Source: Promethearchaeota archaeon (GTDB lineage Archaea > Asgardarchaeota > Lokiarchaeia > Sigyniarchaeales > SOKP01). Taken from it: a stretch of DNA of 64,000 nucleotides. Shown here piece by piece: positions 1-64,000 of this stretch. The notes beneath the pieces are model-generated. The model did no database searches, was not told where the DNA came from, and worked only from the letters and a program-made list of their open reading frames with translations. The first letter of the stretch is position 1. Every line of letters begins with the position of its first letter. The stretch is taken from contig JAHPZE010000002.1 in NCBI GenBank assembly GCA_019058365.1, forward strand, positions 64,001 to 128,000, given 5' to 3'. The translations under genes were made by a program, and so were the position numbers.

Positions 1-127
1 GATTCAGAAAATTATACTCGATAAGCTAAAAGATTTGAGTTGAATTATGAAAAAAAAATAACAAAACCTTCTTTTTCTTTACTATAATTAGTTAATTAAC
101 TATAGAACAAATTATTAAAATAACTCG

Positions 128-664
128 TTACATTAATTCTTCAATTTCTTTTTGAATATGTTCGATTCTTTTTTTCGATTTTAACAAAATCTTACTTCTT
201 CCATATTTTTGAAACCATCTATTAAATCTGGCTTGGATTGAAACTTCTCTCGTACCCGCCATATGTTTATCTGCTAAACATATTATTTTTTCTTCTAAAG
301 TGATAGGTAAATAATCCTTTTCAGGTAATCCCACTTTTTTAGCATCTTGTTTATCTAAACCACCTAAAATATGAGTTTCACAGATTCTCGCGAGTTTATC
401 TGAAAAACCTCTCTGTCTTAAGAGTTTACCACCTATTAATGCATGGTTAAAACCATGGGTTTTAGATCTCCCAATATCATGCAATAAAGCCCCAATTTCA
501 ATCAAATTTACATCTAATTTTGCCTTTTTTACTTTATTTGCTATTTCTATGGCTTTATCAGCAACTTTTTCTGAATGGCGTCTAACTGAGAGTGGAACTT
601 TCAATCTCCTTAACAGTTCTAACGCAAAATCCCGATCGGGTAAAATTTCTTCTTTATTTACCAT
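128..664 (-). CDS. HD-domain metal-dependent phosphohydrolase (TIGR00295-like)
   Basis: RRHS...GALLHDIGR...H..IGG..CETH...EEKIICLADK: classic HD motif set. Confidence 0.85.
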   Translation of the reverse strand: MVNKEEILPDRDFALELLRRLKVPLSVRRHSEKVADKAIEIANKVKKAKLDVNLIEIGALLHDIGRSKTHGFNHALIGGKLLRQRGFSDKLARICETHILGGLDKQDAKKVGLPEKDYLPITLEEKIICLADKHMAGTREVSIQARFNRWFQKYGRSKILLKSKKRIEHIQKEIEELM

Positions 665-832
665 TATTTTTTATAATTAACCAATTAACTTTAAGTTTGA
701 GTTATTATAAAATTCAGTAAATCTCTATTCTAACCAAGATATCTGCAATCTTTAGTGTTTAAATATTAATAGACTAGGTAGAACAGATTTACTCACTATA
801 TTCTATGAAAAAATAATTTCTCTTAGGGATTT

Positions 833-1327
833 TTAATAGAATTCCTCATAAGGTCCGCTTACTAAGCCACCAACTAATCCTCCAATTAAAACCCCTACAA
901 ATGCGCTAATTATTCCCCCTAATGTTTCAATCAATTGCGTTCCTTGGAATAAAGACATTAAATCTTCACCGGATATAATGCTTAATATTATCCAAAACAA
1001 TAAAACTACAATAACTACTAACGAACTAGCTATTACTCCTCTTCTTAAACCTTTTGCTATTGACCCTGTGAGGTAACCGATGAAAATCCATGCTAAAATT
1101 TCGGGAACAAAAAATCCAAGGATGGTTGGCGTCCCTGTAAAAAATGAAATCATATCAAAATCAAAATTTGCTCCCACCAATAATGCTCCCACTCTTAATC
1201 CATTAATTCCGGAAGATATTATGGTTAATATATCAACCATATTAAAGAAAAAAGCAGAAAAGAAGCTAAATACAATACCAACTATGATACCAATAACTAA
1301 TCGATAGGACGTCATGATTAAAACCAA
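833..1327 (-). CDS. Gly-rich multi-pass membrane protein (about 4 TM), function unknown
   Basis: Hydrophobic helices with GxxxG motifs; start may be the ATG near 1315. Confidence 0.65.
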   Translation of the reverse strand: MVLIMTSYRLVIGIIVGIVFSFFSAFFFNMVDILTIISSGINGLRVGALLVGANFDFDMISFFTGTPTILGFFVPEILAWIFIGYLTGSIAKGLRRGVIASSLVVIVVLLFWIILSIISGEDLMSLFQGTQLIETLGGIISAFVGVLIGGLVGGLVSGPYEEFY

Positions 1328-1545
1328 TATACATCTAAATGATTAAATAATAGTTATAATCTATAAGTTATATTAATAATTAAAATCATTATGCTATATT
1401 AAAACTTTAGTTCTTAAGCTTTTACAAAAATCTGCTCAATAAAATATTAAAGTTATTATGTATTCAATAATATATTCATAAATTCGTTAGACATAAATAT
1501 ATTTTAAATTAATTAACGTCAGAAAAAAAAAGTAAGGCTACTAAT

Positions 1546-2373
1546 TTGGCTCGAAAGAAAAAGAAAACTGAAGAACCAGAAAGTACGAAAAAAAACGACG
1601 ATCTAGAAGATTTTAGTGAAGAATTCGATATTGATTTTGAAGAAGATTTAGATTTAGAAGAAGAACTTGACTTATTAGACACTAAAGATATAGAAGCAGG
1701 AATTGAGATAAAAGAAGAATTAATTGATAAAGATGAGGAAAGAAAACAGCTTTATTTAAGCTGTGGGATACATATTGGAACAAAACTATTAACTGGAGAT
1801 GCTCGAAGGTTTATTTATAGGCAGACTAATTATGGATTATATGTTATTGATTTAACTCAAACCGATGAACGACTTAAAATTGCAGCTAAATTCTTAAGCA
1901 AATATGTTGAAGAAGGAAGTGATAGAGTCATTGTTACTTCAGTTCGACGATATGGGAAAGAACCAGTAAAAAAGTTTTGTGAAGTATTAGGGTGCAGAGC
2001 AATAACTTCAAGATTTATTCCCGGCTCACTTACAAACCCAATTATTGATACCTACATTAAAGACGCGAGCGTTGTATTAATTGTAGATCCTCATGCAGAT
2101 AAAGTAGTTTTACGAGAAGCTAAATTAGCCCGAATCCCTTTAGTATCTCTATTTGATACCGATGATACTCTTACAGGCATAGATCTTGCGATTCCAGCTA
2201 ATAATCGAGGTAAAAAAGCATTAGGGCTAGCATTCTGGCTTTTAGCACGACAAATTATGTTAGAGTTAGGTAAAATATCAAGTGAAGATGAGTTTCGATA
2301 CACACTTGATGATTTTACTTCAAAAATAGTTCCTGTTTACCGTCAAGAACAGCAAAGTCAAACAAGAAGATAA
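1546..2373 (+). CDS. rps2: 30S ribosomal protein uS2 with long acidic N-terminal extension
   Basis: GIHIGTK, YVIDL, RFIPGSLTNP, DPHAD, IPANNRGKKALGL.FWLLAR: archaeal/eukaryotic uS2 motifs; TTG start. Confidence 0.95.
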   Translation: MARKKKKTEEPESTKKNDDLEDFSEEFDIDFEEDLDLEEELDLLDTKDIEAGIEIKEELIDKDEERKQLYLSCGIHIGTKLLTGDARRFIYRQTNYGLYVIDLTQTDERLKIAAKFLSKYVEEGSDRVIVTSVRRYGKEPVKKFCEVLGCRAITSRFIPGSLTNPIIDTYIKDASVVLIVDPHADKVVLREAKLARIPLVSLFDTDDTLTGIDLAIPANNRGKKALGLAFWLLARQIMLELGKISSEDEFRYTLDDFTSKIVPVYRQEQQSQTRR

Positions 2374-2537
2374 TTTATTAAATATTAATATCTTGGTTTA
2401 TCAATTTTATATTATTTATTAAATAATTCCTTGATGATTTAAACGCAAATTGTATAGGTTTTTTTAACAAATCAAATTGTTCCTATATATTGACAAAAAC
2501 AATAATTTTGTTGACTAATATCTTAAATTATAATTTC

Positions 2538-3215
2538 TTATTTTATGTACAATATGTTAGGAAGATCAGAGAGATTGTTAAGAAATTCTCTTACTTGATA
2601 TCGACTGAACACTTTTCGTGGAGTAACTCCTGAAAGAACAGCAATAAATGAAATATCTGCTCTATTGGCTGTTTCTGCATCAATTGTACTGTCTCCGATA
2701 TATATAACTTTTGAAATAGGTAAATTTAATTTCTTTACAGCTAACAATAATCCAAATGGATCTGGTTTAAGCATTTGGACATCTTCCCCACCAACAATAA
2801 CCTCAAAATAATCTAAAAGATTTTCTCTACTCAAAATAGCTTTTATTCTATATCGAAATTTCGTAGAAACAATCCCTAACTTAAAACCATTATTATATAA
2901 TCCTTTAATTACATCAGGGGTCTCTGTAAACAATATAGTAAAATCTGCCATAATCTCATCTGCCTTTTTAATGAAAAAATACTTGAATTTTTCTGTTTTA
3001 TCTACATGTTGTTCTCCTACTAGGTTTATAAATGTATGTTCAAGTGTAAGACCAATTGTTTTAATAATGTCATTTTTTGTAAATTCTGCAAAACCAAGTT
3101 CTTTTAATGCATAATTTACACATTTTACAACACCTTTGGACGAATCTGCTAATGTAAAGTCAAAATCAAATATCACGCCTTTTATTCCTTTGATTTCATT
3201 TTTAGGAATCCTCAT
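2538..3215 (-). CDS. HAD-superfamily hydrolase (phosphoglycolate phosphatase-like)
   Basis: FDFDFTL motif I, VSTK, KPDP, YIGDSTID. Confidence 0.88.
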   Translation of the reverse strand: MRIPKNEIKGIKGVIFDFDFTLADSSKGVVKCVNYALKELGFAEFTKNDIIKTIGLTLEHTFINLVGEQHVDKTEKFKYFFIKKADEIMADFTILFTETPDVIKGLYNNGFKLGIVSTKFRYRIKAILSRENLLDYFEVIVGGEDVQMLKPDPFGLLLAVKKLNLPISKVIYIGDSTIDAETANRADISFIAVLSGVTPRKVFSRYQVREFLNNLSDLPNILYIK

Positions 3216-3394
3216 GAGTTTCCGATTCGATATTATTTCTATAAATTTTCTCTATTTATTATTAATTTCTCTACTAAACAAGTTTATTTTTCTTATTAAA
3301 TCGCAACTTACTCTTTTGAATTATTTATAGTAAGTTTTTAATTTTAAATCAATTACTTTAACATAGAGAAATATTACTAATTTTAAGTGTTTTA

Positions 3395-4174
3395 GTGATG
3401 AAAAAAATTATCTCATTTTCTGGAAAGGGTGGTGTAGGGAAATCCACACTCCTCGTCTTGATGCTCAAATATCTCCTTGAAAAATCTAAAGATCTTAACA
3501 TCCTCGTAATTGATGCCGATCCCGATGCAAATATTGGAGACATTATCGGAAAAGAAATCCATTTTAAAGAAACCATTGGGGGGAAAATGACCATCTTAAA
3601 AGACAAAATCCAAAAACGGCAGATACCTCTTGATGTGTCGAAAGCGCAAATCATTGAATCTGAGGTCTTTGATGCATTAATCGAAATGGACGACTTTGAT
3701 ATATTAGAAATGGGACGTAGCGAAGGTGAGGGGTGCTATTGTAGTGTAAATAACACCTTAAAGCGGGTGATTGACATCCTCTCAAAAAATTATGATGTAA
3801 CGTTAATAGATGCCCCCGCAGGACTGGAATATTTTGCCAGAAAAACGGGTCGAAACGTCACAGATTTAGTGATAGTAAGTGATCCAAGCAAAATGGGTAT
3901 CCATACCATGAAACGGATATTAGAAGTATCTAAAGAAGTAGATTTGAAATTTGAAAATATATGGATACTTGGGAATCGGTTTCCAGAAAATATAAGAGAT
4001 ATTTTAGAAAAAGAAGTTACCAACATTAAAGAAGAATATGTAAAGCTTCTTGGCTTTATTGCGAATAGTGAAGAAATAAGTAAAATGAATTTAGTTGGTG
4101 AAAATCTCCTAAACTTACCAAACGAAAGCGAAGCATATAAAACAGGCAAAGAATTATTCGCTAAAATAGTATAA
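3395..4174 (+). CDS. CooC/AcsF-type nickel-insertion ATPase (CODH/ACS maturation)
   Basis: GKGGVGKS deviant Walker A, IDADPDAN, GEGCYC metal motif, DAPAGLEYFAR. Confidence 0.88.
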   Translation: MMKKIISFSGKGGVGKSTLLVLMLKYLLEKSKDLNILVIDADPDANIGDIIGKEIHFKETIGGKMTILKDKIQKRQIPLDVSKAQIIESEVFDALIEMDDFDILEMGRSEGEGCYCSVNNTLKRVIDILSKNYDVTLIDAPAGLEYFARKTGRNVTDLVIVSDPSKMGIHTMKRILEVSKEVDLKFENIWILGNRFPENIRDILEKEVTNIKEEYVKLLGFIANSEEISKMNLVGENLLNLPNESEAYKTGKELFAKIV

Positions 4175-4176
4175 AA

Positions 4177-4839
4177 TTAAAGGTATTCATTAATCTTTTT
4201 ATTTAGAAAATTTTTTTCTACTCCACCTCTCATCCCAGGTAATTCAAAACACTTGTCTGGAACCATTCGCTTAAAATAACTTTTGTTTTCTCTTTCAGAA
4301 ATAAATTGTGAACTATATAGTGTTTCGAATATTTTTTCTCCTGAAAATTGTATATCTTCGAAATATGGATTAAAAGAGCGATTTTTACTAACTTCTTCTA
4401 CTACTTTTTTTAGAGGAGAATTAAACTCCCGGATTATTCCTTTTTCATCTATTATTGCAGTTTTATGAGTGTGTTCATTATATAAACAAATTATGCATTG
4501 TGGCCATCTTTCATGAAAATATTCTAAAACAAGATCTATTACACGATGTTTTAATAGGACTACTCCAAATAGTACGCCACGATTATTGATCTGTGTTCGT
4601 GTAAATTGTTTAGCACGATAAGATTCAGTAGACACTTCCCGCATCATACAGTTAATTTTTTTTGCGAGTGGAGTACCTGAATTTCGTAAGATAACTTCTG
4701 GAATTTTTTTAATATGTTTGATTAGAACAGGAGAAAATTTACAATGACGGGGTAGATTATGAATCAATTCTTCATGTGAGTGACCTTTAGCGCACCCAAC
4801 AACTTCTAACGGATCTTGAACCTCCTTTATTTTTTTCAT
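4177..4839 (-). CDS. DUF4130 / TIGR03915-like DNA metabolism protein
   Basis: REV..E.YRAKQFTR, HF.ERWP-like motif, YSSQFISERENK.YFKRMVP; coupled to the TIGR03916-type radical SAM gene. Confidence 0.7.
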   Translation of the reverse strand: MKKIKEVQDPLEVVGCAKGHSHEELIHNLPRHCKFSPVLIKHIKKIPEVILRNSGTPLAKKINCMMREVSTESYRAKQFTRTQINNRGVLFGVVLLKHRVIDLVLEYFHERWPQCIICLYNEHTHKTAIIDEKGIIREFNSPLKKVVEEVSKNRSFNPYFEDIQFSGEKIFETLYSSQFISERENKSYFKRMVPDKCFELPGMRGGVEKNFLNKKINEYL

Positions 4840-6164
4840 TAGATTCCTTTTTCCATGATTTTATTCTCATTTAGATTAATAAACTTGTGTAGAGTCGTTT
4901 GATTTCCTTTATTTATCAAAAGAAAAGGATCAGCTCTCTTTAATACTACACCAACCGATTTTAGATCTTGTCTACGTTTAAAAACGAATTTTCTAGTTCG
5001 CAAATTAATTATTCTTTTAGCAGAAATTGGACCAATTCCCGGAACTCGAATTAAATCTTGGTAAGATGCTTGATTTGGATCTACAGACCCATGATCTTTA
5101 AAATATTTTCTTGCTAAGTGCATTTTTGGGTCACCTCTAGGTAAATTACACTCTTCATTTAGTATTTCCTTCAAATCCTTCAATTTATAATGATATATCC
5201 GTAATAACCAATCACTTTGATATAATCTGTGCTCTCTTGTTAATGGAGCGGCTTGTTTGCCAGCTAAGGGTGTCCCTTTTATAGGAATAAATGAAGAAAA
5301 ATATGCTCGCCTTAAGTCAATTCCTTTATATCCCCAATCAATTCTCTTAAGTAGATCATAATCAGTCTCATTTTCCGCAGCACCCACTACAAATTGTGTC
5401 GTTTGTCCACTATTAAGAATTGGAGCTCCATCCCATCTAAATTTTTTATAACCATCTTCTCGTCGGTCCTTAATCATTCTTTCTTGGAATTTCAATTGAT
5501 TTTCTTGCTTAAAATCTCGCATAATTTTTAGTGCCTCATCATTATGTCTAACTCGAATTTGTTTTAACCAACGCTGGCGTGTTATGATATCATTATTGAA
5601 ATCTTTCTGTTCAGCAATTTCAGCTAAATAGTCTTTAGTTGAGGCTTCAGAATTTATTGAAATACGATCAGATAGAGATATTGCTTCCTTTAACAAATAT
5701 TGGCTTACACCGGGTAAACATTTAAAATGAACATATCCACGAAATTTATATTTAAATCTAAGAAGTCTAATTGCCTCCAACATCTCTTCGGTTGTCTTAT
5801 CTGCACTACCACAAACTCCTGATGAAATGAAAACTCCTTCTACAACATTCATCGAATAAAGCTTCATAAATGTCCGAGCATATTCTTCTGGAGTAAAACT
5901 TAACTTCTGTTTTGCACTATGAGAAAAGCAATACTTGCAATTATATATACACTTATTAGTATATAGAGTTTTAAATAAGCTCATACATCGCCCATCAGGA
6001 GTATAGGAATGGCAAATCCCCGCACTTGCTGTTGCCCCAATCCATTTTTTTGAATCTCCGAAAAGTTTTGGATATTTATCAGTACGACTGGAAGCAGTAC
6101 TGGCACAAATATCATACTTTGAATTTTCTCCTAAGATACGAATCTTTTCCAAAACAGAAGGCAC
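4839..6164 (-). CDS. Putative DNA modification/repair radical SAM protein with C-terminal HhH (TIGR03916-like)
   Basis: KYDICAS, GICHSYTPDGRC, CIYNCKYC, REHRLYQSDWLLRIY, RVPGIGPISAKRI; GTG start after GAGGAG. Confidence 0.9.
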   Translation of the reverse strand: MPSVLEKIRILGENSKYDICASTASSRTDKYPKLFGDSKKWIGATASAGICHSYTPDGRCMSLFKTLYTNKCIYNCKYCFSHSAKQKLSFTPEEYARTFMKLYSMNVVEGVFISSGVCGSADKTTEEMLEAIRLLRFKYKFRGYVHFKCLPGVSQYLLKEAISLSDRISINSEASTKDYLAEIAEQKDFNNDIITRQRWLKQIRVRHNDEALKIMRDFKQENQLKFQERMIKDRREDGYKKFRWDGAPILNSGQTTQFVVGAAENETDYDLLKRIDWGYKGIDLRRAYFSSFIPIKGTPLAGKQAAPLTREHRLYQSDWLLRIYHYKLKDLKEILNEECNLPRGDPKMHLARKYFKDHGSVDPNQASYQDLIRVPGIGPISAKRIINLRTRKFVFKRRQDLKSVGVVLKRADPFLLINKGNQTTLHKFINLNENKIMEKGI

Positions 6165-6292
6165 TTTACTCCTCAGCTAAATAGAATAACATACCTTATA
6201 ATGGTATATATGTTTAAATCTTGAAATTTTCCTTATAAAAAGAGAGGGGATATTGAATTTTCAATAAAATTTTAGGTTGCAAAAATATTACT

Positions 6293-6718
6293 TCATTTCA
6301 GGTTATTTTTTAAGTCTTTAAGAATATTTTTCCTTATTTTACCAAAATTTTCACCTTTATCAGCAAAAGTAGGTATATCCCCATGAGCAGGTTTGTATGA
6401 ATCCATTCTTATTCGAAAATATGTACGAATTATGTCTACGATTGCATCAGAATAATCCATCCAAATCCCAGCTTCAATATTTTCATTTAAAAGATCGAGC
6501 CAGAAAGTTGGAATTGAAAAAATAATTCTTGTAGTATTTGCTACTGATTCAGTAGAAGATATAATAGTAGAAGGTCTTCCTTCTTTATCCCATTGTTTAG
6601 CTGCTGAAATTGTACCATATGAACACTTTTCATCAATAACAATAGAAGATTGTTTTTCTCCTTTTTCAAGTCTTTCAAGAATACGTAAATATTTTTCTTT
6701 ATCAATTTTTCTTGGCAT
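6293..6718 (-). CDS. Putative transcription regulator: N-terminal HTH plus ribbon-helix-helix domain
   Basis: LERLEKGEKQSSI...CSYGTIS (HTH-like); IIFSIP.FWLDLLNENIEAG.WMDYSDAIVDIIR (CopG/MetJ RHH-like). Confidence 0.55.
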   Translation of the reverse strand: MPRKIDKEKYLRILERLEKGEKQSSIVIDEKCSYGTISAAKQWDKEGRPSTIISSTESVANTTRIIFSIPTFWLDLLNENIEAGIWMDYSDAIVDIIRTYFRIRMDSYKPAHGDIPTFADKGENFGKIRKNILKDLKNNLK

Positions 6719-6732
6719 AATATTCTCACTTA

Positions 6733-6773
6733 CTACTATAATATCTACTATTATATTTAAATGTTTATAGTAG
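6733..6773. promoter_or_regulatory. Inverted repeat CTACTATAA/TTATAGTAG flanking a TTTAAATA box upstream of the HTH-RHH gene
   Basis: 6733-6741 and 6765-6773 are exact reverse complements; extra TCTACTA half-site at 6744-6750. Confidence 0.45.
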
Positions 6774-6840
6774 AGAAATAATATAATATATTTTTAAAAC
6801 TACCACTAATCAAAATAAGAAGAAATAACAATCCTTTTAT

Positions 6841-7122
6841 TCAAAAAGGTAAGTATAAATTTTCTATTGTTTGATAAATTTTTTTCTCTTCACTTAAATA
6901 AGAATTATGGGACAAATCTTCATCAGAATGGTTCTGAATCCACATTTTGTTTTCAAGTGCCTTTAATGACGTTAGAATTCGTTTTGCTTCGTTTTTTGAT
7001 TCTGCACTATTAAGACATTTAATTAAAAAATTTATATAATTCAGAAGCAACTTTCTTAATTTTTCTCTTTTTGTTTGCAGGAGGTTTAATCTATTGCTTA
7101 CATAAGTTGTTGTTTGCATCAT
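6841..7122 (-). CDS. Hypothetical helical protein
   Basis: 93-aa ORF filling an intergenic gap; no recognisable motif. Confidence 0.45.
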   Translation of the reverse strand: MMQTTTYVSNRLNLLQTKREKLRKLLLNYINFLIKCLNSAESKNEAKRILTSLKALENKMWIQNHSDEDLSHNSYLSEEKKIYQTIENLYLPF

Positions 7123-7292
7123 TATATTCCAAGAAAGATCTCAAATTATGAGATAATTTAAATACGAATAATATGTATATATTATCGATTTTTCTCGAAA
7201 TTTTAAATTAATTTAGCTATCCATGAATGATAAACAAACTAAAATCTATTTTTATATTAGCAAATTATATTTAATAAAAACCAATAAACTAA

Positions 7293-9122
7293 ATGGAATT
7301 AAAAATGCCTAAATATACTGGTGGAGAGATTATCTCCAAATATCTGATAAAAGAGGGAGTAAAATATGTTGTCGGGATTCCTGGTCACGGAAATCTTCCT
7401 CTTGTAGACGCTTTCTTCAAAGATAAGGAGAAAATTCAGTTGATTCAACCTAAGCAGGAAATGGCAGGAGTTCATCTCGCTGTAGGATATTATAGAATTA
7501 CAGGACAACCTTTATGCGTTTTTACTTCAATTGGGCCAGGAGCAATTAATACCGCTATTGGTATTGCTGATGCTTTTGTTGATTCATTTCCTTGTCTTAT
7601 AATTACGGGAGATACCCATGTTCATATGAGAGGGAAAGGGGTACTCCAAGAAATTGAAAGAAAAAAAGATTCTAGTATGCCCAAAATTTTAGAACCTATT
7701 GTAAAAAGGAGTTTCGAGGTAGATACTGTAGGACAACTAGCAACGATAATGCAGAGAGCTTTTAATATTATGTTAACCGGAAGAAGAGGACCAGTTCATA
7801 TTGATCTTCCTATGGATGTGCAAGCGAATTCTATTGAGGTGGAGATTCCAGAGCCTCTTGAGAGAAGATCAATCGGTCGGATAAGAGGAGATCCTGAGAT
7901 TATTAAGAAAGCTGTCCACTTAATTAAAAACTCAAAAAGACCTGTTTTATTTATAGGTGGAGGAGCAATTTCCTCAGAAACTAGTGAGGAGATAAGAACA
8001 CTAGCAGAAAAAATAGGTGCAGCAGTGGTCGTTACCATGATGGGGAAAGATATTATTGATAATTCTAATCCACTTTATTGTTGGTCAGCAGGTTCCAAAG
8101 GTACAACAGTGGGATTAAAAATGACGACAAATGCTGACGTTATTCTTGCCGTCGGTTGTAGATTTGCTGATGAAACTGCGAGTTCGTATAAAGATGGAGT
8201 TAGTTTTTCGATACCACCAACAAAACTAATCCAATTAGATATAGATCCTCATGAAATTGGTAAGAATTATCCTGTTTCTGTAGGAATAGTTGGTGACGCT
8301 AAAGCTTGTTTGACCCAAATTTTAGAAGAGTTAGGAGATTATTCAAGAGATTATAAGAATACAGAATATTATAAAGAAATTCAACAAGAGAAACATAAAT
8401 GGTTCAAATTTCTTGATGAGAATCGGGATGATTCAAAAATACCTGTTATGATATCTACAGTTTTAAGAGAAGTAAGAAACTTTTTTGACAGAGATGCTGT
8501 AATAGTAACTAGTTCTGGAAATGTGCAAGCTCAGATGCTTCAAGAATTAGAGTTTTATGAACCTAAAACATGTCTTACCGCTGGAGGATTCTCAACAATG
8601 GGTTATAGTATTCCAGCAGCGATTGGCGCTAAACTGGGTTCAAAAGATATTGGAAAACCTGATAGACAAGTTGTTGCGCTTGTTGGAGATGGAGATTTTA
8701 TGATGACTATATCAGAATTATCTATAGCAGTTCAACTCGGATTGGATAACATCTTCTTTATTATTCTTAATAATCATGGCTGGATTGCAATTAAAGACTT
8801 ACAACAAGCTGCGTTTGGTGAAGATAGGGGTTATGGTACAGCTTTTGAAGATATAGAAGGAAAAACATATTCCCCTGATTTTGCTAAAATCGGTGAAGCA
8901 TTTGGTTGCTATTCTGAAAAAATTTCTAGCAAAAAAGAGATTATTCCTACACTTGAAAGAGCAGCTAAATCAGGAAAACCAGCAGTAATAGAAATTGAAG
9001 TTCAAAGAGAATATCCCTATACAGGATCTCCCGCTGTAGGTTGGTGGGATGTTCCAATACCAGAATATATAAAAGACCGAAGAAAGAAATATGAACAAGA
9101 AAGTAAGGGAGAAAAGCTCTAA
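7293..9122 (+). CDS. Thiamine-diphosphate-dependent enzyme, acetolactate synthase superfamily, IolD-like
   Basis: GIPGHGN, TSIGPGAIN, GDGDFMM...NNHG TPP motif, C-terminal WWDVP. Confidence 0.85.
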   Translation: MELKMPKYTGGEIISKYLIKEGVKYVVGIPGHGNLPLVDAFFKDKEKIQLIQPKQEMAGVHLAVGYYRITGQPLCVFTSIGPGAINTAIGIADAFVDSFPCLIITGDTHVHMRGKGVLQEIERKKDSSMPKILEPIVKRSFEVDTVGQLATIMQRAFNIMLTGRRGPVHIDLPMDVQANSIEVEIPEPLERRSIGRIRGDPEIIKKAVHLIKNSKRPVLFIGGGAISSETSEEIRTLAEKIGAAVVVTMMGKDIIDNSNPLYCWSAGSKGTTVGLKMTTNADVILAVGCRFADETASSYKDGVSFSIPPTKLIQLDIDPHEIGKNYPVSVGIVGDAKACLTQILEELGDYSRDYKNTEYYKEIQQEKHKWFKFLDENRDDSKIPVMISTVLREVRNFFDRDAVIVTSSGNVQAQMLQELEFYEPKTCLTAGGFSTMGYSIPAAIGAKLGSKDIGKPDRQVVALVGDGDFMMTISELSIAVQLGLDNIFFIILNNHGWIAIKDLQQAAFGEDRGYGTAFEDIEGKTYSPDFAKIGEAFGCYSEKISSKKEIIPTLERAAKSGKPAVIEIEVQREYPYTGSPAVGWWDVPIPEYIKDRRKKYEQESKGEKL

Positions 9123-10657
9123 TTCTGATAAATTGCATATTTATCATCTAAAATTTTCTTTAAATTGTTAGGAAGGTTAAATTTTCTAGCATAAAAATCA
9201 AAAATAGTATCATCAATTACTTTCTGCTCTTTATTATAATCATACTTGGAGTTTTTTTCTTTACATTTAATAATTGTATCCACTAATTTTTCTACTTTTT
9301 CTTTAATTTCCTTTTCGGGTTCTATAAAAGGGATGGCATGGATTCCAGTAATTTGGATACTACTAGTATTATTGATAATTCCCTTGGCAAGGTAATTATA
9401 TAACGAGCTATTAAGCAAACCTAACATATAGCCAATTGAAACAAATTTACTTTTAATTATAAATCCAATTGCTTTATTAGAATCCCAATAGCATCCCCTT
9501 GGCATATAACGTGCTGCTAATCTTGAACTTACTCCGCTTATTATTATCCCTTCTTCTTCAAACGGTACATTTTTTGGAATATCATAAATTTTTATAGCTT
9601 CCTCACTCCAATCTAAGGCTTCCATGATTGGTCGATAATACTGGTCGGCGCCACCTCGTTTTAAATAAGGCTTCCATTTAATGTTTTCTAAACCCGATCT
9701 CTTAATAATTTTGAATTTATTTTGCGAATCATTAATCTTCATGTTTCTATTATTAAACAACTCAGCTAGTTCTGTGCCCTCAATAGCAGCAATATATTTT
9801 CTATTATTATGTGTGTGCATTCCTATAAAACCCTTTAAGTATTCTTCTAATTTAGGAGCTTTTTCAAATAATTCAATAACTTTTTCATCAACATCGGTAT
9901 AAAAAATGTTAAATGGTAAAAAATTATACTTGAATTGCTTTATTTGATTAACATTTGGAGGAGATTGGTAGTCTTCCTCATTATCTATTCGAGGAATTAT
10001 CCTCATTAAATTATTATCTCTGTTAACTTTATTTTTCTGACCTGAACATTTTGTTAAAATTATAATTGCAGGGCTAGTACTTACATTTTGATTAGAAAAC
10101 AAATTTTTTGGTGCTAAAAGAATTTCGTTAATTTTACAGGTATTAAGGATAAATCTTCTTAGCTTTTTATGGGTACTTAGAGTCAAGAACGAATCACTGG
10201 TGATAAAACCAAGTTTTCCTCCCTCTTTTAATCTCCAAATACTATTAACAATAAACATTGCATAGGTTTCATGAGCATTTATTTTCCCATATATTTTTTG
10301 TAGTTTTGCTTTGTTTGTACGAATATATTTACTTGTCTTGTTTAAATACGGTGGATTGCCCACAATAAAATCAAATTCATTATATGAGTCAGGATATAAA
10401 GCTAGAAGTGTATCTTGCTCCTTAAAGAAAATACCTAATCTTTTTATTTCAATTTTAAAGTTTGAATTTATATCATAAGCAAATATTTGATTTTTATTAA
10501 TTCCAGATTCTAGTAACTTCTTTATAAAAATACCTGGTCCTGCACACGGGTCCATAATTTTGTGATCTTCTTGAATTCCTCCTAATCTTGACATAATATA
10601 TTCTACAGTATTAGGAGGAGTAATAACTATTCCTAAATCCTTATTATTATACTGGAT
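9119..10657 (-). CDS. N6-adenine DNA methyltransferase (gamma class, TaqI/Eco57I-like), orphan
   Basis: DPCAGPGIF (motif I), VGNPPY (motif IV), TaqI-like C-terminus. Motif X (KDLGIVITPPNTVEYIM) lies upstream of ATG 10594, so the start is proposed at ATC 10657. Confidence 0.85.
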   Translation of the reverse strand: MQYNNKDLGIVITPPNTVEYIMSRLGGIQEDHKIMDPCAGPGIFIKKLLESGINKNQIFAYDINSNFKIEIKRLGIFFKEQDTLLALYPDSYNEFDFIVGNPPYLNKTSKYIRTNKAKLQKIYGKINAHETYAMFIVNSIWRLKEGGKLGFITSDSFLTLSTHKKLRRFILNTCKINEILLAPKNLFSNQNVSTSPAIIILTKCSGQKNKVNRDNNLMRIIPRIDNEEDYQSPPNVNQIKQFKYNFLPFNIFYTDVDEKVIELFEKAPKLEEYLKGFIGMHTHNNRKYIAAIEGTELAELFNNRNMKINDSQNKFKIIKRSGLENIKWKPYLKRGGADQYYRPIMEALDWSEEAIKIYDIPKNVPFEEEGIIISGVSSRLAARYMPRGCYWDSNKAIGFIIKSKFVSIGYMLGLLNSSLYNYLAKGIINNTSSIQITGIHAIPFIEPEKEIKEKVEKLVDTIIKCKEKNSKYDYNKEQKVIDDTIFDFYARKFNLPNNLKKILDDKYAIYQN

Positions 10658-10674
10658 AACTAATCAGCGCTCTA

Positions 10675-11835
10675 TTATTGTTTATTTAAATTAATATCAA
10701 CTTCACTTAATAGGACTGTATAAAATTGGCAGAGTTTCTTCAATATATTTATATCAATTTTATCCAGATCATCGTCTTCAGAATGAACATAATTATAAGT
10801 GCTTTTGTCTCCATTACCAAGTCCCTTGAATTTTTTATTTAATAGAAATAATCCATCACTATATGTACCAATGTAAAACCTGTGTGTTTTCTTCTCTAAA
10901 CTCATTATATCTTTATTTTCTAAAATATAATTAAAAGATTTATAATTTTTATTATTAAGTAGACCATGATCCCATAGATTTACTTTTTTAGCGATAGAGT
11001 CAAAGTTGATTATGAAAGTCTTATCTCTATCAAAATCTTTGATATTATTATAAAAATTTCTTACACCCATAGTCCCAGATTCTTCTGCGCCAGTAAATAC
11101 AAACCACAAATGATAATTATTGAGTATATTTTTTGGATTTGAATAATAATGTAGCAGTTCTAAAACACATGATATTCCAGAAGCATTATCTATAGCTCCT
11201 TTAGATTTATTATTAGTTTTATTTATCCAAAGTATAACAGTAGCTCCAAGATTAATACTTATGATCAAAATTGCAAATATATTTATTAAAAAGAAATCTT
11301 CAGTTAAGAAAAAAGAATTTAAGATGGTAATTAAAAGACCTAGGGAAAAAGTGATAATCCATATATAATACAACTGGATACGAATTTTTATTGAGAATGT
11401 CTGGCCTTTTGAATCTAAATGTGAAAATAGGAAAATATTATAATCTGAGATTTCATTCTTAGCCTGAGATGGTAGTTTCACAAATAAATTCTGAGAATGA
11501 TATTCATGCAGTACTTTAATTGTTTCTGGATTCCGAGTATATAAAATTAGAATCAAAATTAAAATGAATATCAAAAATAGATTAACTATATTGAAAACTA
11601 AATTAAAATTCAAAACTAAAACCACAATAAACCAACTTAGTAATGTTAAAGCAACTTTCGGATAAATTCTTGAATAGAAAATACTAAAAGAAAATTCTTG
11701 AACTATCGGTGAAAGACTTAGATCTTCTATTTTATTTTTACCAATATTGAATGATCTCTTCTCAAAGTCAGTTCCAGATAACCTTGGAAAAGAAAATTCT
11801 TTTAAATTTTTCAATATACGCGTTTCATCAATCAT
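10675..11835 (-). CDS. Membrane-bound M28-family zinc peptidase
   Basis: SHLDSK, GAIDNASG, TGAEESGTMG, NFDSI, VHSEDD plus TM hairpins. Confidence 0.82.
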   Translation of the reverse strand: MIDETRILKNLKEFSFPRLSGTDFEKRSFNIGKNKIEDLSLSPIVQEFSFSIFYSRIYPKVALTLLSWFIVVLVLNFNLVFNIVNLFLIFILILILILYTRNPETIKVLHEYHSQNLFVKLPSQAKNEISDYNIFLFSHLDSKGQTFSIKIRIQLYYIWIITFSLGLLITILNSFFLTEDFFLINIFAILIISINLGATVILWINKTNNKSKGAIDNASGISCVLELLHYYSNPKNILNNYHLWFVFTGAEESGTMGVRNFYNNIKDFDRDKTFIINFDSIAKKVNLWDHGLLNNKNYKSFNYILENKDIMSLEKKTHRFYIGTYSDGLFLLNKKFKGLGNGDKSTYNYVHSEDDDLDKIDINILKKLCQFYTVLLSEVDINLNKQ

Positions 11836-11846
11836 AATTTAAAAAT

Positions 11847-13514
11847 TTATTGTAGATATGCTCCATATTTTGCTGAGCTTACGATTTTTCTATAAATGTT
11901 TAAATAACCAGTTTCAATTTTTACTTCAGGTTTTTCCCATTCGTTTAACCGGTTCTCAATTTCTCCTTGAGGGATTAATAAGTCTAATTTTCGATTATCA
12001 ATATCAATTTCTATCATATCACCGTTATGAACTATTGCAATTGGGCCTCCTTCAATTGCTTCAGGACACACATGCCCTATACAAGGACCTCTCGTAGCTC
12101 CAGAGTATCTTCCATCGGTTATCATTGCTACTGAATCACTTAAACCCATACCTACTAAAATAGCTGCTGGAATTGATAATTCTCTCATTCCTGGAGAACC
12201 TTTAGGGCCTTCATAGCGAATAACTAATACATTACCTTCTTCGATTTTATTTAACAATAAAGCATCTTTCAAATCTTCCTCACATTCAAAGACTTTAGCA
12301 GGACCTTTATGATATCTCATTTTGGGATCAATAGCACTTTGTTTTATTATAGCTCCTTCAGGTGCTAAACTCCCTTTTAATACAGCAATTGCTCCCTCAC
12401 TTGAGATTGGATCGTTTAAGTTCCTTATAATTTGGAAATCGGTAAAATCCACATTTTTAAGATAATCCTTAAGTGTTAATCCTAGAACAGTTTTTGTTGA
12501 TAAATTCAACAACTTTGATAATTTTTTCATTAAAACTTTAACACCACCAGCTTCATGGAACTCAGAGAGATTGTATTCTGATGCTGGTTTGAACTTGGCT
12601 AGAAGCGGAACTGATTTGCTGATTTTATCGAAATCAAAATGGTTTAGATTACCACCTATTTCATGAGATAACGCACATAAATGTAGGACCATATTAGTAG
12701 ATCCACCAAATGATAATGCAACCTTAATTGCATTTTCAATTGAATCATGAGTTATTATATCTAAAACCTTTATTCCTTTTTCAATTAAGTTCATGATCGT
12801 TTTACCTGTGTGTTTGCATAATTCTATTCGTTCCTCACTAACAGCACTCAATGTTGCACAATCTGGTAAAGAAAGACCCATTGTTTCCACGATACAAGCC
12901 ATAGTATTGGCAGTACCCATCATATTACAAGCTCCAGGAGAACAACATGTTTCTGATTCAATGAGAAAAAAATCTTCTTTTGATATTAAACCTGCATTAT
13001 ATTTTCCAATTGCTTCTTTAATATCAGATGTTACATAAGTTTGACCTTTAAGAGATCCATCTTGAAACGTTTTAGGAAGCATAATTCCTCCAGTTAAAAA
13101 GATTGTCGGAATATTACATCTAGCTGCTGCTAAAAGCATCCCTGGTATAATTTTATCACAAGTACATATCATTACCATCCCATCAAAATCATAGGCTTTA
13201 ATAGTACATTCAATCGAAGCTGCAATTATATCTCTCGAAGGTAGAATATATTTTGAAAAATTTCCAGAATTAGCTATTCCATCACATGGAGCAATAGTAT
13301 TAAATTCCATAGGAGTACCACCAGCTTGTTTGACACCTTCTTTAACAAATCCAGCTAATTTACGTAAGTGTATATGTCCCGGATTAATTTCATTCCATGA
13401 ATTTACTATTGCAACTTTTGGTTTTTGTAACTCTTCGTAAGAATAACCACATCCGCGATATAGAGCACGTTCATATGCTTTTTTTGGATCTAATTCTTTT
13501 ATATTTGATAACAT
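11847..13514 (-). CDS. ilvD: Dihydroxy-acid dehydratase (IlvD/Edd family)
   Basis: [58 protein letters not shown]. Confidence 0.9.
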
Positions 13515-13596
13515 TGAGATTTATAAAAATATTTAATTAATGAAATTTCCCATAATAAATCAATTTCTCAAGAAATGATTAAATAATCATGTGTAT

Positions 13597-14499
13597 TTAA
13601 TCATTAATAATAGGATTTTTATCCATGCAAGGAACTCCAAATTGACAAAATGCGCATCCAACTGGATATGTAGGAGGCCTTAATTTCCTATTCACACAAC
13701 GAATGTGGGGTTTTAATATTGGCCCTATTTTTGCTATTATTTTTCTTGCTACTTTTTGCCCATATTCATAACATTTTATTTTATCGTGGCCATTTTCATC
13801 GATAGCATTAGCTGGACATCTCTCTTCACATTCTCTACAAATCCCTTTTGCATAATATAAGCAATTTCCATAAGGGTTATCACTCTTTCTTGTAGTAATT
13901 TTGAGTGGAGCATCAGTAACAACAGAAGCTAGTCTAATATTACAACCAACATCAGTAATTAGCCCCTCATGCAAACTAAATGTTCCTAAGCCCGTTGCAA
14001 AAGCTATATGGCGTTCTGACCATGTTGAGTAAAAATTTTTCTTTAAAATTATAGAAAAGGATTTACTCAACATCCCAGCTATAGCCTTATAACCGTTACC
14101 TTCAAAAAATCCGATAATCTGTCTACATGTTTCTTGTTTAAAAGAATTAGCATAATTTCTTCCTACAGAATAAATTTCAGCTGGAACTATCACTCTTGAT
14201 AACTTTTTTATATTTTTACTTTCATTGCGGATTTTATCAACAAATGGAAATACGATTGATAAAATTCGGAGTTTAGAAGCTTCTATCGTTTCTTGATCCT
14301 CTGCTAACCATAACTCAAGAGGAGTTAAATGTTCAGGTCCAACGACTTCTTTAAATTTTTGAAAAATTGGATCGTCTCCTTGGGCAACTCCAACTTTTGG
14401 ATTAGAAAAAATTCTGCCTCCACCATAATTTTCTTGGAGGCGATTAAGCTTACTTGTTTCAAAAAATGACTCAAGATACGAATATATTTCATTAATCAA
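13597..14499 (-). CDS. QueG/reductive-dehalogenase-like Fe-S (probably cobalamin) oxidoreductase
   Basis: WSERHIAFATGLGTF, GCNIRLASVVTD, C...CRECEERCP, C...GCAFCQFGVPC. Confidence 0.75.
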   Translation of the reverse strand: MINEIYSYLESFFETSKLNRLQENYGGGRIFSNPKVGVAQGDDPIFQKFKEVVGPEHLTPLELWLAEDQETIEASKLRILSIVFPFVDKIRNESKNIKKLSRVIVPAEIYSVGRNYANSFKQETCRQIIGFFEGNGYKAIAGMLSKSFSIILKKNFYSTWSERHIAFATGLGTFSLHEGLITDVGCNIRLASVVTDAPLKITTRKSDNPYGNCLYYAKGICRECEERCPANAIDENGHDKIKCYEYGQKVARKIIAKIGPILKPHIRCVNRKLRPPTYPVGCAFCQFGVPCMDKNPIIND

Positions 14500-14725
14500 A
14501 AAAAATTACCATTTCTTATATAGTAGATAAAAATAATTTATAGGGAGATTTTATAAACTTAATTAAAAAATATACTTTTAAGTGTTTTATAAAGAATATC
14601 TTGTAATATTATTTCTTATTGTTGCTAAAAATATATCCAATATTGTCATATACTATAATCTTGAATTAACGATTAGGTCATAATTAAAGGTTTTAATTTT
14701 TCTGAAATTTAATATATAATTATCT

Positions 14726-15775
14726 TTATTTAAGTAGATTCTTAATGAATTCACCTAAAAATGCCTCTAAACTGTTCTTTAAATCATTAATCCAAGCGGA
14801 ACCATCTAATTCTTTGGTTTTAAATGAATTTGTATTTTGATTTAAAACAATTGAAATTTCGGATTCTAATCTTTCTTTAGGGTTAGCTTCCTTAAATTCC
14901 TCTGTTAAACCAAAATAAATATAGTCTGCAAGATTTTTTATTAAAATTTCTATGAATTCTTCAAATTTATATATCATACCAAATTGAAAATATGATGAAA
15001 GAAATTGTGTAATTGACATTTCGAGTTCTCGTTTTGGAATTTCATTTTTATTAAAGCAATAAAACTTTATTAATCGTTCTATCATTGTTCCATCAAATCT
15101 TATTTTTGTAGTGTTTAATATTTTTTTTTCTTCCTTTGGAGTTATGATCTGTGCTAATTTCGACGTAGATACTTCATTATAGTCATTTTGAATAATCTCT
15201 GATAATCCTGAACGTAGGGTAAATAAGTTAGTATTGATTCTTTCATTGTTATAAAAAATTGTTGGAACTTTTGGTTGATGTTCTTCAAGAATTTCATTTA
15301 GACTTGGAGTTTTTCTATTAAAAGGTAAGAAAAAAATTTCATATAGCGTGCTAAATTCAAACTCTTTCATATCTTTTTTGAATATTTTTCTTATATATTC
15401 ATCGTAATCAAGAAAAAACAAAGAAATACAGTCATCAAGTGCAGTATAGTAATCAGCATATTGTTCTTTAATAAGATACTTCTTATATTCTGACCTGAAA
15501 TGATTAGCTCGGATCCACTCAAAAGCAAGATCTAAAACACTCTTCTCTTTAATAATTTTGTTTTTATAATAGTTTATTGTATCTATAACCTCTAAAGTTG
15601 AGGGTCTAATTGATTGGTTAACAAGAAATTGAGCTATGATTTCGATTGTAGATGAAGAATTGGATTGGTTTTCAATTCTCTTGTAATAACTCAGTAGACG
15701 TTCTTTATCAATACTTATTGCGTGTTTAAAGCTATATTTTTCCAAGATCTTTACACTCTTAATATTTTTAATCAA
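14726..15775 (-). CDS. Hypothetical protein
   Basis: 349-aa ORF overlapping the upstream gene by 4 nt (TTGA). Confidence 0.7.
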   Translation of the reverse strand: MIKNIKSVKILEKYSFKHAISIDKERLLSYYKRIENQSNSSSTIEIIAQFLVNQSIRPSTLEVIDTINYYKNKIIKEKSVLDLAFEWIRANHFRSEYKKYLIKEQYADYYTALDDCISLFFLDYDEYIRKIFKKDMKEFEFSTLYEIFFLPFNRKTPSLNEILEEHQPKVPTIFYNNERINTNLFTLRSGLSEIIQNDYNEVSTSKLAQIITPKEEKKILNTTKIRFDGTMIERLIKFYCFNKNEIPKRELEMSITQFLSSYFQFGMIYKFEEFIEILIKNLADYIYFGLTEEFKEANPKERLESEISIVLNQNTNSFKTKELDGSAWINDLKNSLEAFLGEFIKNLLK

Positions 15776-16806
15776 CTTTCATTATCAAGGATATTATGTA
15801 TTTTTAAAAGAGAATCTGATGAATTTAGGTTCCATTTTTCAAAAGGGTTAATATTTGGATTAATTTCTATTACGGTTTCCTCAAAATTTTTGTTTTTATC
15901 CAAAACAAGTCGTATTTTTTGCTTATAAAAAGTTTCATCATTTGAATTCTTAAATTTACTATCAGTATTGATTAAAATTAAACCGTAACTCTTTTTTTCA
16001 TCTTTGTTAATTAAAAATTCTTCCAAATATAAAACTTTTTTATTCTGATAACTTAAATCAATTAACCGTATACTTGGAATAATGTTAGTTCTATTAAACA
16101 TTTTTAATGTCTCAACAATTCGATCTTCATAATAATCTGGTAATATTGCCATAATATAATAAGATGGAATAGAAGAGAGATATTTATTCTTTAATGGATC
16201 ATCATAATCAAAAGTATAAAGATTAGATACATTTGAATCTTTAGATTCTATTCTTTCTGTTATCCCTATACAATAGTAATTCTGTTTTTTCTTCCAATAC
16301 ATCTTTCTAGCTGAACCGAGAGAATGTTCAATAAGGTTTATACCTCTAGTTAGTTCATTATCAATAAAACTAGTAAAGTCAAATTTATCTTTATTAATAT
16401 ATTCATTTACAATTTTTCCTTGTATAATATTTGGATGAATGTATCTAATTAATTTTTGGTATATTAATTCAACATCTTCCGTATAGGGCGAACCGATGAT
16501 TGTGAACAGGTTTGTTTTAATCTCATCAGAAAATATTGATGAATTAAGACATGTAAAAGATTGAATAATTTCACTTTCTTTAATTTTTTTAAGTGATATT
16601 AACGTTGACTCAACTCTATTTAATGTCCATTCCCTTTCAGGAATCATTCCTTCAGAAAGGAGTAATGGTCCTAGAAACCTTAATGAGAGTACCCTAATTG
16701 CTGATTTACTCTCGTCAGATGATAACTCATTATATTTTATTTTATCAAAAACTCGTTTTTCTTCATCAGAGTAGAATAAACCCAAAATTAAATTTTTCTC
16801 TTGCAT
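15772..16806 (-). CDS. Hypothetical protein
   Basis: 344-aa ORF coupled to the downstream ORF. Confidence 0.7.
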   Translation of the reverse strand: MQEKNLILGLFYSDEEKRVFDKIKYNELSSDESKSAIRVLSLRFLGPLLLSEGMIPEREWTLNRVESTLISLKKIKESEIIQSFTCLNSSIFSDEIKTNLFTIIGSPYTEDVELIYQKLIRYIHPNIIQGKIVNEYINKDKFDFTSFIDNELTRGINLIEHSLGSARKMYWKKKQNYYCIGITERIESKDSNVSNLYTFDYDDPLKNKYLSSIPSYYIMAILPDYYEDRIVETLKMFNRTNIIPSIRLIDLSYQNKKVLYLEEFLINKDEKKSYGLILINTDSKFKNSNDETFYKQKIRLVLDKNKNFEETVIEINPNINPFEKWNLNSSDSLLKIHNILDNES

Positions 16807-17092
16807 CTAATTTTATGTAATCCTGATATATTTTTTTCTAAATTTAATAAGGAAATTTATATTAAAAAATGCATTATTTAAAATTTCTAATTAAGAATAA
16901 TGGTTTTTTTACAAACAGATTTTCTTAAATTTAGGATCATTGAACAATGTTGAAAATCATTTTAGAGTTTTTTAATAACAGTACCCATAAATCCTTAATT
17001 CATTAGAAATAATTTCCAATTAGCTATAATTAACTATTTTTATCAAGAGGGATTATATAAATTTAATTAATTATTCTACTTTTGAATATTTC

Positions 17093-18193
17093 ATGTTGAA
17101 AGTTGGGTTAATTGGGACTGGTGTTATCTTTGACCTAAATGTTTTAGGATATTTAAACCGAGAAGATGTAAAAATTACTTGTTTATGCAATAGGACTATT
17201 GAAAAAGCCAAACAAAAAAAAGAAAAATTCAATTTAGATCCTAATATTTCTATCTATTCGGATTATAAGGAAATGATAGATAAGGAGGATTTAGATATTG
17301 TAGAAATACTTTTACCACATCATCTCCACGCTGATGCTACTATTCAAGCTGCTCAAAAAGGAATAAAAGGAATTTCTGTTCAAAAACCAATTGCTTTAAC
17401 TTTAGAAGAAGCTGATAAGATGATTAATACTTGTAAAAAATCAGGATCAATTCTCTCGATTTATGAGAATTTCGTTTTTGCCCCTCATATAATGAAAGCA
17501 AAAGAATTATTAGATAATGATTACATTGGTGATCCCTCATCAATTCGGATTAAGACCGCAATAGGCGCTAAAGGTGGTTGGAAAATCCCAGAAGGTGCAG
17601 AAATATGGAGAAAAGATCCAAAAAAAATTGGGGGAGGGCAAAATGGTTCTCCAATTCTCTTCGATAATGGATGGCATGCTTTTTCTTTAGCGACGTGGTT
17701 TTTTGAAGAAGATATTGAAAAGGTTTTTGCATGGGCAGGTAATTATCGAGGTCTCGATGCTCCCGCATATGTAATGTTCAAATATAAGCAAAGTAAAGAA
17801 TATGTGGTTCCTCAATATGGTAATATGGAATTTACATTATTACCGGAAATGAATTTCTCAGATTCAAAATATTATCCTGTTGATGAATTCATTGAAATCA
17901 TCGGTAGCCGTGGAATAATGAAGATAAACCAAGGTACATCAATAGGTAATAAAATGTCGGATTCTGAAATATTTCCCCCCATCGTAATTATAAGAGATGG
18001 CAAGATAGAAACATTTAAGGATTTTGAAAAAGATTGGAAACATAGCTTTATTAATGCTACGAATTATTTCATTGAAGTAGTAAAAAATAATAAAGAACCA
18101 AAACTTTCTGGTGAACAAGCAAGATCTATATTGAAATTTAATCTAGCTGCTATTAAATCCGTTGAGCAAGGAAAAGAAATATATCTAGATTAA
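17093..18193 (+). CDS. Gfo/Idh/MocA family NAD(P)-dependent oxidoreductase
   Basis: KVGLIGTG, PHHLH, VQKPIA, YENF, DNGWH. Confidence 0.9.
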   Translation: MLKVGLIGTGVIFDLNVLGYLNREDVKITCLCNRTIEKAKQKKEKFNLDPNISIYSDYKEMIDKEDLDIVEILLPHHLHADATIQAAQKGIKGISVQKPIALTLEEADKMINTCKKSGSILSIYENFVFAPHIMKAKELLDNDYIGDPSSIRIKTAIGAKGGWKIPEGAEIWRKDPKKIGGGQNGSPILFDNGWHAFSLATWFFEEDIEKVFAWAGNYRGLDAPAYVMFKYKQSKEYVVPQYGNMEFTLLPEMNFSDSKYYPVDEFIEIIGSRGIMKINQGTSIGNKMSDSEIFPPIVIIRDGKIETFKDFEKDWKHSFINATNYFIEVVKNNKEPKLSGEQARSILKFNLAAIKSVEQGKEIYLD

Positions 18194-18197
18194 AAAA

Positions 18198-19463
18198 TTA
18201 TTCTAATAATAGATCTTTATCATATTTCAATTCTTTATGAATTAAACCTGCTTGTATCCCCTTTTTAAAATCTTTTCTTATTCTTGAAAAATATTTATGT
18301 AATACAGCGCCATTGATCTCTTTAGGTTCCTCAACTAAGCATGAACGGTTTAATTCATTTTCAGAAGTCATTTCTTCCCAAAAAACATCTCTTTTTTGTT
18401 GATCTGAGATGTGTGCCATTTTAGCAAAAATAGATAGGTTTTTCCCTTGCTCTCCGTTATATAAAGGTTCTCCTCCACTTTTTATAACTTCAATAAAATG
18501 TTCAGTTGAATTTATAAAAGAATATCTCCAATCTCTTGGGAGATCATTTCCATATGTGTTTACTTCTCCATTAGTATATACAATAATAGGAGGAAACTGT
18601 GGACTTTTTGAAATAAAATTACCTCCACAAGTACATTGATTTATCCACATTAGACCTTTTGTACCAGATATTTCAATATATTCATCACATACATAATAGT
18701 TTGTAGGGTAATATAGATTAGGAGCTATAGTAATCTCAAAAATGCCAAATCTAGGAGCTTTATCTACATATCTGCTTGGATATTGCCAAAGAATATAACT
18801 TGGTCCATCCCAGACTGCAGAAAAATAATCAATCCAACTATAAACTTTTTCAACTCGATCTTGACCCATTAACCAGAGCGCCATTGAAAATTTATGAATT
18901 CCATCATCATAAACCCATGGCCCTCCCCCACAAATATCAAATTTTCGACGCCATCCAATTGATTTTAGATCTCTTGGCATACTAGGACCTCCTGCATTAA
19001 TCGAATTAATTCTAAAATTCGTCAAATCTCCAATAATTCCATTATTTAGTAATTCTTTTGCTCGTAAATATACAGGATAGAATCGAAAATTTTCATATAC
19101 TTTTAATTTCACTTTCTCATCTTCACAAACTCTTATCATTTTTTCACAATCTGTTAATGTATGAGCCATTGGCTTTTGAACTGAAATACCTCTGACTCCC
19201 GCTTTAGCACAATATTCTGTCATAGGTCCATGAAGATGATGTGGAGTTAAAATTTCAACAATATCTAAATCTTCCCGATTAACCATTTCTCTATAATTCG
19301 GGTATATCTTTATAGTTCTTAATCCCCATTGTTCTAATTTATCCCTAGCTTTCTTAATATCCGTATCAGAAACAGCAACAATTTCTGTATCTTGTGAATG
19401 GAGATAACCCATAACATTTAAATTGGCGATATCACCACAACCTATTATTCCAACTCTTAACAT
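18198..19463 (-). CDS. Gfo/Idh/MocA family oxidoreductase (paralog of 17093-18193)
   Basis: RVGIIGCG, PHHLH, VQKPMA, YENFRF, DDGIH. Confidence 0.9.
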   Translation of the reverse strand: MLRVGIIGCGDIANLNVMGYLHSQDTEIVAVSDTDIKKARDKLEQWGLRTIKIYPNYREMVNREDLDIVEILTPHHLHGPMTEYCAKAGVRGISVQKPMAHTLTDCEKMIRVCEDEKVKLKVYENFRFYPVYLRAKELLNNGIIGDLTNFRINSINAGGPSMPRDLKSIGWRRKFDICGGGPWVYDDGIHKFSMALWLMGQDRVEKVYSWIDYFSAVWDGPSYILWQYPSRYVDKAPRFGIFEITIAPNLYYPTNYYVCDEYIEISGTKGLMWINQCTCGGNFISKSPQFPPIIVYTNGEVNTYGNDLPRDWRYSFINSTEHFIEVIKSGGEPLYNGEQGKNLSIFAKMAHISDQQKRDVFWEEMTSENELNRSCLVEEPKEINGAVLHKYFSRIRKDFKKGIQAGLIHKELKYDKDLLLE

Positions 19464-19526
19464 AATCTCAAAAGTTCAAATTATAATTTAATTTTTATTA
19501 ATTTAGTCTATAAAAAGAATGTAATT

Positions 19527-20954
19527 TCATTTTTCCTTCATTTCATACCAATCTTTCATTTCAAATAATTGTGTGTCATCTTCTATGAGAAGTTCTCCCT
19601 TCGCATCTTTTTTAATTACATTAAATATTCTATCGCAAATATCTGGATTTTCTTCAGCAATATTTACATTCCACTCCGGATCCTTTGATAAATCAAAGAG
19701 TCGTTGATATAATCTATTATTCGAAGTAATAAAAGCAAAATTATCGTCTTTATATAGCGTACACGCATGAAAACCGCAAGTAATATAATTACGGTCTTCA
19801 ATAATTTGATCATCTTCCTCAATAAATATAGAAAGATCTATCCCATCAAATATATCGGGTTTATCTTTATTTAAAAAACCGAAGATTGTGGGTAATATAT
19901 CAAAATCATAAACATATAACTTTCTTATTCTTTTAGGTTTATTAATCTCGTGAGGGGGTTTAATCATAAAAGGAATATCAACTAATTCAGGATACATATA
20001 ATAAGGGATCTTTCCTGTTGCATTATGTTCTCCGATGGAATGCCCATGATCACTGATAAAAATTATTAAAGAATCTTCATATAACTCCATACTTTTTAAT
20101 TCATTTATAAAATATCCAAACCACGCATCACATAATGATACTTCTCCTGCATAACAAGCTCTCATATATTTTAACTCTCCCTCGGTAAGATAATCGATAT
20201 CATGACGATAAGCAGGCGTAATTACTTTCCTACCAGAATAATTCTTATCTACATAAAGATCAAGGTATTTTTGAGGAGGATCCCAAGGTTCATGTGGATC
20301 AAATTCATCAATTAAGCAAAAAGTTTTACTAATTGCCTGAGTGTCCTTAGTAAATTCAATAGCCTTCTTAAAAGTTTTAGCTGGAAAATAATTTTCTTCT
20401 GTTTTTCTATCTTGAATATTTGGAAAATATCTATTTAATATAAGCTTTTGATACCCTCTACCAGCAAGGTCTCCACTAACAGTATGTTCTTTCATCATCT
20501 GATTAAGTTCAGATTTACCTTTCCTTAAAATTGCCCTAAATTTATCATTTTCATGACCTCTAATCCAATTCCATTGATCATACCCTAGATGAAAATTCAT
20601 ATTAGGTTTAAATTGATGATAAGCGCTTGTTATAAATGCCGTTTTATATCCGAAACTATTTAAGTACTCAGAAAGATGTTTCTGTTGAGGAGGGATTGGA
20701 TGCCATCCTGGAGCCTTAACTATATCATCAGTTCGAAGCTTTGGTTTCTGATGGTTAAATGGAAAAGTACGAATTCCAGTATGAATAGCTCTACGTACAG
20801 GGATAGTTGGTAATGATTCAGGATAAGCTTTATCATATACAATACAATCTTTAGCAAATTCATCAAAATTTGGGGTTTTTATCCATTCATTTCCATAAGT
20901 CCTTCCAGTATGATCTTTCCTTAATGTATCAAATATTATTAAAAAAATTTTCAT
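19527..20954 (-). CDS. Sulfatase-like hydrolase with Thr at the nucleophile position
   Basis: IFDTLRKD, SLPTIPVRRAIHTG, FDPHEPW, SDHG. Confidence 0.85.
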   Translation of the reverse strand: MKIFLIIFDTLRKDHTGRTYGNEWIKTPNFDEFAKDCIVYDKAYPESLPTIPVRRAIHTGIRTFPFNHQKPKLRTDDIVKAPGWHPIPPQQKHLSEYLNSFGYKTAFITSAYHQFKPNMNFHLGYDQWNWIRGHENDKFRAILRKGKSELNQMMKEHTVSGDLAGRGYQKLILNRYFPNIQDRKTEENYFPAKTFKKAIEFTKDTQAISKTFCLIDEFDPHEPWDPPQKYLDLYVDKNYSGRKVITPAYRHDIDYLTEGELKYMRACYAGEVSLCDAWFGYFINELKSMELYEDSLIIFISDHGHSIGEHNATGKIPYYMYPELVDIPFMIKPPHEINKPKRIRKLYVYDFDILPTIFGFLNKDKPDIFDGIDLSIFIEEDDQIIEDRNYITCGFHACTLYKDDNFAFITSNNRLYQRLFDLSKDPEWNVNIAEENPDICDRIFNVIKKDAKGELLIEDDTQLFEMKDWYEMKEK

Positions 20955-21119
20955 AATAATGCGACTTCTGGTTAATAAATCTATTAATGTTTAATCATGT
21001 AAAATAATTATAAGAATTATCCTTAATTTGCATTGAGTATTAAAATTAAAAATTAATTACAGATAAAAGCTATTTTGATAAGTTTTAGACAAAAAAATAA
21101 AAAAATTGAAAAATAGGAA

Positions 21120-22331
21120 ATGAAACCATTTTCATTATTGATAAAGCCAGCCTCAGCCGATTGTAATCTAAGATGTGAATACTGTTTCTATATAGATCAC
21201 CTTGAAAAGATTAAAGACAACCCTCGAATGTCAGATGATGTATTAAAAAAAATGATAGCAGGCTATATGGAGACAAATCAAAATAATAATTATGCTTTTG
21301 GGTGGCAGGGAGGGGAATCGATGATAATGGGCCTAAAATTCTTTCAAAAAGCAGTAGAACTTCAAAAGCTTTATGCTCCTCCTGGAGCTGTTATAAGTAA
21401 TGGGTTACAGACAAATGGTACACTTATTAATGATGATTTTGCACATTTTTTTGGAGAATATAAATTTTTAATTGGAGTAAGTCTTGATGGTCCTGCCTAT
21501 ATACATGATTACTATAGAAAAACTATAGGTAAAAAATCCTCTCATCATTTGGTTATGCACGGTATTGAATATTTGAGACAGAACAAGGTAGAATTCAACA
21601 TTTTAATTCTTGTAAACAATGAAAATGTAAAAAAAGCGAAAGAAATTTATCATTATCTACGAGAACAAGGTTTTTTTTATCACCAATATATCCCTTGTGT
21701 TGAATTCGATGAAAATGATAATCCCAAGACATTTTCAATAACAGGAGTAGAATGGGGAGACTTTCTCTGCGATCTATTTGACCAATGGATTAAAGAAGAT
21801 ATATATGAAATTTCTATTCGACTTTTTGATTCAATCTTGGAATATTTGGTATTTGGACGCTATAATGTATGCTATATGAATAATAATTGTTGCCAATATT
21901 TTGTAATTGAATATGATGGAAGTGTTTATCCTTGTGATTTTTTCGTTCGTGAGGATCTATTATTAGGAAATATTCTTCATGATAAGTGGGAAGATCTTCT
22001 AAAATCTCCAATCTATCGTAAATTCGGACAGGAAAAAGCCAATTGGCATAAAAGTTGTAATTCATGTCCTTTCATTAATTTATGCCATGGAGATTGTCAA
22101 AAATTCCGTATAGGAAGCCCTCAAAGCTCAAATATATTGAGCGTTTTATGTAAGGGATGGAAAAAATTTTATACATATACTTTACCACATTTTAAGATCA
22201 TTGCTGATAGAATAAAAAATGGACATGCAATTAATTCAATGATTCAAATTAAATCTGAGAAAGTTGGACGAAATTCCCCGTGTCCTTGTGGAAGTGGGAA
22301 AAAATATAAAAATTGCTGTATGAGACAGTAG
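21120..22331 (+). CDS. Anaerobic sulfatase maturase (anSME; radical SAM/SPASM) with C-terminal SEC-C motif
   Basis: [40 protein letters not shown] cysteines, [18 protein letters not shown]. Confidence 0.92.
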
Positions 22332-22332
22332 C

Positions 22333-25002
22333 TTAAGACTTTTTTAATTTCCATCTTAATGGTTCATTTAGTTTACTTCTACCATAAAAAACTATCTGAT
22401 CTTTTTCAATGTTAATATCCTTTTCTGAGTCATTAACTTCCAGACTTACAAGTTGCTTTAATTCATCACTATTTAGATTCAATGCAACTTTCCAATTCCC
22501 CTCAATAAGAGGAGCATACCAACCAGAATATCCTTCTTCTGTCTTTTTAAAACCTAATATTGGAGAAGAGACACTATATTTTTCTTTTGGTAAACTTGGT
22601 GAAAATTTAATGCCTTTTTTAGTGAATTTCGCTCCTATCAAATGTGTTATATTATATAATGGCCAAGCATGTGGATGTAAATTCATAACAGGAAAATCTG
22701 TCCAGTTTATTCCGAATGGGTCTTCTAACATAATTTTATTATCTTTTGGATCTCCTGTAACAAGATATTCAAAAAAGTGAGTTTGCCCATGATATATTGA
22801 GAGATCAGAATTATATGTATCTGGTCCACTCCAAATTCCATACCATATATCAGGAAAAGCCTTTGCGTGAAATGCAAGTGTATTTTTTTTCCATTCATCC
22901 CAAGCCATTTCACTTTTTACGCAGGATAAGGCCCATATTAATGTTCCGTTAATTGATGGCCAAATTCCACCATTGACTCGCATACCAACTTCTCTTTTCA
23001 TTAAATCAATGTCTTTGCTTAGTAACCTTGCTCCGATCTTTGATGAATATCGTAACAACTTATCAATATTATTTTTTAAAACCGGAATCCAGTCATTATC
23101 GACAGCATCTCCTATAATGGCCCAAGGTTGAGGTTCTAACCATAGGATTTCATCTCCAATCCAGCCTAGATCGTCGTTAAACCACGCTCGCTTAAACCAT
23201 TGTCCATTCCACTGTGCTTTAACAGCTTTTTTCAAAGATTCGGCATACTTAATAACCTTATCAACCATATCATAGTTTTTAATAATGCTTAATAAATCCG
23301 CAAATTTATTGAGAACATAAATTGCCATAGTAGTATTAAGAATACTTTCTCCATGAGTTCTCACCTCCTCATGTTTTTCTTCTGGAACATAACCCATTAC
23401 AGCGCCATCATTCCAATCACCTGTTGAGAGTCTTTGAAGTCCATGCTTTCCAGTTCCAGTAATTTCTGTAAAATGGTTAAAACATAAAATTAAGATTTTT
23501 AAAACTGCTGATGTATTAGCTTCTTTACCATAAAGAGGATAAGTCGAAATTACTTCCTCTAAAAATTCCTTATCTCTTGTAGCTAGTATATATTCACTAG
23601 TAACCCATAATAACCATAATTCAAGATCACTGGGAAAAAATGGTAATGGTATAATCATTCCATTACCAGTGACCCCATACGGAATTTCTCCATCTTCTTT
23701 AACAGTTTTTAAAATGTATCTAATAATTTCTTTAACAATTTTGGGTTCACAAAAAATAAAAGGCAATATATGCTGTAGTGGATCTCGTGCTGCTATTTGA
23801 GTTCCCATTATATATTGATAGACATGTCCTTGAGAAAGAATATGCTCATTGAAATAATCATCATACGTCATCGCACTACGCAAATAATAATTATGCCATA
23901 TAGTTTCACGTTCTACCCAAGCTTCTTTGGGAATAGACAATTTTATTATATTTCTTTTCCAACTTTCAGCAGAATAATCCCATTGATTATAGATTTCATT
24001 TTTATAATCTTTTAAAACTTGATCGAGATAAATACCTTTAGGTAAATAACCATATGCAAAATATAATGTTCGACTTTCTTTTGGTTTTAAATAAACTTGT
24101 TGTTCTACTATCATTGCACTTTTATCGTCTACCGTATCTAAATTAGAAGGAAGAGTACCTTTAACTCCATCAGGAAACTCAACGCCCCCTTTTCCAAAAA
24201 AGTCAAATCCATTAGTACTAAAATCTCTAATAGGGCCATTTAATGAAACTAAGAATGTTTTAGGGGATTCTTTGCTTTCAAATACAGGTTTGGGTGCTTC
24301 TTTTTTGTTCACACTCTTACGACCTTGAAAATGTTTAGCTTCGAATAGACCAGAATTATCTATTAAAGAAAATTCATGTGAAAATTTTGAACTAAATTCT
24401 CTTCGCTTTTTATTCATTAATGAAAGATCTTTTTTCCCAAAAGCTGTATAATATGCAAGTACCGAAAATTGAAACATTTTACATCCCCAATATTCTATCC
24501 ATCGTAAATTTTTCGATTGTTCAGTATTATTTGAAATTGTAACTTGAGATATAAGTAAAGGATCATCTCCATAAGGTGCAAAAATAACTTGATCCACTGA
24601 TAGATTATATCCTTTAACTATTTTACGGAAATATCCAATCCCAAAAATTCGATCAAATGAATCTCCGTTTCCTGAAAAAAATGTATTTAACAAATTTTCT
24701 CCATCAACTAAATATCCAAACCCTCCTGCGAATTGATTTTGCTCGGGATCATAATCATTAAGGAATTTTGGACATCCTTCATCTTGACGAACTTGAACAT
24801 AACCAAAATTTGAAGCAACTCCGACTAAGCGATCGTTTCCAACTTGGTGTAGATGTTCTATATTAGAGCGCAACTTTTCATTTAAAGGAATTATTGCTTT
24901 AGGATCATTTATTTGGTCGCAAGTATAACGATAAGCAGGTAATCCGAATTCATCTTCAATCCATTCACCAAAATAACCAGAACCAAATGATTTTTTTGAC
25001 AT
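22333..25002 (-). CDS. GH94-like glycoside phosphorylase/hydrolase
   Basis: RDPLQH, SDLELWL, GKHGL, GDWNDG, GES, NGGIWP; (alpha/alpha)6 six-hairpin type, 889 aa. Confidence 0.72.
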   Translation of the reverse strand: MSKKSFGSGYFGEWIEDEFGLPAYRYTCDQINDPKAIIPLNEKLRSNIEHLHQVGNDRLVGVASNFGYVQVRQDEGCPKFLNDYDPEQNQFAGGFGYLVDGENLLNTFFSGNGDSFDRIFGIGYFRKIVKGYNLSVDQVIFAPYGDDPLLISQVTISNNTEQSKNLRWIEYWGCKMFQFSVLAYYTAFGKKDLSLMNKKRREFSSKFSHEFSLIDNSGLFEAKHFQGRKSVNKKEAPKPVFESKESPKTFLVSLNGPIRDFSTNGFDFFGKGGVEFPDGVKGTLPSNLDTVDDKSAMIVEQQVYLKPKESRTLYFAYGYLPKGIYLDQVLKDYKNEIYNQWDYSAESWKRNIIKLSIPKEAWVERETIWHNYYLRSAMTYDDYFNEHILSQGHVYQYIMGTQIAARDPLQHILPFIFCEPKIVKEIIRYILKTVKEDGEIPYGVTGNGMIIPLPFFPSDLELWLLWVTSEYILATRDKEFLEEVISTYPLYGKEANTSAVLKILILCFNHFTEITGTGKHGLQRLSTGDWNDGAVMGYVPEEKHEEVRTHGESILNTTMAIYVLNKFADLLSIIKNYDMVDKVIKYAESLKKAVKAQWNGQWFKRAWFNDDLGWIGDEILWLEPQPWAIIGDAVDNDWIPVLKNNIDKLLRYSSKIGARLLSKDIDLMKREVGMRVNGGIWPSINGTLIWALSCVKSEMAWDEWKKNTLAFHAKAFPDIWYGIWSGPDTYNSDLSIYHGQTHFFEYLVTGDPKDNKIMLEDPFGINWTDFPVMNLHPHAWPLYNITHLIGAKFTKKGIKFSPSLPKEKYSVSSPILGFKKTEEGYSGWYAPLIEGNWKVALNLNSDELKQLVSLEVNDSEKDINIEKDQIVFYGRSKLNEPLRWKLKKS

Positions 25003-25156
25003 TTTTCAAAAGATATCCTTAAATTGTGTTATATTATTAATTCCCGCTAATATAAGAACTTTCATATTCTTATTTGTAATAAAATCTTACGTGGTAAAAA
25101 AGTCTTTAAAGTAAGAATACTTTTTTGGTTTATTAATTAAACAAAATGATACTAAA

Positions 25157-25906
25157 ATGAGTAACATTTTCACTGACGTCGGAATTGTCGCAATTACATT
25201 TTTTTACGTTATTTTAACGATTTTTATACCTCTAATATTGTACAAAAAGGAAAAAATCACTAAATTCTCAGCAAGAAAGTCAATCCATATGTTTGCTGGT
25301 TTAGCAATACTAAGCGCACCATTTTATTTTTGGCCATTTTGGCCAACCATTATAGGTGTTACGTTGACTATATTCGTTTATTTTAGCTCAAAAGAATCAA
25401 AAGTAAAGCAACTAAAAGATTTATATGATGCAATCTCTGAAGAACAAGAAAATGGTTTGAAGAGAGCTTTTCTTCAGGGTCCCTTTTTTTATTGTATTTC
25501 TATTACATTATTAGTGTTAATTTTTGCAATTTTTGCTCCAGATCAATTTTATTTTCCAATAGCGGGAGTATTGATAATGATAGTTGCTGATACTTTGGCT
25601 TCAGTAATAGGAAAACGTTGGGGAAAGATAAGTTTGTGTCTTAAATACACAAATTCAAAAAGAACCTTAGAAGGAAGTTTAACTTTCTTTGGAACGGCGT
25701 ATCTGCTATGCTTTCTCTCGTTTTACCTGTTTGGTTTGTTAATCCCTACTTTTCAAGATCCTTTGAATTTACCTACTATATTAATATATTCATTAATCAC
25801 CAGTGCAATCGCTGCAATAATCGAACTAATTTCTCCGAGCACATATGACGATTTAACTGTTCCCATAGGTAGTACTTTAATTATGTACCTTTTAACTTTG
25901 CTCTAA
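25157..25906 (+). CDS. CTP-dependent polyprenol kinase (dolichol/phytol kinase family)
   Basis: RKSIHM, GPFFY, ADTLASVIGKRWG, KRTLEGS, DDLTVP; multi-pass membrane protein. Confidence 0.85.
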   Translation: MSNIFTDVGIVAITFFYVILTIFIPLILYKKEKITKFSARKSIHMFAGLAILSAPFYFWPFWPTIIGVTLTIFVYFSSKESKVKQLKDLYDAISEEQENGLKRAFLQGPFFYCISITLLVLIFAIFAPDQFYFPIAGVLIMIVADTLASVIGKRWGKISLCLKYTNSKRTLEGSLTFFGTAYLLCFLSFYLFGLLIPTFQDPLNLPTILIYSLITSAIAAIIELISPSTYDDLTVPIGSTLIMYLLTLL

Positions 25907-25964
25907 CATTAACTTATCTTTTATTTTAATTCAAATAGTTTTTAAAATTATAAGATCACGTATC

Positions 25965-27356
25965 ATGGAAAATACCCAAAAATCCTTTAATGTAATAGTA
26001 GTTGGTGCTGGTACAGGTGGAGCGACTTCTGCCAGATTTGCAGCAAAGAAAGGTTTAGATGTCTGTTTAATAGACAGAAAACCAAGGGTAAAGATTGGAG
26101 ATAAAATATGCGGTGATGCTGTAGGAAATGAAATTTTTGATTTCTTAAAGATTAATCATCCAAAAAATGAAGAATTATCATGTTATATAAAAGGAGCGAA
26201 ATTATACTCACCGAACCTTAAGAAATGTATCACATTACTAGATCCTAAACAAGCGGGATACATTGTAAATAGATTAGAATTTGGACAAAGATTATTGAAT
26301 GAAGCTCTTGATTCGGGTGTTAAACAATTCTTAGACAATACTATGGCTTTACATTTGTTATATAAAAATGGAACTGTTACCGGACTTCAAGTTAAATTAG
26401 AAAATGGAGAAAAAGTCAACCTTAATGCCAAAATTGTTATTGATGCGAGTGGATTTTATTCACCCTTAAGAAAAAATGCTAGAAGTTCCTTAATTGAAAA
26501 AAATATATCAAATAACGATAGTATTTTATGTTATCGTGAGATTGTGAAATTTTCATCTTCAGATCAACAAGTAGATGATCCCGAATACATTTCAATAATT
26601 CTAGATCAAGAGAAAGCTCCTGGAGGATATATGTGGTATTTTCCAAAAAACGAGTCTTCTATTAATATAGGAATTGGGACCTTTATGGATTATGGAGGTA
26701 AAGTAAAGGATTTATACAAAACAAATGTATTTCAAGAATTTATTAAAACATCCAATATTGAAATTATCTCAACTGGAGGTGGTGTAGTCCCTGTGAGAAG
26801 ACCACTATGGTCCTGTGCAGATAATGGATTTATGTTAGTAGGAGATGCTGCCTGTCAAGTTAATCCACTTCATGGAGGTGGCATTGATCCCTCTATGAGA
26901 GCGGGTTTTCATGCTGCAAATTCAGCAGTTCACGCAATAGAAAATAATGATAATTCTATAAACGAGTTATGGGATTATAATTATAATGTAATGACAAGTT
27001 TTGGAGCTGAATTTGCCTCATTAGATTTATTAAGAATTGTTCTCCAAAATCTTTCAAATGAGGAATTGAATTTTGGTTTAGAACGCGATTTGTTGAGCGG
27101 AGAAGAAATTTTAGAAATTTCCTCTACAGGAGGGTTAAATTTATCTCTAATTAATATGGCAGTTAAAGCTTTTAAAGGGATTTCCCAGCCAAACTTATTA
27201 TTAGATCTAAATTATCTTAGGATAAAAATGAAGGAGATCGCTAAACTTTACAAAAATTTTCCTAAAGAATTAGATCGATTTCCTAATTGGAAAGAAAATA
27301 TTATTGCAATATATGATAATATTGAAAGAATGATTGTGAATACCAAAAAAAAGTAA
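25965..27356 (+). CDS. Digeranylgeranylglycerophospholipid (geranylgeranyl) reductase
   Basis: VVGAGTGG, KICGDA, PGGYMWYFPK, VGDAACQVNPLHGGGI. Confidence 0.88.
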   Translation: MENTQKSFNVIVVGAGTGGATSARFAAKKGLDVCLIDRKPRVKIGDKICGDAVGNEIFDFLKINHPKNEELSCYIKGAKLYSPNLKKCITLLDPKQAGYIVNRLEFGQRLLNEALDSGVKQFLDNTMALHLLYKNGTVTGLQVKLENGEKVNLNAKIVIDASGFYSPLRKNARSSLIEKNISNNDSILCYREIVKFSSSDQQVDDPEYISIILDQEKAPGGYMWYFPKNESSINIGIGTFMDYGGKVKDLYKTNVFQEFIKTSNIEIISTGGGVVPVRRPLWSCADNGFMLVGDAACQVNPLHGGGIDPSMRAGFHAANSAVHAIENNDNSINELWDYNYNVMTSFGAEFASLDLLRIVLQNLSNEELNFGLERDLLSGEEILEISSTGGLNLSLINMAVKAFKGISQPNLLLDLNYLRIKMKEIAKLYKNFPKELDRFPNWKENIIAIYDNIERMIVNTKKK

Positions 27357-27370
27357 AGAAATTAAAAGAT

Positions 27371-28198
27371 GTGAATTTTATGGTTGATATAATAATTGAT
27401 GAGTATATTGAAAAAAGTACATATGAATATTTAATTAAAAAAATCAATACTGAAGGAGCTTTGCATTTTTCTTTAATAGATCCTGATCCTTTAAGACAAG
27501 GACCATCCAAAGCGGGAAAAATGGCAAAATATGCTGAAGATGCAGGTACTGATGCCATTTTAATAGGAGGAAGTACTGTGTTTGATCAAACCTTTGTTGA
27601 TAACACAATAGTTGCAATTAAGGATAAAGTTAAGGTCCCAATTATTATTTTTCCTGGAGGTATTAGTAATGTTTCCAAACATGCTGATGCGATTTTTTTT
27701 ATGTCTTTACTGAACTCATCAGATCCTTATGCCATTATCGGTCAGCAAGCCCTTGCTTCATATACAATAAAATCTTATAATTTAGAATATATATCAATGG
27801 CTTATTTAATAATAGAACCTGGGGGTAGCGCTGGTTGGATAGGAAATGCGAGATTATTACCTAGAAAGAAACCTAAATTAACAGCAGCTTATGCATTAGC
27901 CGCAGAAATGTTTGGTTTTAAAATTATATATTTAGAGGCAGGTTCAGGAGGAGAGAAAATTCCAGTAGACCATATAAAAACATGCTCATCAGTACTTAAT
28001 ATCCCAATAATTGCTGGTGGCGGTGTCGATAATAAAGAAGATGCGAAAGCCTTCGTTGATGCAGGAGCCGATATCATCGTTATGGGTACATATCTCGAAA
28101 ATCACATACTAAAAGATAATGGAAACTCATTAAAAGGTATAATTGATGAAATTAAAAACGCTGGGAAATCACAAAAAAAAAATTTTCCAATAAGATAA
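27371..28198 (+). CDS. Geranylgeranylglyceryl phosphate synthase (group II)
   Basis: LIDPD, IGGST, FPGG, MSLLNS, YLEAGSG, GGG; start may be ATG 27380. Confidence 0.93.
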   Translation: MNFMVDIIIDEYIEKSTYEYLIKKINTEGALHFSLIDPDPLRQGPSKAGKMAKYAEDAGTDAILIGGSTVFDQTFVDNTIVAIKDKVKVPIIIFPGGISNVSKHADAIFFMSLLNSSDPYAIIGQQALASYTIKSYNLEYISMAYLIIEPGGSAGWIGNARLLPRKKPKLTAAYALAAEMFGFKIIYLEAGSGGEKIPVDHIKTCSSVLNIPIIAGGGVDNKEDAKAFVDAGADIIVMGTYLENHILKDNGNSLKGIIDEIKNAGKSQKKNFPIR

Positions 28199-28211
28199 AG
28201 GAAGTATTTTA

Positions 28212-29084
28212 ATGAAATTCAAAGATGCCATCGAAATTCTTCGACCCATTAATGATATAATGGGAAGTTTAACTGTTATTATAGGAATTCTAAATACAAG
28301 ATTTGATGTTGATCCCATTATATTAGTTTTAAATCTAATTTTGGGTGTTCTTACTTATTTTTTTATTGCTGGTGCCGGGAATGTCATTAATGACTATTAT
28401 GACATCGAAATTGATAAAATAAATCGTCCCGAAAGACCTATTCCTAGAGGGTCAATAACGTTGAACCAAGCAAAGATCTTATGGATTACTACTTCTTTAA
28501 TTGGGATTACAATCGCCATTTTCCATAGCATTTTATTTAATCTTGGATACTTGAATATTATTTTAGCAGTTTTTTTTGCTTTTATAGGTTGGTTATATGC
28601 AGCTTGGGGTAAAAAAAGCGGATTCATCGGAAATATTATTGTCAGTATATCCTTTTCGATTGGACTTATCTACGGAGCTGTTTTAAATAATACTACTATC
28701 CCTCCTTATATATACTTCTTCTTTTTAACGGCATTCTTTCTTCTACTCGCTCGAGAAATCATTAAGGGATGTGAAGATATTGAAGGAGATAAAAGTCAAG
28801 GAGTAAAAACATTAGCTATTAAGATTGGAATTAAAAAATCAAGATTAATTTCTCTGATATTTACATTATTAGCTATAATTTTCTTTATCTTGCCTTATTT
28901 CACTAACATATTAAATCGATTGTTGTTTTTGATTTCTATGTTTTTTGGGTTGGCTATAGTTTTATATACTATGGTATTAATGGTTAAACCCAATTTAGAA
29001 AGAAATGATTTTAAACGAATAAGTTTATTATTAAAAATATCCATGTTTCTTGGATTAGTTGCTTTTATCTTTGCAAGCTTTTAA
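28212..29084 (+). CDS. Digeranylgeranylglyceryl phosphate synthase (UbiA family)
   Basis: NDYYDIEIDKINRPERPIPRG, REIIKGCEDIEGD; directly downstream of GGGPS. Confidence 0.9.
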   Translation: MKFKDAIEILRPINDIMGSLTVIIGILNTRFDVDPIILVLNLILGVLTYFFIAGAGNVINDYYDIEIDKINRPERPIPRGSITLNQAKILWITTSLIGITIAIFHSILFNLGYLNIILAVFFAFIGWLYAAWGKKSGFIGNIIVSISFSIGLIYGAVLNNTTIPPYIYFFFLTAFFLLLAREIIKGCEDIEGDKSQGVKTLAIKIGIKKSRLISLIFTLLAIIFFILPYFTNILNRLLFLISMFFGLAIVLYTMVLMVKPNLERNDFKRISLLLKISMFLGLVAFIFASF

Positions 29085-30494
29085 GAATTTTAAAATACTG
29101 TTGAAATCTCTGTTTTCAATTAATTCATTTAACTTTTCCTTGAATTCGTCATTTAATTCACTATAAGGAAAAGTTTGAATTAACTTTCTAACTTGGGTTA
29201 AACCAAGATATTTTCTTGTATATTCTGCATCAGAATATTTATAGGTTGTAAGGAACTCACTGTCTAATTTCGCCCTAAAAGATTCTAACATAAAATTAAA
29301 AAAATCTTTTAATAATAACTGTTTATCTGGTGTAATTACGGGTTCAAAAAAAACTTGAATTGGATGAGTTCGATATGTGTTCCCTGATACGTAAATTCCA
29401 TCAACTTCAAAATCCTTGAGAATTGTACTTAGTCCAACTCTACCTTCATAAGAACCTGTATCGACAGTTCGAACATATAAAATGTTTGATCTGATTCTCT
29501 TTTTAAGCTCGTCATTTATAGAGAGAATTAATTTCTGATATTTATTATTTTGATAATTATTAGCATCTATGACCGTAATTTCATTATCTCCCTTATTTTG
29601 CAGAACTTCTTGTTTTAATAGATAATAATTTACTTTTAAGGGTTTTTGAACTAGAAATTTTTTAAGAAACTCATCTATTTCAGAACCAGCACGATAATTA
29701 AATTCAGGTTTAAGCTTATATTCTTTTTTAAATATAACATTTTCTTTTTTGATTTTAATACCCTTAAATTTTAGATTTTCAGATTTAGGTGCTTTTTTCC
29801 TTGTGAAGAAGCCGATACAGATGTTTGTCCCCGTGTATTCGAACACTTTTGTTTCAAATATTGTCATTTTTGTAATTATATAATATTTAAGGAAATCTTT
29901 ACGAAATTTATTTGAAACAGATGCACCATATAAAAAATTCGATGGAATAATGTAAATCAAATTTGTAATTTCATTTCTTAGATCGTTTATCATAGCAATT
30001 TGATATAAATCTTGATAACCATTATTTTTCCCTCTAAAAAATTCTAAGTATTTTTGAGTTTCCTTATGCTTTCGTATATACCCTAAATAGAGATATGGTG
30101 GATTCGTTATATGATATAAGGGAAATTGCATGTTGTTCAAAAAATCAGGAAAACTTTCTAAATTATCTCTCAACTTAATGTTTTTATTAGCTACTTCTAT
30201 GGGGATACCATAATTTTTAGCATTGATAATACAATTTTTTACCATTACTGGTTGAATATCACATAAATAAATATGATCTATAAAAAATTGAATTCTTTTT
30301 TCAAGAGGAATTGAGTTCAAAATAGGTAAAATTAAATTTCCTTGACCAGCAAATAAATCTATCCATGTATACGCCCATAATTTATCTTGAATATCAGGAA
30401 ATATATATTTTATAAAAATATCTCTAGAAGTGAGATGAACACCCAAAGATCTTCGATATTTATTATCTCTAAAGTCTCTTATATTATTTCCCAT
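29055..30494 (-). CDS. N6-adenine DNA methyltransferase, orphan
   Basis: LGVHLTS (motif X), DLFAGQGNL (motif I), ITNPPY (motif IV), YIIPSNFL. Confidence 0.8.
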   Translation of the reverse strand: MGNNIRDFRDNKYRRSLGVHLTSRDIFIKYIFPDIQDKLWAYTWIDLFAGQGNLILPILNSIPLEKRIQFFIDHIYLCDIQPVMVKNCIINAKNYGIPIEVANKNIKLRDNLESFPDFLNNMQFPLYHITNPPYLYLGYIRKHKETQKYLEFFRGKNNGYQDLYQIAMINDLRNEITNLIYIIPSNFLYGASVSNKFRKDFLKYYIITKMTIFETKVFEYTGTNICIGFFTRKKAPKSENLKFKGIKIKKENVIFKKEYKLKPEFNYRAGSEIDEFLKKFLVQKPLKVNYYLLKQEVLQNKGDNEITVIDANNYQNNKYQKLILSINDELKKRIRSNILYVRTVDTGSYEGRVGLSTILKDFEVDGIYVSGNTYRTHPIQVFFEPVITPDKQLLLKDFFNFMLESFRAKLDSEFLTTYKYSDAEYTRKYLGLTQVRKLIQTFPYSELNDEFKEKLNELIENRDFNSILKFLKACKDKSN

Positions 30495-30644
30495 ATATGG
30501 TTGACTCTTTAGATCTTATAGATAATTTTATTAATAACTTAGGCTCAATATAAGTTTATGATTGATTGGATTATAATGATATTTTTTCAACTTTATACTT
30601 TAGGGTATCTAAATCTCGAATGATAAAATAAAAAAAAATGTTAA

Positions 30645-31700
30645 CTATTTCAAAAATTTGTATTTTTCAGCTTTATACATTCGATAGAAGTCTTCAATTG
30701 TAGTTAATACTATTACCACAATAATCACACCAGCAATTCCTCTGAAAATATCGTAAAATTCTGGAGCAAGTCCAATATTTGTAAGAATGTCTCCGGGTTC
30801 ATTAACAACTAATATTGGAAATATTTCTGGTCGAATCATCATCAAACTGACTACCGATATTGATGCCAGTTTTACGCCTATTGTTATACCATGTATAATC
30901 TGATGAGCAAAATATTGTCTATTTCCTATCAATCCTCTACTTAAATCTAAAATCCCCTCAACTAAAATGAATAAACCAGCGAATTGCAGGTATAGTAGAA
31001 ATTCTGGCTCAATTAAGCTTGTTATAGCTGGAATTGGTAATACTATAAAAAAAACCCCTACCATAATTGCGATTGCCCCACCAATGATAACTCCAACAGG
31101 TTTAATATAAGATTTTACTGGTCTTTTCTTTATTTCTGAAATCGGAATTCCTTGTTCACGTGCTAACTCAAGCTGTTGTTTTTCTTTTATTCGTATTTTC
31201 TTAGATTTAAAATCTTCAGGAAAATAACCTTCCATAGATAATGCTACAAAAATTATCGTAATTATTGCAAAGGTTGAAAGGCAGCCAATTTGTATTCCCT
31301 GAATTATATTTCCGAATAATTGACCGATATCCACATTCCCAAAAATTAAATCTACAACTTGTGCGACAAGTGTAATTCCAATTACTACAAAAAATACAAT
31401 TCCTAACACCCTTAGATAATATGGCCACAATTCCTTAGTAATATAAACTTTTGGGGTTCCTCGTCCTTTATATTCCTTAGCAATGCTTTGTGGACTCCCC
31501 ATATGAGAAATTGCCATTTGGACAGTTTCTATTGTAGGTTGATCAGTTTTGGATAACTCTTCTGCCTTACTCCAAATATGTTCTTCAAGCTCAGCCAAAA
31601 TTTCCTTATTTTCCTTTTTATCTTTAAGCCATTCGGGTAGCTTTGATTTGACTCCCTTTAAATATTCTTTTATTAAATTTGCCATTTCTTTTTCACTCAT
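30645..31700 (-). CDS. HAAS/permease-prefix domain membrane protein (PadR partner)
   Basis: IKEYLKGVKSKLP...EILAELEEHI...AISHMGSPQSIAKEY followed by about 6 TM. Confidence 0.78.
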   Translation of the reverse strand: MSEKEMANLIKEYLKGVKSKLPEWLKDKKENKEILAELEEHIWSKAEELSKTDQPTIETVQMAISHMGSPQSIAKEYKGRGTPKVYITKELWPYYLRVLGIVFFVVIGITLVAQVVDLIFGNVDIGQLFGNIIQGIQIGCLSTFAIITIIFVALSMEGYFPEDFKSKKIRIKEKQQLELAREQGIPISEIKKRPVKSYIKPVGVIIGGAIAIMVGVFFIVLPIPAITSLIEPEFLLYLQFAGLFILVEGILDLSRGLIGNRQYFAHQIIHGITIGVKLASISVVSLMMIRPEIFPILVVNEPGDILTNIGLAPEFYDIFRGIAGVIIVVIVLTTIEDFYRMYKAEKYKFLK

Positions 31701-32235
31701 TTCTTAAACCTCTTTCTTTTAATTCTTTTTCTATATTATTTCCACAAACATCACAAAACCGGACTTCTAAATTTGAAAGTTCAATTTTATTGGCACACAT
31801 AGGACAAAATAAATATTTCTCTGATTTTAAATTCACACTTACATCAAAGAGTGGTGCTATAGCTTCAGTTAATTTACTATAAAATCCAGCAAGGTGATTA
31901 AAAATTTTTTTTCCATAATCAGTAACTCTATAAAACTTTCTCTTTCTTCCAGAGTCTTCTCTTTCAGATTTTATAATATTATCAACCTCTAACTTTCTTA
32001 ATATGGGATATAGTGTTCCTTCTTCTATAACTAACATTTCATTTGTTTGATCTGTTAAATCTTTTAGAATTTTATACCCATGCGAACCTTCTTCACCTGC
32101 TTGAATAATTATAGATAATATACAAAGTGAACTTATTCCCCTATTAATCTCAGTTTCTTGTTTTTCAACATAATCTCTGAATTCCTGTGAAGCAATTAAA
32201 GCCTTTGAATCTAATTCTCTAATACGTTTTATCAC
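31693..32235 (-). CDS. PadR-family transcription regulator with C-terminal zinc ribbon
   Basis: HGYKI, EEGTLYPILRKLE, RKRKFYRVTDYGK; CPMC...CDVCG; GTG start after GGAGCTGA. Confidence 0.9.
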   Translation of the reverse strand: MIKRIRELDSKALIASQEFRDYVEKQETEINRGISSLCILSIIIQAGEEGSHGYKILKDLTDQTNEMLVIEEGTLYPILRKLEVDNIIKSEREDSGRKRKFYRVTDYGKKIFNHLAGFYSKLTEAIAPLFDVSVNLKSEKYLFCPMCANKIELSNLEVRFCDVCGNNIEKELKERGLRNE

Positions 32236-32279
32236 TATTTTCAGCTCCTTTTTTTGTTTTTACTTATATTTTTTAATAA

Positions 32280-32321
32280 ATATAGTATTCTATGAATACT
32301 ATATAACATATAGTATTTAAA
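32280..32321. promoter_or_regulatory. Putative PadR operator: three alternating ATATAGTATT half-sites overlapping a TTTAAATA box
   Basis: ATATAGTATTC-tat-GAATACTATAT (perfect 11-bp IR, 32280-32304) and AATACTATAT-aac-ATATAGTATT (perfect 10-bp IR, 32295-32317). Confidence 0.7.
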
Positions 32322-32423
32322 TTTTACTATTCTTTTCAAAATAAAAAATTTTAAAACTTTAAATTTTCACGAATTTTTACTAATTAAAACCCAAATTTTT
32401 AGAAATAAACCTTAAATCTAAAT

Positions 32424-33956
32424 ATGCATCAAAAAAATTCACCTATTATCATTGGAGCCGCTCAAATTACTCAACAAAAAGATGTAGATATACCACTTGA
32501 TCCACTTAATTTAGTTGCTGAAGCTTGTAAAAATGCCCTTACAATATCAGAAGCAGATAATTTGAAAGACATAATTGACACTATATATATGTCTACTATC
32601 TCTAGTTGGATTTATGAGGATGCTCCAGGGAAACTAAGTCAATTCCTTGGAATAAAACCGGTTCAATATTATACCGCTCCTATTAGTGGAAATACACCTC
32701 AATTATTAGTTAATAAGGCTGCTAAAGCTATTTCTTTAGGTGAAAGTAAAGCTATACTTATTACTGGAGGAGAGGCATCTTATTCTAGATATCGTGCTAA
32801 AAAAGGTGAAATCACATTAAATTGGCCAGATTTACCTGCAGGAGCAGCAAATAAAGCTCGAAAAGCTATCATTTTCTATTTAAGCGAGTTTGAAAATAGC
32901 TATAAACTTTCCAATCCCACATATATCTACGCTTTACTCGAAACCGCCCTAAGATCTACGTCTGGTAGAAGTATAAAAGAGCATTTAGATCATATCGGTA
33001 AGCGATATGAAAGATTTTCCAAAATTGCTTCTCAAAATCCTTATGCTTGGTTACAAAATCATTTTAATGTAGAAGAAATAATTACTCCTAGCTTTGATAA
33101 TCGTATAATTTGTCATCCATATACAAAACGCATGGTTGCCAACCTTTATGTGGATCAAGCAGCTGCATTAATTATGACAAATGAAAACCTTGCACAAAGT
33201 CTTGGCATTGAGAGAAAATTCTGGGTTTATCCAATGGGAGGTGTAGATCTACATAATATTTTTTATATATCTCAACGTCCTCAGCTGGATGATTCACCAG
33301 CAATAAGAGAAGCATCACGACTTGCGTTAAAACAAGCAGGTCTAAAATTAAATGACATAGATGTTTTTGATCTCTATAGTTGTTTTCCTTGTATGGTTGA
33401 AATTGCTAGACAAGAAATTGGAATTCCTTACGATGATAAACGTGATTTAACAATTACTGGAGGTCTTTCTTTTTTTGGTGGACCTTTCAGTAGTTATTCA
33501 ATGCATCCAATTGTTTCTGCTGTTGATTTGATTCAAAAAAATCCAAAGATGAAAATAATGATATTAGCAAATGGAGGATATAATACATCAGAATCGGTTG
33601 GGATATATGGAAATAAACCTCCTGCTATAGATTGGAAAAAAAATGAATATGATGATATACAACAAAAAATTAATTCGAAAGCCCTGCCAGAACCAGTCAA
33701 AAAAGCGAATGGAGATATTACGATAGAGGCATATACAATAATATATAATAGAAAAGGCTTACCAGAAATAGGTGTCGCAATGGGACAGTTAGAGAGTGGA
33801 GAACGTACTTTTGCTGTTATTTCATCAGACTCAAAAACTATTTTAAATTTAGAGAAAGAAGAACTTGTAGGAAAAACTTTTTTGGTTAAATATAACAATG
33901 AAACAAAACAAAATAGCCTAATAATTGAGTCTAAAGTGCGTTTAATTAATCATTAA
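32424..33956 (+). CDS. Thiolase-like (acetyl-CoA acetyltransferase family) protein with C-terminal OB-like domain
   Basis: GNTPQ, GGEA, PYTKRM, VDQAAA, DLYSCFP, TGGLSFFGGP, IEAYTIIY. Confidence 0.8.
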   Translation: MHQKNSPIIIGAAQITQQKDVDIPLDPLNLVAEACKNALTISEADNLKDIIDTIYMSTISSWIYEDAPGKLSQFLGIKPVQYYTAPISGNTPQLLVNKAAKAISLGESKAILITGGEASYSRYRAKKGEITLNWPDLPAGAANKARKAIIFYLSEFENSYKLSNPTYIYALLETALRSTSGRSIKEHLDHIGKRYERFSKIASQNPYAWLQNHFNVEEIITPSFDNRIICHPYTKRMVANLYVDQAAALIMTNENLAQSLGIERKFWVYPMGGVDLHNIFYISQRPQLDDSPAIREASRLALKQAGLKLNDIDVFDLYSCFPCMVEIARQEIGIPYDDKRDLTITGGLSFFGGPFSSYSMHPIVSAVDLIQKNPKMKIMILANGGYNTSESVGIYGNKPPAIDWKKNEYDDIQQKINSKALPEPVKKANGDITIEAYTIIYNRKGLPEIGVAMGQLESGERTFAVISSDSKTILNLEKEELVGKTFLVKYNNETKQNSLIIESKVRLINH

Positions 33957-34193
33957 TATGAAAAACTTACTTCTGATTTATTACATAATTTAAAGTATTT
34001 CTTCTTAGTATACAAATTTTTCATAATTTTGATATAGAAATTTTTTAGATTAATGAGATCAAAAAAATTAAATAGTGGTAATTTGATTTTATATTTAAGG
34101 AGACGGGTTAAGAATAGATTGATTTCAGTTTCCGGGTAGAATAAATTTTAAATCTACAAAATATTAATAATATAATAAGAAGGGTGTTAAAAT

Positions 34194-34973
34194 ATGGGTC
34201 ATAAAAGTTTATCTAAGGAATTTATAGATCCCATTATCATAAAAATGAAGAAAAATAGTAAATACATATATGATTTACTTACTAAACCTAAAATTGTTAA
34301 GATTTCAATTTATGTTAGTCTGATTACATTTTTACCAGGATTAATTACTGGATTAATCGTTGCAATCAATTTTGGTTCTCTTAAATATAGTCTTTGGTAT
34401 AATTGGATAAGTGATTTAGGATCTCTCAAATATACCCCGGCTCCCTTTATTTTAAATATGACATGTATACTAAGTGCAATATTTATTATTCCCTTAATCT
34501 TGAATTTAAGTCGATTGTACAGTTCTCATCAAAATTATAAATTAGACAACTCAAAGAAAGAATATTATACAATCTTATTTAGAAGAATATTTGGTTATAC
34601 AGGAGTAGTTTGTCTTCTTGTTGGTGTTATTGGTATGTTTTTTGTAGGGGTATTTAGCTTAGATCGATCTCCGTTTGATTTACATTTTTATTTCTCTACA
34701 TCAGCATTTGGTGGATTTGCTTTCGGTGCATTTTTTACGGGATTAGCAATAGTATTAAGGAAAAGAATATTCCCGAAAGTCGTAGGGTATTTTATGATAC
34801 TTGGTCCATCATCAGCCTGTATATTATATCTGTTCGCGCCAGCACCGTTAACAAGACAGTTTCTTGAGTGGATACTCATGTTTAGTTCACTTGCATGGTA
34901 TTATGTCGTTGTTTTCATTACTTTACAAAAGTTAAATTCAATTCTTTTTTTCCAACCTGATTTCAAGTGGTAA
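34194..34973 (+). CDS. DUF998-like membrane protein
   Basis: NWISDLG, VGVFS....LH, QFLEW pattern; about 6 TM. Confidence 0.7.
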   Translation: MGHKSLSKEFIDPIIIKMKKNSKYIYDLLTKPKIVKISIYVSLITFLPGLITGLIVAINFGSLKYSLWYNWISDLGSLKYTPAPFILNMTCILSAIFIIPLILNLSRLYSSHQNYKLDNSKKEYYTILFRRIFGYTGVVCLLVGVIGMFFVGVFSLDRSPFDLHFYFSTSAFGGFAFGAFFTGLAIVLRKRIFPKVVGYFMILGPSSACILYLFAPAPLTRQFLEWILMFSSLAWYYVVVFITLQKLNSILFFQPDFKW

Positions 34974-35133
34974 GAGGTTTATGATCTGGTGTTTTATATG
35001 CCATCAGATTATTTGCTACATTTAAAATTGTTGAATTAAAACTGGACTCCATTAGTTTTAATAAAATCCAAAATTTAAGACTATTTAATATCATAATTAA
35101 TAAATATTTTAAATAAAAATTGGATGAAGTAAA

Positions 35134-36423
35134 ATGAACTATTCTGAACATGAAATGGTAAATAGTTATCTAACTCAGGTATATAAAAAATTACCAGAAT
35201 GGTTGAAAATGAAAAAAGAAGAAGCAGATAAAATTTTAAAAGATTTAGAAAGTCAAATTCTAGAAGAAGCAAGAAATATCGCTGGTGGAAATAATCCCTC
35301 TGATTTTGATATACAGCAAGCACTTTTACAAATTGGTACTCCAGAAAGTATTGCTAAAATATACAAACGTCGAGGAACCCCAAAACTATATATAACAGAA
35401 GAGCTTTTTGATTTTTATGTAAAAACAATGCTATTTTTCTTCCTAATTGTCATTGCTATTAATATCATTGTCTCAATTTTTAAGTTTATTTTTCAACCTT
35501 CAAATTGGGTAATAAGCTTAGGAGAAATGTTTTCAGGAATGTGGATTGGTTGTTTAATTACTACTCTTGTAATAACAGTTATATTTTTCTATTTTTCTAT
35601 GGAAGGATTTTTACCCGACGATTTTGGTGTCATTCCCTCTCGATTAGCTTTATTGTTCCCTTTTCATATATCAGAAAAAGGAATACAAGAAACTCGGGAA
35701 TATACAAAAATTAAATTAGAGGAAGCAAAACAAAAAACAAAAGAAACTATCAATGAGGCACGGGTTCGCACAAAAGAAAAATTAGCTGAAATTAAAGCTA
35801 TTACAAAAGAAAAATTAGCAGGAGCCCAATTACGAAGAGAACAGAAGCTATTAGAAGCGAAAATGCGTAGAGAAGGAAAATTAGAAAGAGCTAAACAACG
35901 TCGAGAGGAAAGAAAGGAAGCAGCTAAACTAAAAAGAGAAATAAAAACAAAACAAGTCGTTACAATAGGAGAATTAATTTTTGGCGCAATTGCAGGGTTA
36001 ATCTTTGGATTATTTATTATATTACAACCTTTTGCGGAAATACCGGGACTCTTTCATCCTGAATTTTTGAATTGGTTAAAGATTTTTGGACTTTTAATAG
36101 TAATTAGTGGTCTAATTAACCTCCTTCGATTAATTATCGGAGTTAGAAATTATTCAGGTCAGCAGGTAATGTTGGTACTAGAAGCTCTTTATTCATTAAC
36201 ATATATTCCAATCTTTTTAATTCTTTTAAATAATCCCGAGATCTTTCCAATTTCTCTTTTTTCAGGAGGAACCGTCTCTATAATTCCGTATGATATCGGT
36301 TATTTAGCTTATATTATTTATTTCTGGATAATAATTGGAATAATAATTGCGATTTTAGGGAGTATGATTGGGAATTTTTACAAAGTAAGTAAACTTCAAA
36401 AATTTAAAGCAGATTTTTACTAA
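35134..36423 (+). CDS. HAAS-domain membrane protein paralog with an internal 11-residue repeat helix
   Basis: YLTQVYKKLPEWLK...GTPESIAKIYKRRGTPKLYITEEL and SMEGFLPDDF match the 30645-31700 protein. Confidence 0.78.
   Translation: MNYSEHEMVNSYLTQVYKKLPEWLKMKKEEADKILKDLESQILEEARNIAGGNNPSDFDIQQALLQIGTPESIAKIYKRRGTPKLYITEELFDFYVKTMLFFFLIVIAINIIVSIFKFIFQPSNWVISLGEMFSGMWIGCLITTLVITVIFFYFSMEGFLPDDFGVIPSRLALLFPFHISEKGIQETREYTKIKLEEAKQKTKETINEARVRTKEKLAEIKAITKEKLAGAQLRREQKLLEAKMRREGKLERAKQRREERKEAAKLKREIKTKQVVTIGELIFGAIAGLIFGLFIILQPFAEIPGLFHPEFLNWLKIFGLLIVISGLINLLRLIIGVRNYSGQQVMLVLEALYSLTYIPIFLILLNNPEIFPISLFSGGTVSIIPYDIGYLAYIIYFWIIIGIIIAILGSMIGNFYKVSKLQKFKADFY
35704..35934 (+). repeat. Seven degenerate 11-aa (33-nt) repeats inside the CDS
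   Basis: TKIKLEEAKQK/TKETINEARVR/TKEKLAEIKAI/TKEKLAGAQLR/REQKLLEAKMR/REGKLERAKQR/REERKEAAKLK. Confidence 0.75.
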
Positions 36424-36510
36424 TAGTTTTCAATAATAACAAAACTTTTTTTTCCTTTTAATAAAACATCACAATTGAAAATCAAAATAGATTTTAGATA
36501 ATTTTTTAGA

Positions 36511-36621
36511 TTATGGTCCGGCTAAGAAAACTTGCTCACCAAGAAAAATCGCAGCAAAAACTATAATAATAACAATTACAATAACAACTACTCCAATAAT
36601 AATTAAATTCTTTTTTTCCAT
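36511..36621 (-). CDS. Small single-pass membrane peptide (36 aa), not in the ORF track
   Basis: MEKKNLIIIGVVVIVIVIIIVFAAIFLGEQVFLAGP*; basic N-terminus plus hydrophobic helix. Confidence 0.55.
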   Translation of the reverse strand: MEKKNLIIIGVVVIVIVIIIVFAAIFLGEQVFLAGP

Positions 36622-36801
36622 AATATTATCTGTTATTTCTTAAATCTATAAGATTTCTTACAATATTGTGAATTAATATTCTTCTTTGTTTTTATAGCTA
36701 TATTATTATTTTATTTATTTTTTTTATGATTTAAAATTGTTAAATTATAAATATTGGTTTCATTTTGTACAATATTAACCTCGATAACTTAAGAATTAAT
36801 C

Positions 36802-37626
36802 ATGGAATTACCAAAAATACTGAAAGAAAAATTAAATAGTATTATTTCTTTTTTAAAAGGAAAAAAGGTAATAGTTGCTTTTTCTGGAGGCGTTGACAGT
36901 TCACTTCTAGCGTTTCTTTCTAAAAAATACGCTAAGGACATAATTCTTATAACTGAAAGATCTGTTCTTTATCCTGAAGAAGAAATTGATGAAGCTATAA
37001 AATTTGCTAAAAAATGTGGCATAAATCACATGATTATTGAAAGAGATCCCTTGAAAAATGAAATATTTCAATGTAATCCTTCAAATCGATGTTATATTTG
37101 CAAAACTGGATTATATAATGAAATAATTCAAATAAAAAACACAAAAAGCTTTGATGTAATATTAGATGGTTCAAATATTGATGATCTTTCGGATTACAGG
37201 CCTGGAATGCAAGCCCTAGAAGAATTAAAAATATCTACTCCATATATTGATTTCAATATTAATAAGAACGAAATAAGGGAGTTAAGCAAATTTTATGATT
37301 TGGAAGTTCAATCTAAACCATCAATGGCATGTTTCTCCTCTCGAATTCCATATGGGCAAACTATCAATGAAGAAAAACTTATAATGATAAGAGAAGCGGA
37401 GAGGTTCCTTAAAAATACATTCAACTTAAAGCAATTGAGAGTCAGATTACATGAAAATAATTTAGGACGAATTGAATTTTTACAAAGTGATCTCCCAAAA
37501 GTTTTAACTGAACAAAATATGAAAACTATTAGAGAAAAATTAAGAAATCTTGGATTTATTTATGTTACAGTAGATCTAGCAGGATTTCGCTCGGGTTCTA
37601 TGAATGAAGCTCTTAATTTAGATTAA
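36802..37626 (+). CDS. larE: LarE-type PP-loop ATP-dependent sulfur transferase (TIGR00268)
   Basis: AFSGGVDS, RCYICK, DGSNIDD..DYRPG, KPSMACFSSRIPYG, GFRSGSMN. Confidence 0.9.
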   Translation: MELPKILKEKLNSIISFLKGKKVIVAFSGGVDSSLLAFLSKKYAKDIILITERSVLYPEEEIDEAIKFAKKCGINHMIIERDPLKNEIFQCNPSNRCYICKTGLYNEIIQIKNTKSFDVILDGSNIDDLSDYRPGMQALEELKISTPYIDFNINKNEIRELSKFYDLEVQSKPSMACFSSRIPYGQTINEEKLIMIREAERFLKNTFNLKQLRVRLHENNLGRIEFLQSDLPKVLTEQNMKTIREKLRNLGFIYVTVDLAGFRSGSMNEALNLD

Positions 37627-37953
37627 TTGCGGAATAAATTTTGATTTTGGTAAACTTTTTATTTTTATTTAATGTTTAGATTCTGGGCTTTTTTTCAAAA
37701 ATCGTCGATAAGATAATTTACAACCAATTGAGTAAGATTTAACTCATTTTAATAATGTTGGGGTCATAATTAACAATTAAATATTAATAAAAAAAAGTTA
37801 ATAATTAGAACATTAGCAAATAATCAAAAAGATAAATTTAAATTTAGTTTCCATTTATTCAATTTAATTAATTAACTGTCAGAAATAGTAAATTCTGGCT
37901 TTAATTATTGATTAGATCTTTATAAGAATTATTTTTTATGATAGGTATTCATT

Positions 37954-39369
37954 ATGATATCGACAATTATTGCTCCAATGATGCTTATTTTAATTATAAT
38001 TTTAATTACAGTGGGAAAAATAAACCGCTTGATGGCAGGTTTTATAGGTGCAATAATTTTGTCTTTTTTTTTACTTTATATAGATAAGGTTGATATAACG
38101 ACCGTAGTAGGATTTATAATTGGTGTGGACAATTCTAATCTTCATACTGTCTTATTTATTTTTGGCATGATGATAATTATTACGGTTTGTAAAAAAAGTG
38201 GAGTATTCATTTATATTGCATTCAGATTGGTACAATTTTCGAAAGGTAATAGTCGCTATATCCTTGTAATTTTATGCGGTTTCACATTTGTATTTTCTTC
38301 TATATCGATGAATATCTTATGTATCTTCTTAATTATTCCACTTACTATTACAATTTGTAAAATATTAAAAATTAATCCACTTCCATTTATTCTTTCAGAG
38401 GGGATGGTTGTAAATACGGGTGGCCTCTTATTTGTTATTAGCTCAATTCCTAACATATTAATAAGTCATTCAATAAATTGGACGTTTCCAGAATACTTTC
38501 TAGATGTTGGATTTTTTTCTATATTCCTATTTTTCATCAGTGTTATCTTTTTAATTAAATATAACGAAGATAAATTAGAAACCCCTGAAATTAATTACAT
38601 AAAACGATTATTAGATTATGATCCTTGGATGTTTGTAGAATCGAAAAGCAATTTTTATAAGTCTTTAGTAATGCTTATAATAACCATAATTTCTGTAATA
38701 ATTATACCCCTATTTAGTATTATATCCATTGATATACTTTCTTTAACAGGAGGGATAATCACAATCCTAATAATTTTAAATAAGGAATTTGAATCCGTGT
38801 GGAAAGACTTAGATCTTGAATTAATCTTCTATCTATTTTGTATTTTATTTATATCTGAAGCCATAGAATTTACTGGAATATTAAATTTTGTGTCATATGG
38901 AATAGATTATATAACTGGAGGTAATATTATTAGTATTACATTAGTTCTTTTATGGTTATCAGGAATACTTAGTTCTGTCATTCATAATGCTCCTATTACG
39001 AAGATTTTTATACCGATTGTTAATAATATATCCACGTTAAGAGATCAACGAACACTGTTTTCTGCTGTGTCGATAGGAACAACATTAGGAGAAAATTTGT
39101 CAACTATGGGAGATAATTTAGTTTTAATCTTATTGGTTAGATCTTATGGATATGAATTAAAGTTTTCTACTTTTATGAAATTAGGAATTAAACTTACTAT
39201 GATTAACTTGATCTCTTCAAGTATTTTTTTAGTTATGAAAGTGCAAGTTCAATTTTTCTTTATAGGCATTATTATTTTAATAGGAATAGTTTTTCTTTTA
39301 TACTTTTATCCTAGTATAATAAATCTTATTCAAACCAAATTGAATTTTTTAAATAAGAGAAAGACTTGA
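37954..39369 (+). CDS. ArsB/NhaD/SLC13 (IT superfamily) transporter
   Basis: IFGMMII, NTGG....SSIPNILI, SSVIHNAP, LGENLSTMG; about 12 TM. Confidence 0.8.
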   Translation: MISTIIAPMMLILIIILITVGKINRLMAGFIGAIILSFFLLYIDKVDITTVVGFIIGVDNSNLHTVLFIFGMMIIITVCKKSGVFIYIAFRLVQFSKGNSRYILVILCGFTFVFSSISMNILCIFLIIPLTITICKILKINPLPFILSEGMVVNTGGLLFVISSIPNILISHSINWTFPEYFLDVGFFSIFLFFISVIFLIKYNEDKLETPEINYIKRLLDYDPWMFVESKSNFYKSLVMLIITIISVIIIPLFSIISIDILSLTGGIITILIILNKEFESVWKDLDLELIFYLFCILFISEAIEFTGILNFVSYGIDYITGGNIISITLVLLWLSGILSSVIHNAPITKIFIPIVNNISTLRDQRTLFSAVSIGTTLGENLSTMGDNLVLILLVRSYGYELKFSTFMKLGIKLTMINLISSSIFLVMKVQVQFFFIGIIILIGIVFLLYFYPSIINLIQTKLNFLNKRKT

Positions 39370-39485
39370 TTGAAGTTCTTGAAATTTTTTTTAAATTAAA
39401 GAAATATTTGAGAACTAATGTTTTAATTTAAAAGTGTGTATGAGATGTGATGGTAATAGGAAAGCTTTGTTTTCCATTATATAGA

Positions 39486-39504
39486 ATAGTAGATTATCTA
39501 CTAT
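39486..39504. repeat. Perfect 9-bp inverted repeat ATAGTAGAT-T-ATCTACTAT between convergent genes
   Basis: Read directly from the sequence; role unknown. Confidence 0.4.
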
Positions 39505-39553
39505 ATATTAGCTCAACTAAAATTCATTAATCTAAATTAATTTTGATTAATTA

Positions 39554-40951
39554 TTAGTTTTGGTATTGTATTCTGATATATTCTATAATTTTATTTCGTT
39601 TCATTATTGCACTTGAAGCCGCAACTTGTATTTTATTCTCCATCTCTTCCTTAGATTCTGGCATTTCTTCTCCAATTTCTTGTTTAATTTTAGTGTAAGC
39701 TGATTCCCGAAATCGAGGTAAAATATTTTCTTGATTATCTTCTGTAAAGATCATTTTAACTTGATTCGAATCATCAACATAACCAATCTCCGAACAATTT
39801 ATACCATTTTCTCTCAAATCTGAAATTATTTTATTAGAGACATGTTCAGAACAATAAATTAGCAGTGCGTCCAAAGAAACTCCTAAATAATCAACATTCA
39901 CTTTTTTAAGCAATTCAAGAACAATAGGATTTACAAGTTTTCTTACTTCTTGTTCATAAATTGTTACTCCACATTTGGCTTCATAATTAATCTCATAGAG
40001 ATCTCCTCTGAGCCCTCCGTTCGTCACATCGCACATTGCATGAATTTCATTTATGTAATTTGAATTTAAGATTACCTTGCAAGCTTCAAGAAATTTAATA
40101 TTCAAAGTTTCTTTAACAACATGATGGTTTCCTGAATATATTGCGGTTGTTGTTATAGTTCCTCCGCCAGCACCTTCTGTCATTAGTATTTTATCTCCAT
40201 TCCTAATATTTCTCCTTGCTAAAATTCGATTACAAATTCCAACAGCACTAACCCCTCCAACCAAACGGTTTCCAATAACCATATCTCCCCCTATCCGAAG
40301 CGTAGAACCTGCAGTAATTGGAACTTTCGCTAATTCTGAAATTGTGGAAATTCCTGCCATGAAATCAAATAATTTTCCAACATCTGCATCATCTCCTAGG
40401 TGCACATCAATCATTATAGAAATAGGTTTTGCACCTTTAACATATAAATCTCTGAGACACGCTCGAGTTACATGAAAACCGCATATGAAAGGAAAATCGC
40501 TTAATCGAGAATGAATTCCCTCCATTTTCGATACAATGATTAGATCTTTCCCATCTAATTGATCTCCTTGAAGATCACGTAATCGTACAGCTCCTGCATC
40601 ATCTAAAGAGCTAGGTGATAAATAAGCTCTCTTTTCTGTTTCAGATAATTCTGCAATGAGTTTATGAACAAAAAAATCTCCACTTCCTCTACATCCAACA
40701 CCTTGCTTACCAATTGACACATTGGCTCTATTTATATCCAAAATTTCTCTGATAAATGGATTAGATACTCTATTGATATCACTTTTTCTGCATTCTTCTA
40801 AGATAGCTTTAGCATATTTTTTTGCCAAATTATCATCAATTTCTTTGAAATTATGATATTCCTCTACTATTTTTTCAAGAATTTGTTGCTCAGAATATCC
40901 TTTTTTTATTAAATTCCTAGTCAATCCTTCTAAATCGCTCAAATTGCTCAA
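39554..40951 (-). CDS. AIR synthase-related (PurM/HypE/ThiL fold) archaeal protein
   Basis: DLEG, GVGCRGSGDFFVH, DDAG, GIHSRLSDFPF, CDVTNGGLRGD. Confidence 0.82.
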   Translation of the reverse strand: MSNLSDLEGLTRNLIKKGYSEQQILEKIVEEYHNFKEIDDNLAKKYAKAILEECRKSDINRVSNPFIREILDINRANVSIGKQGVGCRGSGDFFVHKLIAELSETEKRAYLSPSSLDDAGAVRLRDLQGDQLDGKDLIIVSKMEGIHSRLSDFPFICGFHVTRACLRDLYVKGAKPISIMIDVHLGDDADVGKLFDFMAGISTISELAKVPITAGSTLRIGGDMVIGNRLVGGVSAVGICNRILARRNIRNGDKILMTEGAGGGTITTTAIYSGNHHVVKETLNIKFLEACKVILNSNYINEIHAMCDVTNGGLRGDLYEINYEAKCGVTIYEQEVRKLVNPIVLELLKKVNVDYLGVSLDALLIYCSEHVSNKIISDLRENGINCSEIGYVDDSNQVKMIFTEDNQENILPRFRESAYTKIKQEIGEEMPESKEEMENKIQVAASSAIMKRNKIIEYIRIQYQN

Positions 40952-41058
40952 ATCCTTCTTAATTACTAAAAACTATGAATAAAAGTTTATAATATATTTA
41001 AATTATTTTGAAAATTCTTATTTATAGTTGAGAGTTCCCTTTTTTAAAAAAGATTAAT

Positions 41059-42069
41059 ATGACTTCTCTGAGAATTACAACGCCCTGTCGAATTCATCTT
41101 TCTTTAATCGATGAAAATGGATACACCGGTAGAGTAGATGGCGGTATTGGTCTTATGTTAGACCGACCAAATGTAGTTTTTGAAGCCTCTAATAACGCTA
41201 AAGAATTTAAAATTGAAGCGAATAAGTATTATCGAGAATCAATTGAAGTTATTAATGAAATAGCCTCAAGGGTATTTAAAATATTCAATATTAGTAATAA
41301 AAATTTTCACTTCAATCTTAAAAGATATTTTCCATCACACGTAGGATTGGGCTCAAAGACGCAATTATCTTTAGCTATAGCCACCGTAATAACAAAGTTG
41401 AAGAATATTACTCAATTAACTACTAGTGAATTAACAAAATTAGTAGAAAGAGGAGGCACTTCCGGAATTGGATGGAGAGGTTTTGAAACAGGAGGTTTTA
41501 TTTTAGATGGTGGACATGATTTTGGGAAAGGAAAAGAAAAAGAGACTTTTTTACCATCGTCAGCTTCAACTTTTGCTAATCCTGCATTGACAATTTTTAG
41601 ATATAATATACCTGAAAATTGGAGATTTGTATTAGTCATTCCTAATGTAAAGAAAGGAGCATATGGAGATGAAGAAGTCAGTGTTTTTCAAAATTACGCT
41701 CCAGTTCCTAGAAATGAAGTAAATGAAGTTTCTCACCAAATAATTATGAAAATAATTCCTGGGATTATAAAAAATGATTTAAAATGCTTTGGAGAAGGAT
41801 TAAAAAGAATTCAGAGTATTGGTTTTAAAAAAATCGAAATTGAATTACAAAATGAAGTCGTCAAAGATCTTTTAAAATTTTTTGAAGAGTATGGATTAAA
41901 GGCATATGGTATGTCATCTTTTGGACCTAGTGTTGTTGGGGTTGTAGAATATGACTCAGAAGCAGAAATTTTATTAAGAGAAGTCCAAAAGAATCAAAAA
42001 AATAGTGGAGGACATATCTATATATGTAAACCTAATAATATAGGAGCAAAAATAGAATTAATAGATTGA
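41059..42069 (+). CDS. mptG: Beta-ribofuranosylaminobenzene 5'-phosphate synthase (GHMP fold)
   Basis: TPCRIHLSLIDENG..GRVDGGIG, PSHVGLGSKTQ, RGGTSGIG, GMSSFGP. Confidence 0.9.
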   Translation: MTSLRITTPCRIHLSLIDENGYTGRVDGGIGLMLDRPNVVFEASNNAKEFKIEANKYYRESIEVINEIASRVFKIFNISNKNFHFNLKRYFPSHVGLGSKTQLSLAIATVITKLKNITQLTTSELTKLVERGGTSGIGWRGFETGGFILDGGHDFGKGKEKETFLPSSASTFANPALTIFRYNIPENWRFVLVIPNVKKGAYGDEEVSVFQNYAPVPRNEVNEVSHQIIMKIIPGIIKNDLKCFGEGLKRIQSIGFKKIEIELQNEVVKDLLKFFEEYGLKAYGMSSFGPSVVGVVEYDSEAEILLREVQKNQKNSGGHIYICKPNNIGAKIELID

Positions 42070-42075
42070 TTATAG

Positions 42076-42471
42076 ATGCCTATAACTAGTAATAAAATTT
42101 ATTTTTCATCCGATCTAAGTGATAGAGAAAGAGCTTGTTTTGAAACTGGAATTAAATTAGGTGCGTTATACCATATTTTATGTGGAATCCCCATTCAAAG
42201 TGATGAAAATATAATTAATTCGATAGAAAGAGGTATTGAATCAGCAATTTCATGTCAACCTTATGTGAAATCTGTAAAAATTCATTTAAATAGAGAAAAA
42301 ATTTCAGGAAAAAAAAAATCAGAATTTGATTATGATGAGATTACAGGTAAAATAATTCAAGCAGAAATAAAGATCGAATATGAATCTGTTAATGTCTTAG
42401 CAAAAGTAGAATGGGTTGATGAATTAGAATATCCTTTAATGTTTATTGAAAAAATTCTTAAGAAGAGTTAA
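42076..42471 (+). CDS. mptD: Archaeal dihydroneopterin aldolase
   Basis: SDRERACFETGIKLGALYH, QPYV, LEYPLM. Confidence 0.88.
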   Translation: MPITSNKIYFSSDLSDRERACFETGIKLGALYHILCGIPIQSDENIINSIERGIESAISCQPYVKSVKIHLNREKISGKKKSEFDYDEITGKIIQAEIKIEYESVNVLAKVEWVDELEYPLMFIEKILKKS

Positions 42472-43166
42472 ATCTTTAATTTAGTTATATAATTGTTAAC
42501 TAATTCAATAGTTTTTAAAGCTCTTTTATTATATCCAAATCTTTCAATATCGTCAATAGAATCTTTTATTTTTTCATAAATCTTAGAAAATTGAGTTTGG
42601 TTATGATTCTCACTGGCAATCTTTAAGCGAGTTGCTAGTATTATCACTTCTAGAGCCAGATTCTCTGCTCTATTAAATAATTTATGAGTTTCTTGAAGTT
42701 TTTCAGTAAAAATAACATCTAATTTAAACACAGGTACAACAATTTCTCCAAAATTATTATCTTTTGTTTTTTGAAATTCATGTGAAACTTCGCCTACCAA
42801 AAGGCCCCATGCTTTTTTTATATATGGTACATCCATAGCACGAGATTCTATATATTTAAAATCGTAATATTTTGAGGGAAATTCTGTCAAATCAATAGGA
42901 GAATCTGGTTCTTTTAATGCAGCTAGAGCATATAAATATACGTCATTAACAAAATTGATTGCAATTGTATTATACTCCTTCAAATTTTTATAAGTAATAG
43001 TATTGTAGAAAGGAGATATTTGTATTTGTTCTCCGTCTATCATTCTAATGCCCATACAAGAAGCATTGGGCTTAATTTCCTTACCATTTTCTATTATAGA
43101 ATAAGTTGTGGCTATAATTTCATATAAATTGCCCTCTTTTAGTCCAAAATCTTGATAGTTAAACAT
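42468..43166 (-). CDS. DUF447 family protein
   Basis: YEIIATT, PNASCMGI, TYKNL, FNRA...LEVIILATR. Confidence 0.78.
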   Translation of the reverse strand: MFNYQDFGLKEGNLYEIIATTYSIIENGKEIKPNASCMGIRMIDGEQIQISPFYNTITYKNLKEYNTIAINFVNDVYLYALAALKEPDSPIDLTEFPSKYYDFKYIESRAMDVPYIKKAWGLLVGEVSHEFQKTKDNNFGEIVVPVFKLDVIFTEKLQETHKLFNRAENLALEVIILATRLKIASENHNQTQFSKIYEKIKDSIDDIERFGYNKRALKTIELVNNYITKLKI

Positions 43167-43235
43167 TTTAACCCATTTATGAGAGTATGTATTTTACTTC
43201 TTGCTCTAAAATATATTCTTCTCTAAAGTTAAAAT

Positions 43236-44114
43236 TTAAAGAGTAAAATTATTTACCTTAGGTTTTGTTTCAATTTCGGGATAAATTTTACCGACTATAG
43301 GTGGAGAACTATTATATATCTCTTCAATATTTACTAATCCATATTCAACATTTTCAACCGAATGAATACCTGTAAAGGTTCCTTTCACTACTTGGCTAGC
43401 CATATCGAAATTAGCGCCAATTACAGCAACTTTTGAATTATCAGGAATCTTTAAGAAATCCTCCTTTAAAGTGGTTAATGGAAAATAAAGCCTATTGTGG
43501 TCAACAGCATTTAATTGAAGATGTGGAATAATTATAGGATATCCATCAGAAGGATCGATAAATGCTATAGCTCTTATACCTATTTTATCTGTAAAAAGCT
43601 TATATCCTATAACATTTAGCCTTTTTTCTTCTAAATTAGTTTTTGCTTCTTTAGTAATAGCTTTAATTATTTTTCTAGGGATACCACCAGGGGGCAAATC
43701 TCTAATAGGAGTAACACCGATAATTTTATTATAAAATACTTTATACACGTTAAAATATGTGAAATAGCGAAAAAAATCAGAATTATTAAAATATTCGAGG
43801 TCTTCTCCTTCTGCTTTTGTATGGGTAAAATCAGCTTTAGCTTGGATAAACTTAAATGGAGCTTCAGCAGTCATATAGAAAAGACCTTGCTTAGGATTTT
43901 TTTGTACGTATTCTTTGCTAGATCCTGCGAAGAACTGACCCCATACTATTTGATCTCTACTCTTAGCTCGATTTGATGTAATAATTGTAAGATGAGGCCA
44001 ACCACGTGAATCTATTGTTGAAATTAATTTTACCATTATGTCTGGTTGAGTAAATTCTATAAGCTCATCTGAAAATTCAGAGAACCAACTAAATTTTTTG
44101 TTATCTTCACTCAT
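43236..44114 (-). CDS. Tandem pyridoxamine-5'-phosphate-oxidase-like (split-barrel FMN-binding) protein
   Basis: KLISTIDSRGWPHLT and AFIDPSDGYPIIIP duplicated half-domains; last gene of the GRE operon. Confidence 0.65.
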   Translation of the reverse strand: MSEDNKKFSWFSEFSDELIEFTQPDIMVKLISTIDSRGWPHLTIITSNRAKSRDQIVWGQFFAGSSKEYVQKNPKQGLFYMTAEAPFKFIQAKADFTHTKAEGEDLEYFNNSDFFRYFTYFNVYKVFYNKIIGVTPIRDLPPGGIPRKIIKAITKEAKTNLEEKRLNVIGYKLFTDKIGIRAIAFIDPSDGYPIIIPHLQLNAVDHNRLYFPLTTLKEDFLKIPDNSKVAVIGANFDMASQVVKGTFTGIHSVENVEYGLVNIEEIYNSSPPIVGKIYPEIETKPKVNNFTL

Positions 44115-44159
44115 AATTTATCAAGTCTTTTATTTTATTTAAATTCTTAATTGAATATA

Positions 44160-45167
44160 TCAACATGATCGTATTTTTAAATTATGATCGTTATTAGTAT
44201 CCACTTTATATTTTTCATCTCTTTTTGTTAATCCAGACCACTTAGGATTTGTAACGCCTGTAGTTTCTGCAATTTTAATAAAATGTACCATTTCTTCATT
44301 TTTCATTAAAGGTTCCTCTTTTAAAAGCCATTCCATATCTAATCTTTCATATTTCGAAAGGCAAAGATTATTAAAAGAAAGAAGATCCCATCTATCAGGA
44401 AAATTTTCTAATTTATTAACAATAAACTCACCGATTCCTTTGATATTCTCTTCTGTTGCTGTATAATGAGGGATAATTGGAGTTCTAATCCATATTTTTT
44501 TATTTCTTTTTTTCAAATAGTTCGAAATCCAAATAGCATTTTCAAGTATTAATTCATTAGGAACTCCTGTATATTCTTTATGCTTATTAGAATCTATGTG
44601 TTTTAAATCTAGTAAGACTAAATCGACATAAGGTAAAATCAATTCAAAAACCTTTTTAGAAGCATATCCACAAGTATCTAAAGCAGTAGAAATTCCGTTG
44701 GCTTTACATTTTTTTAAAAATTCAACAACAAAATCAGGTTGTTGTGTTGGTTCACCACCAGAAACAGTTATTCCTCCTTTAGATTTCGTATAATAAACTT
44801 TATCTTTTTCTATTTCATAAAAGAGATCATCTAATTTCCACCATTGACCTAACATATTTAATGCTGTAGAAGGACATTCGTCAACGCATAAATTGCATCC
44901 ATTACACTTATTTCTGTCAATATTTAGACCATCCCTATCAAATGTTAACGCATTTTCTGGGCATGTTTCTATACACGTATTGCATCCAATACACTTATGT
45001 TTAAACCATTCAAGTTGAGGTAGTTTAAGTATAGATTCAGGATTATGACACCAAACGCATTTTAACGGACATTGTTTTAAAAAAACGGTTGTTCGAATGC
45101 CAGGGCCATCTTCTGTTGAAAATTTTTGAATTTGAAATACTAAAGCTTCAGATGCAACCATTATCAT
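44160..45167 (-). CDS. Glycyl-radical enzyme activating enzyme with 2x[4Fe-4S] insert
   Basis: DGPGIRTTVFLK.CPLKCVWCHNPE, CIGCNTCIETCP, CNGCNLCVDECP, SGGEP. Confidence 0.93.
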   Translation of the reverse strand: MIMVASEALVFQIQKFSTEDGPGIRTTVFLKQCPLKCVWCHNPESILKLPQLEWFKHKCIGCNTCIETCPENALTFDRDGLNIDRNKCNGCNLCVDECPSTALNMLGQWWKLDDLFYEIEKDKVYYTKSKGGITVSGGEPTQQPDFVVEFLKKCKANGISTALDTCGYASKKVFELILPYVDLVLLDLKHIDSNKHKEYTGVPNELILENAIWISNYLKKRNKKIWIRTPIIPHYTATEENIKGIGEFIVNKLENFPDRWDLLSFNNLCLSKYERLDMEWLLKEEPLMKNEEMVHFIKIAETTGVTNPKWSGLTKRDEKYKVDTNNDHNLKIRSC

Positions 45168-45197
45168 ATATAATAATTTTTAAAATAATTAAGATTT

Positions 45198-47705
45198 TTA
45201 CATATTATGCGATTCTCGTGCAATAATTTCGTTTTGCAATTCACGTCCTATAGCAGTGAAATATGCATTATAACCTGTAACTCTGACTAAAAGATTCTTA
45301 TAATTTTCAGGATGCTTTTGAGCGTCTCGCAACATTTCAGCATCAAGCATATTGATTTGTAGAGAAGTTCCTCCATTTTCTATATAACCTCGTAAATAAG
45401 CTTTAAATTTCTCTTTGTGTTCTGGAGCTTTAATAATAGATGGATTAAATGTAATTGTATGACTAGCGCCATTTGGTAAGTAATTAATATATTCTCCTGA
45501 TTCGTTTTTACCACCTATAGCTTTTCCAACTGAATTAGTAACAGCTGTTGGGCCTTTTACATCAACTCCATTAGTAGGACAAATTGCGTTTGATAGGAAA
45601 GTTCCTTTATATCTACCGTTTGGTGTCGCTATGGTATTTCCTGCATCAGCACCAGCCCAATAATTCCATGAAAGCATTCCTGGACGATATTGATAATCAG
45701 TTAGAGTTTTATATTTCCAACATTCTTCTGTCCATGTTTCCATAATCGTCCTAGCAAGTTCATCAGCATCATCCATATCATTACCATATTTAGGAGCTTT
45801 ATTTTTTAAGTAAGTGTGCATAATTTCATAATCCTTACCTTCATAATTATTTTGTAAAGCGTCTTTAATTTGTGAAATTGCATATTTTTTATCTTCATAA
45901 ACAAGTTTTTTAATTGATAATAATGAATCAACTGTTGTGGCAAATCCAACGCCTTCAATAGTTACAAATCGTAACTCAGGGCCTCCATTTCTAATATCTA
46001 GACCCTTTTCTATACACCCTCGAACAATACTAGATAAATATGGAGTAGGAAGAAATTTTCCCCGAAGTTCTTCACACATATCATTTAAATCTACGGCGTA
46101 TTTAATAATAAATTGGATTTGTTTTTTCCATGCACTCCAAAATTCTTCCCAATTATTGAAATTCTCGGGATCTCCTGTTTCTGGTCCAATTTGTTCATCG
46201 GCTTTAGTTACAATCTCATTTCCTGGCATGTTTTTACCATTCCACAATGTTAATTCAATACTTTTTGTTAGGTTAGGATTACAATTAACAGTGCTTGATC
46301 GATCATTTCCCTGCATAGTATTCTCCAAACACCCTACTACTCCATAATCCCAAGCCTCATGTTTCGGGATTCCTTCCCTTATCATTCCGGCAATACTTCT
46401 TTCATCAAAATTTAATAAAAAAGGAGAACCTTGAGCTCTAGCAATCATATCAATAATTTTGTTTAATAATTTTTCAGAGGAATTTCTATGCAATCTAACG
46501 TTTGGTTTCGGTTCCAAGATTGGATACCACTCATCTATTACTTCCAGAAAGGTATAAGTTAATTCATTTGTTAAATCCTCTCCATTTTGTCCACATCCAG
46601 ATAATGTAATTATTTGACCAAATCCTGATGTAATACCTTGTTTTCCAGCATTTATCATCGCATCATATGCAGTATTACAATGGAACCAAAAACTCCCTAA
46701 TATCTCTTTTACGAAGTTTTTGGCAATAGTTTTATCATTAAGTACATCCTTTTTATATAAGGACCATAAATATTGATCTATTCGACCAAAAGAAAGCCCC
46801 GGTCCAGGATAAGATTCTTCCGCCATTACAAGCATATGAGTAAGCCATACAGCTTGAATTCCTTGCCAGAAAGTTTCTGAGGGTTCCCATGGGACATGCT
46901 CCAAATTTTTAGCCATTTCTTCAAGCTCTTCTCCACGTTCATAAGTTGGAACTTTATTTTTTAATCTTCTACATTCTTCAGCATATTTTTTTGCCAATTT
47001 CCTCGGAATTTCTGCTGTCATCATGATTGCTCTAAGTTCTTGTCCTTTTGGTCCTAATTTTTCTTCTTCACTAAATTTGGAATAACTGTCTTTTGCTTTC
47101 TTATAAATATATTTAAATCCCTTTTTAACAACTGTCTCATAGTCAGGAATTATATGTCCCCCGATTGCCCCGAGATTTCCAAATCCAGATTTATGAAATT
47201 GAAAGATAGCCTCTCTATTTCTAATATTTTTTTTCCAATATTCCTTTGCTTCATCTTGATTAAAACACTTACTCAATTGAGTATTAAATCTAGAACCGGC
47301 TAATAAACTTGGACCTACTATTTCCTGGGGAATATAATTTAACATTACTTCTTCAAGAAATTTTATTCTGCGTTCTGGTAAAGATAACTTCCAAAAATTA
47401 TCTGGTAATTTAACATCTGAAGCCATTGATCTAAAAGAAGAAGCTAAAACTCCTTTGTCGTTTTTTCCTAATACCTGTATATAACTATAGATTTCTGGGA
47501 CGATATAGTAATCACCTTCGTAAAGAATTATATCCCAATCAGTTCCAGTTGTAAATGGCATGAATTGATTATTCCATTCTCGATCTAAACCCTTAAAATA
47601 ATAGTCTCTAAGCCATTTAGAGCGAGGAGAAAGATCATGAGGTTCTGCAATAGGAAATTTTGGTACTTGTTCTTGGTAAACATTATTCTCATTGATTTTA
47701 CTCAT
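45198..47705 (-). CDS. Glycyl radical enzyme (PFL2-like), substrate unknown
   Basis: SFGRIDQYL, single-Cys loop VVGCLE, C-terminal LLVRVTGYNAYF. Confidence 0.92.
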   Translation of the reverse strand: MSKINENNVYQEQVPKFPIAEPHDLSPRSKWLRDYYFKGLDREWNNQFMPFTTGTDWDIILYEGDYYIVPEIYSYIQVLGKNDKGVLASSFRSMASDVKLPDNFWKLSLPERRIKFLEEVMLNYIPQEIVGPSLLAGSRFNTQLSKCFNQDEAKEYWKKNIRNREAIFQFHKSGFGNLGAIGGHIIPDYETVVKKGFKYIYKKAKDSYSKFSEEEKLGPKGQELRAIMMTAEIPRKLAKKYAEECRRLKNKVPTYERGEELEEMAKNLEHVPWEPSETFWQGIQAVWLTHMLVMAEESYPGPGLSFGRIDQYLWSLYKKDVLNDKTIAKNFVKEILGSFWFHCNTAYDAMINAGKQGITSGFGQIITLSGCGQNGEDLTNELTYTFLEVIDEWYPILEPKPNVRLHRNSSEKLLNKIIDMIARAQGSPFLLNFDERSIAGMIREGIPKHEAWDYGVVGCLENTMQGNDRSSTVNCNPNLTKSIELTLWNGKNMPGNEIVTKADEQIGPETGDPENFNNWEEFWSAWKKQIQFIIKYAVDLNDMCEELRGKFLPTPYLSSIVRGCIEKGLDIRNGGPELRFVTIEGVGFATTVDSLLSIKKLVYEDKKYAISQIKDALQNNYEGKDYEIMHTYLKNKAPKYGNDMDDADELARTIMETWTEECWKYKTLTDYQYRPGMLSWNYWAGADAGNTIATPNGRYKGTFLSNAICPTNGVDVKGPTAVTNSVGKAIGGKNESGEYINYLPNGASHTITFNPSIIKAPEHKEKFKAYLRGYIENGGTSLQINMLDAEMLRDAQKHPENYKNLLVRVTGYNAYFTAIGRELQNEIIARESHNM

Positions 47706-47957
47706 TACTATAAACCTTTAAAATCTTAATAATAATATATAATTTTAAATATCTTATTAATTTAAGAAATCTTCTTCTAATTTTAATTAAATCAACTACT
47801 TTTTTAAAATTATAAATTATATTTAATAATAATTTATGCAAAAAGGAATATTTACTTTTATAAAAAAAAATTAGATAAGTAGAATCTTTTAAGCATCTTA
47901 TTTGAATAATATTGAATTAAAAGGAAATTTATCAAGAAAAAGATGATTTTTTTCTTA

Positions 47958-49490
47958 TTAAAATCCAGAATCTCTTTTTGGAAATCTACTTCGAGTTATT
48001 GAATACTCATGGAACAATTTATCTAAAATTTCTAGCCTTTTCTCTTTTTCTTTTTCCCATAAATTATACAATTCTGCCTTATCATTCTTTCTGTTGAAAA
48101 GATCCCCATATCCTGGTAATTCGGCATATTTGGTTAACTTATAATCTTTAGTTATTAAATGAACTATTCTCGTATATAAAGGGCCATATGGACCTACTTC
48201 CTCATCTTCAGTGATGAGAATAGAATCTCTTAATTCCACTTTAGGATCTTTCAAAACAGGTGACATGTCGTAACCTTGCATTCCGGGGGGTCTATATCTT
48301 TCTCTGATGTTAAGTAATTCAAGAATTGTTTTAGGTAAATCTACTGAACTAATTAATGCATCAGAAACAGCAGGCTTAGTGACTCCTGGAACTTTCCAAA
48401 CCAAAGGAACCTGCAAAGTACCGTTGAAGGGAGAGATTCCTTTTAATATTAAACTATGGTCCCCCATATAATCTCCGTGATCAGATGTGAAAACAACCAT
48501 TGTATTATCTGATAAACCAAGCTTTTCCAATGAAGCTAAAATTTGACCTACTGCGTGATCTATTAAAGAAACAGAACCATAACTAAGAGCAATAAACTTT
48601 TTAATATTTTCTTCTGTTTCTTCCCGTAACATCGCACCTCTAACAGGAGGGTGTTCTAAATATTGTTTTAAATAAGGGTGTTTATACAAATTCTCTATAT
48701 TATGAACATTATCGGGGATTATCATATCCTCTGGTTTATACATATCCCAATACTTTCCTGGCGGAGAAACTGGTTGATGGGGATCAGGAAATGAACAATG
48801 CAAAAAGAAAGGTTTTTTTCCATAATCTCCATTACCATATTTTTCTAAAAATGCGATAGTCTTATTCTGGATATAGGTAGTATTATAAAGTTCTAATGGA
48901 ACCCAATTTTCATAAAAAACTTCTAAAGCTGGGACTTTTGTATTATATTCCTGTATTATTTTTTTTGCGAGTTTAGGATTTTTCTCCTCAACCCATTCAA
49001 GATAATGGCCTAAACACGTATTTCCATGTCCAACTACTAAATCAACCTCTTCAAACCCATAATAAGGTATTGGAAAATTCTTATGAGTTAAATAGGCTCC
49101 TTTGGGATTTTTAACCTTCCAATCCTGAAAGTCTTCTGCAGATTTCGTCTTAGGATCGTATCGAGGCGTCCACGTATTATAATGAGTTTTTCCTATACTA
49201 ATTGTATTATATCCTTTCTTAACTAATGATTGAGTTATTGTTGGTATCTGTTTTGGCAGATTAATTCCATTACTTCTAACACCATGTACATTAGGATAAT
49301 ATCCAGTTAATAAAGTAGCTCTATTTGGCATACACATTGGGCAGACAGTGAAAGCATTAGAAAATCTTACACCTTCTTTAGCAAGCAAATCAATATTGGG
49401 TGTACTAATAATAGGATTACCATAACAATGTAACATATCAGCACGTTGCTGATCTGTAATAATAAAAAGGACATTCATTTTTTCACTCAT
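47958..49490 (-). CDS. Cys-type sulfatase (choline-sulfatase-like)
   Basis: ITDQQRAD, CMPNRATLLTG, GKTH, PDPH, SDHG. Confidence 0.9.
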   Translation of the reverse strand: MSEKMNVLFIITDQQRADMLHCYGNPIISTPNIDLLAKEGVRFSNAFTVCPMCMPNRATLLTGYYPNVHGVRSNGINLPKQIPTITQSLVKKGYNTISIGKTHYNTWTPRYDPKTKSAEDFQDWKVKNPKGAYLTHKNFPIPYYGFEEVDLVVGHGNTCLGHYLEWVEEKNPKLAKKIIQEYNTKVPALEVFYENWVPLELYNTTYIQNKTIAFLEKYGNGDYGKKPFFLHCSFPDPHQPVSPPGKYWDMYKPEDMIIPDNVHNIENLYKHPYLKQYLEHPPVRGAMLREETEENIKKFIALSYGSVSLIDHAVGQILASLEKLGLSDNTMVVFTSDHGDYMGDHSLILKGISPFNGTLQVPLVWKVPGVTKPAVSDALISSVDLPKTILELLNIRERYRPPGMQGYDMSPVLKDPKVELRDSILITEDEEVGPYGPLYTRIVHLITKDYKLTKYAELPGYGDLFNRKNDKAELYNLWEKEKEKRLEILDKLFHEYSITRSRFPKRDSGF

Positions 49491-49589
49491 ACTATTTACC
49501 TAAAAATGGCTTAACGAATAAATATATTTTTTTTATTATAATTAAAAAAAATAAAAATGGAAAATAAGGTTTTCAATCTAAAATTTTTA

Positions 49590-50120
49590 TTATTTTAATC
49601 TTACCTCTGAGAGATGAAGATGATCTGTTTCTACTTCTACAAAAGCTTTAAATATTTGCTTTACTCGAGTATTTTTTGCTTCAGCTGCCGCTTGGCTATA
49701 GAATTTTATAGCTCTATCTTCTCTTGAATGAGATTCTTCCAGATTTGGTTTATATTTCGCTGCACATTTATCATATTTAGGAAATTCAACTTTATCTAGC
49801 TTGAGTATTTTTTTCCAAACTGATGCGTGTTCCCCCTCAACCTTAGCAAGAATTTTAAAAATTTTTTGACCATCTAATTCTGGAGTCTTATTGCTCGCAC
49901 ATTTATAAAAGATATTATTCGATATTTCGACTTCTAAAGCCTTTTCTACATTAGTCTTATCTTTTTCATTTAATTCAACATCCCAAGCACCTGCATCATC
50001 ATATTGTGTTGATTCTACAAAATATTTTTTAAATGCGCCACAAAAAGGGCATCGACTAGGTGCTTCTTCTCCAATATACGCTTCTCCACATATCTTACAT
50101 ACAAATACTTTAACAAAAAT
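49590..50120 (-). CDS. Rubredoxin-like plus ferritin-like di-iron protein (reverse-rubrerythrin-like), missed by the ORF track
   Basis: CKICG...CPFCGA; ALEVE..N..FY, EGEH, E.RA..FY, ETDH; 176 codons open; proposed ATT start at 50120. Confidence 0.85.
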   Translation of the reverse strand: MFVKVFVCKICGEAYIGEEAPSRCPFCGAFKKYFVESTQYDDAGAWDVELNEKDKTNVEKALEVEISNNIFYKCASNKTPELDGQKIFKILAKVEGEHASVWKKILKLDKVEFPKYDKCAAKYKPNLEESHSREDRAIKFYSQAAAEAKNTRVKQIFKAFVEVETDHLHLSEVRLK

Positions 50121-50211
50121 TTTTTTTCACTACTTTTATAATTAATTTTTTTCCTATTATTTAACAAAAATTTTTTTTCACTACTTTTATAATTAATTTT
50201 TTTCCTATTAT
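50110..50211. repeat. Perfect 51-bp tandem duplication
   Basis: 50110-50160 is identical to 50161-50211. Confidence 0.9.
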
Positions 50212-50391
50212 TTTCTTACAACTTAGTATAAGAGTTCAAATTTAGATTAAATTATTAAAATTTTCACAGTTTTTATAGTTTTAAGTTAATTTCTAAAAAC
50301 ATTATGCGTTAAATGCAATTATTAAAAAAAAATAGAATATAAAAAGAATTATAGAATCTTTTAAAATGCATTAATTTATTTAATCTTTGAA

Positions 50392-51486
50392 ATGATTTAT
50401 CGAGTTCTAGGCATAGATCCTGGTAGTCTATCATGGGATTTCTTCGGTTTGGAGGATAATAAAACAATTCTTGACACATCTTTACCCACTAAAGAACTAA
50501 TTGCTAATCCTCAGAAAGCTATTACTATAATTAATTCTGTAAAAAATATTGATCTAATGGTTGCTCCAAGTGGGTTTGGGCTTCCTTTAAAAGATGTACA
50601 AGAGTTAACAGAGCAAGATATTTTTTTTACGTTATTGAAATTTGATCAGAAAGAAAAAAACAAATTAATCGGTCTTGGTGAGGTTTTAAGACTTATAAAA
50701 GCTCAAAAGATACCTGGCATCATTGTACCTGGAGTTAAACATTTACCTACTGTTCCAAAGTATCGAAAAATTAATAAAATTGATATGGGTACGGCAGATA
50801 AAATTTGCACAGCTGTTACTGGAATTAAAGACCAAATGGAAAGATTTGAAGTTGGTCCAGAAAATACAAATTTTATTATGGTTGAGATAGGTTATGGGTT
50901 TACAGCAGTTTTAGCAATTGAAAATGGTCAAATTATTGATGGAATTGGAGGAAGTAATATAATGGGTTTTAGAGCTTGTGGCAGTCTTGATGGAGAATTA
51001 GCCTATCTAATTAAAAATATTCATAAAAAAAATATATATAAAGGTGGAGTAGCCTATATTTCAGGCTATTCCGATTTGAGTTTGAAAGAAATTACACTTT
51101 TAGCCGAGAAGGATGAACAAACTAAGATTGCTCTAAAAGCTTATTTATCAAGCGTGAAAAAAGCTGTTTTTGGAATATCTTCGTCTTTTTCATCCAAAGA
51201 AAAAATTAAAGAAGTAATGTTGGCGGGGAGAGGATCAAATTTAGCATATATTCGAGAGAAAATGATTCGTGGTTTAAATGATGTTGCCCCTGTAAGAATA
51301 ATGAATTCATATAGTCAAATAGCAAAACGTGCTGCTCAAGGCGCAGCCTTTATTGCCAATGGAATATTAGGTGGTAGATTCGAACCAATTATTAATAATT
51401 TAAAAATTAAAGAAGCTAATGGTTCTATTTTAGATGATATTTTTATTCCATTCGAAAAAGAAAAACTGATAAGTGATTTAGATTAG
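50392..51486 (+). CDS. DUF1464 family ASKHA-fold (butyrate-kinase-like) protein
   Basis: GIDPGS.SWD, PSGFGLP, PGVKHLPTVP.YRK.NKIDMGTADK, AAQGAAFIANG. Confidence 0.85.
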   Translation: MIYRVLGIDPGSLSWDFFGLEDNKTILDTSLPTKELIANPQKAITIINSVKNIDLMVAPSGFGLPLKDVQELTEQDIFFTLLKFDQKEKNKLIGLGEVLRLIKAQKIPGIIVPGVKHLPTVPKYRKINKIDMGTADKICTAVTGIKDQMERFEVGPENTNFIMVEIGYGFTAVLAIENGQIIDGIGGSNIMGFRACGSLDGELAYLIKNIHKKNIYKGGVAYISGYSDLSLKEITLLAEKDEQTKIALKAYLSSVKKAVFGISSSFSSKEKIKEVMLAGRGSNLAYIREKMIRGLNDVAPVRIMNSYSQIAKRAAQGAAFIANGILGGRFEPIINNLKIKEANGSILDDIFIPFEKEKLISDLD

Positions 51487-53053
51487 AATTCTTATAATTA
51501 CTGGCCTGCTAAGTTATGATATAATAGAGAAGATAGTCAAACACGTAAAAGAGCATGAGATAAATATTATAAAAGCACCAATATCTATTTCTGCATTTCT
51601 TACAGAATCTATAATAACTGATATTTTAGAACAAATAGAAATTTCTAATTATGATTTGATATTATTGCCTGGTTTTGTCCAGTGGGATTCTACTAATTTA
51701 GAAGAAAAATTTTCAATAAATATTAGAAAAGGACCTGAATTTGCTTCTGATTTACCTGTAACCTTAAAAAATTTAAAAAATTTCATATTATCTAATACAA
51801 TACCGGCAAATAGATTATTAGAGATTTCAGGTGAAAATAAATATTCAGAAATTGTAAAGGAACAATTAGAATTGGCTAAAAACGATCTAGGTTCTCATAC
51901 ATATTACCTTAATGAAAAAAAGACTAATATCATAATTGGAAGGTATATGCCACCTCCTATAATTGCTGAGATTGTCAATTGTACTGAAAAAAGTAATGAG
52001 CAGATTCTTAAAAAAGCAAAACATTATATAAATTCTGGAGCGGATATTATAGATATTGGATGCGTATCTAATAAACCGAACCCCGAAAGAATCAAAGAGA
52101 TAATCAAATTAATTAGGTCCAAACATGATGTTTTGATAAGTATCGATTCAATGGTCCCAGAAGAAATAAATGCTGCTGCAGATGAAAACATTGATCTCAT
52201 TTTAAGTTTAGATCTCGGCAATTATGAAGAAATGTTAAATCTCCCTAAAAACATTCCTATTGTTATACTTCCCACAAATGTTAAGGATGCTTATTTTCCT
52301 AAAGATCCCGAGACTCGAATTAAAAATTTATTTAAATTAACAAAGAGATTATTAAACAATGGATTCAAGAAATTAATAGCTGATCCCTTATTAGAAACAC
52401 CTATAAGTCCAGGAATTTGCAACTCTTTGGAAGCTTATTTTCTATATAAAAAGAAAGTTATTGAAAATAAATACGAACCTTTTGAATTACCGATGTTTTT
52501 TGGAATTTCAAACGTAGTAGAACTCATGGATATTGATTCTATCGGAATTAATGGACTTTTAGCTAGTATTGCAGTTGAATTAGATATAGGAATTCTTTTT
52601 ACTGTTGAACATAGTGCAAAATTAATGGGAGGGGTAAGAGAATTAAAAGAATGTGTAAAATTAAATTATATTGCCAAGCATAATAAAACTCCCCCAATAA
52701 ACCAAGGAATCTCAATATTAAAGGCTAAAGGAAAAACAAGTCAAGAATTACCTCCTATAAATCAAGCTAATGTGATTTTAGCAGATAAAACCATACAAGA
52801 TTATATTCCCGATACTAATGGGTATTTTAGAATTTATACAGATAACTATTCTAAAAAAATCTTTGTTCATTTCTATTCTTATGATGACAAATTGCTTCAA
52901 ACTTTTATAGGGGAAAATGCTGAAGCTTTAAGTAAAAAGATAATTCAAAATGACTTAACTAAAAATATATATCATTTAAATTATTTAGGTAGAGAATTGA
53001 AAAAAGCAGAAATTTGCTTATTTTTTGGAAAACCTTATATCCAAGATGAATAA
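51482..53053 (+). CDS. Dihydropteroate synthase-related protein (MJ0107-like, with N-terminal and DUF4346-like C-terminal domains)
   Basis: In-frame upstream extension RILIITGLLS...YDLILLPG; GADIIDIG, ISIDS, ADPLL, NVVELMDIDSIG, HLNYLGRELKKAE, KPYIQD; proposed ATT start at 51482 (ORF track start 51656). Confidence 0.88.
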   Translation: MRILIITGLLSYDIIEKIVKHVKEHEINIIKAPISISAFLTESIITDILEQIEISNYDLILLPGFVQWDSTNLEEKFSINIRKGPEFASDLPVTLKNLKNFILSNTIPANRLLEISGENKYSEIVKEQLELAKNDLGSHTYYLNEKKTNIIIGRYMPPPIIAEIVNCTEKSNEQILKKAKHYINSGADIIDIGCVSNKPNPERIKEIIKLIRSKHDVLISIDSMVPEEINAAADENIDLILSLDLGNYEEMLNLPKNIPIVILPTNVKDAYFPKDPETRIKNLFKLTKRLLNNGFKKLIADPLLETPISPGICNSLEAYFLYKKKVIENKYEPFELPMFFGISNVVELMDIDSIGINGLLASIAVELDIGILFTVEHSAKLMGGVRELKECVKLNYIAKHNKTPPINQGISILKAKGKTSQELPPINQANVILADKTIQDYIPDTNGYFRIYTDNYSKKIFVHFYSYDDKLLQTFIGENAEALSKKIIQNDLTKNIYHLNYLGRELKKAEICLFFGKPYIQDE

Positions 53054-53067
53054 AAAAAAAAATTAAA

Positions 53068-53364
53068 TTAAATAATTTCATGACATATTTTTATATCGAT
53101 TCCAGGTTCTAAAAGAGGACTCAATTTTACCATGTTCTTACCTAAATTTTTATTATGTTGTTTCAATGCATCAGAATCAGCATATACTTCATAAAAAATA
53201 ATTGAATTTTCCTCTCCCTTTATTGTGTGAGGAATATATTGCAAACATCCTGGTTCTGATTCTTTTATTTTAGGTACAACTTCTTTTAGGACTTCAATTG
53301 CTTTTTCCATATTTCCTTTTTTCACTCGAGCTGCTGCAATTAATGTTATTGGGATTACAACCAC
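53068..53364 (-). CDS. Antibiotic biosynthesis monooxygenase (ABM/YgiN-like) protein
   Basis: EPGCLQY, FYEVYAD.DALKQH; true start is GTG 53364 or ATC 53355 rather than 53448. Confidence 0.8.
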   Translation of the reverse strand: MVVIPITLIAAARVKKGNMEKAIEVLKEVVPKIKESEPGCLQYIPHTIKGEENSIIFYEVYADSDALKQHNKNLGKNMVKLSPLLEPGIDIKICHEII

Positions 53365-53687
53365 CAATTCTTTCTTTATATTTTTAGTATTAATTTTAAT
53401 TTTTAATAAAATTATTAATAAAATTGTTAATTCCATAAAAAATTGCATTAGCTAAATAATATTGGTTATTTAGACAATTTTATTTCTATAATACATTCTA
53501 CTCAAATAGTACAAATAAAACCTTTTACAATATTACAATAATTAAAATCAGTTTATTTTAAAATTTAGGTACTCAGATGAGTTAATATTATAAATTTTAT
53601 GGTGAATTTATGAGTAGAAATTTAAATAATTACTAAACTTATATAGCATACACTTATGAACTAAATAACCTCAAACAGTTTGATATT

Positions 53688-55553
53688 ATGATCCCAAAAA
53701 ATATGGAATCCTTTCTTAATGAACATCTCCCTAAAGCTACTTTTAAAGCTCGGCTTAAAAAAGATCAAGGAAAATGTTATTTAGAATTTAGTAATCTAGA
53801 TGTCCATCTTTTATCCCATTTAGGGATTATATGCGATAAAGTAGGTCCTCACTTAGTAGGATGTATATGGGATGAAAATTCACCACTTGAAATCGGTGGA
53901 TATGTAGTTGTGGATTCCCTCGCGGGAGGTCGCCCTTCAATGGGAGGAATTAGGATGTTACCAAGTATAACTCCATCTGATATCCATAATCTAGCACGAG
54001 GAATGACGTTAAAAAATGCTGCTGCTAATCTTCCTTATGGGGGTGGAAAAGCAGGAATTGTAGCAGAAAGGGGACTCTCTCCCGAAGAACATACTAAAAT
54101 TGTCAGTGGTTTTGCTCGATTAATTCGACGGTATAAAGAAATCTACCTTCCAGGGCCTGATGTTGGCACGAATGATGCTGATATGAAGACTATTGCCATT
54201 GAAAATGGGTTAGATAAAGCTCTCTCTAAGCCTGCTGATATGGGTGGGAACCGTATTGATGAACTTGGAGCTGCTGCGGGAGGCGTTATAATTGCATTAC
54301 AAACTCTGTTAAAAATTATGCCAAGATTAAGAATACTTACTCAATTCGCTAATTTGGAAATTCCTAATACAAAAGATCTTAAAATATTGATTCAAGGTTT
54401 TGGAGCAGTAGGAGCTCATGCTGCCCGTATATTGAAAGATCGATTACCTGAAGCAAAAGTTATAGGTATTAGTGATTTAGAGGGATATTTATATAATGAA
54501 TCTGGATTACCTATTGGAGAATTATTTAAATTATGGAAAAAAAATAAATTAGTTACTAATCTATATTTTAAAAATCAAATACTCTCAGAAGGATATAAAC
54601 ATCCAACTAAATTTTCTACAAATGCAGATAATTTACTCCTAGAAAATGCATTTTGTTTGATTCCAGCTGCTCCTATTTTTAATTATTTATGTGTCAGAAG
54701 ATCTGAAAATCCTTCGATGACTGTTGATCGAATGGGAAAATGGTCAGTGATTATTGAAGGTGCTAATACTTACTCTCCTGATCCAAATAGAAAGGCTGCC
54801 CGAATTCGGATGGAACAAATTGTATATCGAGAAAAAGGAGTTATGATCGCAAATGATTATTTAGTTAATTCGGGTGGAGTAATATTTGCAGCTCAAGAGC
54901 ATATTGTAAAAACCCCAGATCACCTACAAATTCCAGAAGAAATGTTAGGTAATCGTGAATTAGTACAAAAATGGTTAAAAGATCATGCAAATGAATTTGC
55001 TAAATTATCAAAACAACGTTTAATAGCAGGTGAAGAATACAGAGAAAAAGTAATTCATAATAACATGATTGAATTAGTTGATATGCTAACTAAATATCCA
55101 GATATGTTACCCTGCACTGCTGCTGAACAAATAAGCCTTCAGCGTCTTACAGCGAAAGAAAGACAACGTACAGCTAAGGACATTATGATACCAATACCAA
55201 CTATCGACGTTAAAAGCACAATTCAAGAAGCTGCATCATTAATTATTAAAGAAGTGAGTGATATCATAGCTGTTCTTTCGAGTGGTAAACTTGTAGGTGT
55301 TGTAACTGATTGGGATGTTACAAAAGCTATGGCGGAGGGAAGTATAGATGTTACTCTTGACAAAATAATGACTAGAGATGTTATTACCACTCATCCAAAT
55401 TTTACAATTGTAGATATAGTGCGTGAATTGGAACAATCTAAAATCTCAGCAATGCCGGTTGTGGAAGAAGGTATTGTATTAGGAAAAGTTAACTCAGATC
55501 TCATTGCCCAACGCTACGTATTAGATTTACTACAGTCTCGAGAACCGCATTAA
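53688..55553 (+). CDS. Glu/Leu/Phe/Val dehydrogenase fused to a C-terminal CBS pair
   Basis: GGIRM, GMTLKNA..LPYGGGKAGI, PGPDVGT, QGFGAVG, EGAN, NSGGVI; TAKDIM...GVVTDWD...IMTRDV..MPVV. Confidence 0.88.
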   Translation: MIPKNMESFLNEHLPKATFKARLKKDQGKCYLEFSNLDVHLLSHLGIICDKVGPHLVGCIWDENSPLEIGGYVVVDSLAGGRPSMGGIRMLPSITPSDIHNLARGMTLKNAAANLPYGGGKAGIVAERGLSPEEHTKIVSGFARLIRRYKEIYLPGPDVGTNDADMKTIAIENGLDKALSKPADMGGNRIDELGAAAGGVIIALQTLLKIMPRLRILTQFANLEIPNTKDLKILIQGFGAVGAHAARILKDRLPEAKVIGISDLEGYLYNESGLPIGELFKLWKKNKLVTNLYFKNQILSEGYKHPTKFSTNADNLLLENAFCLIPAAPIFNYLCVRRSENPSMTVDRMGKWSVIIEGANTYSPDPNRKAARIRMEQIVYREKGVMIANDYLVNSGGVIFAAQEHIVKTPDHLQIPEEMLGNRELVQKWLKDHANEFAKLSKQRLIAGEEYREKVIHNNMIELVDMLTKYPDMLPCTAAEQISLQRLTAKERQRTAKDIMIPIPTIDVKSTIQEAASLIIKEVSDIIAVLSSGKLVGVVTDWDVTKAMAEGSIDVTLDKIMTRDVITTHPNFTIVDIVRELEQSKISAMPVVEEGIVLGKVNSDLIAQRYVLDLLQSREPH

Positions 55554-55590
55554 TAATTAAAATTTTAAAATATAATTTATTAAGAAGATC

Positions 55591-56721
55591 TTAATAAAAT
55601 TTTATAATATTATATAAAGTATCTCTTTGTGCTGGTCTTTTTCCTGCGTTATTTATTATTTTCACTATTTCTTCTGGAGACAAATACTCGCCAAATTCAG
55701 CACCAGCACTTTTTGAAATATTCTCTTCCATTAATGTTCCAGAGAAGTCATTAACCCCGTAATTTAAAGAAACTTGCGCAAAATTTGGACCCAATTTTAC
55801 CCAACTACATTGGATATTATCAATGTAATTATTAAAGAATAATCTTGCTACACAAAATAGTTTTAAATCATCCATTCCATAGTTAGGTTTTAAAGGAAAA
55901 TTTTCAAGTTGAGATAAAATCGGATTTTCTTTTACGAACGGTAATGGTACAAATTCAGTGAACCCATGAGTTTCCCTTTGTATTTCTCTTAATATTTCTA
56001 AATGCTTAACTCTATCACTTAAACTTTCAATATGGCCATACATTATGGTAGAAGTTGTTGGAATCTTTAACTTGTGAGCAGTAGTTATAATTTCTTTCCA
56101 TTGAGATGTATTCACCTTATTTGGACAAATCACTTTTCTTATTTCATCAACTAATATCTCTGCAGCTGTTCCTGGAATAGAGTCTAGTCCTGCTTTTTTT
56201 AATTCTCTAAGCGTATCTAATATCGAATTTTCAAATAATTTGGCTATATAGAATATTTCCTGTGGAGAAAATGCATGTATATGCATCCTTGGATCGATTT
56301 TTTTAACAGTTTTAAGAATATCCAAATAAAATTCAAACTTTACCTTAGGATTTATGCCACCTTGAATACAAACTTCCGTACATCCCGTATTTTTAGCTTC
56401 GATTACTTTTTCTCTAATCTGATCAATATCAAGTAAGAATGCATTAGGATCTGTTGCTGGTAAACTAAAAGAACAGAACTTACAGCGTTGATAACAAATA
56501 TTTGTGAAATTTATATTTCTATTTATAACAAAAGTTACAAGATTTTGCTTTTTTCCGAAGCAGATCTGATCTGCTACGTATTGTAAAGCAAAGAATTCTT
56601 TTCCCTTTACTTTTAAAATCTCTAAGGCTTCTTCTGAACTTATTTCATCCGAATCTAAAGCTTTCTGTAGAATTTTCTTTATATTTGGACTGATATTTTC
56701 AGACAACTGAGTATTTATCAT
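55591..56721 (-). CDS. cofH: FO synthase subunit 2
   Basis: NRNINFTNICYQRCKFCSF, IPGTAAEIL, IQCSWVKLG, GTLMEENISKSAGA. Confidence 0.92.
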   Translation of the reverse strand: MINTQLSENISPNIKKILQKALDSDEISSEEALEILKVKGKEFFALQYVADQICFGKKQNLVTFVINRNINFTNICYQRCKFCSFSLPATDPNAFLLDIDQIREKVIEAKNTGCTEVCIQGGINPKVKFEFYLDILKTVKKIDPRMHIHAFSPQEIFYIAKLFENSILDTLRELKKAGLDSIPGTAAEILVDEIRKVICPNKVNTSQWKEIITTAHKLKIPTTSTIMYGHIESLSDRVKHLEILREIQRETHGFTEFVPLPFVKENPILSQLENFPLKPNYGMDDLKLFCVARLFFNNYIDNIQCSWVKLGPNFAQVSLNYGVNDFSGTLMEENISKSAGAEFGEYLSPEEIVKIINNAGKRPAQRDTLYNIIKFY

Positions 56722-57823
56722 CTAAATTTATATTATCAATTACTTTTTTAATATTTTCTGGACAAAAACTTTCTTTCTTTATAAATTTACTATAGATGGG
56801 GAGTCTCTCTTTGAGATTATAACCTTTTTCTTTACAAATTTTATATAAATCCTCTATTTGAGGCCACTGATTTTCAGGATTTATAAAATCTAATGTAAAA
56901 GGGGAAATTCCACCAAAATCATCAATACCCATATCGATAAACTCTCTTTCAAAACCTGGTATAAGATTTGGTGGAACTTGAATAGCAATATCGTTTTCAA
57001 AAATAATTCGAGCAAATCCTACTATTTTAAGCATATCTTCAAGAGTAATTGACTTTCTAGGCTGGTAAGGGATATTTTGTTTATTTATAAAATTTTGAAT
57101 TATTACTTCTTGTATATGACCATATTTATCATTGATCTCCTTTATTAAATATAAATCTCCAATGATATCTTCAATACTTTCTCCAATACCTAATAATAAA
57201 CCTGTAGTAAAGGGAATTTTTAATTTTCCTGCATTATTTATGTGCTCTATTCTTTTTTTTGGCATTTTTCCAAGAGAATGCTCATGTACTTCGCCCTTTT
57301 CAAAGAGTTTCATGCTTGTACTTTCAAGCATTAATCCCATACTTGCATTATATTTTTTTAAATTCTTTATTTCATCATATGTCAAATATCCTAAATTTGT
57401 ATGTGGTAGAATGTTAAAATCTAACAGATAAGTGCTAACATCTTTTACAAACTCAATAAAATCTGAACATTTTCTTTTTTCTAATTCTTTTTTAACTTCA
57501 AGAAATCTTCCAGGACGTTCTCCAGACATTATAAGGGCTTCTTTACATTCATTTTGAAACGCTTTCTGAATTAAATTTACTATGTGTTCATTACTAAGCA
57601 AAATAACATTGCTCTCACTATTTAATTTCGGAATTTTATAATTATAAAAGCAATACCCACACTGATTTATACAATAGTTTGAAAGAGAAAGTGTAAAATT
57701 TTTAGAATATGTAATTACATTACGATCTTCCTCAGGTAATTGATCTTTTATATCTTTAACCTTAATACTCAATTTCTTAATAGTTAAGCTTATTAATTGC
57801 TTGATTTTCTTTTCATTCATCAC
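56699..57823 (-). CDS. cofG: FO synthase subunit 1
   Basis: ITYSKN, CINQCGYC, LPHTNLG, SMGLMLE, PFTTGLLLGIGE, GHIQEVIIQNF, QVPPNL. Confidence 0.92.
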   Translation of the reverse strand: MMNEKKIKQLISLTIKKLSIKVKDIKDQLPEEDRNVITYSKNFTLSLSNYCINQCGYCFYNYKIPKLNSESNVILLSNEHIVNLIQKAFQNECKEALIMSGERPGRFLEVKKELEKRKCSDFIEFVKDVSTYLLDFNILPHTNLGYLTYDEIKNLKKYNASMGLMLESTSMKLFEKGEVHEHSLGKMPKKRIEHINNAGKLKIPFTTGLLLGIGESIEDIIGDLYLIKEINDKYGHIQEVIIQNFINKQNIPYQPRKSITLEDMLKIVGFARIIFENDIAIQVPPNLIPGFEREFIDMGIDDFGGISPFTLDFINPENQWPQIEDLYKICKEKGYNLKERLPIYSKFIKKESFCPENIKKVIDNINLDDKYSVV

Positions 57824-58488
57824 TTTCTCTTTTTATAACTTAAAGTAATATAATAAGTTCTGATTTTAACATCAAATAAATCAAATCTAGGTGCACTTTT
57901 TATCTCTTCAAATCCTATTCCTTCTACCAAGCTTGTTGCTTCCTTTCCACCAACAATCCAGGGTGCTATAGTTAACCTTATATCATCAATTAAATTATTT
58001 TGTATAAAACTCCAATTTAAATTACCACCACCTTCCAATAAGATAGTATTTATTCCCAAACTTTTTAGGATCGGTAAAAGCTTTATTAAATCCACACGTT
58101 TACCATCTCCCGCTCTAATTATTTTTACTCCTCTTGCTTCATAATCTCTTTGTTTGGTAAATGGAACATTTTCAGTAGTGCAAATTATTGTAGGATAAAT
58201 TTCTGGTCGAAAGGAAATTACATTCGATTCTAGTGGTATCGTCAAATTGCTATCTAAAACAATTCTATAATATCCTTTATGATTATAATATTTAATATGC
58301 AATTTTGGATTATCTTTTAAAATTGTATCCTTTCCCACCATTATTGCATCAACTTGAGTTCGAAGTTTATGGACCTCTTTCCAGTCAACTTTATCCGATA
58401 ATTCTGAATCACCCTCTTTAGTTGCGATTTTACCATCTATAGTCATTGCAGCGCTTAAAATAATATAGGGATTGTTAACTTTTTTCAA
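57820..58488 (-). CDS. arfC: 2,5-diamino-6-ribosylamino-4(3H)-pyrimidinone 5'-phosphate reductase (Rib7/ArfC)
   Basis: AAMTIDGKIAT, VHKLR..VDAIMVG, DNPKL, LEGGG; stand-alone reductase with no deaminase domain. Confidence 0.88.
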   Translation of the reverse strand: MKKVNNPYIILSAAMTIDGKIATKEGDSELSDKVDWKEVHKLRTQVDAIMVGKDTILKDNPKLHIKYYNHKGYYRIVLDSNLTIPLESNVISFRPEIYPTIICTTENVPFTKQRDYEARGVKIIRAGDGKRVDLIKLLPILKSLGINTILLEGGGNLNWSFIQNNLIDDIRLTIAPWIVGGKEATSLVEGIGFEEIKSAPRFDLFDVKIRTYYITLSYKKRK

Positions 58489-59644
58489 ATACTAATCCTC
58501 CTTTAATAAATGTCTTTTTTATATTTTCTGATTTTGTTCTTTGAGTAATTAGATCATATATATTATTAGAATCTAAAATTGAAGAAAAGAGATTTGGAGA
58601 GCTAAGATCAATTAAAAAAAGATCAGCAAATTTTCCTTTTGAAATTGAACCAAACTCTTTTTCGAGATCAAAATTTTTTGCAGCATTAATTGTAACCATC
58701 TTCAATAAATCTTTAGAGGAAAATTGAAGCTCTTTATTATAATTGCATAAAACCCTCGAAATTCGATAAAGATATCGTATCTCTTCAAATAAATCTGTAT
58801 TATTTACCATTAAATTATCTGTTCCTAAGGATATTGGAACTTTTAAGCTTAAAATTTCATTGATGGGAGGAAATCCGGTTCCAAAATATCCATTACAACG
58901 AGGACATAAAACAAGAGATTTATGATATCTGTTTATTTTTTCTAAATCATTTTTGATAAATTTTGTTCCATGAATGATGATATCAACAAAATTATCACTA
59001 AACATTTCATTTATTAAATTTTCACTACGAATCTTTTCCGCACAATGGCAAGCAATAATTTTTTTAAATTTATGTTTAGCAGATACAACAAATTTTTTAT
59101 TTGATGAACTAATTTGTTTATAACTAGATAATCCAACTCCATCTGCCATATTAAATATAGCTTCTATTTCGCTTTCATCCATAAATCGTCCTAAAACTAA
59201 AAAATTAATTGGACTGTCAGTAAGTGCCTTTTTTAAAAGCTTTACTCCTTTAACCCCTTCCTCTCGAAAATCAATGAAAAATGTAATACCATTTGAAAGC
59301 ATTTCTAAAACAGCATTTTGAATTCCATTAATCTTAATGTCTTTTGGAGTTTGTCTTAATAATTTATGTTTAAGGCCAAATGGTGGGGCAACGATTTCCC
59401 CTAGTTCTTTATTAAAACCCAATTCTTTTGCAAAATTATCTCCAATATGGATATGTGAGTTTATAAAACCTGGAATCATTAAGAATGTCTGATGATTGGG
59501 AAGAATTTCGATATTTGCACTTATATTATCACAAGAAATATGGATAATTCTTCCATTTTCGTCTATTTCTAAATTTACATTCTGCTTTAAATCTAAATTC
59601 TCTCCAATTAAAGCATATTTGCTATATAAGAATTTTTTAGCCAT
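58475..59644 (-). CDS. Amidohydrolase-superfamily metal-dependent deaminase
   Basis: PGFINSHIHIGD, HCAE, HGT, CPRCN, LGTDN, TINAA, GKFADL; start uncertain (59644/59668/59704). Confidence 0.85.
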   Translation of the reverse strand: MAKKFLYSKYALIGENLDLKQNVNLEIDENGRIIHISCDNISANIEILPNHQTFLMIPGFINSHIHIGDNFAKELGFNKELGEIVAPPFGLKHKLLRQTPKDIKINGIQNAVLEMLSNGITFFIDFREEGVKGVKLLKKALTDSPINFLVLGRFMDESEIEAIFNMADGVGLSSYKQISSSNKKFVVSAKHKFKKIIACHCAEKIRSENLINEMFSDNFVDIIIHGTKFIKNDLEKINRYHKSLVLCPRCNGYFGTGFPPINEILSLKVPISLGTDNLMVNNTDLFEEIRYLYRISRVLCNYNKELQFSSKDLLKMVTINAAKNFDLEKEFGSISKGKFADLFLIDLSSPNLFSSILDSNNIYDLITQRTKSENIKKTFIKGGLVFEKS

Positions 59645-59737
59645 TAATTCATAAACAATGTAAATCATTTTAAATATTTCTAATCCTTTTAAAGAATAGA
59701 ACATTAAAAAATTAATTTTTGATACTGGTGGCTATAA

Positions 59738-60697
59738 ATTACTAAATTTAAAACAGATCTACAAGATTCTGGTTCAATAATAGATATTCCAATTGACAAG
59801 GTTGGTATTGTAGAATTGCAAAAAAAAGTTGAGATTGTTCAAGAAAATAAAAAGTACTCTTTCTATCCTAAAATTTCAGCGTTAATCAATCTTCCAGCTG
59901 AGCAGCGTGGAATTCATATGTCCCGAACTTCGGAAACTATAGAAGAAGTCATTAATGAAGTAATTTTCAAGCCCACCCCAACTATTGAACTTGTTGGAGA
60001 TAGAATTATAAAGAAATTAATGGAACAACACCCTTATACTTCTAAAGCTGAAGTAAAACTAGAAGGCAAAATTGTTGTTCAAGTAAAAGAAAATGATGAA
60101 AGACTTATTCAAAAATCATATGACATTAGTTCATTTGTAAAAGCAAGTCGAGATATTTCGGAAAATCTTGATTTTAATTATTTCATAGGTGCTAGTGCAG
60201 TTGGTATGACGGTCTGTCCTTGTGCTAAGGAGCTTTCTTTGGAATATGCAGAAGAAGTTGTTAAATCTAGAAAAGATATAAATGTTTCCGAAGAAGATCT
60301 TAATAAGCTGTTAAATCTACTTCCTTTCTCCTCACATAACCAAAGATCCATTGGGACAATAATTATCCAAATAAAAGATTTAACTAATCATAAGGTGGAT
60401 GTTTTAGATATAATTGATGTAATAGAAGAATCTATGAGCGGTAAAATTCAATCTGTTTTAAAAAGACCAGAAGAAGCTGAATTAGTAAGAAGTGCACACT
60501 TAAAACCTCTATTTTCAGAAGATGTTATAAGAGAAATGGCAAAAAATTTCATTTTAAGAGATTTTCCCAACCTTGAAGATGATTTTAAAGTAAAATTTAA
60601 AGTAGAAAGTCTAGAATCTATACATCCCCATAACGTCTTTGCTTCACTGAAAACGACCGTAGGAGAGTTAAAAGAAAGGCTGAAATATATCCATTAA
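59738..60697 (+). CDS. mptA: GTP cyclohydrolase MptA (FolE2 family)
   Basis: RGIHMSR, GMTVCPCA, SHNQR, LKRPEE, EDVIR, ESIHPHN; conserved N-terminal DLQ...IDKVGI lies upstream of 59816, so ATT start proposed at 59738. Confidence 0.9.
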   Translation: MTKFKTDLQDSGSIIDIPIDKVGIVELQKKVEIVQENKKYSFYPKISALINLPAEQRGIHMSRTSETIEEVINEVIFKPTPTIELVGDRIIKKLMEQHPYTSKAEVKLEGKIVVQVKENDERLIQKSYDISSFVKASRDISENLDFNYFIGASAVGMTVCPCAKELSLEYAEEVVKSRKDINVSEEDLNKLLNLLPFSSHNQRSIGTIIIQIKDLTNHKVDVLDIIDVIEESMSGKIQSVLKRPEEAELVRSAHLKPLFSEDVIREMAKNFILRDFPNLEDDFKVKFKVESLESIHPHNVFASLKTTVGELKERLKYIH

Positions 60698-60731
60698 TTC
60701 TTAATTGAAAAATTGATTATTTTGGAAATTA

Positions 60732-61916
60732 CTATCCTTTCTTTAGTAAGCCCTTATAAATGACTATATAATTTTTTATACTAATAATTTTAGGATTTTT
60801 CCTATAATTTGACGGAATAGGAGCATTACATCTAGAACAAAGACGAGAGCTTCTAAGCCAATCTTTGAATTCATCTGCATGAGCGGGATATCTACAATTT
60901 GGACATAAAATTATTCCTCTACCATTATCCTTAGGACTTTCAGGCAATCTAAAACAAAATATACATTTAAAATCGTCTATTGATAAATTGGCTGCCTTTG
61001 GTCTGTATAACTTAAAATTTATATGCTTTATGGTACTTTCAGTACTTCTAATTGGTCGACCTGTTTTACTACTACTTATTGTCCTAGTAGTTGTTTTGAC
61101 TCTAGAACTTCTTGATTGTATATTTGCATTAGGTGTTGATCTTGATGAATGAGATACTGATCTTGAAGTACGAGACACTGTTCTAGTTGAGGGTGTCGGA
61201 GTTGATCGCATTGGGCTGCGACTACTTTCAGTGCGTCGATTAGGAGACAATAAATCATTTAATCTACTTGTGCGGCTTGCTATATAGTCTCTAGTTAATC
61301 GGGGTAATTGGTGTCGAGCTCCAAAAAATCCATAAATAATTATTATTAATATACTTCCAATTAGCAATAATAAAAGATTTAGATCAATTAAAAAATGAAT
61401 AGGTATTAATAAAGATTCATAGAAATCAATAAGTGAATAGAAACTTATCCAATAAACAATTATGAAAAATAAAATTGAAAATCCTAAAATATACCCAAAC
61501 TTCCGGGCATTTACTGATTTTATGCCAAAATAAATTACATTATATTTTCGAAAACAACGATATAAAGATATTGAACCATATAATACATAAGGAAATCCAA
61601 ATAAAATACTCCACCAACTTAAATATAAATCTGAGCTTATAAGAAGATTTTCTCCTAATAAACCAGTAAAATTTCCCCAGATTGAATAAAATATACCAAT
61701 AAAAACAGGACCAACAGTAAAAAATGCAGTATTGTGAGGACTTCGATATTCACGATATTGTTTAATATTTTTTAAAACTTTGAAAGAAAAAATTAACCAT
61801 ATTCCTATTAATAGCCAACTCACAAGTACATTAAAAGAATTTAGAATTGCACCATGTATTATGCCTATCAATGAAAATATCGCCAATGTTATTGCGACAG
61901 CTTTAAATTTAGGCAT
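60732..61916 (-). CDS. Multi-pass membrane protein with Ser/Arg/Thr-rich linker and C-terminal RING-like finger (putative E3 ligase)
   Basis: About 6 hydrophobic helices (aa ~5-200); CIFC-x16-CPNC-x4-H-x2-E-x3-W-x6-CSRC; last gene of the E1-E2-JAB operon. Confidence 0.78.
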   Translation of the reverse strand: MPKFKAVAITLAIFSLIGIIHGAILNSFNVLVSWLLIGIWLIFSFKVLKNIKQYREYRSPHNTAFFTVGPVFIGIFYSIWGNFTGLLGENLLISSDLYLSWWSILFGFPYVLYGSISLYRCFRKYNVIYFGIKSVNARKFGYILGFSILFFIIVYWISFYSLIDFYESLLIPIHFLIDLNLLLLLIGSILIIIIYGFFGARHQLPRLTRDYIASRTSRLNDLLSPNRRTESSRSPMRSTPTPSTRTVSRTSRSVSHSSRSTPNANIQSRSSRVKTTTRTISSSKTGRPIRSTESTIKHINFKLYRPKAANLSIDDFKCIFCFRLPESPKDNGRGIILCPNCRYPAHADEFKDWLRSSRLCSRCNAPIPSNYRKNPKIISIKNYIVIYKGLLKKG

Positions 61917-61944
61917 AATTTAATAATCACCAAATTTCTTATGT

Positions 61945-62775
61945 TTAATCTTCATCATATTCGAGGTATAATGCTTTCCCTTCAATTATAGGATTCATGA
62001 ATTTTAAAATTTCTGGAAGCATCTTAATATCTAATGATCCCTTAATTCCATATACTAAAGGATACCATGTTTTAGTTCTAAGATTTGCCGTATATATTTC
62101 AAATCCTGTGGATTTTCCATCAATTTGGTATGGATCAATAACAAGAGCAACGGACTTATCCCACAATTTTTGATATCTCGCTTGAGTGCCCATATCTTCT
62201 GCGCTTAAAAAACATCCGTAGCTCGGGTGTGAATGGTACCACCCACAGATAAATAATTTTTGTTTTTTTATATCTTGGTATGCTCTAGCATAGTTTTTAT
62301 AGTCTTTAATTTCAGCATAGACAGCTGTACCATGCCCCATTGGATAAGCATCCTCGATCTGTAAGAGACCATTATCTTTTTCTATTTTTCCTGCTAAAAG
62401 ACCTATAACTTCCACCCATTTTTCTCTTGGAATCTTAGAATTCGCATATTTAAGTGCATGACTCGCTATTTTAAGAATCGTCTTTACTGAAATATAAATT
62501 TCCTTATTGATTTTCTCTTCATCTTGAATATCAAACTCTTTTTTTTCCACAATTTCTGCTGTAGGTATCTTTGTAAGTTTTATAATAGGTTTATTAGAAG
62601 ATTTTTGTGTAAGAATTGAAGAAATTTCTTCTGTTAATTCGTCTTCTTCTAATGCAAGTTCTTCACAGATTTCATCTAGTAGTTCTTGTTTTATTTTTTC
62701 TTTTATCTTCCTCTTAATTGTATCTTTGATTGATTTTTTACCTGATTCTTTAGTGTCCATAAATGAAATCACCAT
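61945..62775 (-). CDS. JAB1/MPN+ metallo-isopeptidase (Rpn11/CSN5-like)
   Basis: EVIGLLAG, DAYPM, GWYHSHPSYGCFLSAEDMGTQ, VALVIDP. Confidence 0.92.
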   Translation of the reverse strand: MVISFMDTKESGKKSIKDTIKRKIKEKIKQELLDEICEELALEEDELTEEISSILTQKSSNKPIIKLTKIPTAEIVEKKEFDIQDEEKINKEIYISVKTILKIASHALKYANSKIPREKWVEVIGLLAGKIEKDNGLLQIEDAYPMGHGTAVYAEIKDYKNYARAYQDIKKQKLFICGWYHSHPSYGCFLSAEDMGTQARYQKLWDKSVALVIDPYQIDGKSTGFEIYTANLRTKTWYPLVYGIKGSLDIKMLPEILKFMNPIIEGKALYLEYDED

Positions 62776-63296
62776 TTTTTGTTTGCATACTTCTTAACAA
62801 GATTTTTTACTTTTTTCTCGAAAAATTTTGGATTTTTCATCATTTCGACTGCTGCTTTTTTATTGAAAACATCAGTAGGATTTACATATTTTCCACGTGT
62901 ATTTAACATAGCAATTATAGCTTGAACAACCGTAACCGCTGTTTTTGAAGGACTCCACCCCCCTTTTTTACCTAATAACGATGGATCTACTAAAGCTAGA
63001 CAAATATTTCTTTGGCCCTTATATTCAGATGGTTTTGGCCAAAAATTTGGATGCCAAATTGGAGTATGAAATCTAACAAAAGGAGGTTGGTTAGGATATT
63101 GAGCTGGGAATCTCAATTCTAATCTAAAAAGACCACCTGCATAAGCAGTCCCTTTGGGTCCTTTAAATGAAATTGCTAAATGATCAATACTCTTCTTTTT
63201 AGGATTAAATGGTATTAATTGAACAATACTCCCCTCTTTCAGCATTTTTTTTAATCCCGCATAATCTTGGGAAATACGACTACTTCTTATACTCAT
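62769..63296 (-). CDS. Ubiquitin-conjugating enzyme E2 (UBC)
   Basis: GPKGTAYAGGLF, FPAQYPNQPP.VRFHTPIWHPN, ICL, WSPSKT, N..AA..M..NP..F. Confidence 0.93.
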   Translation of the reverse strand: MSIRSSRISQDYAGLKKMLKEGSIVQLIPFNPKKKSIDHLAISFKGPKGTAYAGGLFRLELRFPAQYPNQPPFVRFHTPIWHPNFWPKPSEYKGQRNICLALVDPSLLGKKGGWSPSKTAVTVVQAIIAMLNTRGKYVNPTDVFNKKAAVEMMKNPKFFEKKVKNLVKKYANKKW

Positions 63297-63371
63297 TTTC
63301 TCAACCCTTTTTATTATCTTTAATTTTATATTGAAATTTTTTCTTTAAATAATTGTTTTTTTCTTAAAATA

Positions 63372-64000
63372 TTAATTTAAAACCGTTTTTTGATTCAAAT
63401 TTTGTTTTATTTTTAAGGTTACAAAAATTTCTCCACCTTTAAACCCTACAGCTGTCATAAGTTCGCAATTTCTTAAACCATTTTCAATTGGATTCTTTTC
63501 TAAATCAACTATCATAATATCATTGAAATCCAGTAAAGTTAGAATTGGTTCAGAATCTGGATCTAATTTAAATCCGTTTTTCTCCAATATTTTAATTATA
63601 TTTATACAAGGTGATTGAGATCTCAATTTTATAGATACCCGGCGAACGTCTTTACCACATTGAGAACATTCTGGATTTCTTTTTTTTTCAATATGGTAAA
63701 ATTTCATTGTAATTGCATTATAGATCACATAATTTCTAATAGGTTCACCTAATCCTTTATGTCCTTTTTTCCAATGAAGAATTTTGGTGGTTTCATGTGA
63801 TTGTAATGCAGAAATAACCGCATTTATAGTTATTATTCCAGGATCGTGTCTATCAATGATTTTCACAATATCATCCTTAGTATATTCAGGAAAGAAATTA
63901 TACTTGGTCACTAGTTCATTTGCAACCTTTTGAATGAATTTAATATCATTTATATTTTTTGGATTTGGATCTCTATCAAACTTTTCTCTAAATGCCATAT
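63372..64000 (-). CDS. Ubiquitin-activating enzyme E1, C-terminal part (Uba3/Uba2-like), truncated by the window edge
   Basis: DP....DIKFI...A, PGIITINAVISALQSHETTKIL, NYVIYN, RNPECSQC, followed by a ubiquitin-fold-like tail. Confidence 0.8.
   Translation of the reverse strand, partial: MAFREKFDRDPNPKNINDIKFIQKVANELVTKYNFFPEYTKDDIVKIIDRHDPGIITINAVISALQSHETTKILHWKKGHKGLGEPIRNYVIYNAITMKFYHIEKKRNPECSQCGKDVRRVSIKLRSQSPCINIIKILEKNGFKLDPDSEPILTLLDFNDIMIVDLEKNPIENGLRNCELMTAVGFKGGEIFVTLKIKQNLNQKTVLN

Follow-up and report, generated by a model that had tools for sequence, protein, structure and literature searches.

Very probable ATT, ATA, and ATC start codons behind ribosome-binding sites in several genes of an Asgard archaeal genus

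The codons ATT, ATC, and ATA (together ATH, or AUH in mRNA) are listed starts in NCBI table 11. In E. coli, AUU, AUA, and AUC initiate at only ~1-3% of the level of AUG (10.1101/063800), and in Deinococcus deserti non-canonical starts have been described for four genes (dnaA, ATC; rpsL, CTG; infC, ATA; Deide_03051, CTG; PMC2830850). Amongst archaea, aIF1 of S. solfataricus discriminates against an AUU mRNA in vitro, according to the account given in PMC4705826. The Asgard tubulin AtubA from Kariarchaeaceae has been assigned a 'rare ATT start codon', an upstream ATT at a plausible distance from a ribosome-binding site restoring the first beta-strand that the deposited protein lacked; this is a single-gene methods remark with nothing on frequency, conservation, or aIF1 (PMC13394414). 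No systematic description of the phenomenon was found in the searchable literature. In the window analyzed here, a stretch of 64,000 nucleotides from a Lokiarchaeia-type Asgard archaeal genome, ATT, ATA, or ATC approximately 6 bases behind a ribosome-binding site is, judging from sequence comparison, very probably the translation start of four to five genes, and this usage very probably extends throughout the genus.

The original prediction had flagged four genes in which the family-conserved N-terminus lies upstream of any in-frame ATG, GTG, or TTG, an in-frame stop stands 0-2 codons before the ATT or ATC, and a Shine-Dalgarno (SD)-like motif is found 5-6 nt away; this description is accurate, including its coordinates and arithmetic. 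The DHPS-like (DUF6513) pterin-binding protein gene (51482..53053, forward strand; 523 codons) has its putative start at ATT 51482 in the context AGTGA-tttag-ATT, directly after a TAG and 5 nt, counted from GTGA, behind an SD-like AGTGAT (51472..51477, forward strand) that is complementary to the 16S 3' end. This ATT overlaps with the stop codon (TAG) of the DUF1464 gene lying upstream (ATTAG), the earliest canonical start is TTG 51656, 58 codons downstream, and residue 3 aligns to position 3 of the Pfam DUF6513 profile. The mptA gene (GTP cyclohydrolase, FolE2-type; 59738..60697, forward strand; 319 codons) would start at ATT 59738 in the context GGTGG-ctataa-ATT, directly after a TAA and 6 nt behind the SD (GGTGG, 59727..59731, forward strand); the first canonical codon, TTG 59816, is 26 codons downstream, and residue 7 aligns to position 3 of the GCHY-1 profile. 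The rubrerythrin-like protein with an N-terminal rubredoxin-type zinc ribbon (49593..50120, reverse strand; 175 codons plus stop) occupies a 178-codon stop-to-stop frame containing no ATG, GTG, or TTG at all; its predicted start, ATT 50120, stands in the context TAG TGA AAA AAA ATT, 6 nt behind an SD-like AGTGA (50127..50131, reverse strand) whose TGA is the in-frame stop, and residue 6 aligns to position 1 of the RUBY_RBDX profile. The gamma-class N6-adenine DNA methyltransferase (MTase) gene of Eco57I/TaqI_C type (9119..10657, reverse strand) has its putative start at ATC 10657 in the context TGA TTA GTT ATC, 6 nt behind a weak SD-like GCTGA (10664..10668, reverse strand) that contains the in-frame TGA; no ATG occurs earlier than the one at 10594, 21 codons downstream, and residue 6 aligns to position 21 of the N6_Mtase profile.

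A possible fifth case had been proposed in the ABM-domain monooxygenase-like gene (53068..53355, reverse strand), for which ATC 53355 is the probable start. The arrangement GGTGG-ttgta-ATC is real, with the SD at 53361..53365 (reverse strand), 5 nt before the ATC, and orthology favors this codon, the homolog of the ATG with which four distant orthologs start, as the GGTGG is of their SD. The N-terminus is not placed upstream of all canonical codons as in the other four genes, and since GTG 53364 and TTG 53367 are available in frame 3-4 codons upstream (an ATG is present at 53448), the ATC is not strictly needed. All ORFs of the window were scanned, and no additional ATH start emerged.

The proposed start codons are conserved across the genus, with interchange amongst the three triplets (G000 is included in the counts for mptA, the rubrerythrin-like gene, and the MTase). 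The DHPS-like start is ATT in 17/17 genus orthologs, and a relative from another family has ATG in its place. For mptA, 18 genomes have ATT (17) or ATA (1) with variable spacer and second codon and with CTGGTG(A/G) kept in all genus orthologs, and another genus has ATG within one codon of the ATT position. The 18 rubrerythrin-like loci carry ATT (12), ATA (1), or ATG (2) at this codon, with ATT one codon earlier in two and ATG one codon earlier in two, and the relatives have GGTGA where this gene has its SD-like AGTGA. Amongst 17 MTase loci read, the aligned codon is ATC in 12 (one of them with an in-frame TTG two codons upstream), ATT in two, and ATA in two, while the seventeenth shows a one-base offset and an in-frame ATT two codons earlier; most relatives have GAGTGCTGA at the SD position. 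Positional homology to a canonical start, with ATG at the same codon, is seen for uL16, the rubrerythrin-like gene, the DHPS-like gene, ABM, and aIF1. This is a metagenome-assembled genome in 54 contigs with an estimated contamination of 6.6%, so that sequencing or assembly errors at an ATG, or pseudogenes, could be suspected. Next to no weight is left for that explanation, given that 17-18 genomes, each assembled independently, share these ATH codons at 64-99% protein identity, with intact frames and a conserved SD; this conservation, together with homology to ATG in other orthologs, excludes read errors and pseudogenes.

Conserved upstream regions might instead be untranslated, with N-terminally shorter proteins made from the first downstream ATG, GTG, or TTG, as Prodigal-type public calls assume (e.g., the 465-aa DHPS-like proteins) and as the canonical codons downstream in three of the four window genes would permit. 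This is very unlikely, because the rubrerythrin-like and aIF1 frames have no usable canonical start, and because the shorter products would lose DUF6513, the DLQ N-terminus of GCHY-1, the zinc ribbon, and MTase motif X in the window and, elsewhere, the Ras P-loop, Fer4 clusters, and the uL16 N-terminus. The upstream parts are moreover kept as protein, with synonymous change, in 17 genomes.

The genome as a whole displays the same pattern. Of the ATH codons situated 5-7 nt behind a 5-base SD, 51/1766 open a long ORF without a nearby canonical start, compared with 44/13645 for other triplets (the 64 less stops, canonical starts, ATH, CTG, ACG, AAG, and AGG), a 9-fold enrichment (p=8e-24) to which ATT (27/844), ATA (17/552), and ATC (7/370) all contribute; control triplets composed only of A and T give 16/4039, and the same filters return 83 ATG, 18 TTG, and 5 GTG. 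The excess is present at spacers of 5-7, weaker at 8-10, and absent at 1-3 and 12-14, and ATG behaves alike, in agreement with the SD-driven start selection originally proposed; random errors would not yield an enrichment that depends on spacer length. Compared with ATG starts, ATH starts more often have a 5-base SD (odds ratio 5.7, p=6e-9); the sequence of the 16S 3' end (...GGATCACCTCCT) bears out the anti-SD. Two genes carry GTGATTTAAG-GTA, with no near-cognate codon at the SD. Coding potential was modeled with an intergenic background, as a background made of the other reading frames left 5' leaders and coding sequence indistinguishable. Outside the family, the test was swamped by a 3.7% background from long chance ORFs in G027 (54% GC) and gave only a weak signal in an 800-kb sample of G026 from another family (31% GC; p=0.057 and 0.016).

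Approximately 45-65 ATH-start genes are detected directly above background. Extrapolation from the filtered counts suggests roughly 150-300 genes (3-7%) genome-wide, and the starts of a few per cent of the genes in the genus are very probably of this kind. The original prediction is borne out in the elements open to testing; the rate in the window (8-10%, cf. its estimate of about 4 in 50 genes) exceeds the extrapolated genome-wide rate (~3-7%). For 19 of 30 further candidates, Pfam places the start of the domain ahead of any canonical start codon (e.g., ETF-alpha Fer4, zf-AN1, two Ras genes, response regulator, ThiF, uL16, L7Ae, NTP_transferase, Usp). The uL16 codon varies even within the genus (ATC 6, ATG 9, GTG 1, TTG 2), and outside it is ATG in 10/11 and GTG in 1/11.

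A further way to obtain the conserved N-termini would be recoding, by stop read-through (selenocysteine or pyrrolysine) or by a frameshift from an upstream ORF. Sec-type in-frame TGA codons do exist in HdrA-like genes of this genome, the DHPS-like GTG ATT TAG ATT could be read as a GTG start followed by a decoded TAG, and some species have TGG at the TAG site and are annotated 'MIWIR...'. Recoding is nevertheless highly improbable, as TAG, TAA, and TGA interchange at the site amongst orthologs, and the DNA ahead of mptA and of the rubrerythrin-like gene is intergenic and promoter-type, carries several stops, and has no ORF on the same strand. Rather than a conserved stop type joined to a continuous upstream coding ORF, the upstream sequence is intergenic or a complete unrelated gene. 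One genus ortholog has TAA in place of the TAG that precedes the DHPS-like ATT, and pyrrolysine insertion or other read-through there was rejected on this ground; since the DUF1464 and M28 genes upstream are both complete by Pfam, a fusion or frameshift involving either was also rejected.

The explanation favored here, with a probability of roughly 0.87, is that the ATH triplets are genuine initiation codons at which an SD-positioned 30S subunit and the normal initiator tRNA act jointly, probably with a permissive or tunable, autoregulated aIF1. The SD (core of AGGAGGTGAT) would base-pair with the 16S 3' end and set the P site of the 30S subunit about 6 nt further on, where an initiator tRNA with anticodon CAU would match the A and U of AUU, AUA, or AUC; the third-base mismatch would be tolerated, and methionine would be inserted as the first residue at the AUH codon. 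A standard initiator tRNA (CAU, three G-C pairs in the anticodon stem, A1:U72) was located by pattern search. What speaks against this explanation is efficiency, since an ATH start on a ribosomal protein gene, set against the 1-3% known from E. coli, implies either much higher efficiency or very strong compensation. This could be taken to favor a special initiator-like tRNA whose anticodon reads AUH or carries a modified C34, in which case the first residue might be isoleucine; the tRNA catalog would leave room for it, being incomplete because of introns (ARAGORN found 11 tRNAs, or 30 once introns were allowed, with neither Met nor Ile represented, and an Rfam search of the genome gave 25 matches). 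Such a special decoder is improbable, given that the pattern used revealed the standard CAU initiator and no second initiator-like gene in this incomplete catalog, and that ATT, ATA, and ATC swap freely amongst orthologs and occur in proportion to their general frequencies, which fits an unread third base and not a specific decoder.

In the joint explanation with the normal initiator, start-codon proofreading by aIF1 would be permissive or tunable in this lineage, and relaxed fidelity may be the cause of ATH usage. The bearing on aIF1 that the original prediction had guessed is stronger than supposed, as the aIF1 gene itself appears to start at ATT, a conserved near-cognate codon on the gene of a fidelity factor. 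The ATT is present in all 17 readable genus loci (G000 included), the homologous codon in other genera is ATA, TTG, or ATG, and no canonical start occurs in the frame before the zinc knuckle. It lies behind an SD with a sub-optimal 9-nt spacer and follows a conserved leader that carries a TTG-TGA start-stop. By analogy with IF3 and the AUU of infC, synthesis of aIF1 would probably be self-limited, and AUH-start genes would react jointly to its level. A more tentative extension, which we consider possible but doubtful, is that the stringency of start-codon choice is a regulated variable, with a few per cent of genes (ribosomal proteins, small GTPases, and cofactor-biosynthesis enzymes among them) forming an 'AUH regulon' that tracks aIF1 level or activity in translation, and aIF1 checking itself via its invariant AUU. 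If true, the prokaryotes closest to eukaryotes would possess an archaeal equivalent of infC control in bacteria and of eIF1 control in eukaryotes.

Gene callers of the Prodigal type accept only ATG, GTG, and TTG, so that ATH-start genes are truncated or missed. The annotation damage foreseen at the outset is already visible in the DHPS-like family, for which public calls of 465 (truncated), 505-509, 523, and 526-527 aa give one protein family at least five different N-termini; the 523-aa proteins at NCBI start 'MRILIITG', with the ATT already translated as methionine. Ras-like GTPases and Roadblock proteins are amongst the affected genes, and Asgard protein sets are likely distorted for structure prediction, expression (cf. 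AtubA, PMC13394414), and the phylogenomics of eukaryotic signature proteins.

The closest parallels are infC (IF3) and pcnB of E. coli, in which, as here, near-cognate AUU or AUA stands behind an SD (Butler et al. 1987, as cited in PMC4705826; 10.1101/063800). The infC gene resembles that of aIF1 in that the gene of a factor rejecting non-canonical starts itself uses such a codon; however, the translational autocontrol described there concerns IF3, to which aIF1, an eIF1 homolog, is unrelated, and autocontrol of aIF1 is proposed here by inference. The frequency also differs, with only two confirmed cases in E. coli compared with dozens to hundreds here, read from sequence and including ribosomal proteins, essential genes, and the eIF1 homolog itself. 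Deinococcus deserti shares clade-conserved non-canonical starts on core genes, likewise discovered via heterogeneous annotated N-termini, but comprises four genes with proteomic proof and bacterial machinery (PMC2830850), whereas the present case is a genome-wide class with archaeal machinery. Eukaryotic eIF1, as reported by Ivanov et al. 2010 (cited in PMC6237735 and PMC4705826), is a homologous factor whose synthesis from behind a weak initiation signal is sensitive to its abundance; there the signal is an AUG in poor Kozak context reached by scanning, while aIF1 would rely on an AUU, an SD, and a 9-nt spacer. Near-cognate initiation at such a frequency, reaching the eIF1 homolog itself, would be relevant to the evolution of start-codon stringency between archaea and eukaryotes and opens an aIF1 feedback loop to direct testing.

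All four sites in the window at which the original prediction placed an ATT or ATC start were found with the motif, spacing, upstream stop and downstream canonical start (ATG, GTG or TTG) that it described. The DHPS-like gene (DUF6513) has its putative start at ATT 51482 (+; AGTGA-tttag-ATT, TAG directly 5'), 58 codons upstream of its earliest canonical start (TTG 51656), and mptA (GCHY-1) at ATT 59738 (+; GGTGG-ctataa-ATT, TAA directly 5'), 26 codons upstream of TTG 59816. The rubrerythrin-like gene (ATT 50120, minus; TAG TGA AAA AAA ATT) lacks ATG, GTG and TTG throughout the 178-codon stop-to-stop frame that holds its 175 codons, and in the N6-adenine MTase gene (ATC 10657, minus; TGA TTA GTT ATC) the earliest ATG (10594) lies 21 codons 3' of the ATC. 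Pfam family domains open no more than a few residues from the ATH codon (ATT, ATA or ATC) in all four genes: DUF6513 profile position 3 falls on residue 3, GCHY-1 position 3 on residue 7, rubredoxin-like position 1 on residue 6, and N6_Mtase position 21 on residue 6. Both genes 5' of these frames, DUF1464 and one for an M28 peptidase, are complete by Pfam, so the frames are not the tail ends of disrupted fusion genes. A scan of every ORF in the window revealed no further ATH-start case. The genome measures 4.74 Mb at 29.5% GC, and proteins of the window match records titled Promethearchaeota or Lokiarchaeota archaeon.

Two local arrangements accompany these starts. The ATT of the DHPS-like gene shares bases with the TAG that terminates DUF1464 just upstream (ATTAG, 51482-51486), an ATGA-like overlap that suggests that a non-canonical start is translationally coupled to the gene before it. 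At the rubrerythrin-like gene, a 51-bp stretch is perfectly duplicated in tandem (50109-50213; 2.1 copies, 100% match). It spans a promoter-like TATA, the AGTGA Shine-Dalgarno-like motif (SD), the ATT and the gene's first four codons, so that its upstream copy makes a 4-codon mini-ORF (ATT TTT GTT AAA TAA) with an identical SD.

Start regions were read after a search of 30 relatives, of which the 18 in the same genus share 64-99% protein identity. The start codon of mptA is ATT in 17 and ATA in one, with CTGGTG(A/G) kept 6 nt 5' of it while both spacer and second codon change freely. Codon 6 is ATG in some species only, and in another genus an ATG falls at most one codon away from where the ATT sits. 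The DHPS-like gene has ATT in 17/17 genus orthologues; its counterpart in a relative of another family opens with ATG at this codon (MQVLILTG). In one member of the genus, TAA takes the place of TAG before this ATT, which rules out Pyl decoding of the TAG. In the rubrerythrin-like gene, ATT, ATA and ATG interchange at one position behind GGTGA, and the MTase orthologues have ATC in 12 and ATT or ATA in the rest (one locus is offset by a base, and one ATC locus also has a TTG two codons 5'). Start-codon turnover would predict just such a substitution of ATG at one and the same codon. Read errors and pseudogenes are excluded because the triplet and the SD are kept across independent assemblies.

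The ABM gene, proposed as a possible fifth case, is less clear-cut. Its ATC (53355, minus) lies 5 nt 3' of GGTGG, and four more distant orthologues have ATG exactly where the ATC sits, with their SD matching the position of GGTGG and, in two of the four, a stop codon between SD and ATG. The ATC is not strictly required, because in-frame TTG and GTG codons are available 3-4 codons 5' of it; the orthologues nevertheless make ATC 53355 the probable start. The longest ABM ORF begins at ATG 53448 (53361-53448, minus) and adds 31 residues of low complexity (MQFFMELTILLIILLKIKINTKNIKKE...) resembling a translated AT-rich leader, so a longest-ORF gene caller would over-extend the gene.

Genome-wide, every 5-base match to AGGAGGTGAT(C) was taken as an SD (16S 3' end ...GGATCACCTCCT), and the triplet 5-7 nt 3' of it was retained where an in-frame stop was no more than six codons 5' of it, no canonical start intervened between stop and triplet, the open frame ran for 100 codons or more and the next 10 codons contained no ATG, GTG or TTG. 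Long ORFs followed 27 of 844 ATT sites, 17 of 552 ATA sites and 7 of 370 ATC sites, compared with 44/13645 for other triplets (the 64 minus stops, canonical starts, ATH, CTG, ACG, AAG and AGG; Fisher p=8e-24 for ATH) and 16/4039 for five A/T-only control triplets; CTG gave 3/155 and ACG 2/89. Identical filters returned 83 ATG, 18 TTG and 5 GTG starts. The ATH excess disappears at spacers of 1-3 and 12-14 nt and is weak at 8-10, the same pattern as for ATG, and 5-base relative to 4-base SDs are commoner at ATH than at ATG starts (odds ratio 5.7, p=6e-9, background-subtracted). The 27:17:7 ratio of ATT, ATA and ATC tracks their general abundance, as it would with an unread third base. Scoring of dicodon coding potential against intergenic DNA agrees with this picture: 88 ORFs of at least 120 codons are clearly coding 5' of their first canonical start, most with SD-N6-ATH directly after a stop.

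The excess over background amounts to ~45 genes with 5-base SDs and ~63 with 4-base SDs. Corrected for stop proximity (~0.45, a composition estimate), absence of canonical codons over 10 codons (0.70) and ORFs of at least 100 codons (~0.85, an estimate), this extrapolates, rather than counts, to roughly 150-300 ATH-start genes, or 3-7% of the genome's genes. Among 30 further candidates whose first canonical start lies at least 20 codons downstream, 19 have a Pfam domain beginning 5' of that start, usually 2-12 residues from the proposed codon. These include two Ras-family GTPases, a response regulator, ThiF, Roadblock, MGMT, DUF134, an L7Ae-family protein, NTP_transferase ('IKGVILAGG...'), Usp, and, with CTG starts, ETF-alpha Fer4 and zf-AN1. 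Ribosomal protein uL16, with an ATC start, is also supported; within the genus the same codon is ATC in 6 genomes, ATG in 9, GTG in 1 and TTG in 2, and outside it 10 of the 11 loci carry ATG and the remaining one GTG.

Other unusual frames were encountered in the genome. A URO-D-family methyltransferase-like gene (C48:19378, minus) and a V-type ATPase C/AC39 subunit gene (C26:23515, +) have candidate ACG starts 6-7 nt behind GGAGGT or GGTGA. In a Hel308-like DEAD helicase gene (C54:10403, minus) and a TPR protein gene (C23:9755, +), coding sequence extends far 5' of the earliest canonical start; each opens behind GTGATTTAAG-GTA, and neither has an ATH, CTG or ACG at its SD. Three HdrA-like frames (C21:109255, minus; C9:28503, +; C16:344843, +) run on past an in-frame TGA in the context Cys-x-TGA-Gly (...C-H/Q/R-TGA-G-V/L-N-I...), and these TGAs look like selenocysteine codons.

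The systematic truncation anticipated in annotation is borne out, since public DHPS-like proteins begin at several different points: 'MRILIITG' in NCBI records, which take the ATT as Met (523 aa); 'M/L-ILLPGFVQWDS' in records from JGI, ENA and Logan, which lack 58 residues (465 aa); 'MVKPIKEHK' (505-509 aa); and 'MIWIR...' (526-527 aa). The NCBI pipeline already accepts some ATH starts, gene by gene.

Beyond the genus, the figures come from an 800-kb sample of G026, a 31% GC genome from another family; a 54% GC relative given the same test was uninformative. The signal in the G026 sample is weak (ATH 3/268 versus 6/2335 with 5-base SDs, p=0.057; 12/2176 versus 42/17021 with 4-base SDs, p=0.016), and the ATH:ATG ratio is lower than in the genome studied here (0.18-0.24 versus 0.37-0.61). 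The G026 gene for aIF1, the archaeal eIF1 homologue and start-codon fidelity factor, starts at TTG.

The single SUI1/aIF1 gene of the present genome (C35:130394-130687, minus) itself appears to start at ATT (TAA AGG TTG TGA TAA GAC AGC ATT AAA GAC GAC GAG ATT TGT CCT...); its frame lacks ATG and GTG and has its sole TTG close to the C-terminus. Across the 17 genus loci that could be read, this genome included, both the ATT and its leader hardly vary. In other genera the codon homologous to this ATT, which precedes CCN AAR, reads ATA in a single neighbouring genus, TTG in another two and ATG in three that are more distant. The leader (AAGGTTGTGATAAGAG; C35:130688-130720, minus), almost invariant in 17/17 genus loci read, contains an in-frame TTG followed at once by TGA TAA, a start-stop that overlaps the SD 9 nt before the ATT. 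The initiator tRNA gene (C35:107633-107745, +) has ordinary features: a CAU anticodon, an anticodon stem with three G-C pairs, and A1:U72. It contains a 31-nt intron at 37/38. Neither Met nor Ile tRNAs are among the only 30 tRNAs that ARAGORN finds in the genome, a shortfall that suggests many intron-containing or split tRNA genes.

The observation of ATH codons in the start position at these sites is thus confirmed, and the proposed SD-driven initiation at them is supported by the spacing-dependent enrichment and by orthologue conservation. Non-canonical initiation as a kind is already known: two non-canonical starts are confirmed in E. coli, those of infC and pcnB, and initiation from AUU, AUA and AUC there runs at ~1-3% of AUG (10.1101/063800); D. 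deserti has four genes with such starts (PMC2830850); and one Asgard tubulin gene was remarked to carry a 'rare ATT start codon' (PMC13394414). The literature searched yielded no systematic description of such starts in Asgard archaea, nor any for aIF1. What is new here is the frequency of these probable starts, their conservation and their presence on ribosomal protein genes and on the eIF1 homologue. In an S. solfataricus in vitro system, aIF1 was reported to reject AUU (PMC4705826). The ATT of aIF1 has parallels in bacterial infC, with its AUU, and in eukaryotic eIF1, with its poor initiation context (PMC4705826, PMC6237735). By analogy with these two, aIF1 may feed back on its own synthesis.

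Follow-up and report, generated by a model that had tools for sequence, protein, structure and literature searches.

In Caldiarchaeum subterraneum, genes for ubiquitin, an E1-like protein, an E2-like protein, and a small RING finger protein form an operon, with an Rpn11 gene adjacent to it (PMC5654768, PMC6043591). Asgard archaea carry ubiquitin-ESCRT gene clusters, and a Helarchaeia cascade of E1, E2, and RING proteins acts on UEV-Vps23 (PMC9192718; 10.1101/2023.07.25.550441). Operons of this type have been published already. Our full-text literature searches found no description of an Ala-Gly modifier or of a membrane RING E3 for Asgard archaea; the supplements of Spang et al. 2015, Zaremba-Niedzwiedzka 2017, and Burroughs 2011 lay outside their scope and may mention this RING. 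Here, we describe a locus from a Lokiarchaeia genome (Promethearchaeota archaeon, GCA_019058365.1) in which genes for a ubiquitin-like modifier (Ubl), an E1, an E2, a JAMM metalloprotease, and a membrane RING protein follow one another in that order on one strand.

The window that we analyzed is a 64,000-nucleotide stretch of DNA, and the locus runs over its right edge at position 64000. An earlier note on this DNA reported four co-oriented ORFs near that edge, and we found them in place on the minus strand: the C-terminal half of the E1 (63372 to 64000), the E2 (62769 to 63296), the JAMM protease (61945 to 62760), and the membrane RING protein (60732 to 61916). The remainder of the E1, residues 1-213, was located past the edge, giving a protein of 421 aa (G000:C34:127372-128637; parts past the edge are given in G000:C34 coordinates), and the Ubl gene lies 79 nt upstream of it. 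The gaps between genes are 75 nt from E1 to E2, 8 nt from E2 to Met6 of the JAMM protease, and 28 nt from the JAMM gene to the RING gene, and from this spacing we infer that the operon is co-transcribed. The longest JAMM ORF starts at 62775, which had been read as an overlap with the E2 gene. This overlap is probably a start-codon artefact, since an archaeal GGTGA ribosome-binding site (62769 to 62773, minus strand) lies 8 nt before the probable start at Met6 (62760) and many homologous JAMM ORFs begin past the E2 stop codon. The same GGTGA overlaps the E2 stop codon, which may couple translation of the protease to that of the E2, and a second GGTGA (61927 to 61931, minus strand) lies 10 nt before the start of the membrane RING gene. 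On the plus strand past the edge are a double winged-helix gene (G000:C34 129319-129990) and a gene for a two-TM protein with a Ubl domain that has no terminal Gly (G000:C34 130075-130875).

The catalytic residues of the module's enzymes are intact and conserved. The E1 has a ThiF adenylation domain (Pfam, E 2.8e-61) and a catalytic Cys196, and it is closest to UBA2, UBA1, and UBA3, with an E value of 2e-38 for UBA2 versus 6e-16 for UBA5. Its Tyr170 occupies the position that governs selectivity for Ubl residue 72; all 27 operon E1s compared have Tyr here, and yeast Uba1 and all 4 other Asgard E1s have Gln. The E2, a 175-aa protein with a UBC fold (Pfam UQ_con, E 5.8e-26), has an HPN motif at residues 82-84, and two family-specific 7-residue inserts flank its catalytic Cys99. 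The protease is a JAMM/MPN+ enzyme of the Rpn11/CSN5 kind with a charged N-terminal extension (Pfam JAB, E 8.3e-17). Its motif, E122 with H181-x-H183-x7-S191-x2-D194 (ORF numbering), is present in 102 of 103 homologues, and its best PDB match is the Caldiarchaeum Rpn11 (6FJV, E 1e-16).

The earlier note suggested that a ubiquitin gene might lie beyond the right edge. A ubiquitin-family gene does lie there (G000:C34 128717-129049, minus strand; PF00240 above cut-off), but its 110-aa product, which bears an acidic Lys-Thr-Pro (KTP) arm, ends in IPASTAG and thus in Ala-Gly rather than Gly-Gly. It belongs to a distinct Ala-Gly-ending clade, and the Gly-Gly ubiquitin of this genome is encoded elsewhere, as are a second E1 and E2. 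Another modifier, ending in IPASIAG, is encoded nearby (G000:C34 130923-131348, minus strand). PF00240 is matched by 35 of 35 aligned Ubl members. All 92 E1-adjacent copies end in S-T-A-G and thus not in Gly-Gly, and in 31 a short removable tail follows the Ala-Gly. The same Ubl domain also ends HerA-ATPase and VWA proteins that lie beside some operons.

The claim that the operon includes a polytopic membrane protein with a RING fold held up. The protein (394 aa) comprises six predicted TM helices, a disordered linker, a variant RING, and a C-terminal helix, and its gene lies directly downstream of the JAMM gene in 80 of 80 related loci, far beyond chance. UniRef names its L. ossiferum orthologue, NEF87_002992, a RING-type domain protein. 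Hydropathy and a low-confidence AlphaFold model place the membrane domain at residues 1-198 (61323 to 61916, minus strand), with helices at about residues 2-25, 28-56, 61-84, 101-123, 137-166, and 179-197. Lys/Arg counts per loop of 1.7, 0.3, 3.6, 0.5, 4.9, 0.3, and 2.8 (41 homologues) predict that both termini are inside and that the RING is cytoplasmic. Pfam, PDB, and the Atlas offered nothing usable for the membrane domain; profile searches against PDB and Pfam gave nothing significant, and ESM Atlas features for residues 1-205 gave no usable match. The full-length protein matched neither a RING nor a membrane family in Pfam and NCBIfam, and searches of Foldseek, VIA, and the Atlas with its poor AlphaFold model (pLDDT 58) brought up nothing beyond generic helical bundles, weak RING matches, and an unnamed Promethearchaeota cluster. 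The linker, at about residues 202-300 (61017 to 61313, minus strand; pLDDT under 50), is rich in Ser, Thr, and Arg and almost free of acidic residues, with a mean composition over 104 homologues of 39% S+T, 23% R+K, and 2% D+E.

The RING core, C318-C321-C338-C341-H346-E349-C360-C363 (60828 to 60965, minus strand), retains seven of the eight Cys/His zinc ligands. Ligand 6 is Glu, both in 120 of 120 close homologues with the motif and in 62 of 64 distant ones, and we would expect Glu349 to bind zinc. Likewise, the usual loop-2 Pro (present in 14 of 64) is Ser here, and Asn stands at the linchpin position, which is mostly Asn, Asp, Ser, or Gly and never Arg. This region has no Pfam RING match on its own; its assignment as a RING, made in the earlier note, is based on profile and fold searches. 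The profile search returned RNF24 (E 3.8e-4) with EL5, Ark2C, RNF38, and RNF4 lower down. The domain model (pLDDT 83) has the cross-brace RING/U-box fold, and its Foldseek and VIA matches are almost all RING/U-box proteins; among the 50 VIA matches listed, all are of this type, led by 3LRQ (Z 7.7, rmsd 4.2, 74 aligned). Degenerate fingers like this one are also present in IFT144/WDR19 and GATOR2.

We also modeled the E2 together with the RING. The pair scored 0.63 versus 0.02 for the best control, a score that likeness to solved pairs may help, since RING-E2 is a textbook pair that the modeling may simply have learned; the mark was reached by 58 of 80 solved pairs and 2 of 110 mismatched pairs. 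Model runs share at least 97% of their contacts, with a partner pLDDT of at least 89. The modeled contacts join E2 helix 1 and loops 68-69 and 115-117 to loop 2, I319, and W353 of the RING, which is the canonical interface. Both of these RING residues, the loop-1 Ile and the helix Trp, are hydrophobic E2-binding positions and are conserved, the Trp without exception (64 of 64). The membrane RING protein is probably the ligase of this module. About ten other RING-like proteins in the genome, mostly soluble, could serve this E2.

The earlier note had made its proposal depend on conservation of the membrane RING gene beside the E1, E2, and JAMM genes. Synteny is indeed kept in two Asgard classes, across 80 loci in Lokiarchaeia and in Hodarchaeales and Heimdallarchaeaceae. 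In their respective trees, the operon E1s and the operon E2s are set apart from the other sequences by a single branch (support 100/98 and 97/95). The E1, E2, and Ubl of the module form clades of their own, alongside the separate Gly-Gly ubiquitin. Loki-type copies split from Heimdall-type copies in all three trees, as vertical descent predicts. These trees hold Asgard sequences only, with long branches affecting the outgroups, and we therefore claim no eukaryotic orthology. The Ubl, E2, and membrane RING are carried by the same Asgard families and are jointly missing from several closed genomes. The module has been lost as a unit; in H. repetitus, what is left is a deletion scar at which a decayed end of the coiled-coil gene meets a decayed end of the RING gene. 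Among cultured species, L. ossiferum has the module as NEF87_002992-002996, with NEF87_002996 as the Ubl and NEF87_002374 as its Gly-Gly ubiquitin, and P. syntrophicum MK-D1 can serve as a natural null. All parts are small, making the system directly testable, and L. ossiferum proteome data are public (PXD074767, cited in PMC13716822).

A candidate substrate is encoded past the window edge, in the form of a coiled-coil protein with terminal KTP motifs (G000:C34 131542-132699, plus strand). KTP is found in 141 of the 147 Ubl arms and in all 48 close homologues of the coiled-coil protein, against a background of 0.014 per 100 residues; no coiled-coil gene was found beside the Heimdallarchaeaceae operons. 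Because the Ubl arm and this linked protein have the motif in common, the target may be a regulatory one, as with SUMO. The likeliest acceptor may be the KTP lysine, both in this protein and in the tag's own arm, giving SUMO-like regulatory tagging or chains, to which we assign somewhat less than an even chance. Membrane proteins had been proposed as the substrates; the best lead is this soluble protein.

We consider it fairly probable that the locus encodes a dedicated Asgard Ubl conjugation cascade, which stands apart from the Gly-Gly ubiquitin system of this genome and works on the cytoplasmic side of the cell membrane. The JAMM protease would trim any tail after the Ala-Gly and would also remove tags. 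The E1 would adenylate the terminal Gly of the Ubl and form a thioester at Cys196, with Tyr170 probably selecting modifiers in which the residue equivalent to ubiquitin 72 is small or hydrophobic, and the tag would be handed to Cys99 of the E2. The six-helix protein would hold its RING on a flexible tether of ~100 residues, where it would bind the charged E2 and promote transfer of the tag onto lysines of proteins near the membrane. In a more far-reaching version, which we regard as doubtful, the common ancestor of Lokiarchaeia and Heimdallarchaeia would have had parallel, mutually exclusive Ubl pathways before eukaryotes arose, one of them a membrane signalling ligase in which a six-helix sensor controls the Glu-liganded RING and the Ala-Gly modifier is attached to KTP sites of a coiled-coil effector, with SUMO-like chains. 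If true, no earlier prokaryotic membrane E3 would have had an acceptor site defined by sequence.

An ERAD-like function, proposed in the earlier note, would have the membrane domain recognize and tag damaged membrane proteins, which Cdc48/VAT would extract for the proteasome; we find this quite unlikely. Hrd1-type ligases are multi-TM proteins with a cytoplasmic RING and a low-complexity linker, an architecture that our protein recalls, and the Hrd1 RING ranks third among the fold matches, but as one of dozens of equal RING matches. The genome has three Cdc48 homologues, although they are unlinked and are also common in other archaea, and the neighborhood of the locus showed no gene for Cdc48, a Derlin, or the proteasome. 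The membrane domain has no residue that is invariant across classes, and, in profile searches and with a low-confidence structural model, it gave no sequence match or clear structural match to a Hrd1/Doa10-type structure or family; 9UAV (Z 6.2, 4% identity) is within helical-bundle noise. The module is also absent from several closed genomes, unlike a core quality-control pathway. Marking of membrane cargo for ESCRT-driven vesicles, likewise suggested at first, is highly improbable. Asgard UEV domains bind ubiquitin and ubiquitin-ESCRT clusters exist (PMC9192718; 10.1101/2023.07.25.550441), and this genome does encode ESCRT-III. However, its ESCRT genes sit on other contigs, the genes around UEV/ESCRT in two other genomes (G067 and G033) include a Gly-Gly ubiquitin with another E1, and Lokiarchaeia are reported to lack UEV-Vps23 (10.1101/2023.07.25.550441). 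Both proposals are unsupported: no likeness to Hrd1 was found and the ESCRT clusters carry another ubiquitin.

It is also unlikely that the RING protein merely anchors or scaffolds the E2 at the membrane without allosteric ligase activity, leaving the E2 itself to pick substrates as the SUMO E2 does with its consensus motif. The Glu at ligand 6, the Ser in place of Pro, the Asn/Asp at the linchpin position, and the likeness to the IFT144/WDR19 fingers would fit such a role, as would the short lysine motif common to tag and partner and the E2-specific inserts around Cys99. Against it stand the conserved I319 and W353 and the canonical modeled interface, and non-Arg linchpins are known in active RINGs. 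Antiviral conjugation as in the Bil/Bub and CBASS Cap2 systems of bacteria, or ATG8-like lipid conjugation, has very little probability in our estimation. Patchy loss and the Ubl-ended HerA-ATPase and VWA proteins are compatible with it, and ATG8 and UFM1, like this modifier, have a single terminal Gly. On the other hand, PADLOC yields only generic ThiF and weak JAB matches, the Loki/Heimdall split in the trees fits vertical descent, the locus keeps a stable position beside folE2 in its family, and the enzymes are of the protein-conjugating UBA2/UBC/Rpn11 type.

Like the Caldiarchaeum operon, this module gathers five functions in one cluster, includes a protease whose closest structure is CsRpn11, and has a removable tail after the terminal Gly (here in a third of copies). 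It differs in its Ala-Gly-ending modifier with an acidic KTP arm, in the Glu at ligand 6 of a RING fused to six TM helices instead of being small and soluble, and in coexisting with a separate Gly-Gly ubiquitin system. With the Helarchaeia cascade it shares an Asgard E1-E2-RING set and a linked candidate substrate, whereas that system uses Gly-Gly ubiquitin, is linked to ESCRT, and has a RING for which no membrane attachment is described; our module has its own E1 and E2 clades and no ESCRT/UEV neighbors. The pairing of NEDD8 Ala72 with UBA3 Arg190 (PMC3731359) has a parallel here, in that Ala at position 72 faces a bulky E1 residue in an orthogonal modifier with its own UBA2/UBA3-like E1. The module differs from the SUMO and NEDD8 pathways in its Ala-Gly end and single-gene E1 and in having no cullin or SP-RING. 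SUMO also has a flexible, lysine-bearing N-terminal arm, as does our Ubl. Eukaryotic UFM1 acts at the ER membrane and shares the single terminal Gly, but we rejected an Asgard UFM1 as the identity of the modifier: it has no Ufm1 Pfam match (PF03671), its E1 is far closer to UBA2/1/3 than to UBA5, its E2 is an HPN-type UBC protein, and its protease is a JAMM enzyme. Ufm1 homologues are reported in PMC12962969, and this modifier may be among them.

The membrane RING protein shares a multi-pass membrane domain and a predicted cytoplasmic RING with Hrd1/SYVN1, gp78, Doa10/MARCH6, Tul1, and Asi1/3, which are eukaryotic polytopic RING ligases. It differs from them in having no detectable homology in the membrane domain and another RING ligand pattern, and no Hrd3, Derlin, or Ufd1 partner was found, although the Derlin and Ufd1 searches matched none of the control genomes either. 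Given that an Asgard archaeon has a self-contained second Ubl kit with a probable six-helix membrane ligase, membrane tagging probably predates eukaryotes; this does not imply an ERAD-like mode of working, and the module alone would not establish an archaeal origin of ERAD. To our knowledge, the archaeal E3s characterized thus far belong to the small soluble RINGs, whereas polytopic RING ligases, like orthogonal modifier pathways, are regarded as elaborations made by eukaryotes. Judging from this module, both may have existed in the archaea most closely related to eukaryotes, among them Hodarchaeales.

The window, positions 64001-128000 of contig C34 in genome G000, contains the four minus-strand ORFs described in the earlier note, and the DNA beyond its right edge supplies the remainder of the E1, a ThiF-type protein of 421 amino acids at full length. 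A ubiquitin-family gene (110 amino acids) lies 79 nt upstream of E1, as had been suggested, although its product ends in IPASTAG and not in the expected Gly-Gly. In Pfam searches, the product of 62769-63296 matches UQ_con (the E2) and that of 61945-62775 matches JAB, while no RING family was matched by the 394-residue product of 60732-61916 (the membrane RING). Close homologues carry mostly Promethearchaeota or Lokiarchaeota labels. A GGTGA ribosome-binding site, overlapping the E2 stop codon, lies 8 nt ahead of JAB Met6, so the reported overlap of these two genes probably disappears; a second ribosome-binding site lies 10 nt ahead of the RING gene. Downstream, at 53068-60697, are unrelated metabolic genes: a CofH/CofG-like radical SAM pair, a RibD-like reductase and an amidohydrolase (both by eye), and a convergent folE2. 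The operon is flanked by folE2 and the amidohydrolase in most close relatives.

The E1 is nearest to UBA2, UBA1, and UBA3 (E 2e-38 to 2e-35; UBA5, 6e-16), with Cys196 aligning with their catalytic Cys. The operon E2 has two 7-residue inserts around Cys99, which is retained together with HPN in all 39 aligned sequences. The best solved relative of JAB is Caldiarchaeum Rpn11, followed by Rpn11 and CSN5. Of 103 homologues, 102 retain an intact JAMM motif.

When the C-terminal domain of the membrane RING is folded alone (pLDDT 83), structure searches return almost only RING and U-box domains, and RNF24 is its best PDB match by profile (E 3.8e-4). The ligands are C318, C321, C338, C341, H346, E349, C360, and C363. 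Ligand six is Glu in 120/120 close and 62/64 distant homologues, whereas soluble Asgard RINGs mostly have His or Cys there; about ten more RING-like ORFs on several contigs of the source genome, mostly soluble, have Cys or His. I319 and W353 are conserved among homologues of the membrane RING, and the loop-2 Pro and the Arg linchpin are not. A model of the operon E2 with the RING scores 0.63 (best control, 0.02), on a scale where 58 of 80 solved pairs, and 2 of 110 mismatched ones, attain the mark; the runs share at least 97% of contacts, with partner pLDDT of at least 89. The modeled contact comprises the canonical E2 surface and the family insert 108-111. Because RING-E2 complexes have been solved many times over, this score shows likeness to solved pairs rather than binding.

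Residues 1-198 of the membrane RING form six predicted helices in a low-confidence structure model (pLDDT 58 overall), followed by a Ser/Thr/Arg linker of approximately 100 residues. Since loop Lys/Arg counts alternate between high and low along this domain in 41 diverse homologues, both termini, and hence the RING, are predicted to be cytoplasmic. Family and structure searches returned no match to the membrane domain, and no residue is invariant when classes are compared.

Synteny across Asgard genomes shows the RING gene conserved beside its neighbors. JAB is immediately ahead of the membrane RING in 80/80 GTDB loci, and going further upstream E2 (76 loci), E1 (72), and Ubl (66) come next in that order, with contig ends accounting for most of the absences. 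This order is kept in distant Lokiarchaeia, L. ossiferum (NEF87_002996 to 002992), and Hodarchaeales; two Heimdallarchaeaceae loci have a Ubl-E1 pair just downstream instead. Among 400 Asgard genomes, the Ubl, the operon-type E2, and strong membrane-RING matches occur in the same families (f1-f5, f7, f13, f15-f17, f28, and f29), and the remaining families have weak RING-only matches at most. A scan of 1.84 billion representatives gave only 123 matches. Genus g2 and four closed genomes (P. syntrophicum MK-D1, H. repetitus, H. aukensis, and H. endolithica) lack all three components together. Given that related genomes are not independent, we read these absences as a handful of losses and attach no statistic to them. 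In H. repetitus (G135), a 230-nt scar (L144:8113-8342) joins the 3' end of the coiled-coil gene described below to a RING segment, both of them decayed (E 7e-7 and 1e-14), so the module was deleted there as one block.

The source genome also encodes a Gly-Gly ubiquitin, unlinked, on contig C12 (around 107488-107691) and a further E2 and E1 on C45 (4404-7865), this E1 having 529 residues and, ahead of its zinc site, a long insert. The C45-type E2 is still present in genomes that have lost the operon. Both kinds of system occur in L. ossiferum and Heimdall-type genomes, and three kinds in G067, a Hodarchaeales-family genome whose third cluster (L182:6072-10173) comprises a Ubl ending in KGG, a 408-residue E1, an E2, and a JAB. 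In trees of Asgard sequences only, with long outgroup branches, a supported branch separates the operon E1s from the others, and likewise the operon E2s and the operon Ubls. The E1 position facing modifier residue 72 is Tyr in 27/27 operon E1s and Gln in 4/4 other Asgard E1s and in yeast Uba1; in the NEDD8 pathway, UBA3 Arg190 faces Ala72. Residue 72 of the modifier is Ala, Val, Ser, or Phe. From the Tyr/Gln split and residue 72, we infer that the two modifiers may be charged orthogonally. A tail of 1-4 residues on 31 of 92 modifier copies could be removed by the JAMM protease. A stand-alone third Ala-Gly copy (G000:C16:301117-301449) has small, glutaredoxin-like and ferredoxin-like neighbors (by eye).

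Lys-Thr-Pro (KTP) occurs in the modifier's acidic arm in 141 of 147 copies. A coiled-coil gene 2.5 kb past the modifier has KTP at the protein ends in all 48 of its 48 close copies, and no other ORF in the genome is as rich in KTP (background 0.014 per 100 residues). Distant Loki-type loci nearly all have this gene next to the module, where it usually diverges from a Ubl gene, and in Hodarchaeales a different KTP-repeat gene directly follows the RING gene. SUMO likewise has lysines in its arm. By this analogy, the simplest reading is that KTP would be an acceptor-lysine motif and the coiled-coil protein a candidate substrate; a docking or phosphorylation motif is a tenable alternative.

Larger proteins encoded near the operon also end in the Ala-Gly Ubl domain; they are a HerA/DUF87 ATPase and a VWA protein (L116:13072-14814, minus strand; L117:1-1719, plus; L129:7692-9449, minus) and could be conjugated whole. 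Some Lokiarchaeia encode, downstream of the RING gene, proteins combining N-terminal Cys-x2-Cys pairs with this domain at the C-terminus (L122:9770-10660; L123:4119-4901; L134:8703-9470 and 9765-10658). Beyond the right edge, a family-conserved two-TM protein (L001:10075-10875, plus strand) has a C-terminal Ubl domain lacking the terminal Gly and may serve E1 or JAMM as a membrane dock or as a decoy. Genome G170 has a TM-less Glu-RING paralogue directly after an Ala-Gly Ubl (L132:7134-7802), and the RING is duplicated in G130 (L130:6990-7403). Another Asgard membrane RING (G007, L150:5983-7722) joins a NosD/beta-helix domain, a predicted TM segment, a Vps23-core-like segment, and a RING in one protein.

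The functions suggested in the earlier note fare less well. Cdc48 and ESCRT-III genes are present in the genome, unlinked to the operon; Derlin and Ufd1 searches gave no match in it, but none in any control genome either. An ERAD-like function is unsupported and, in our estimation, improbable. ESCRT sorting is similarly unsupported, as the UEV/ESCRT neighborhoods of G067 and G033 hold a Gly-Gly ubiquitin and a different E1. Organelle-like inclusions were not observed in MK-D1 cells (PMC7015854).

What stands is a conserved operon with a RING-fold protein of six predicted helices; the operon's modifier ends in Ala-Gly and is separate from the Gly-Gly ubiquitin. We consider it reasonably probable that the operon encodes a genuine and conserved ubiquitin-like cascade, anchored in the membrane and separate from the Gly-Gly ubiquitin system of Asgard archaea. 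The domain IPR018611 is the UFL1 family. The Hatano survey scored E3s by that single domain and would therefore not flag the membrane RING gene. No description of an Asgard membrane RING or Ala-Gly modifier was found in the literature searched, which excludes Spang 2015 and Zaremba-Niedzwiedzka 2017. Operons of this type, with their chemistry, have already been published for Caldiarchaeum (PMC5654768, PMC6043591) and for a cascade from Helarchaeia (10.1101/2023.07.25.550441), and the likeness to eukaryotic ERAD is one of architecture only.
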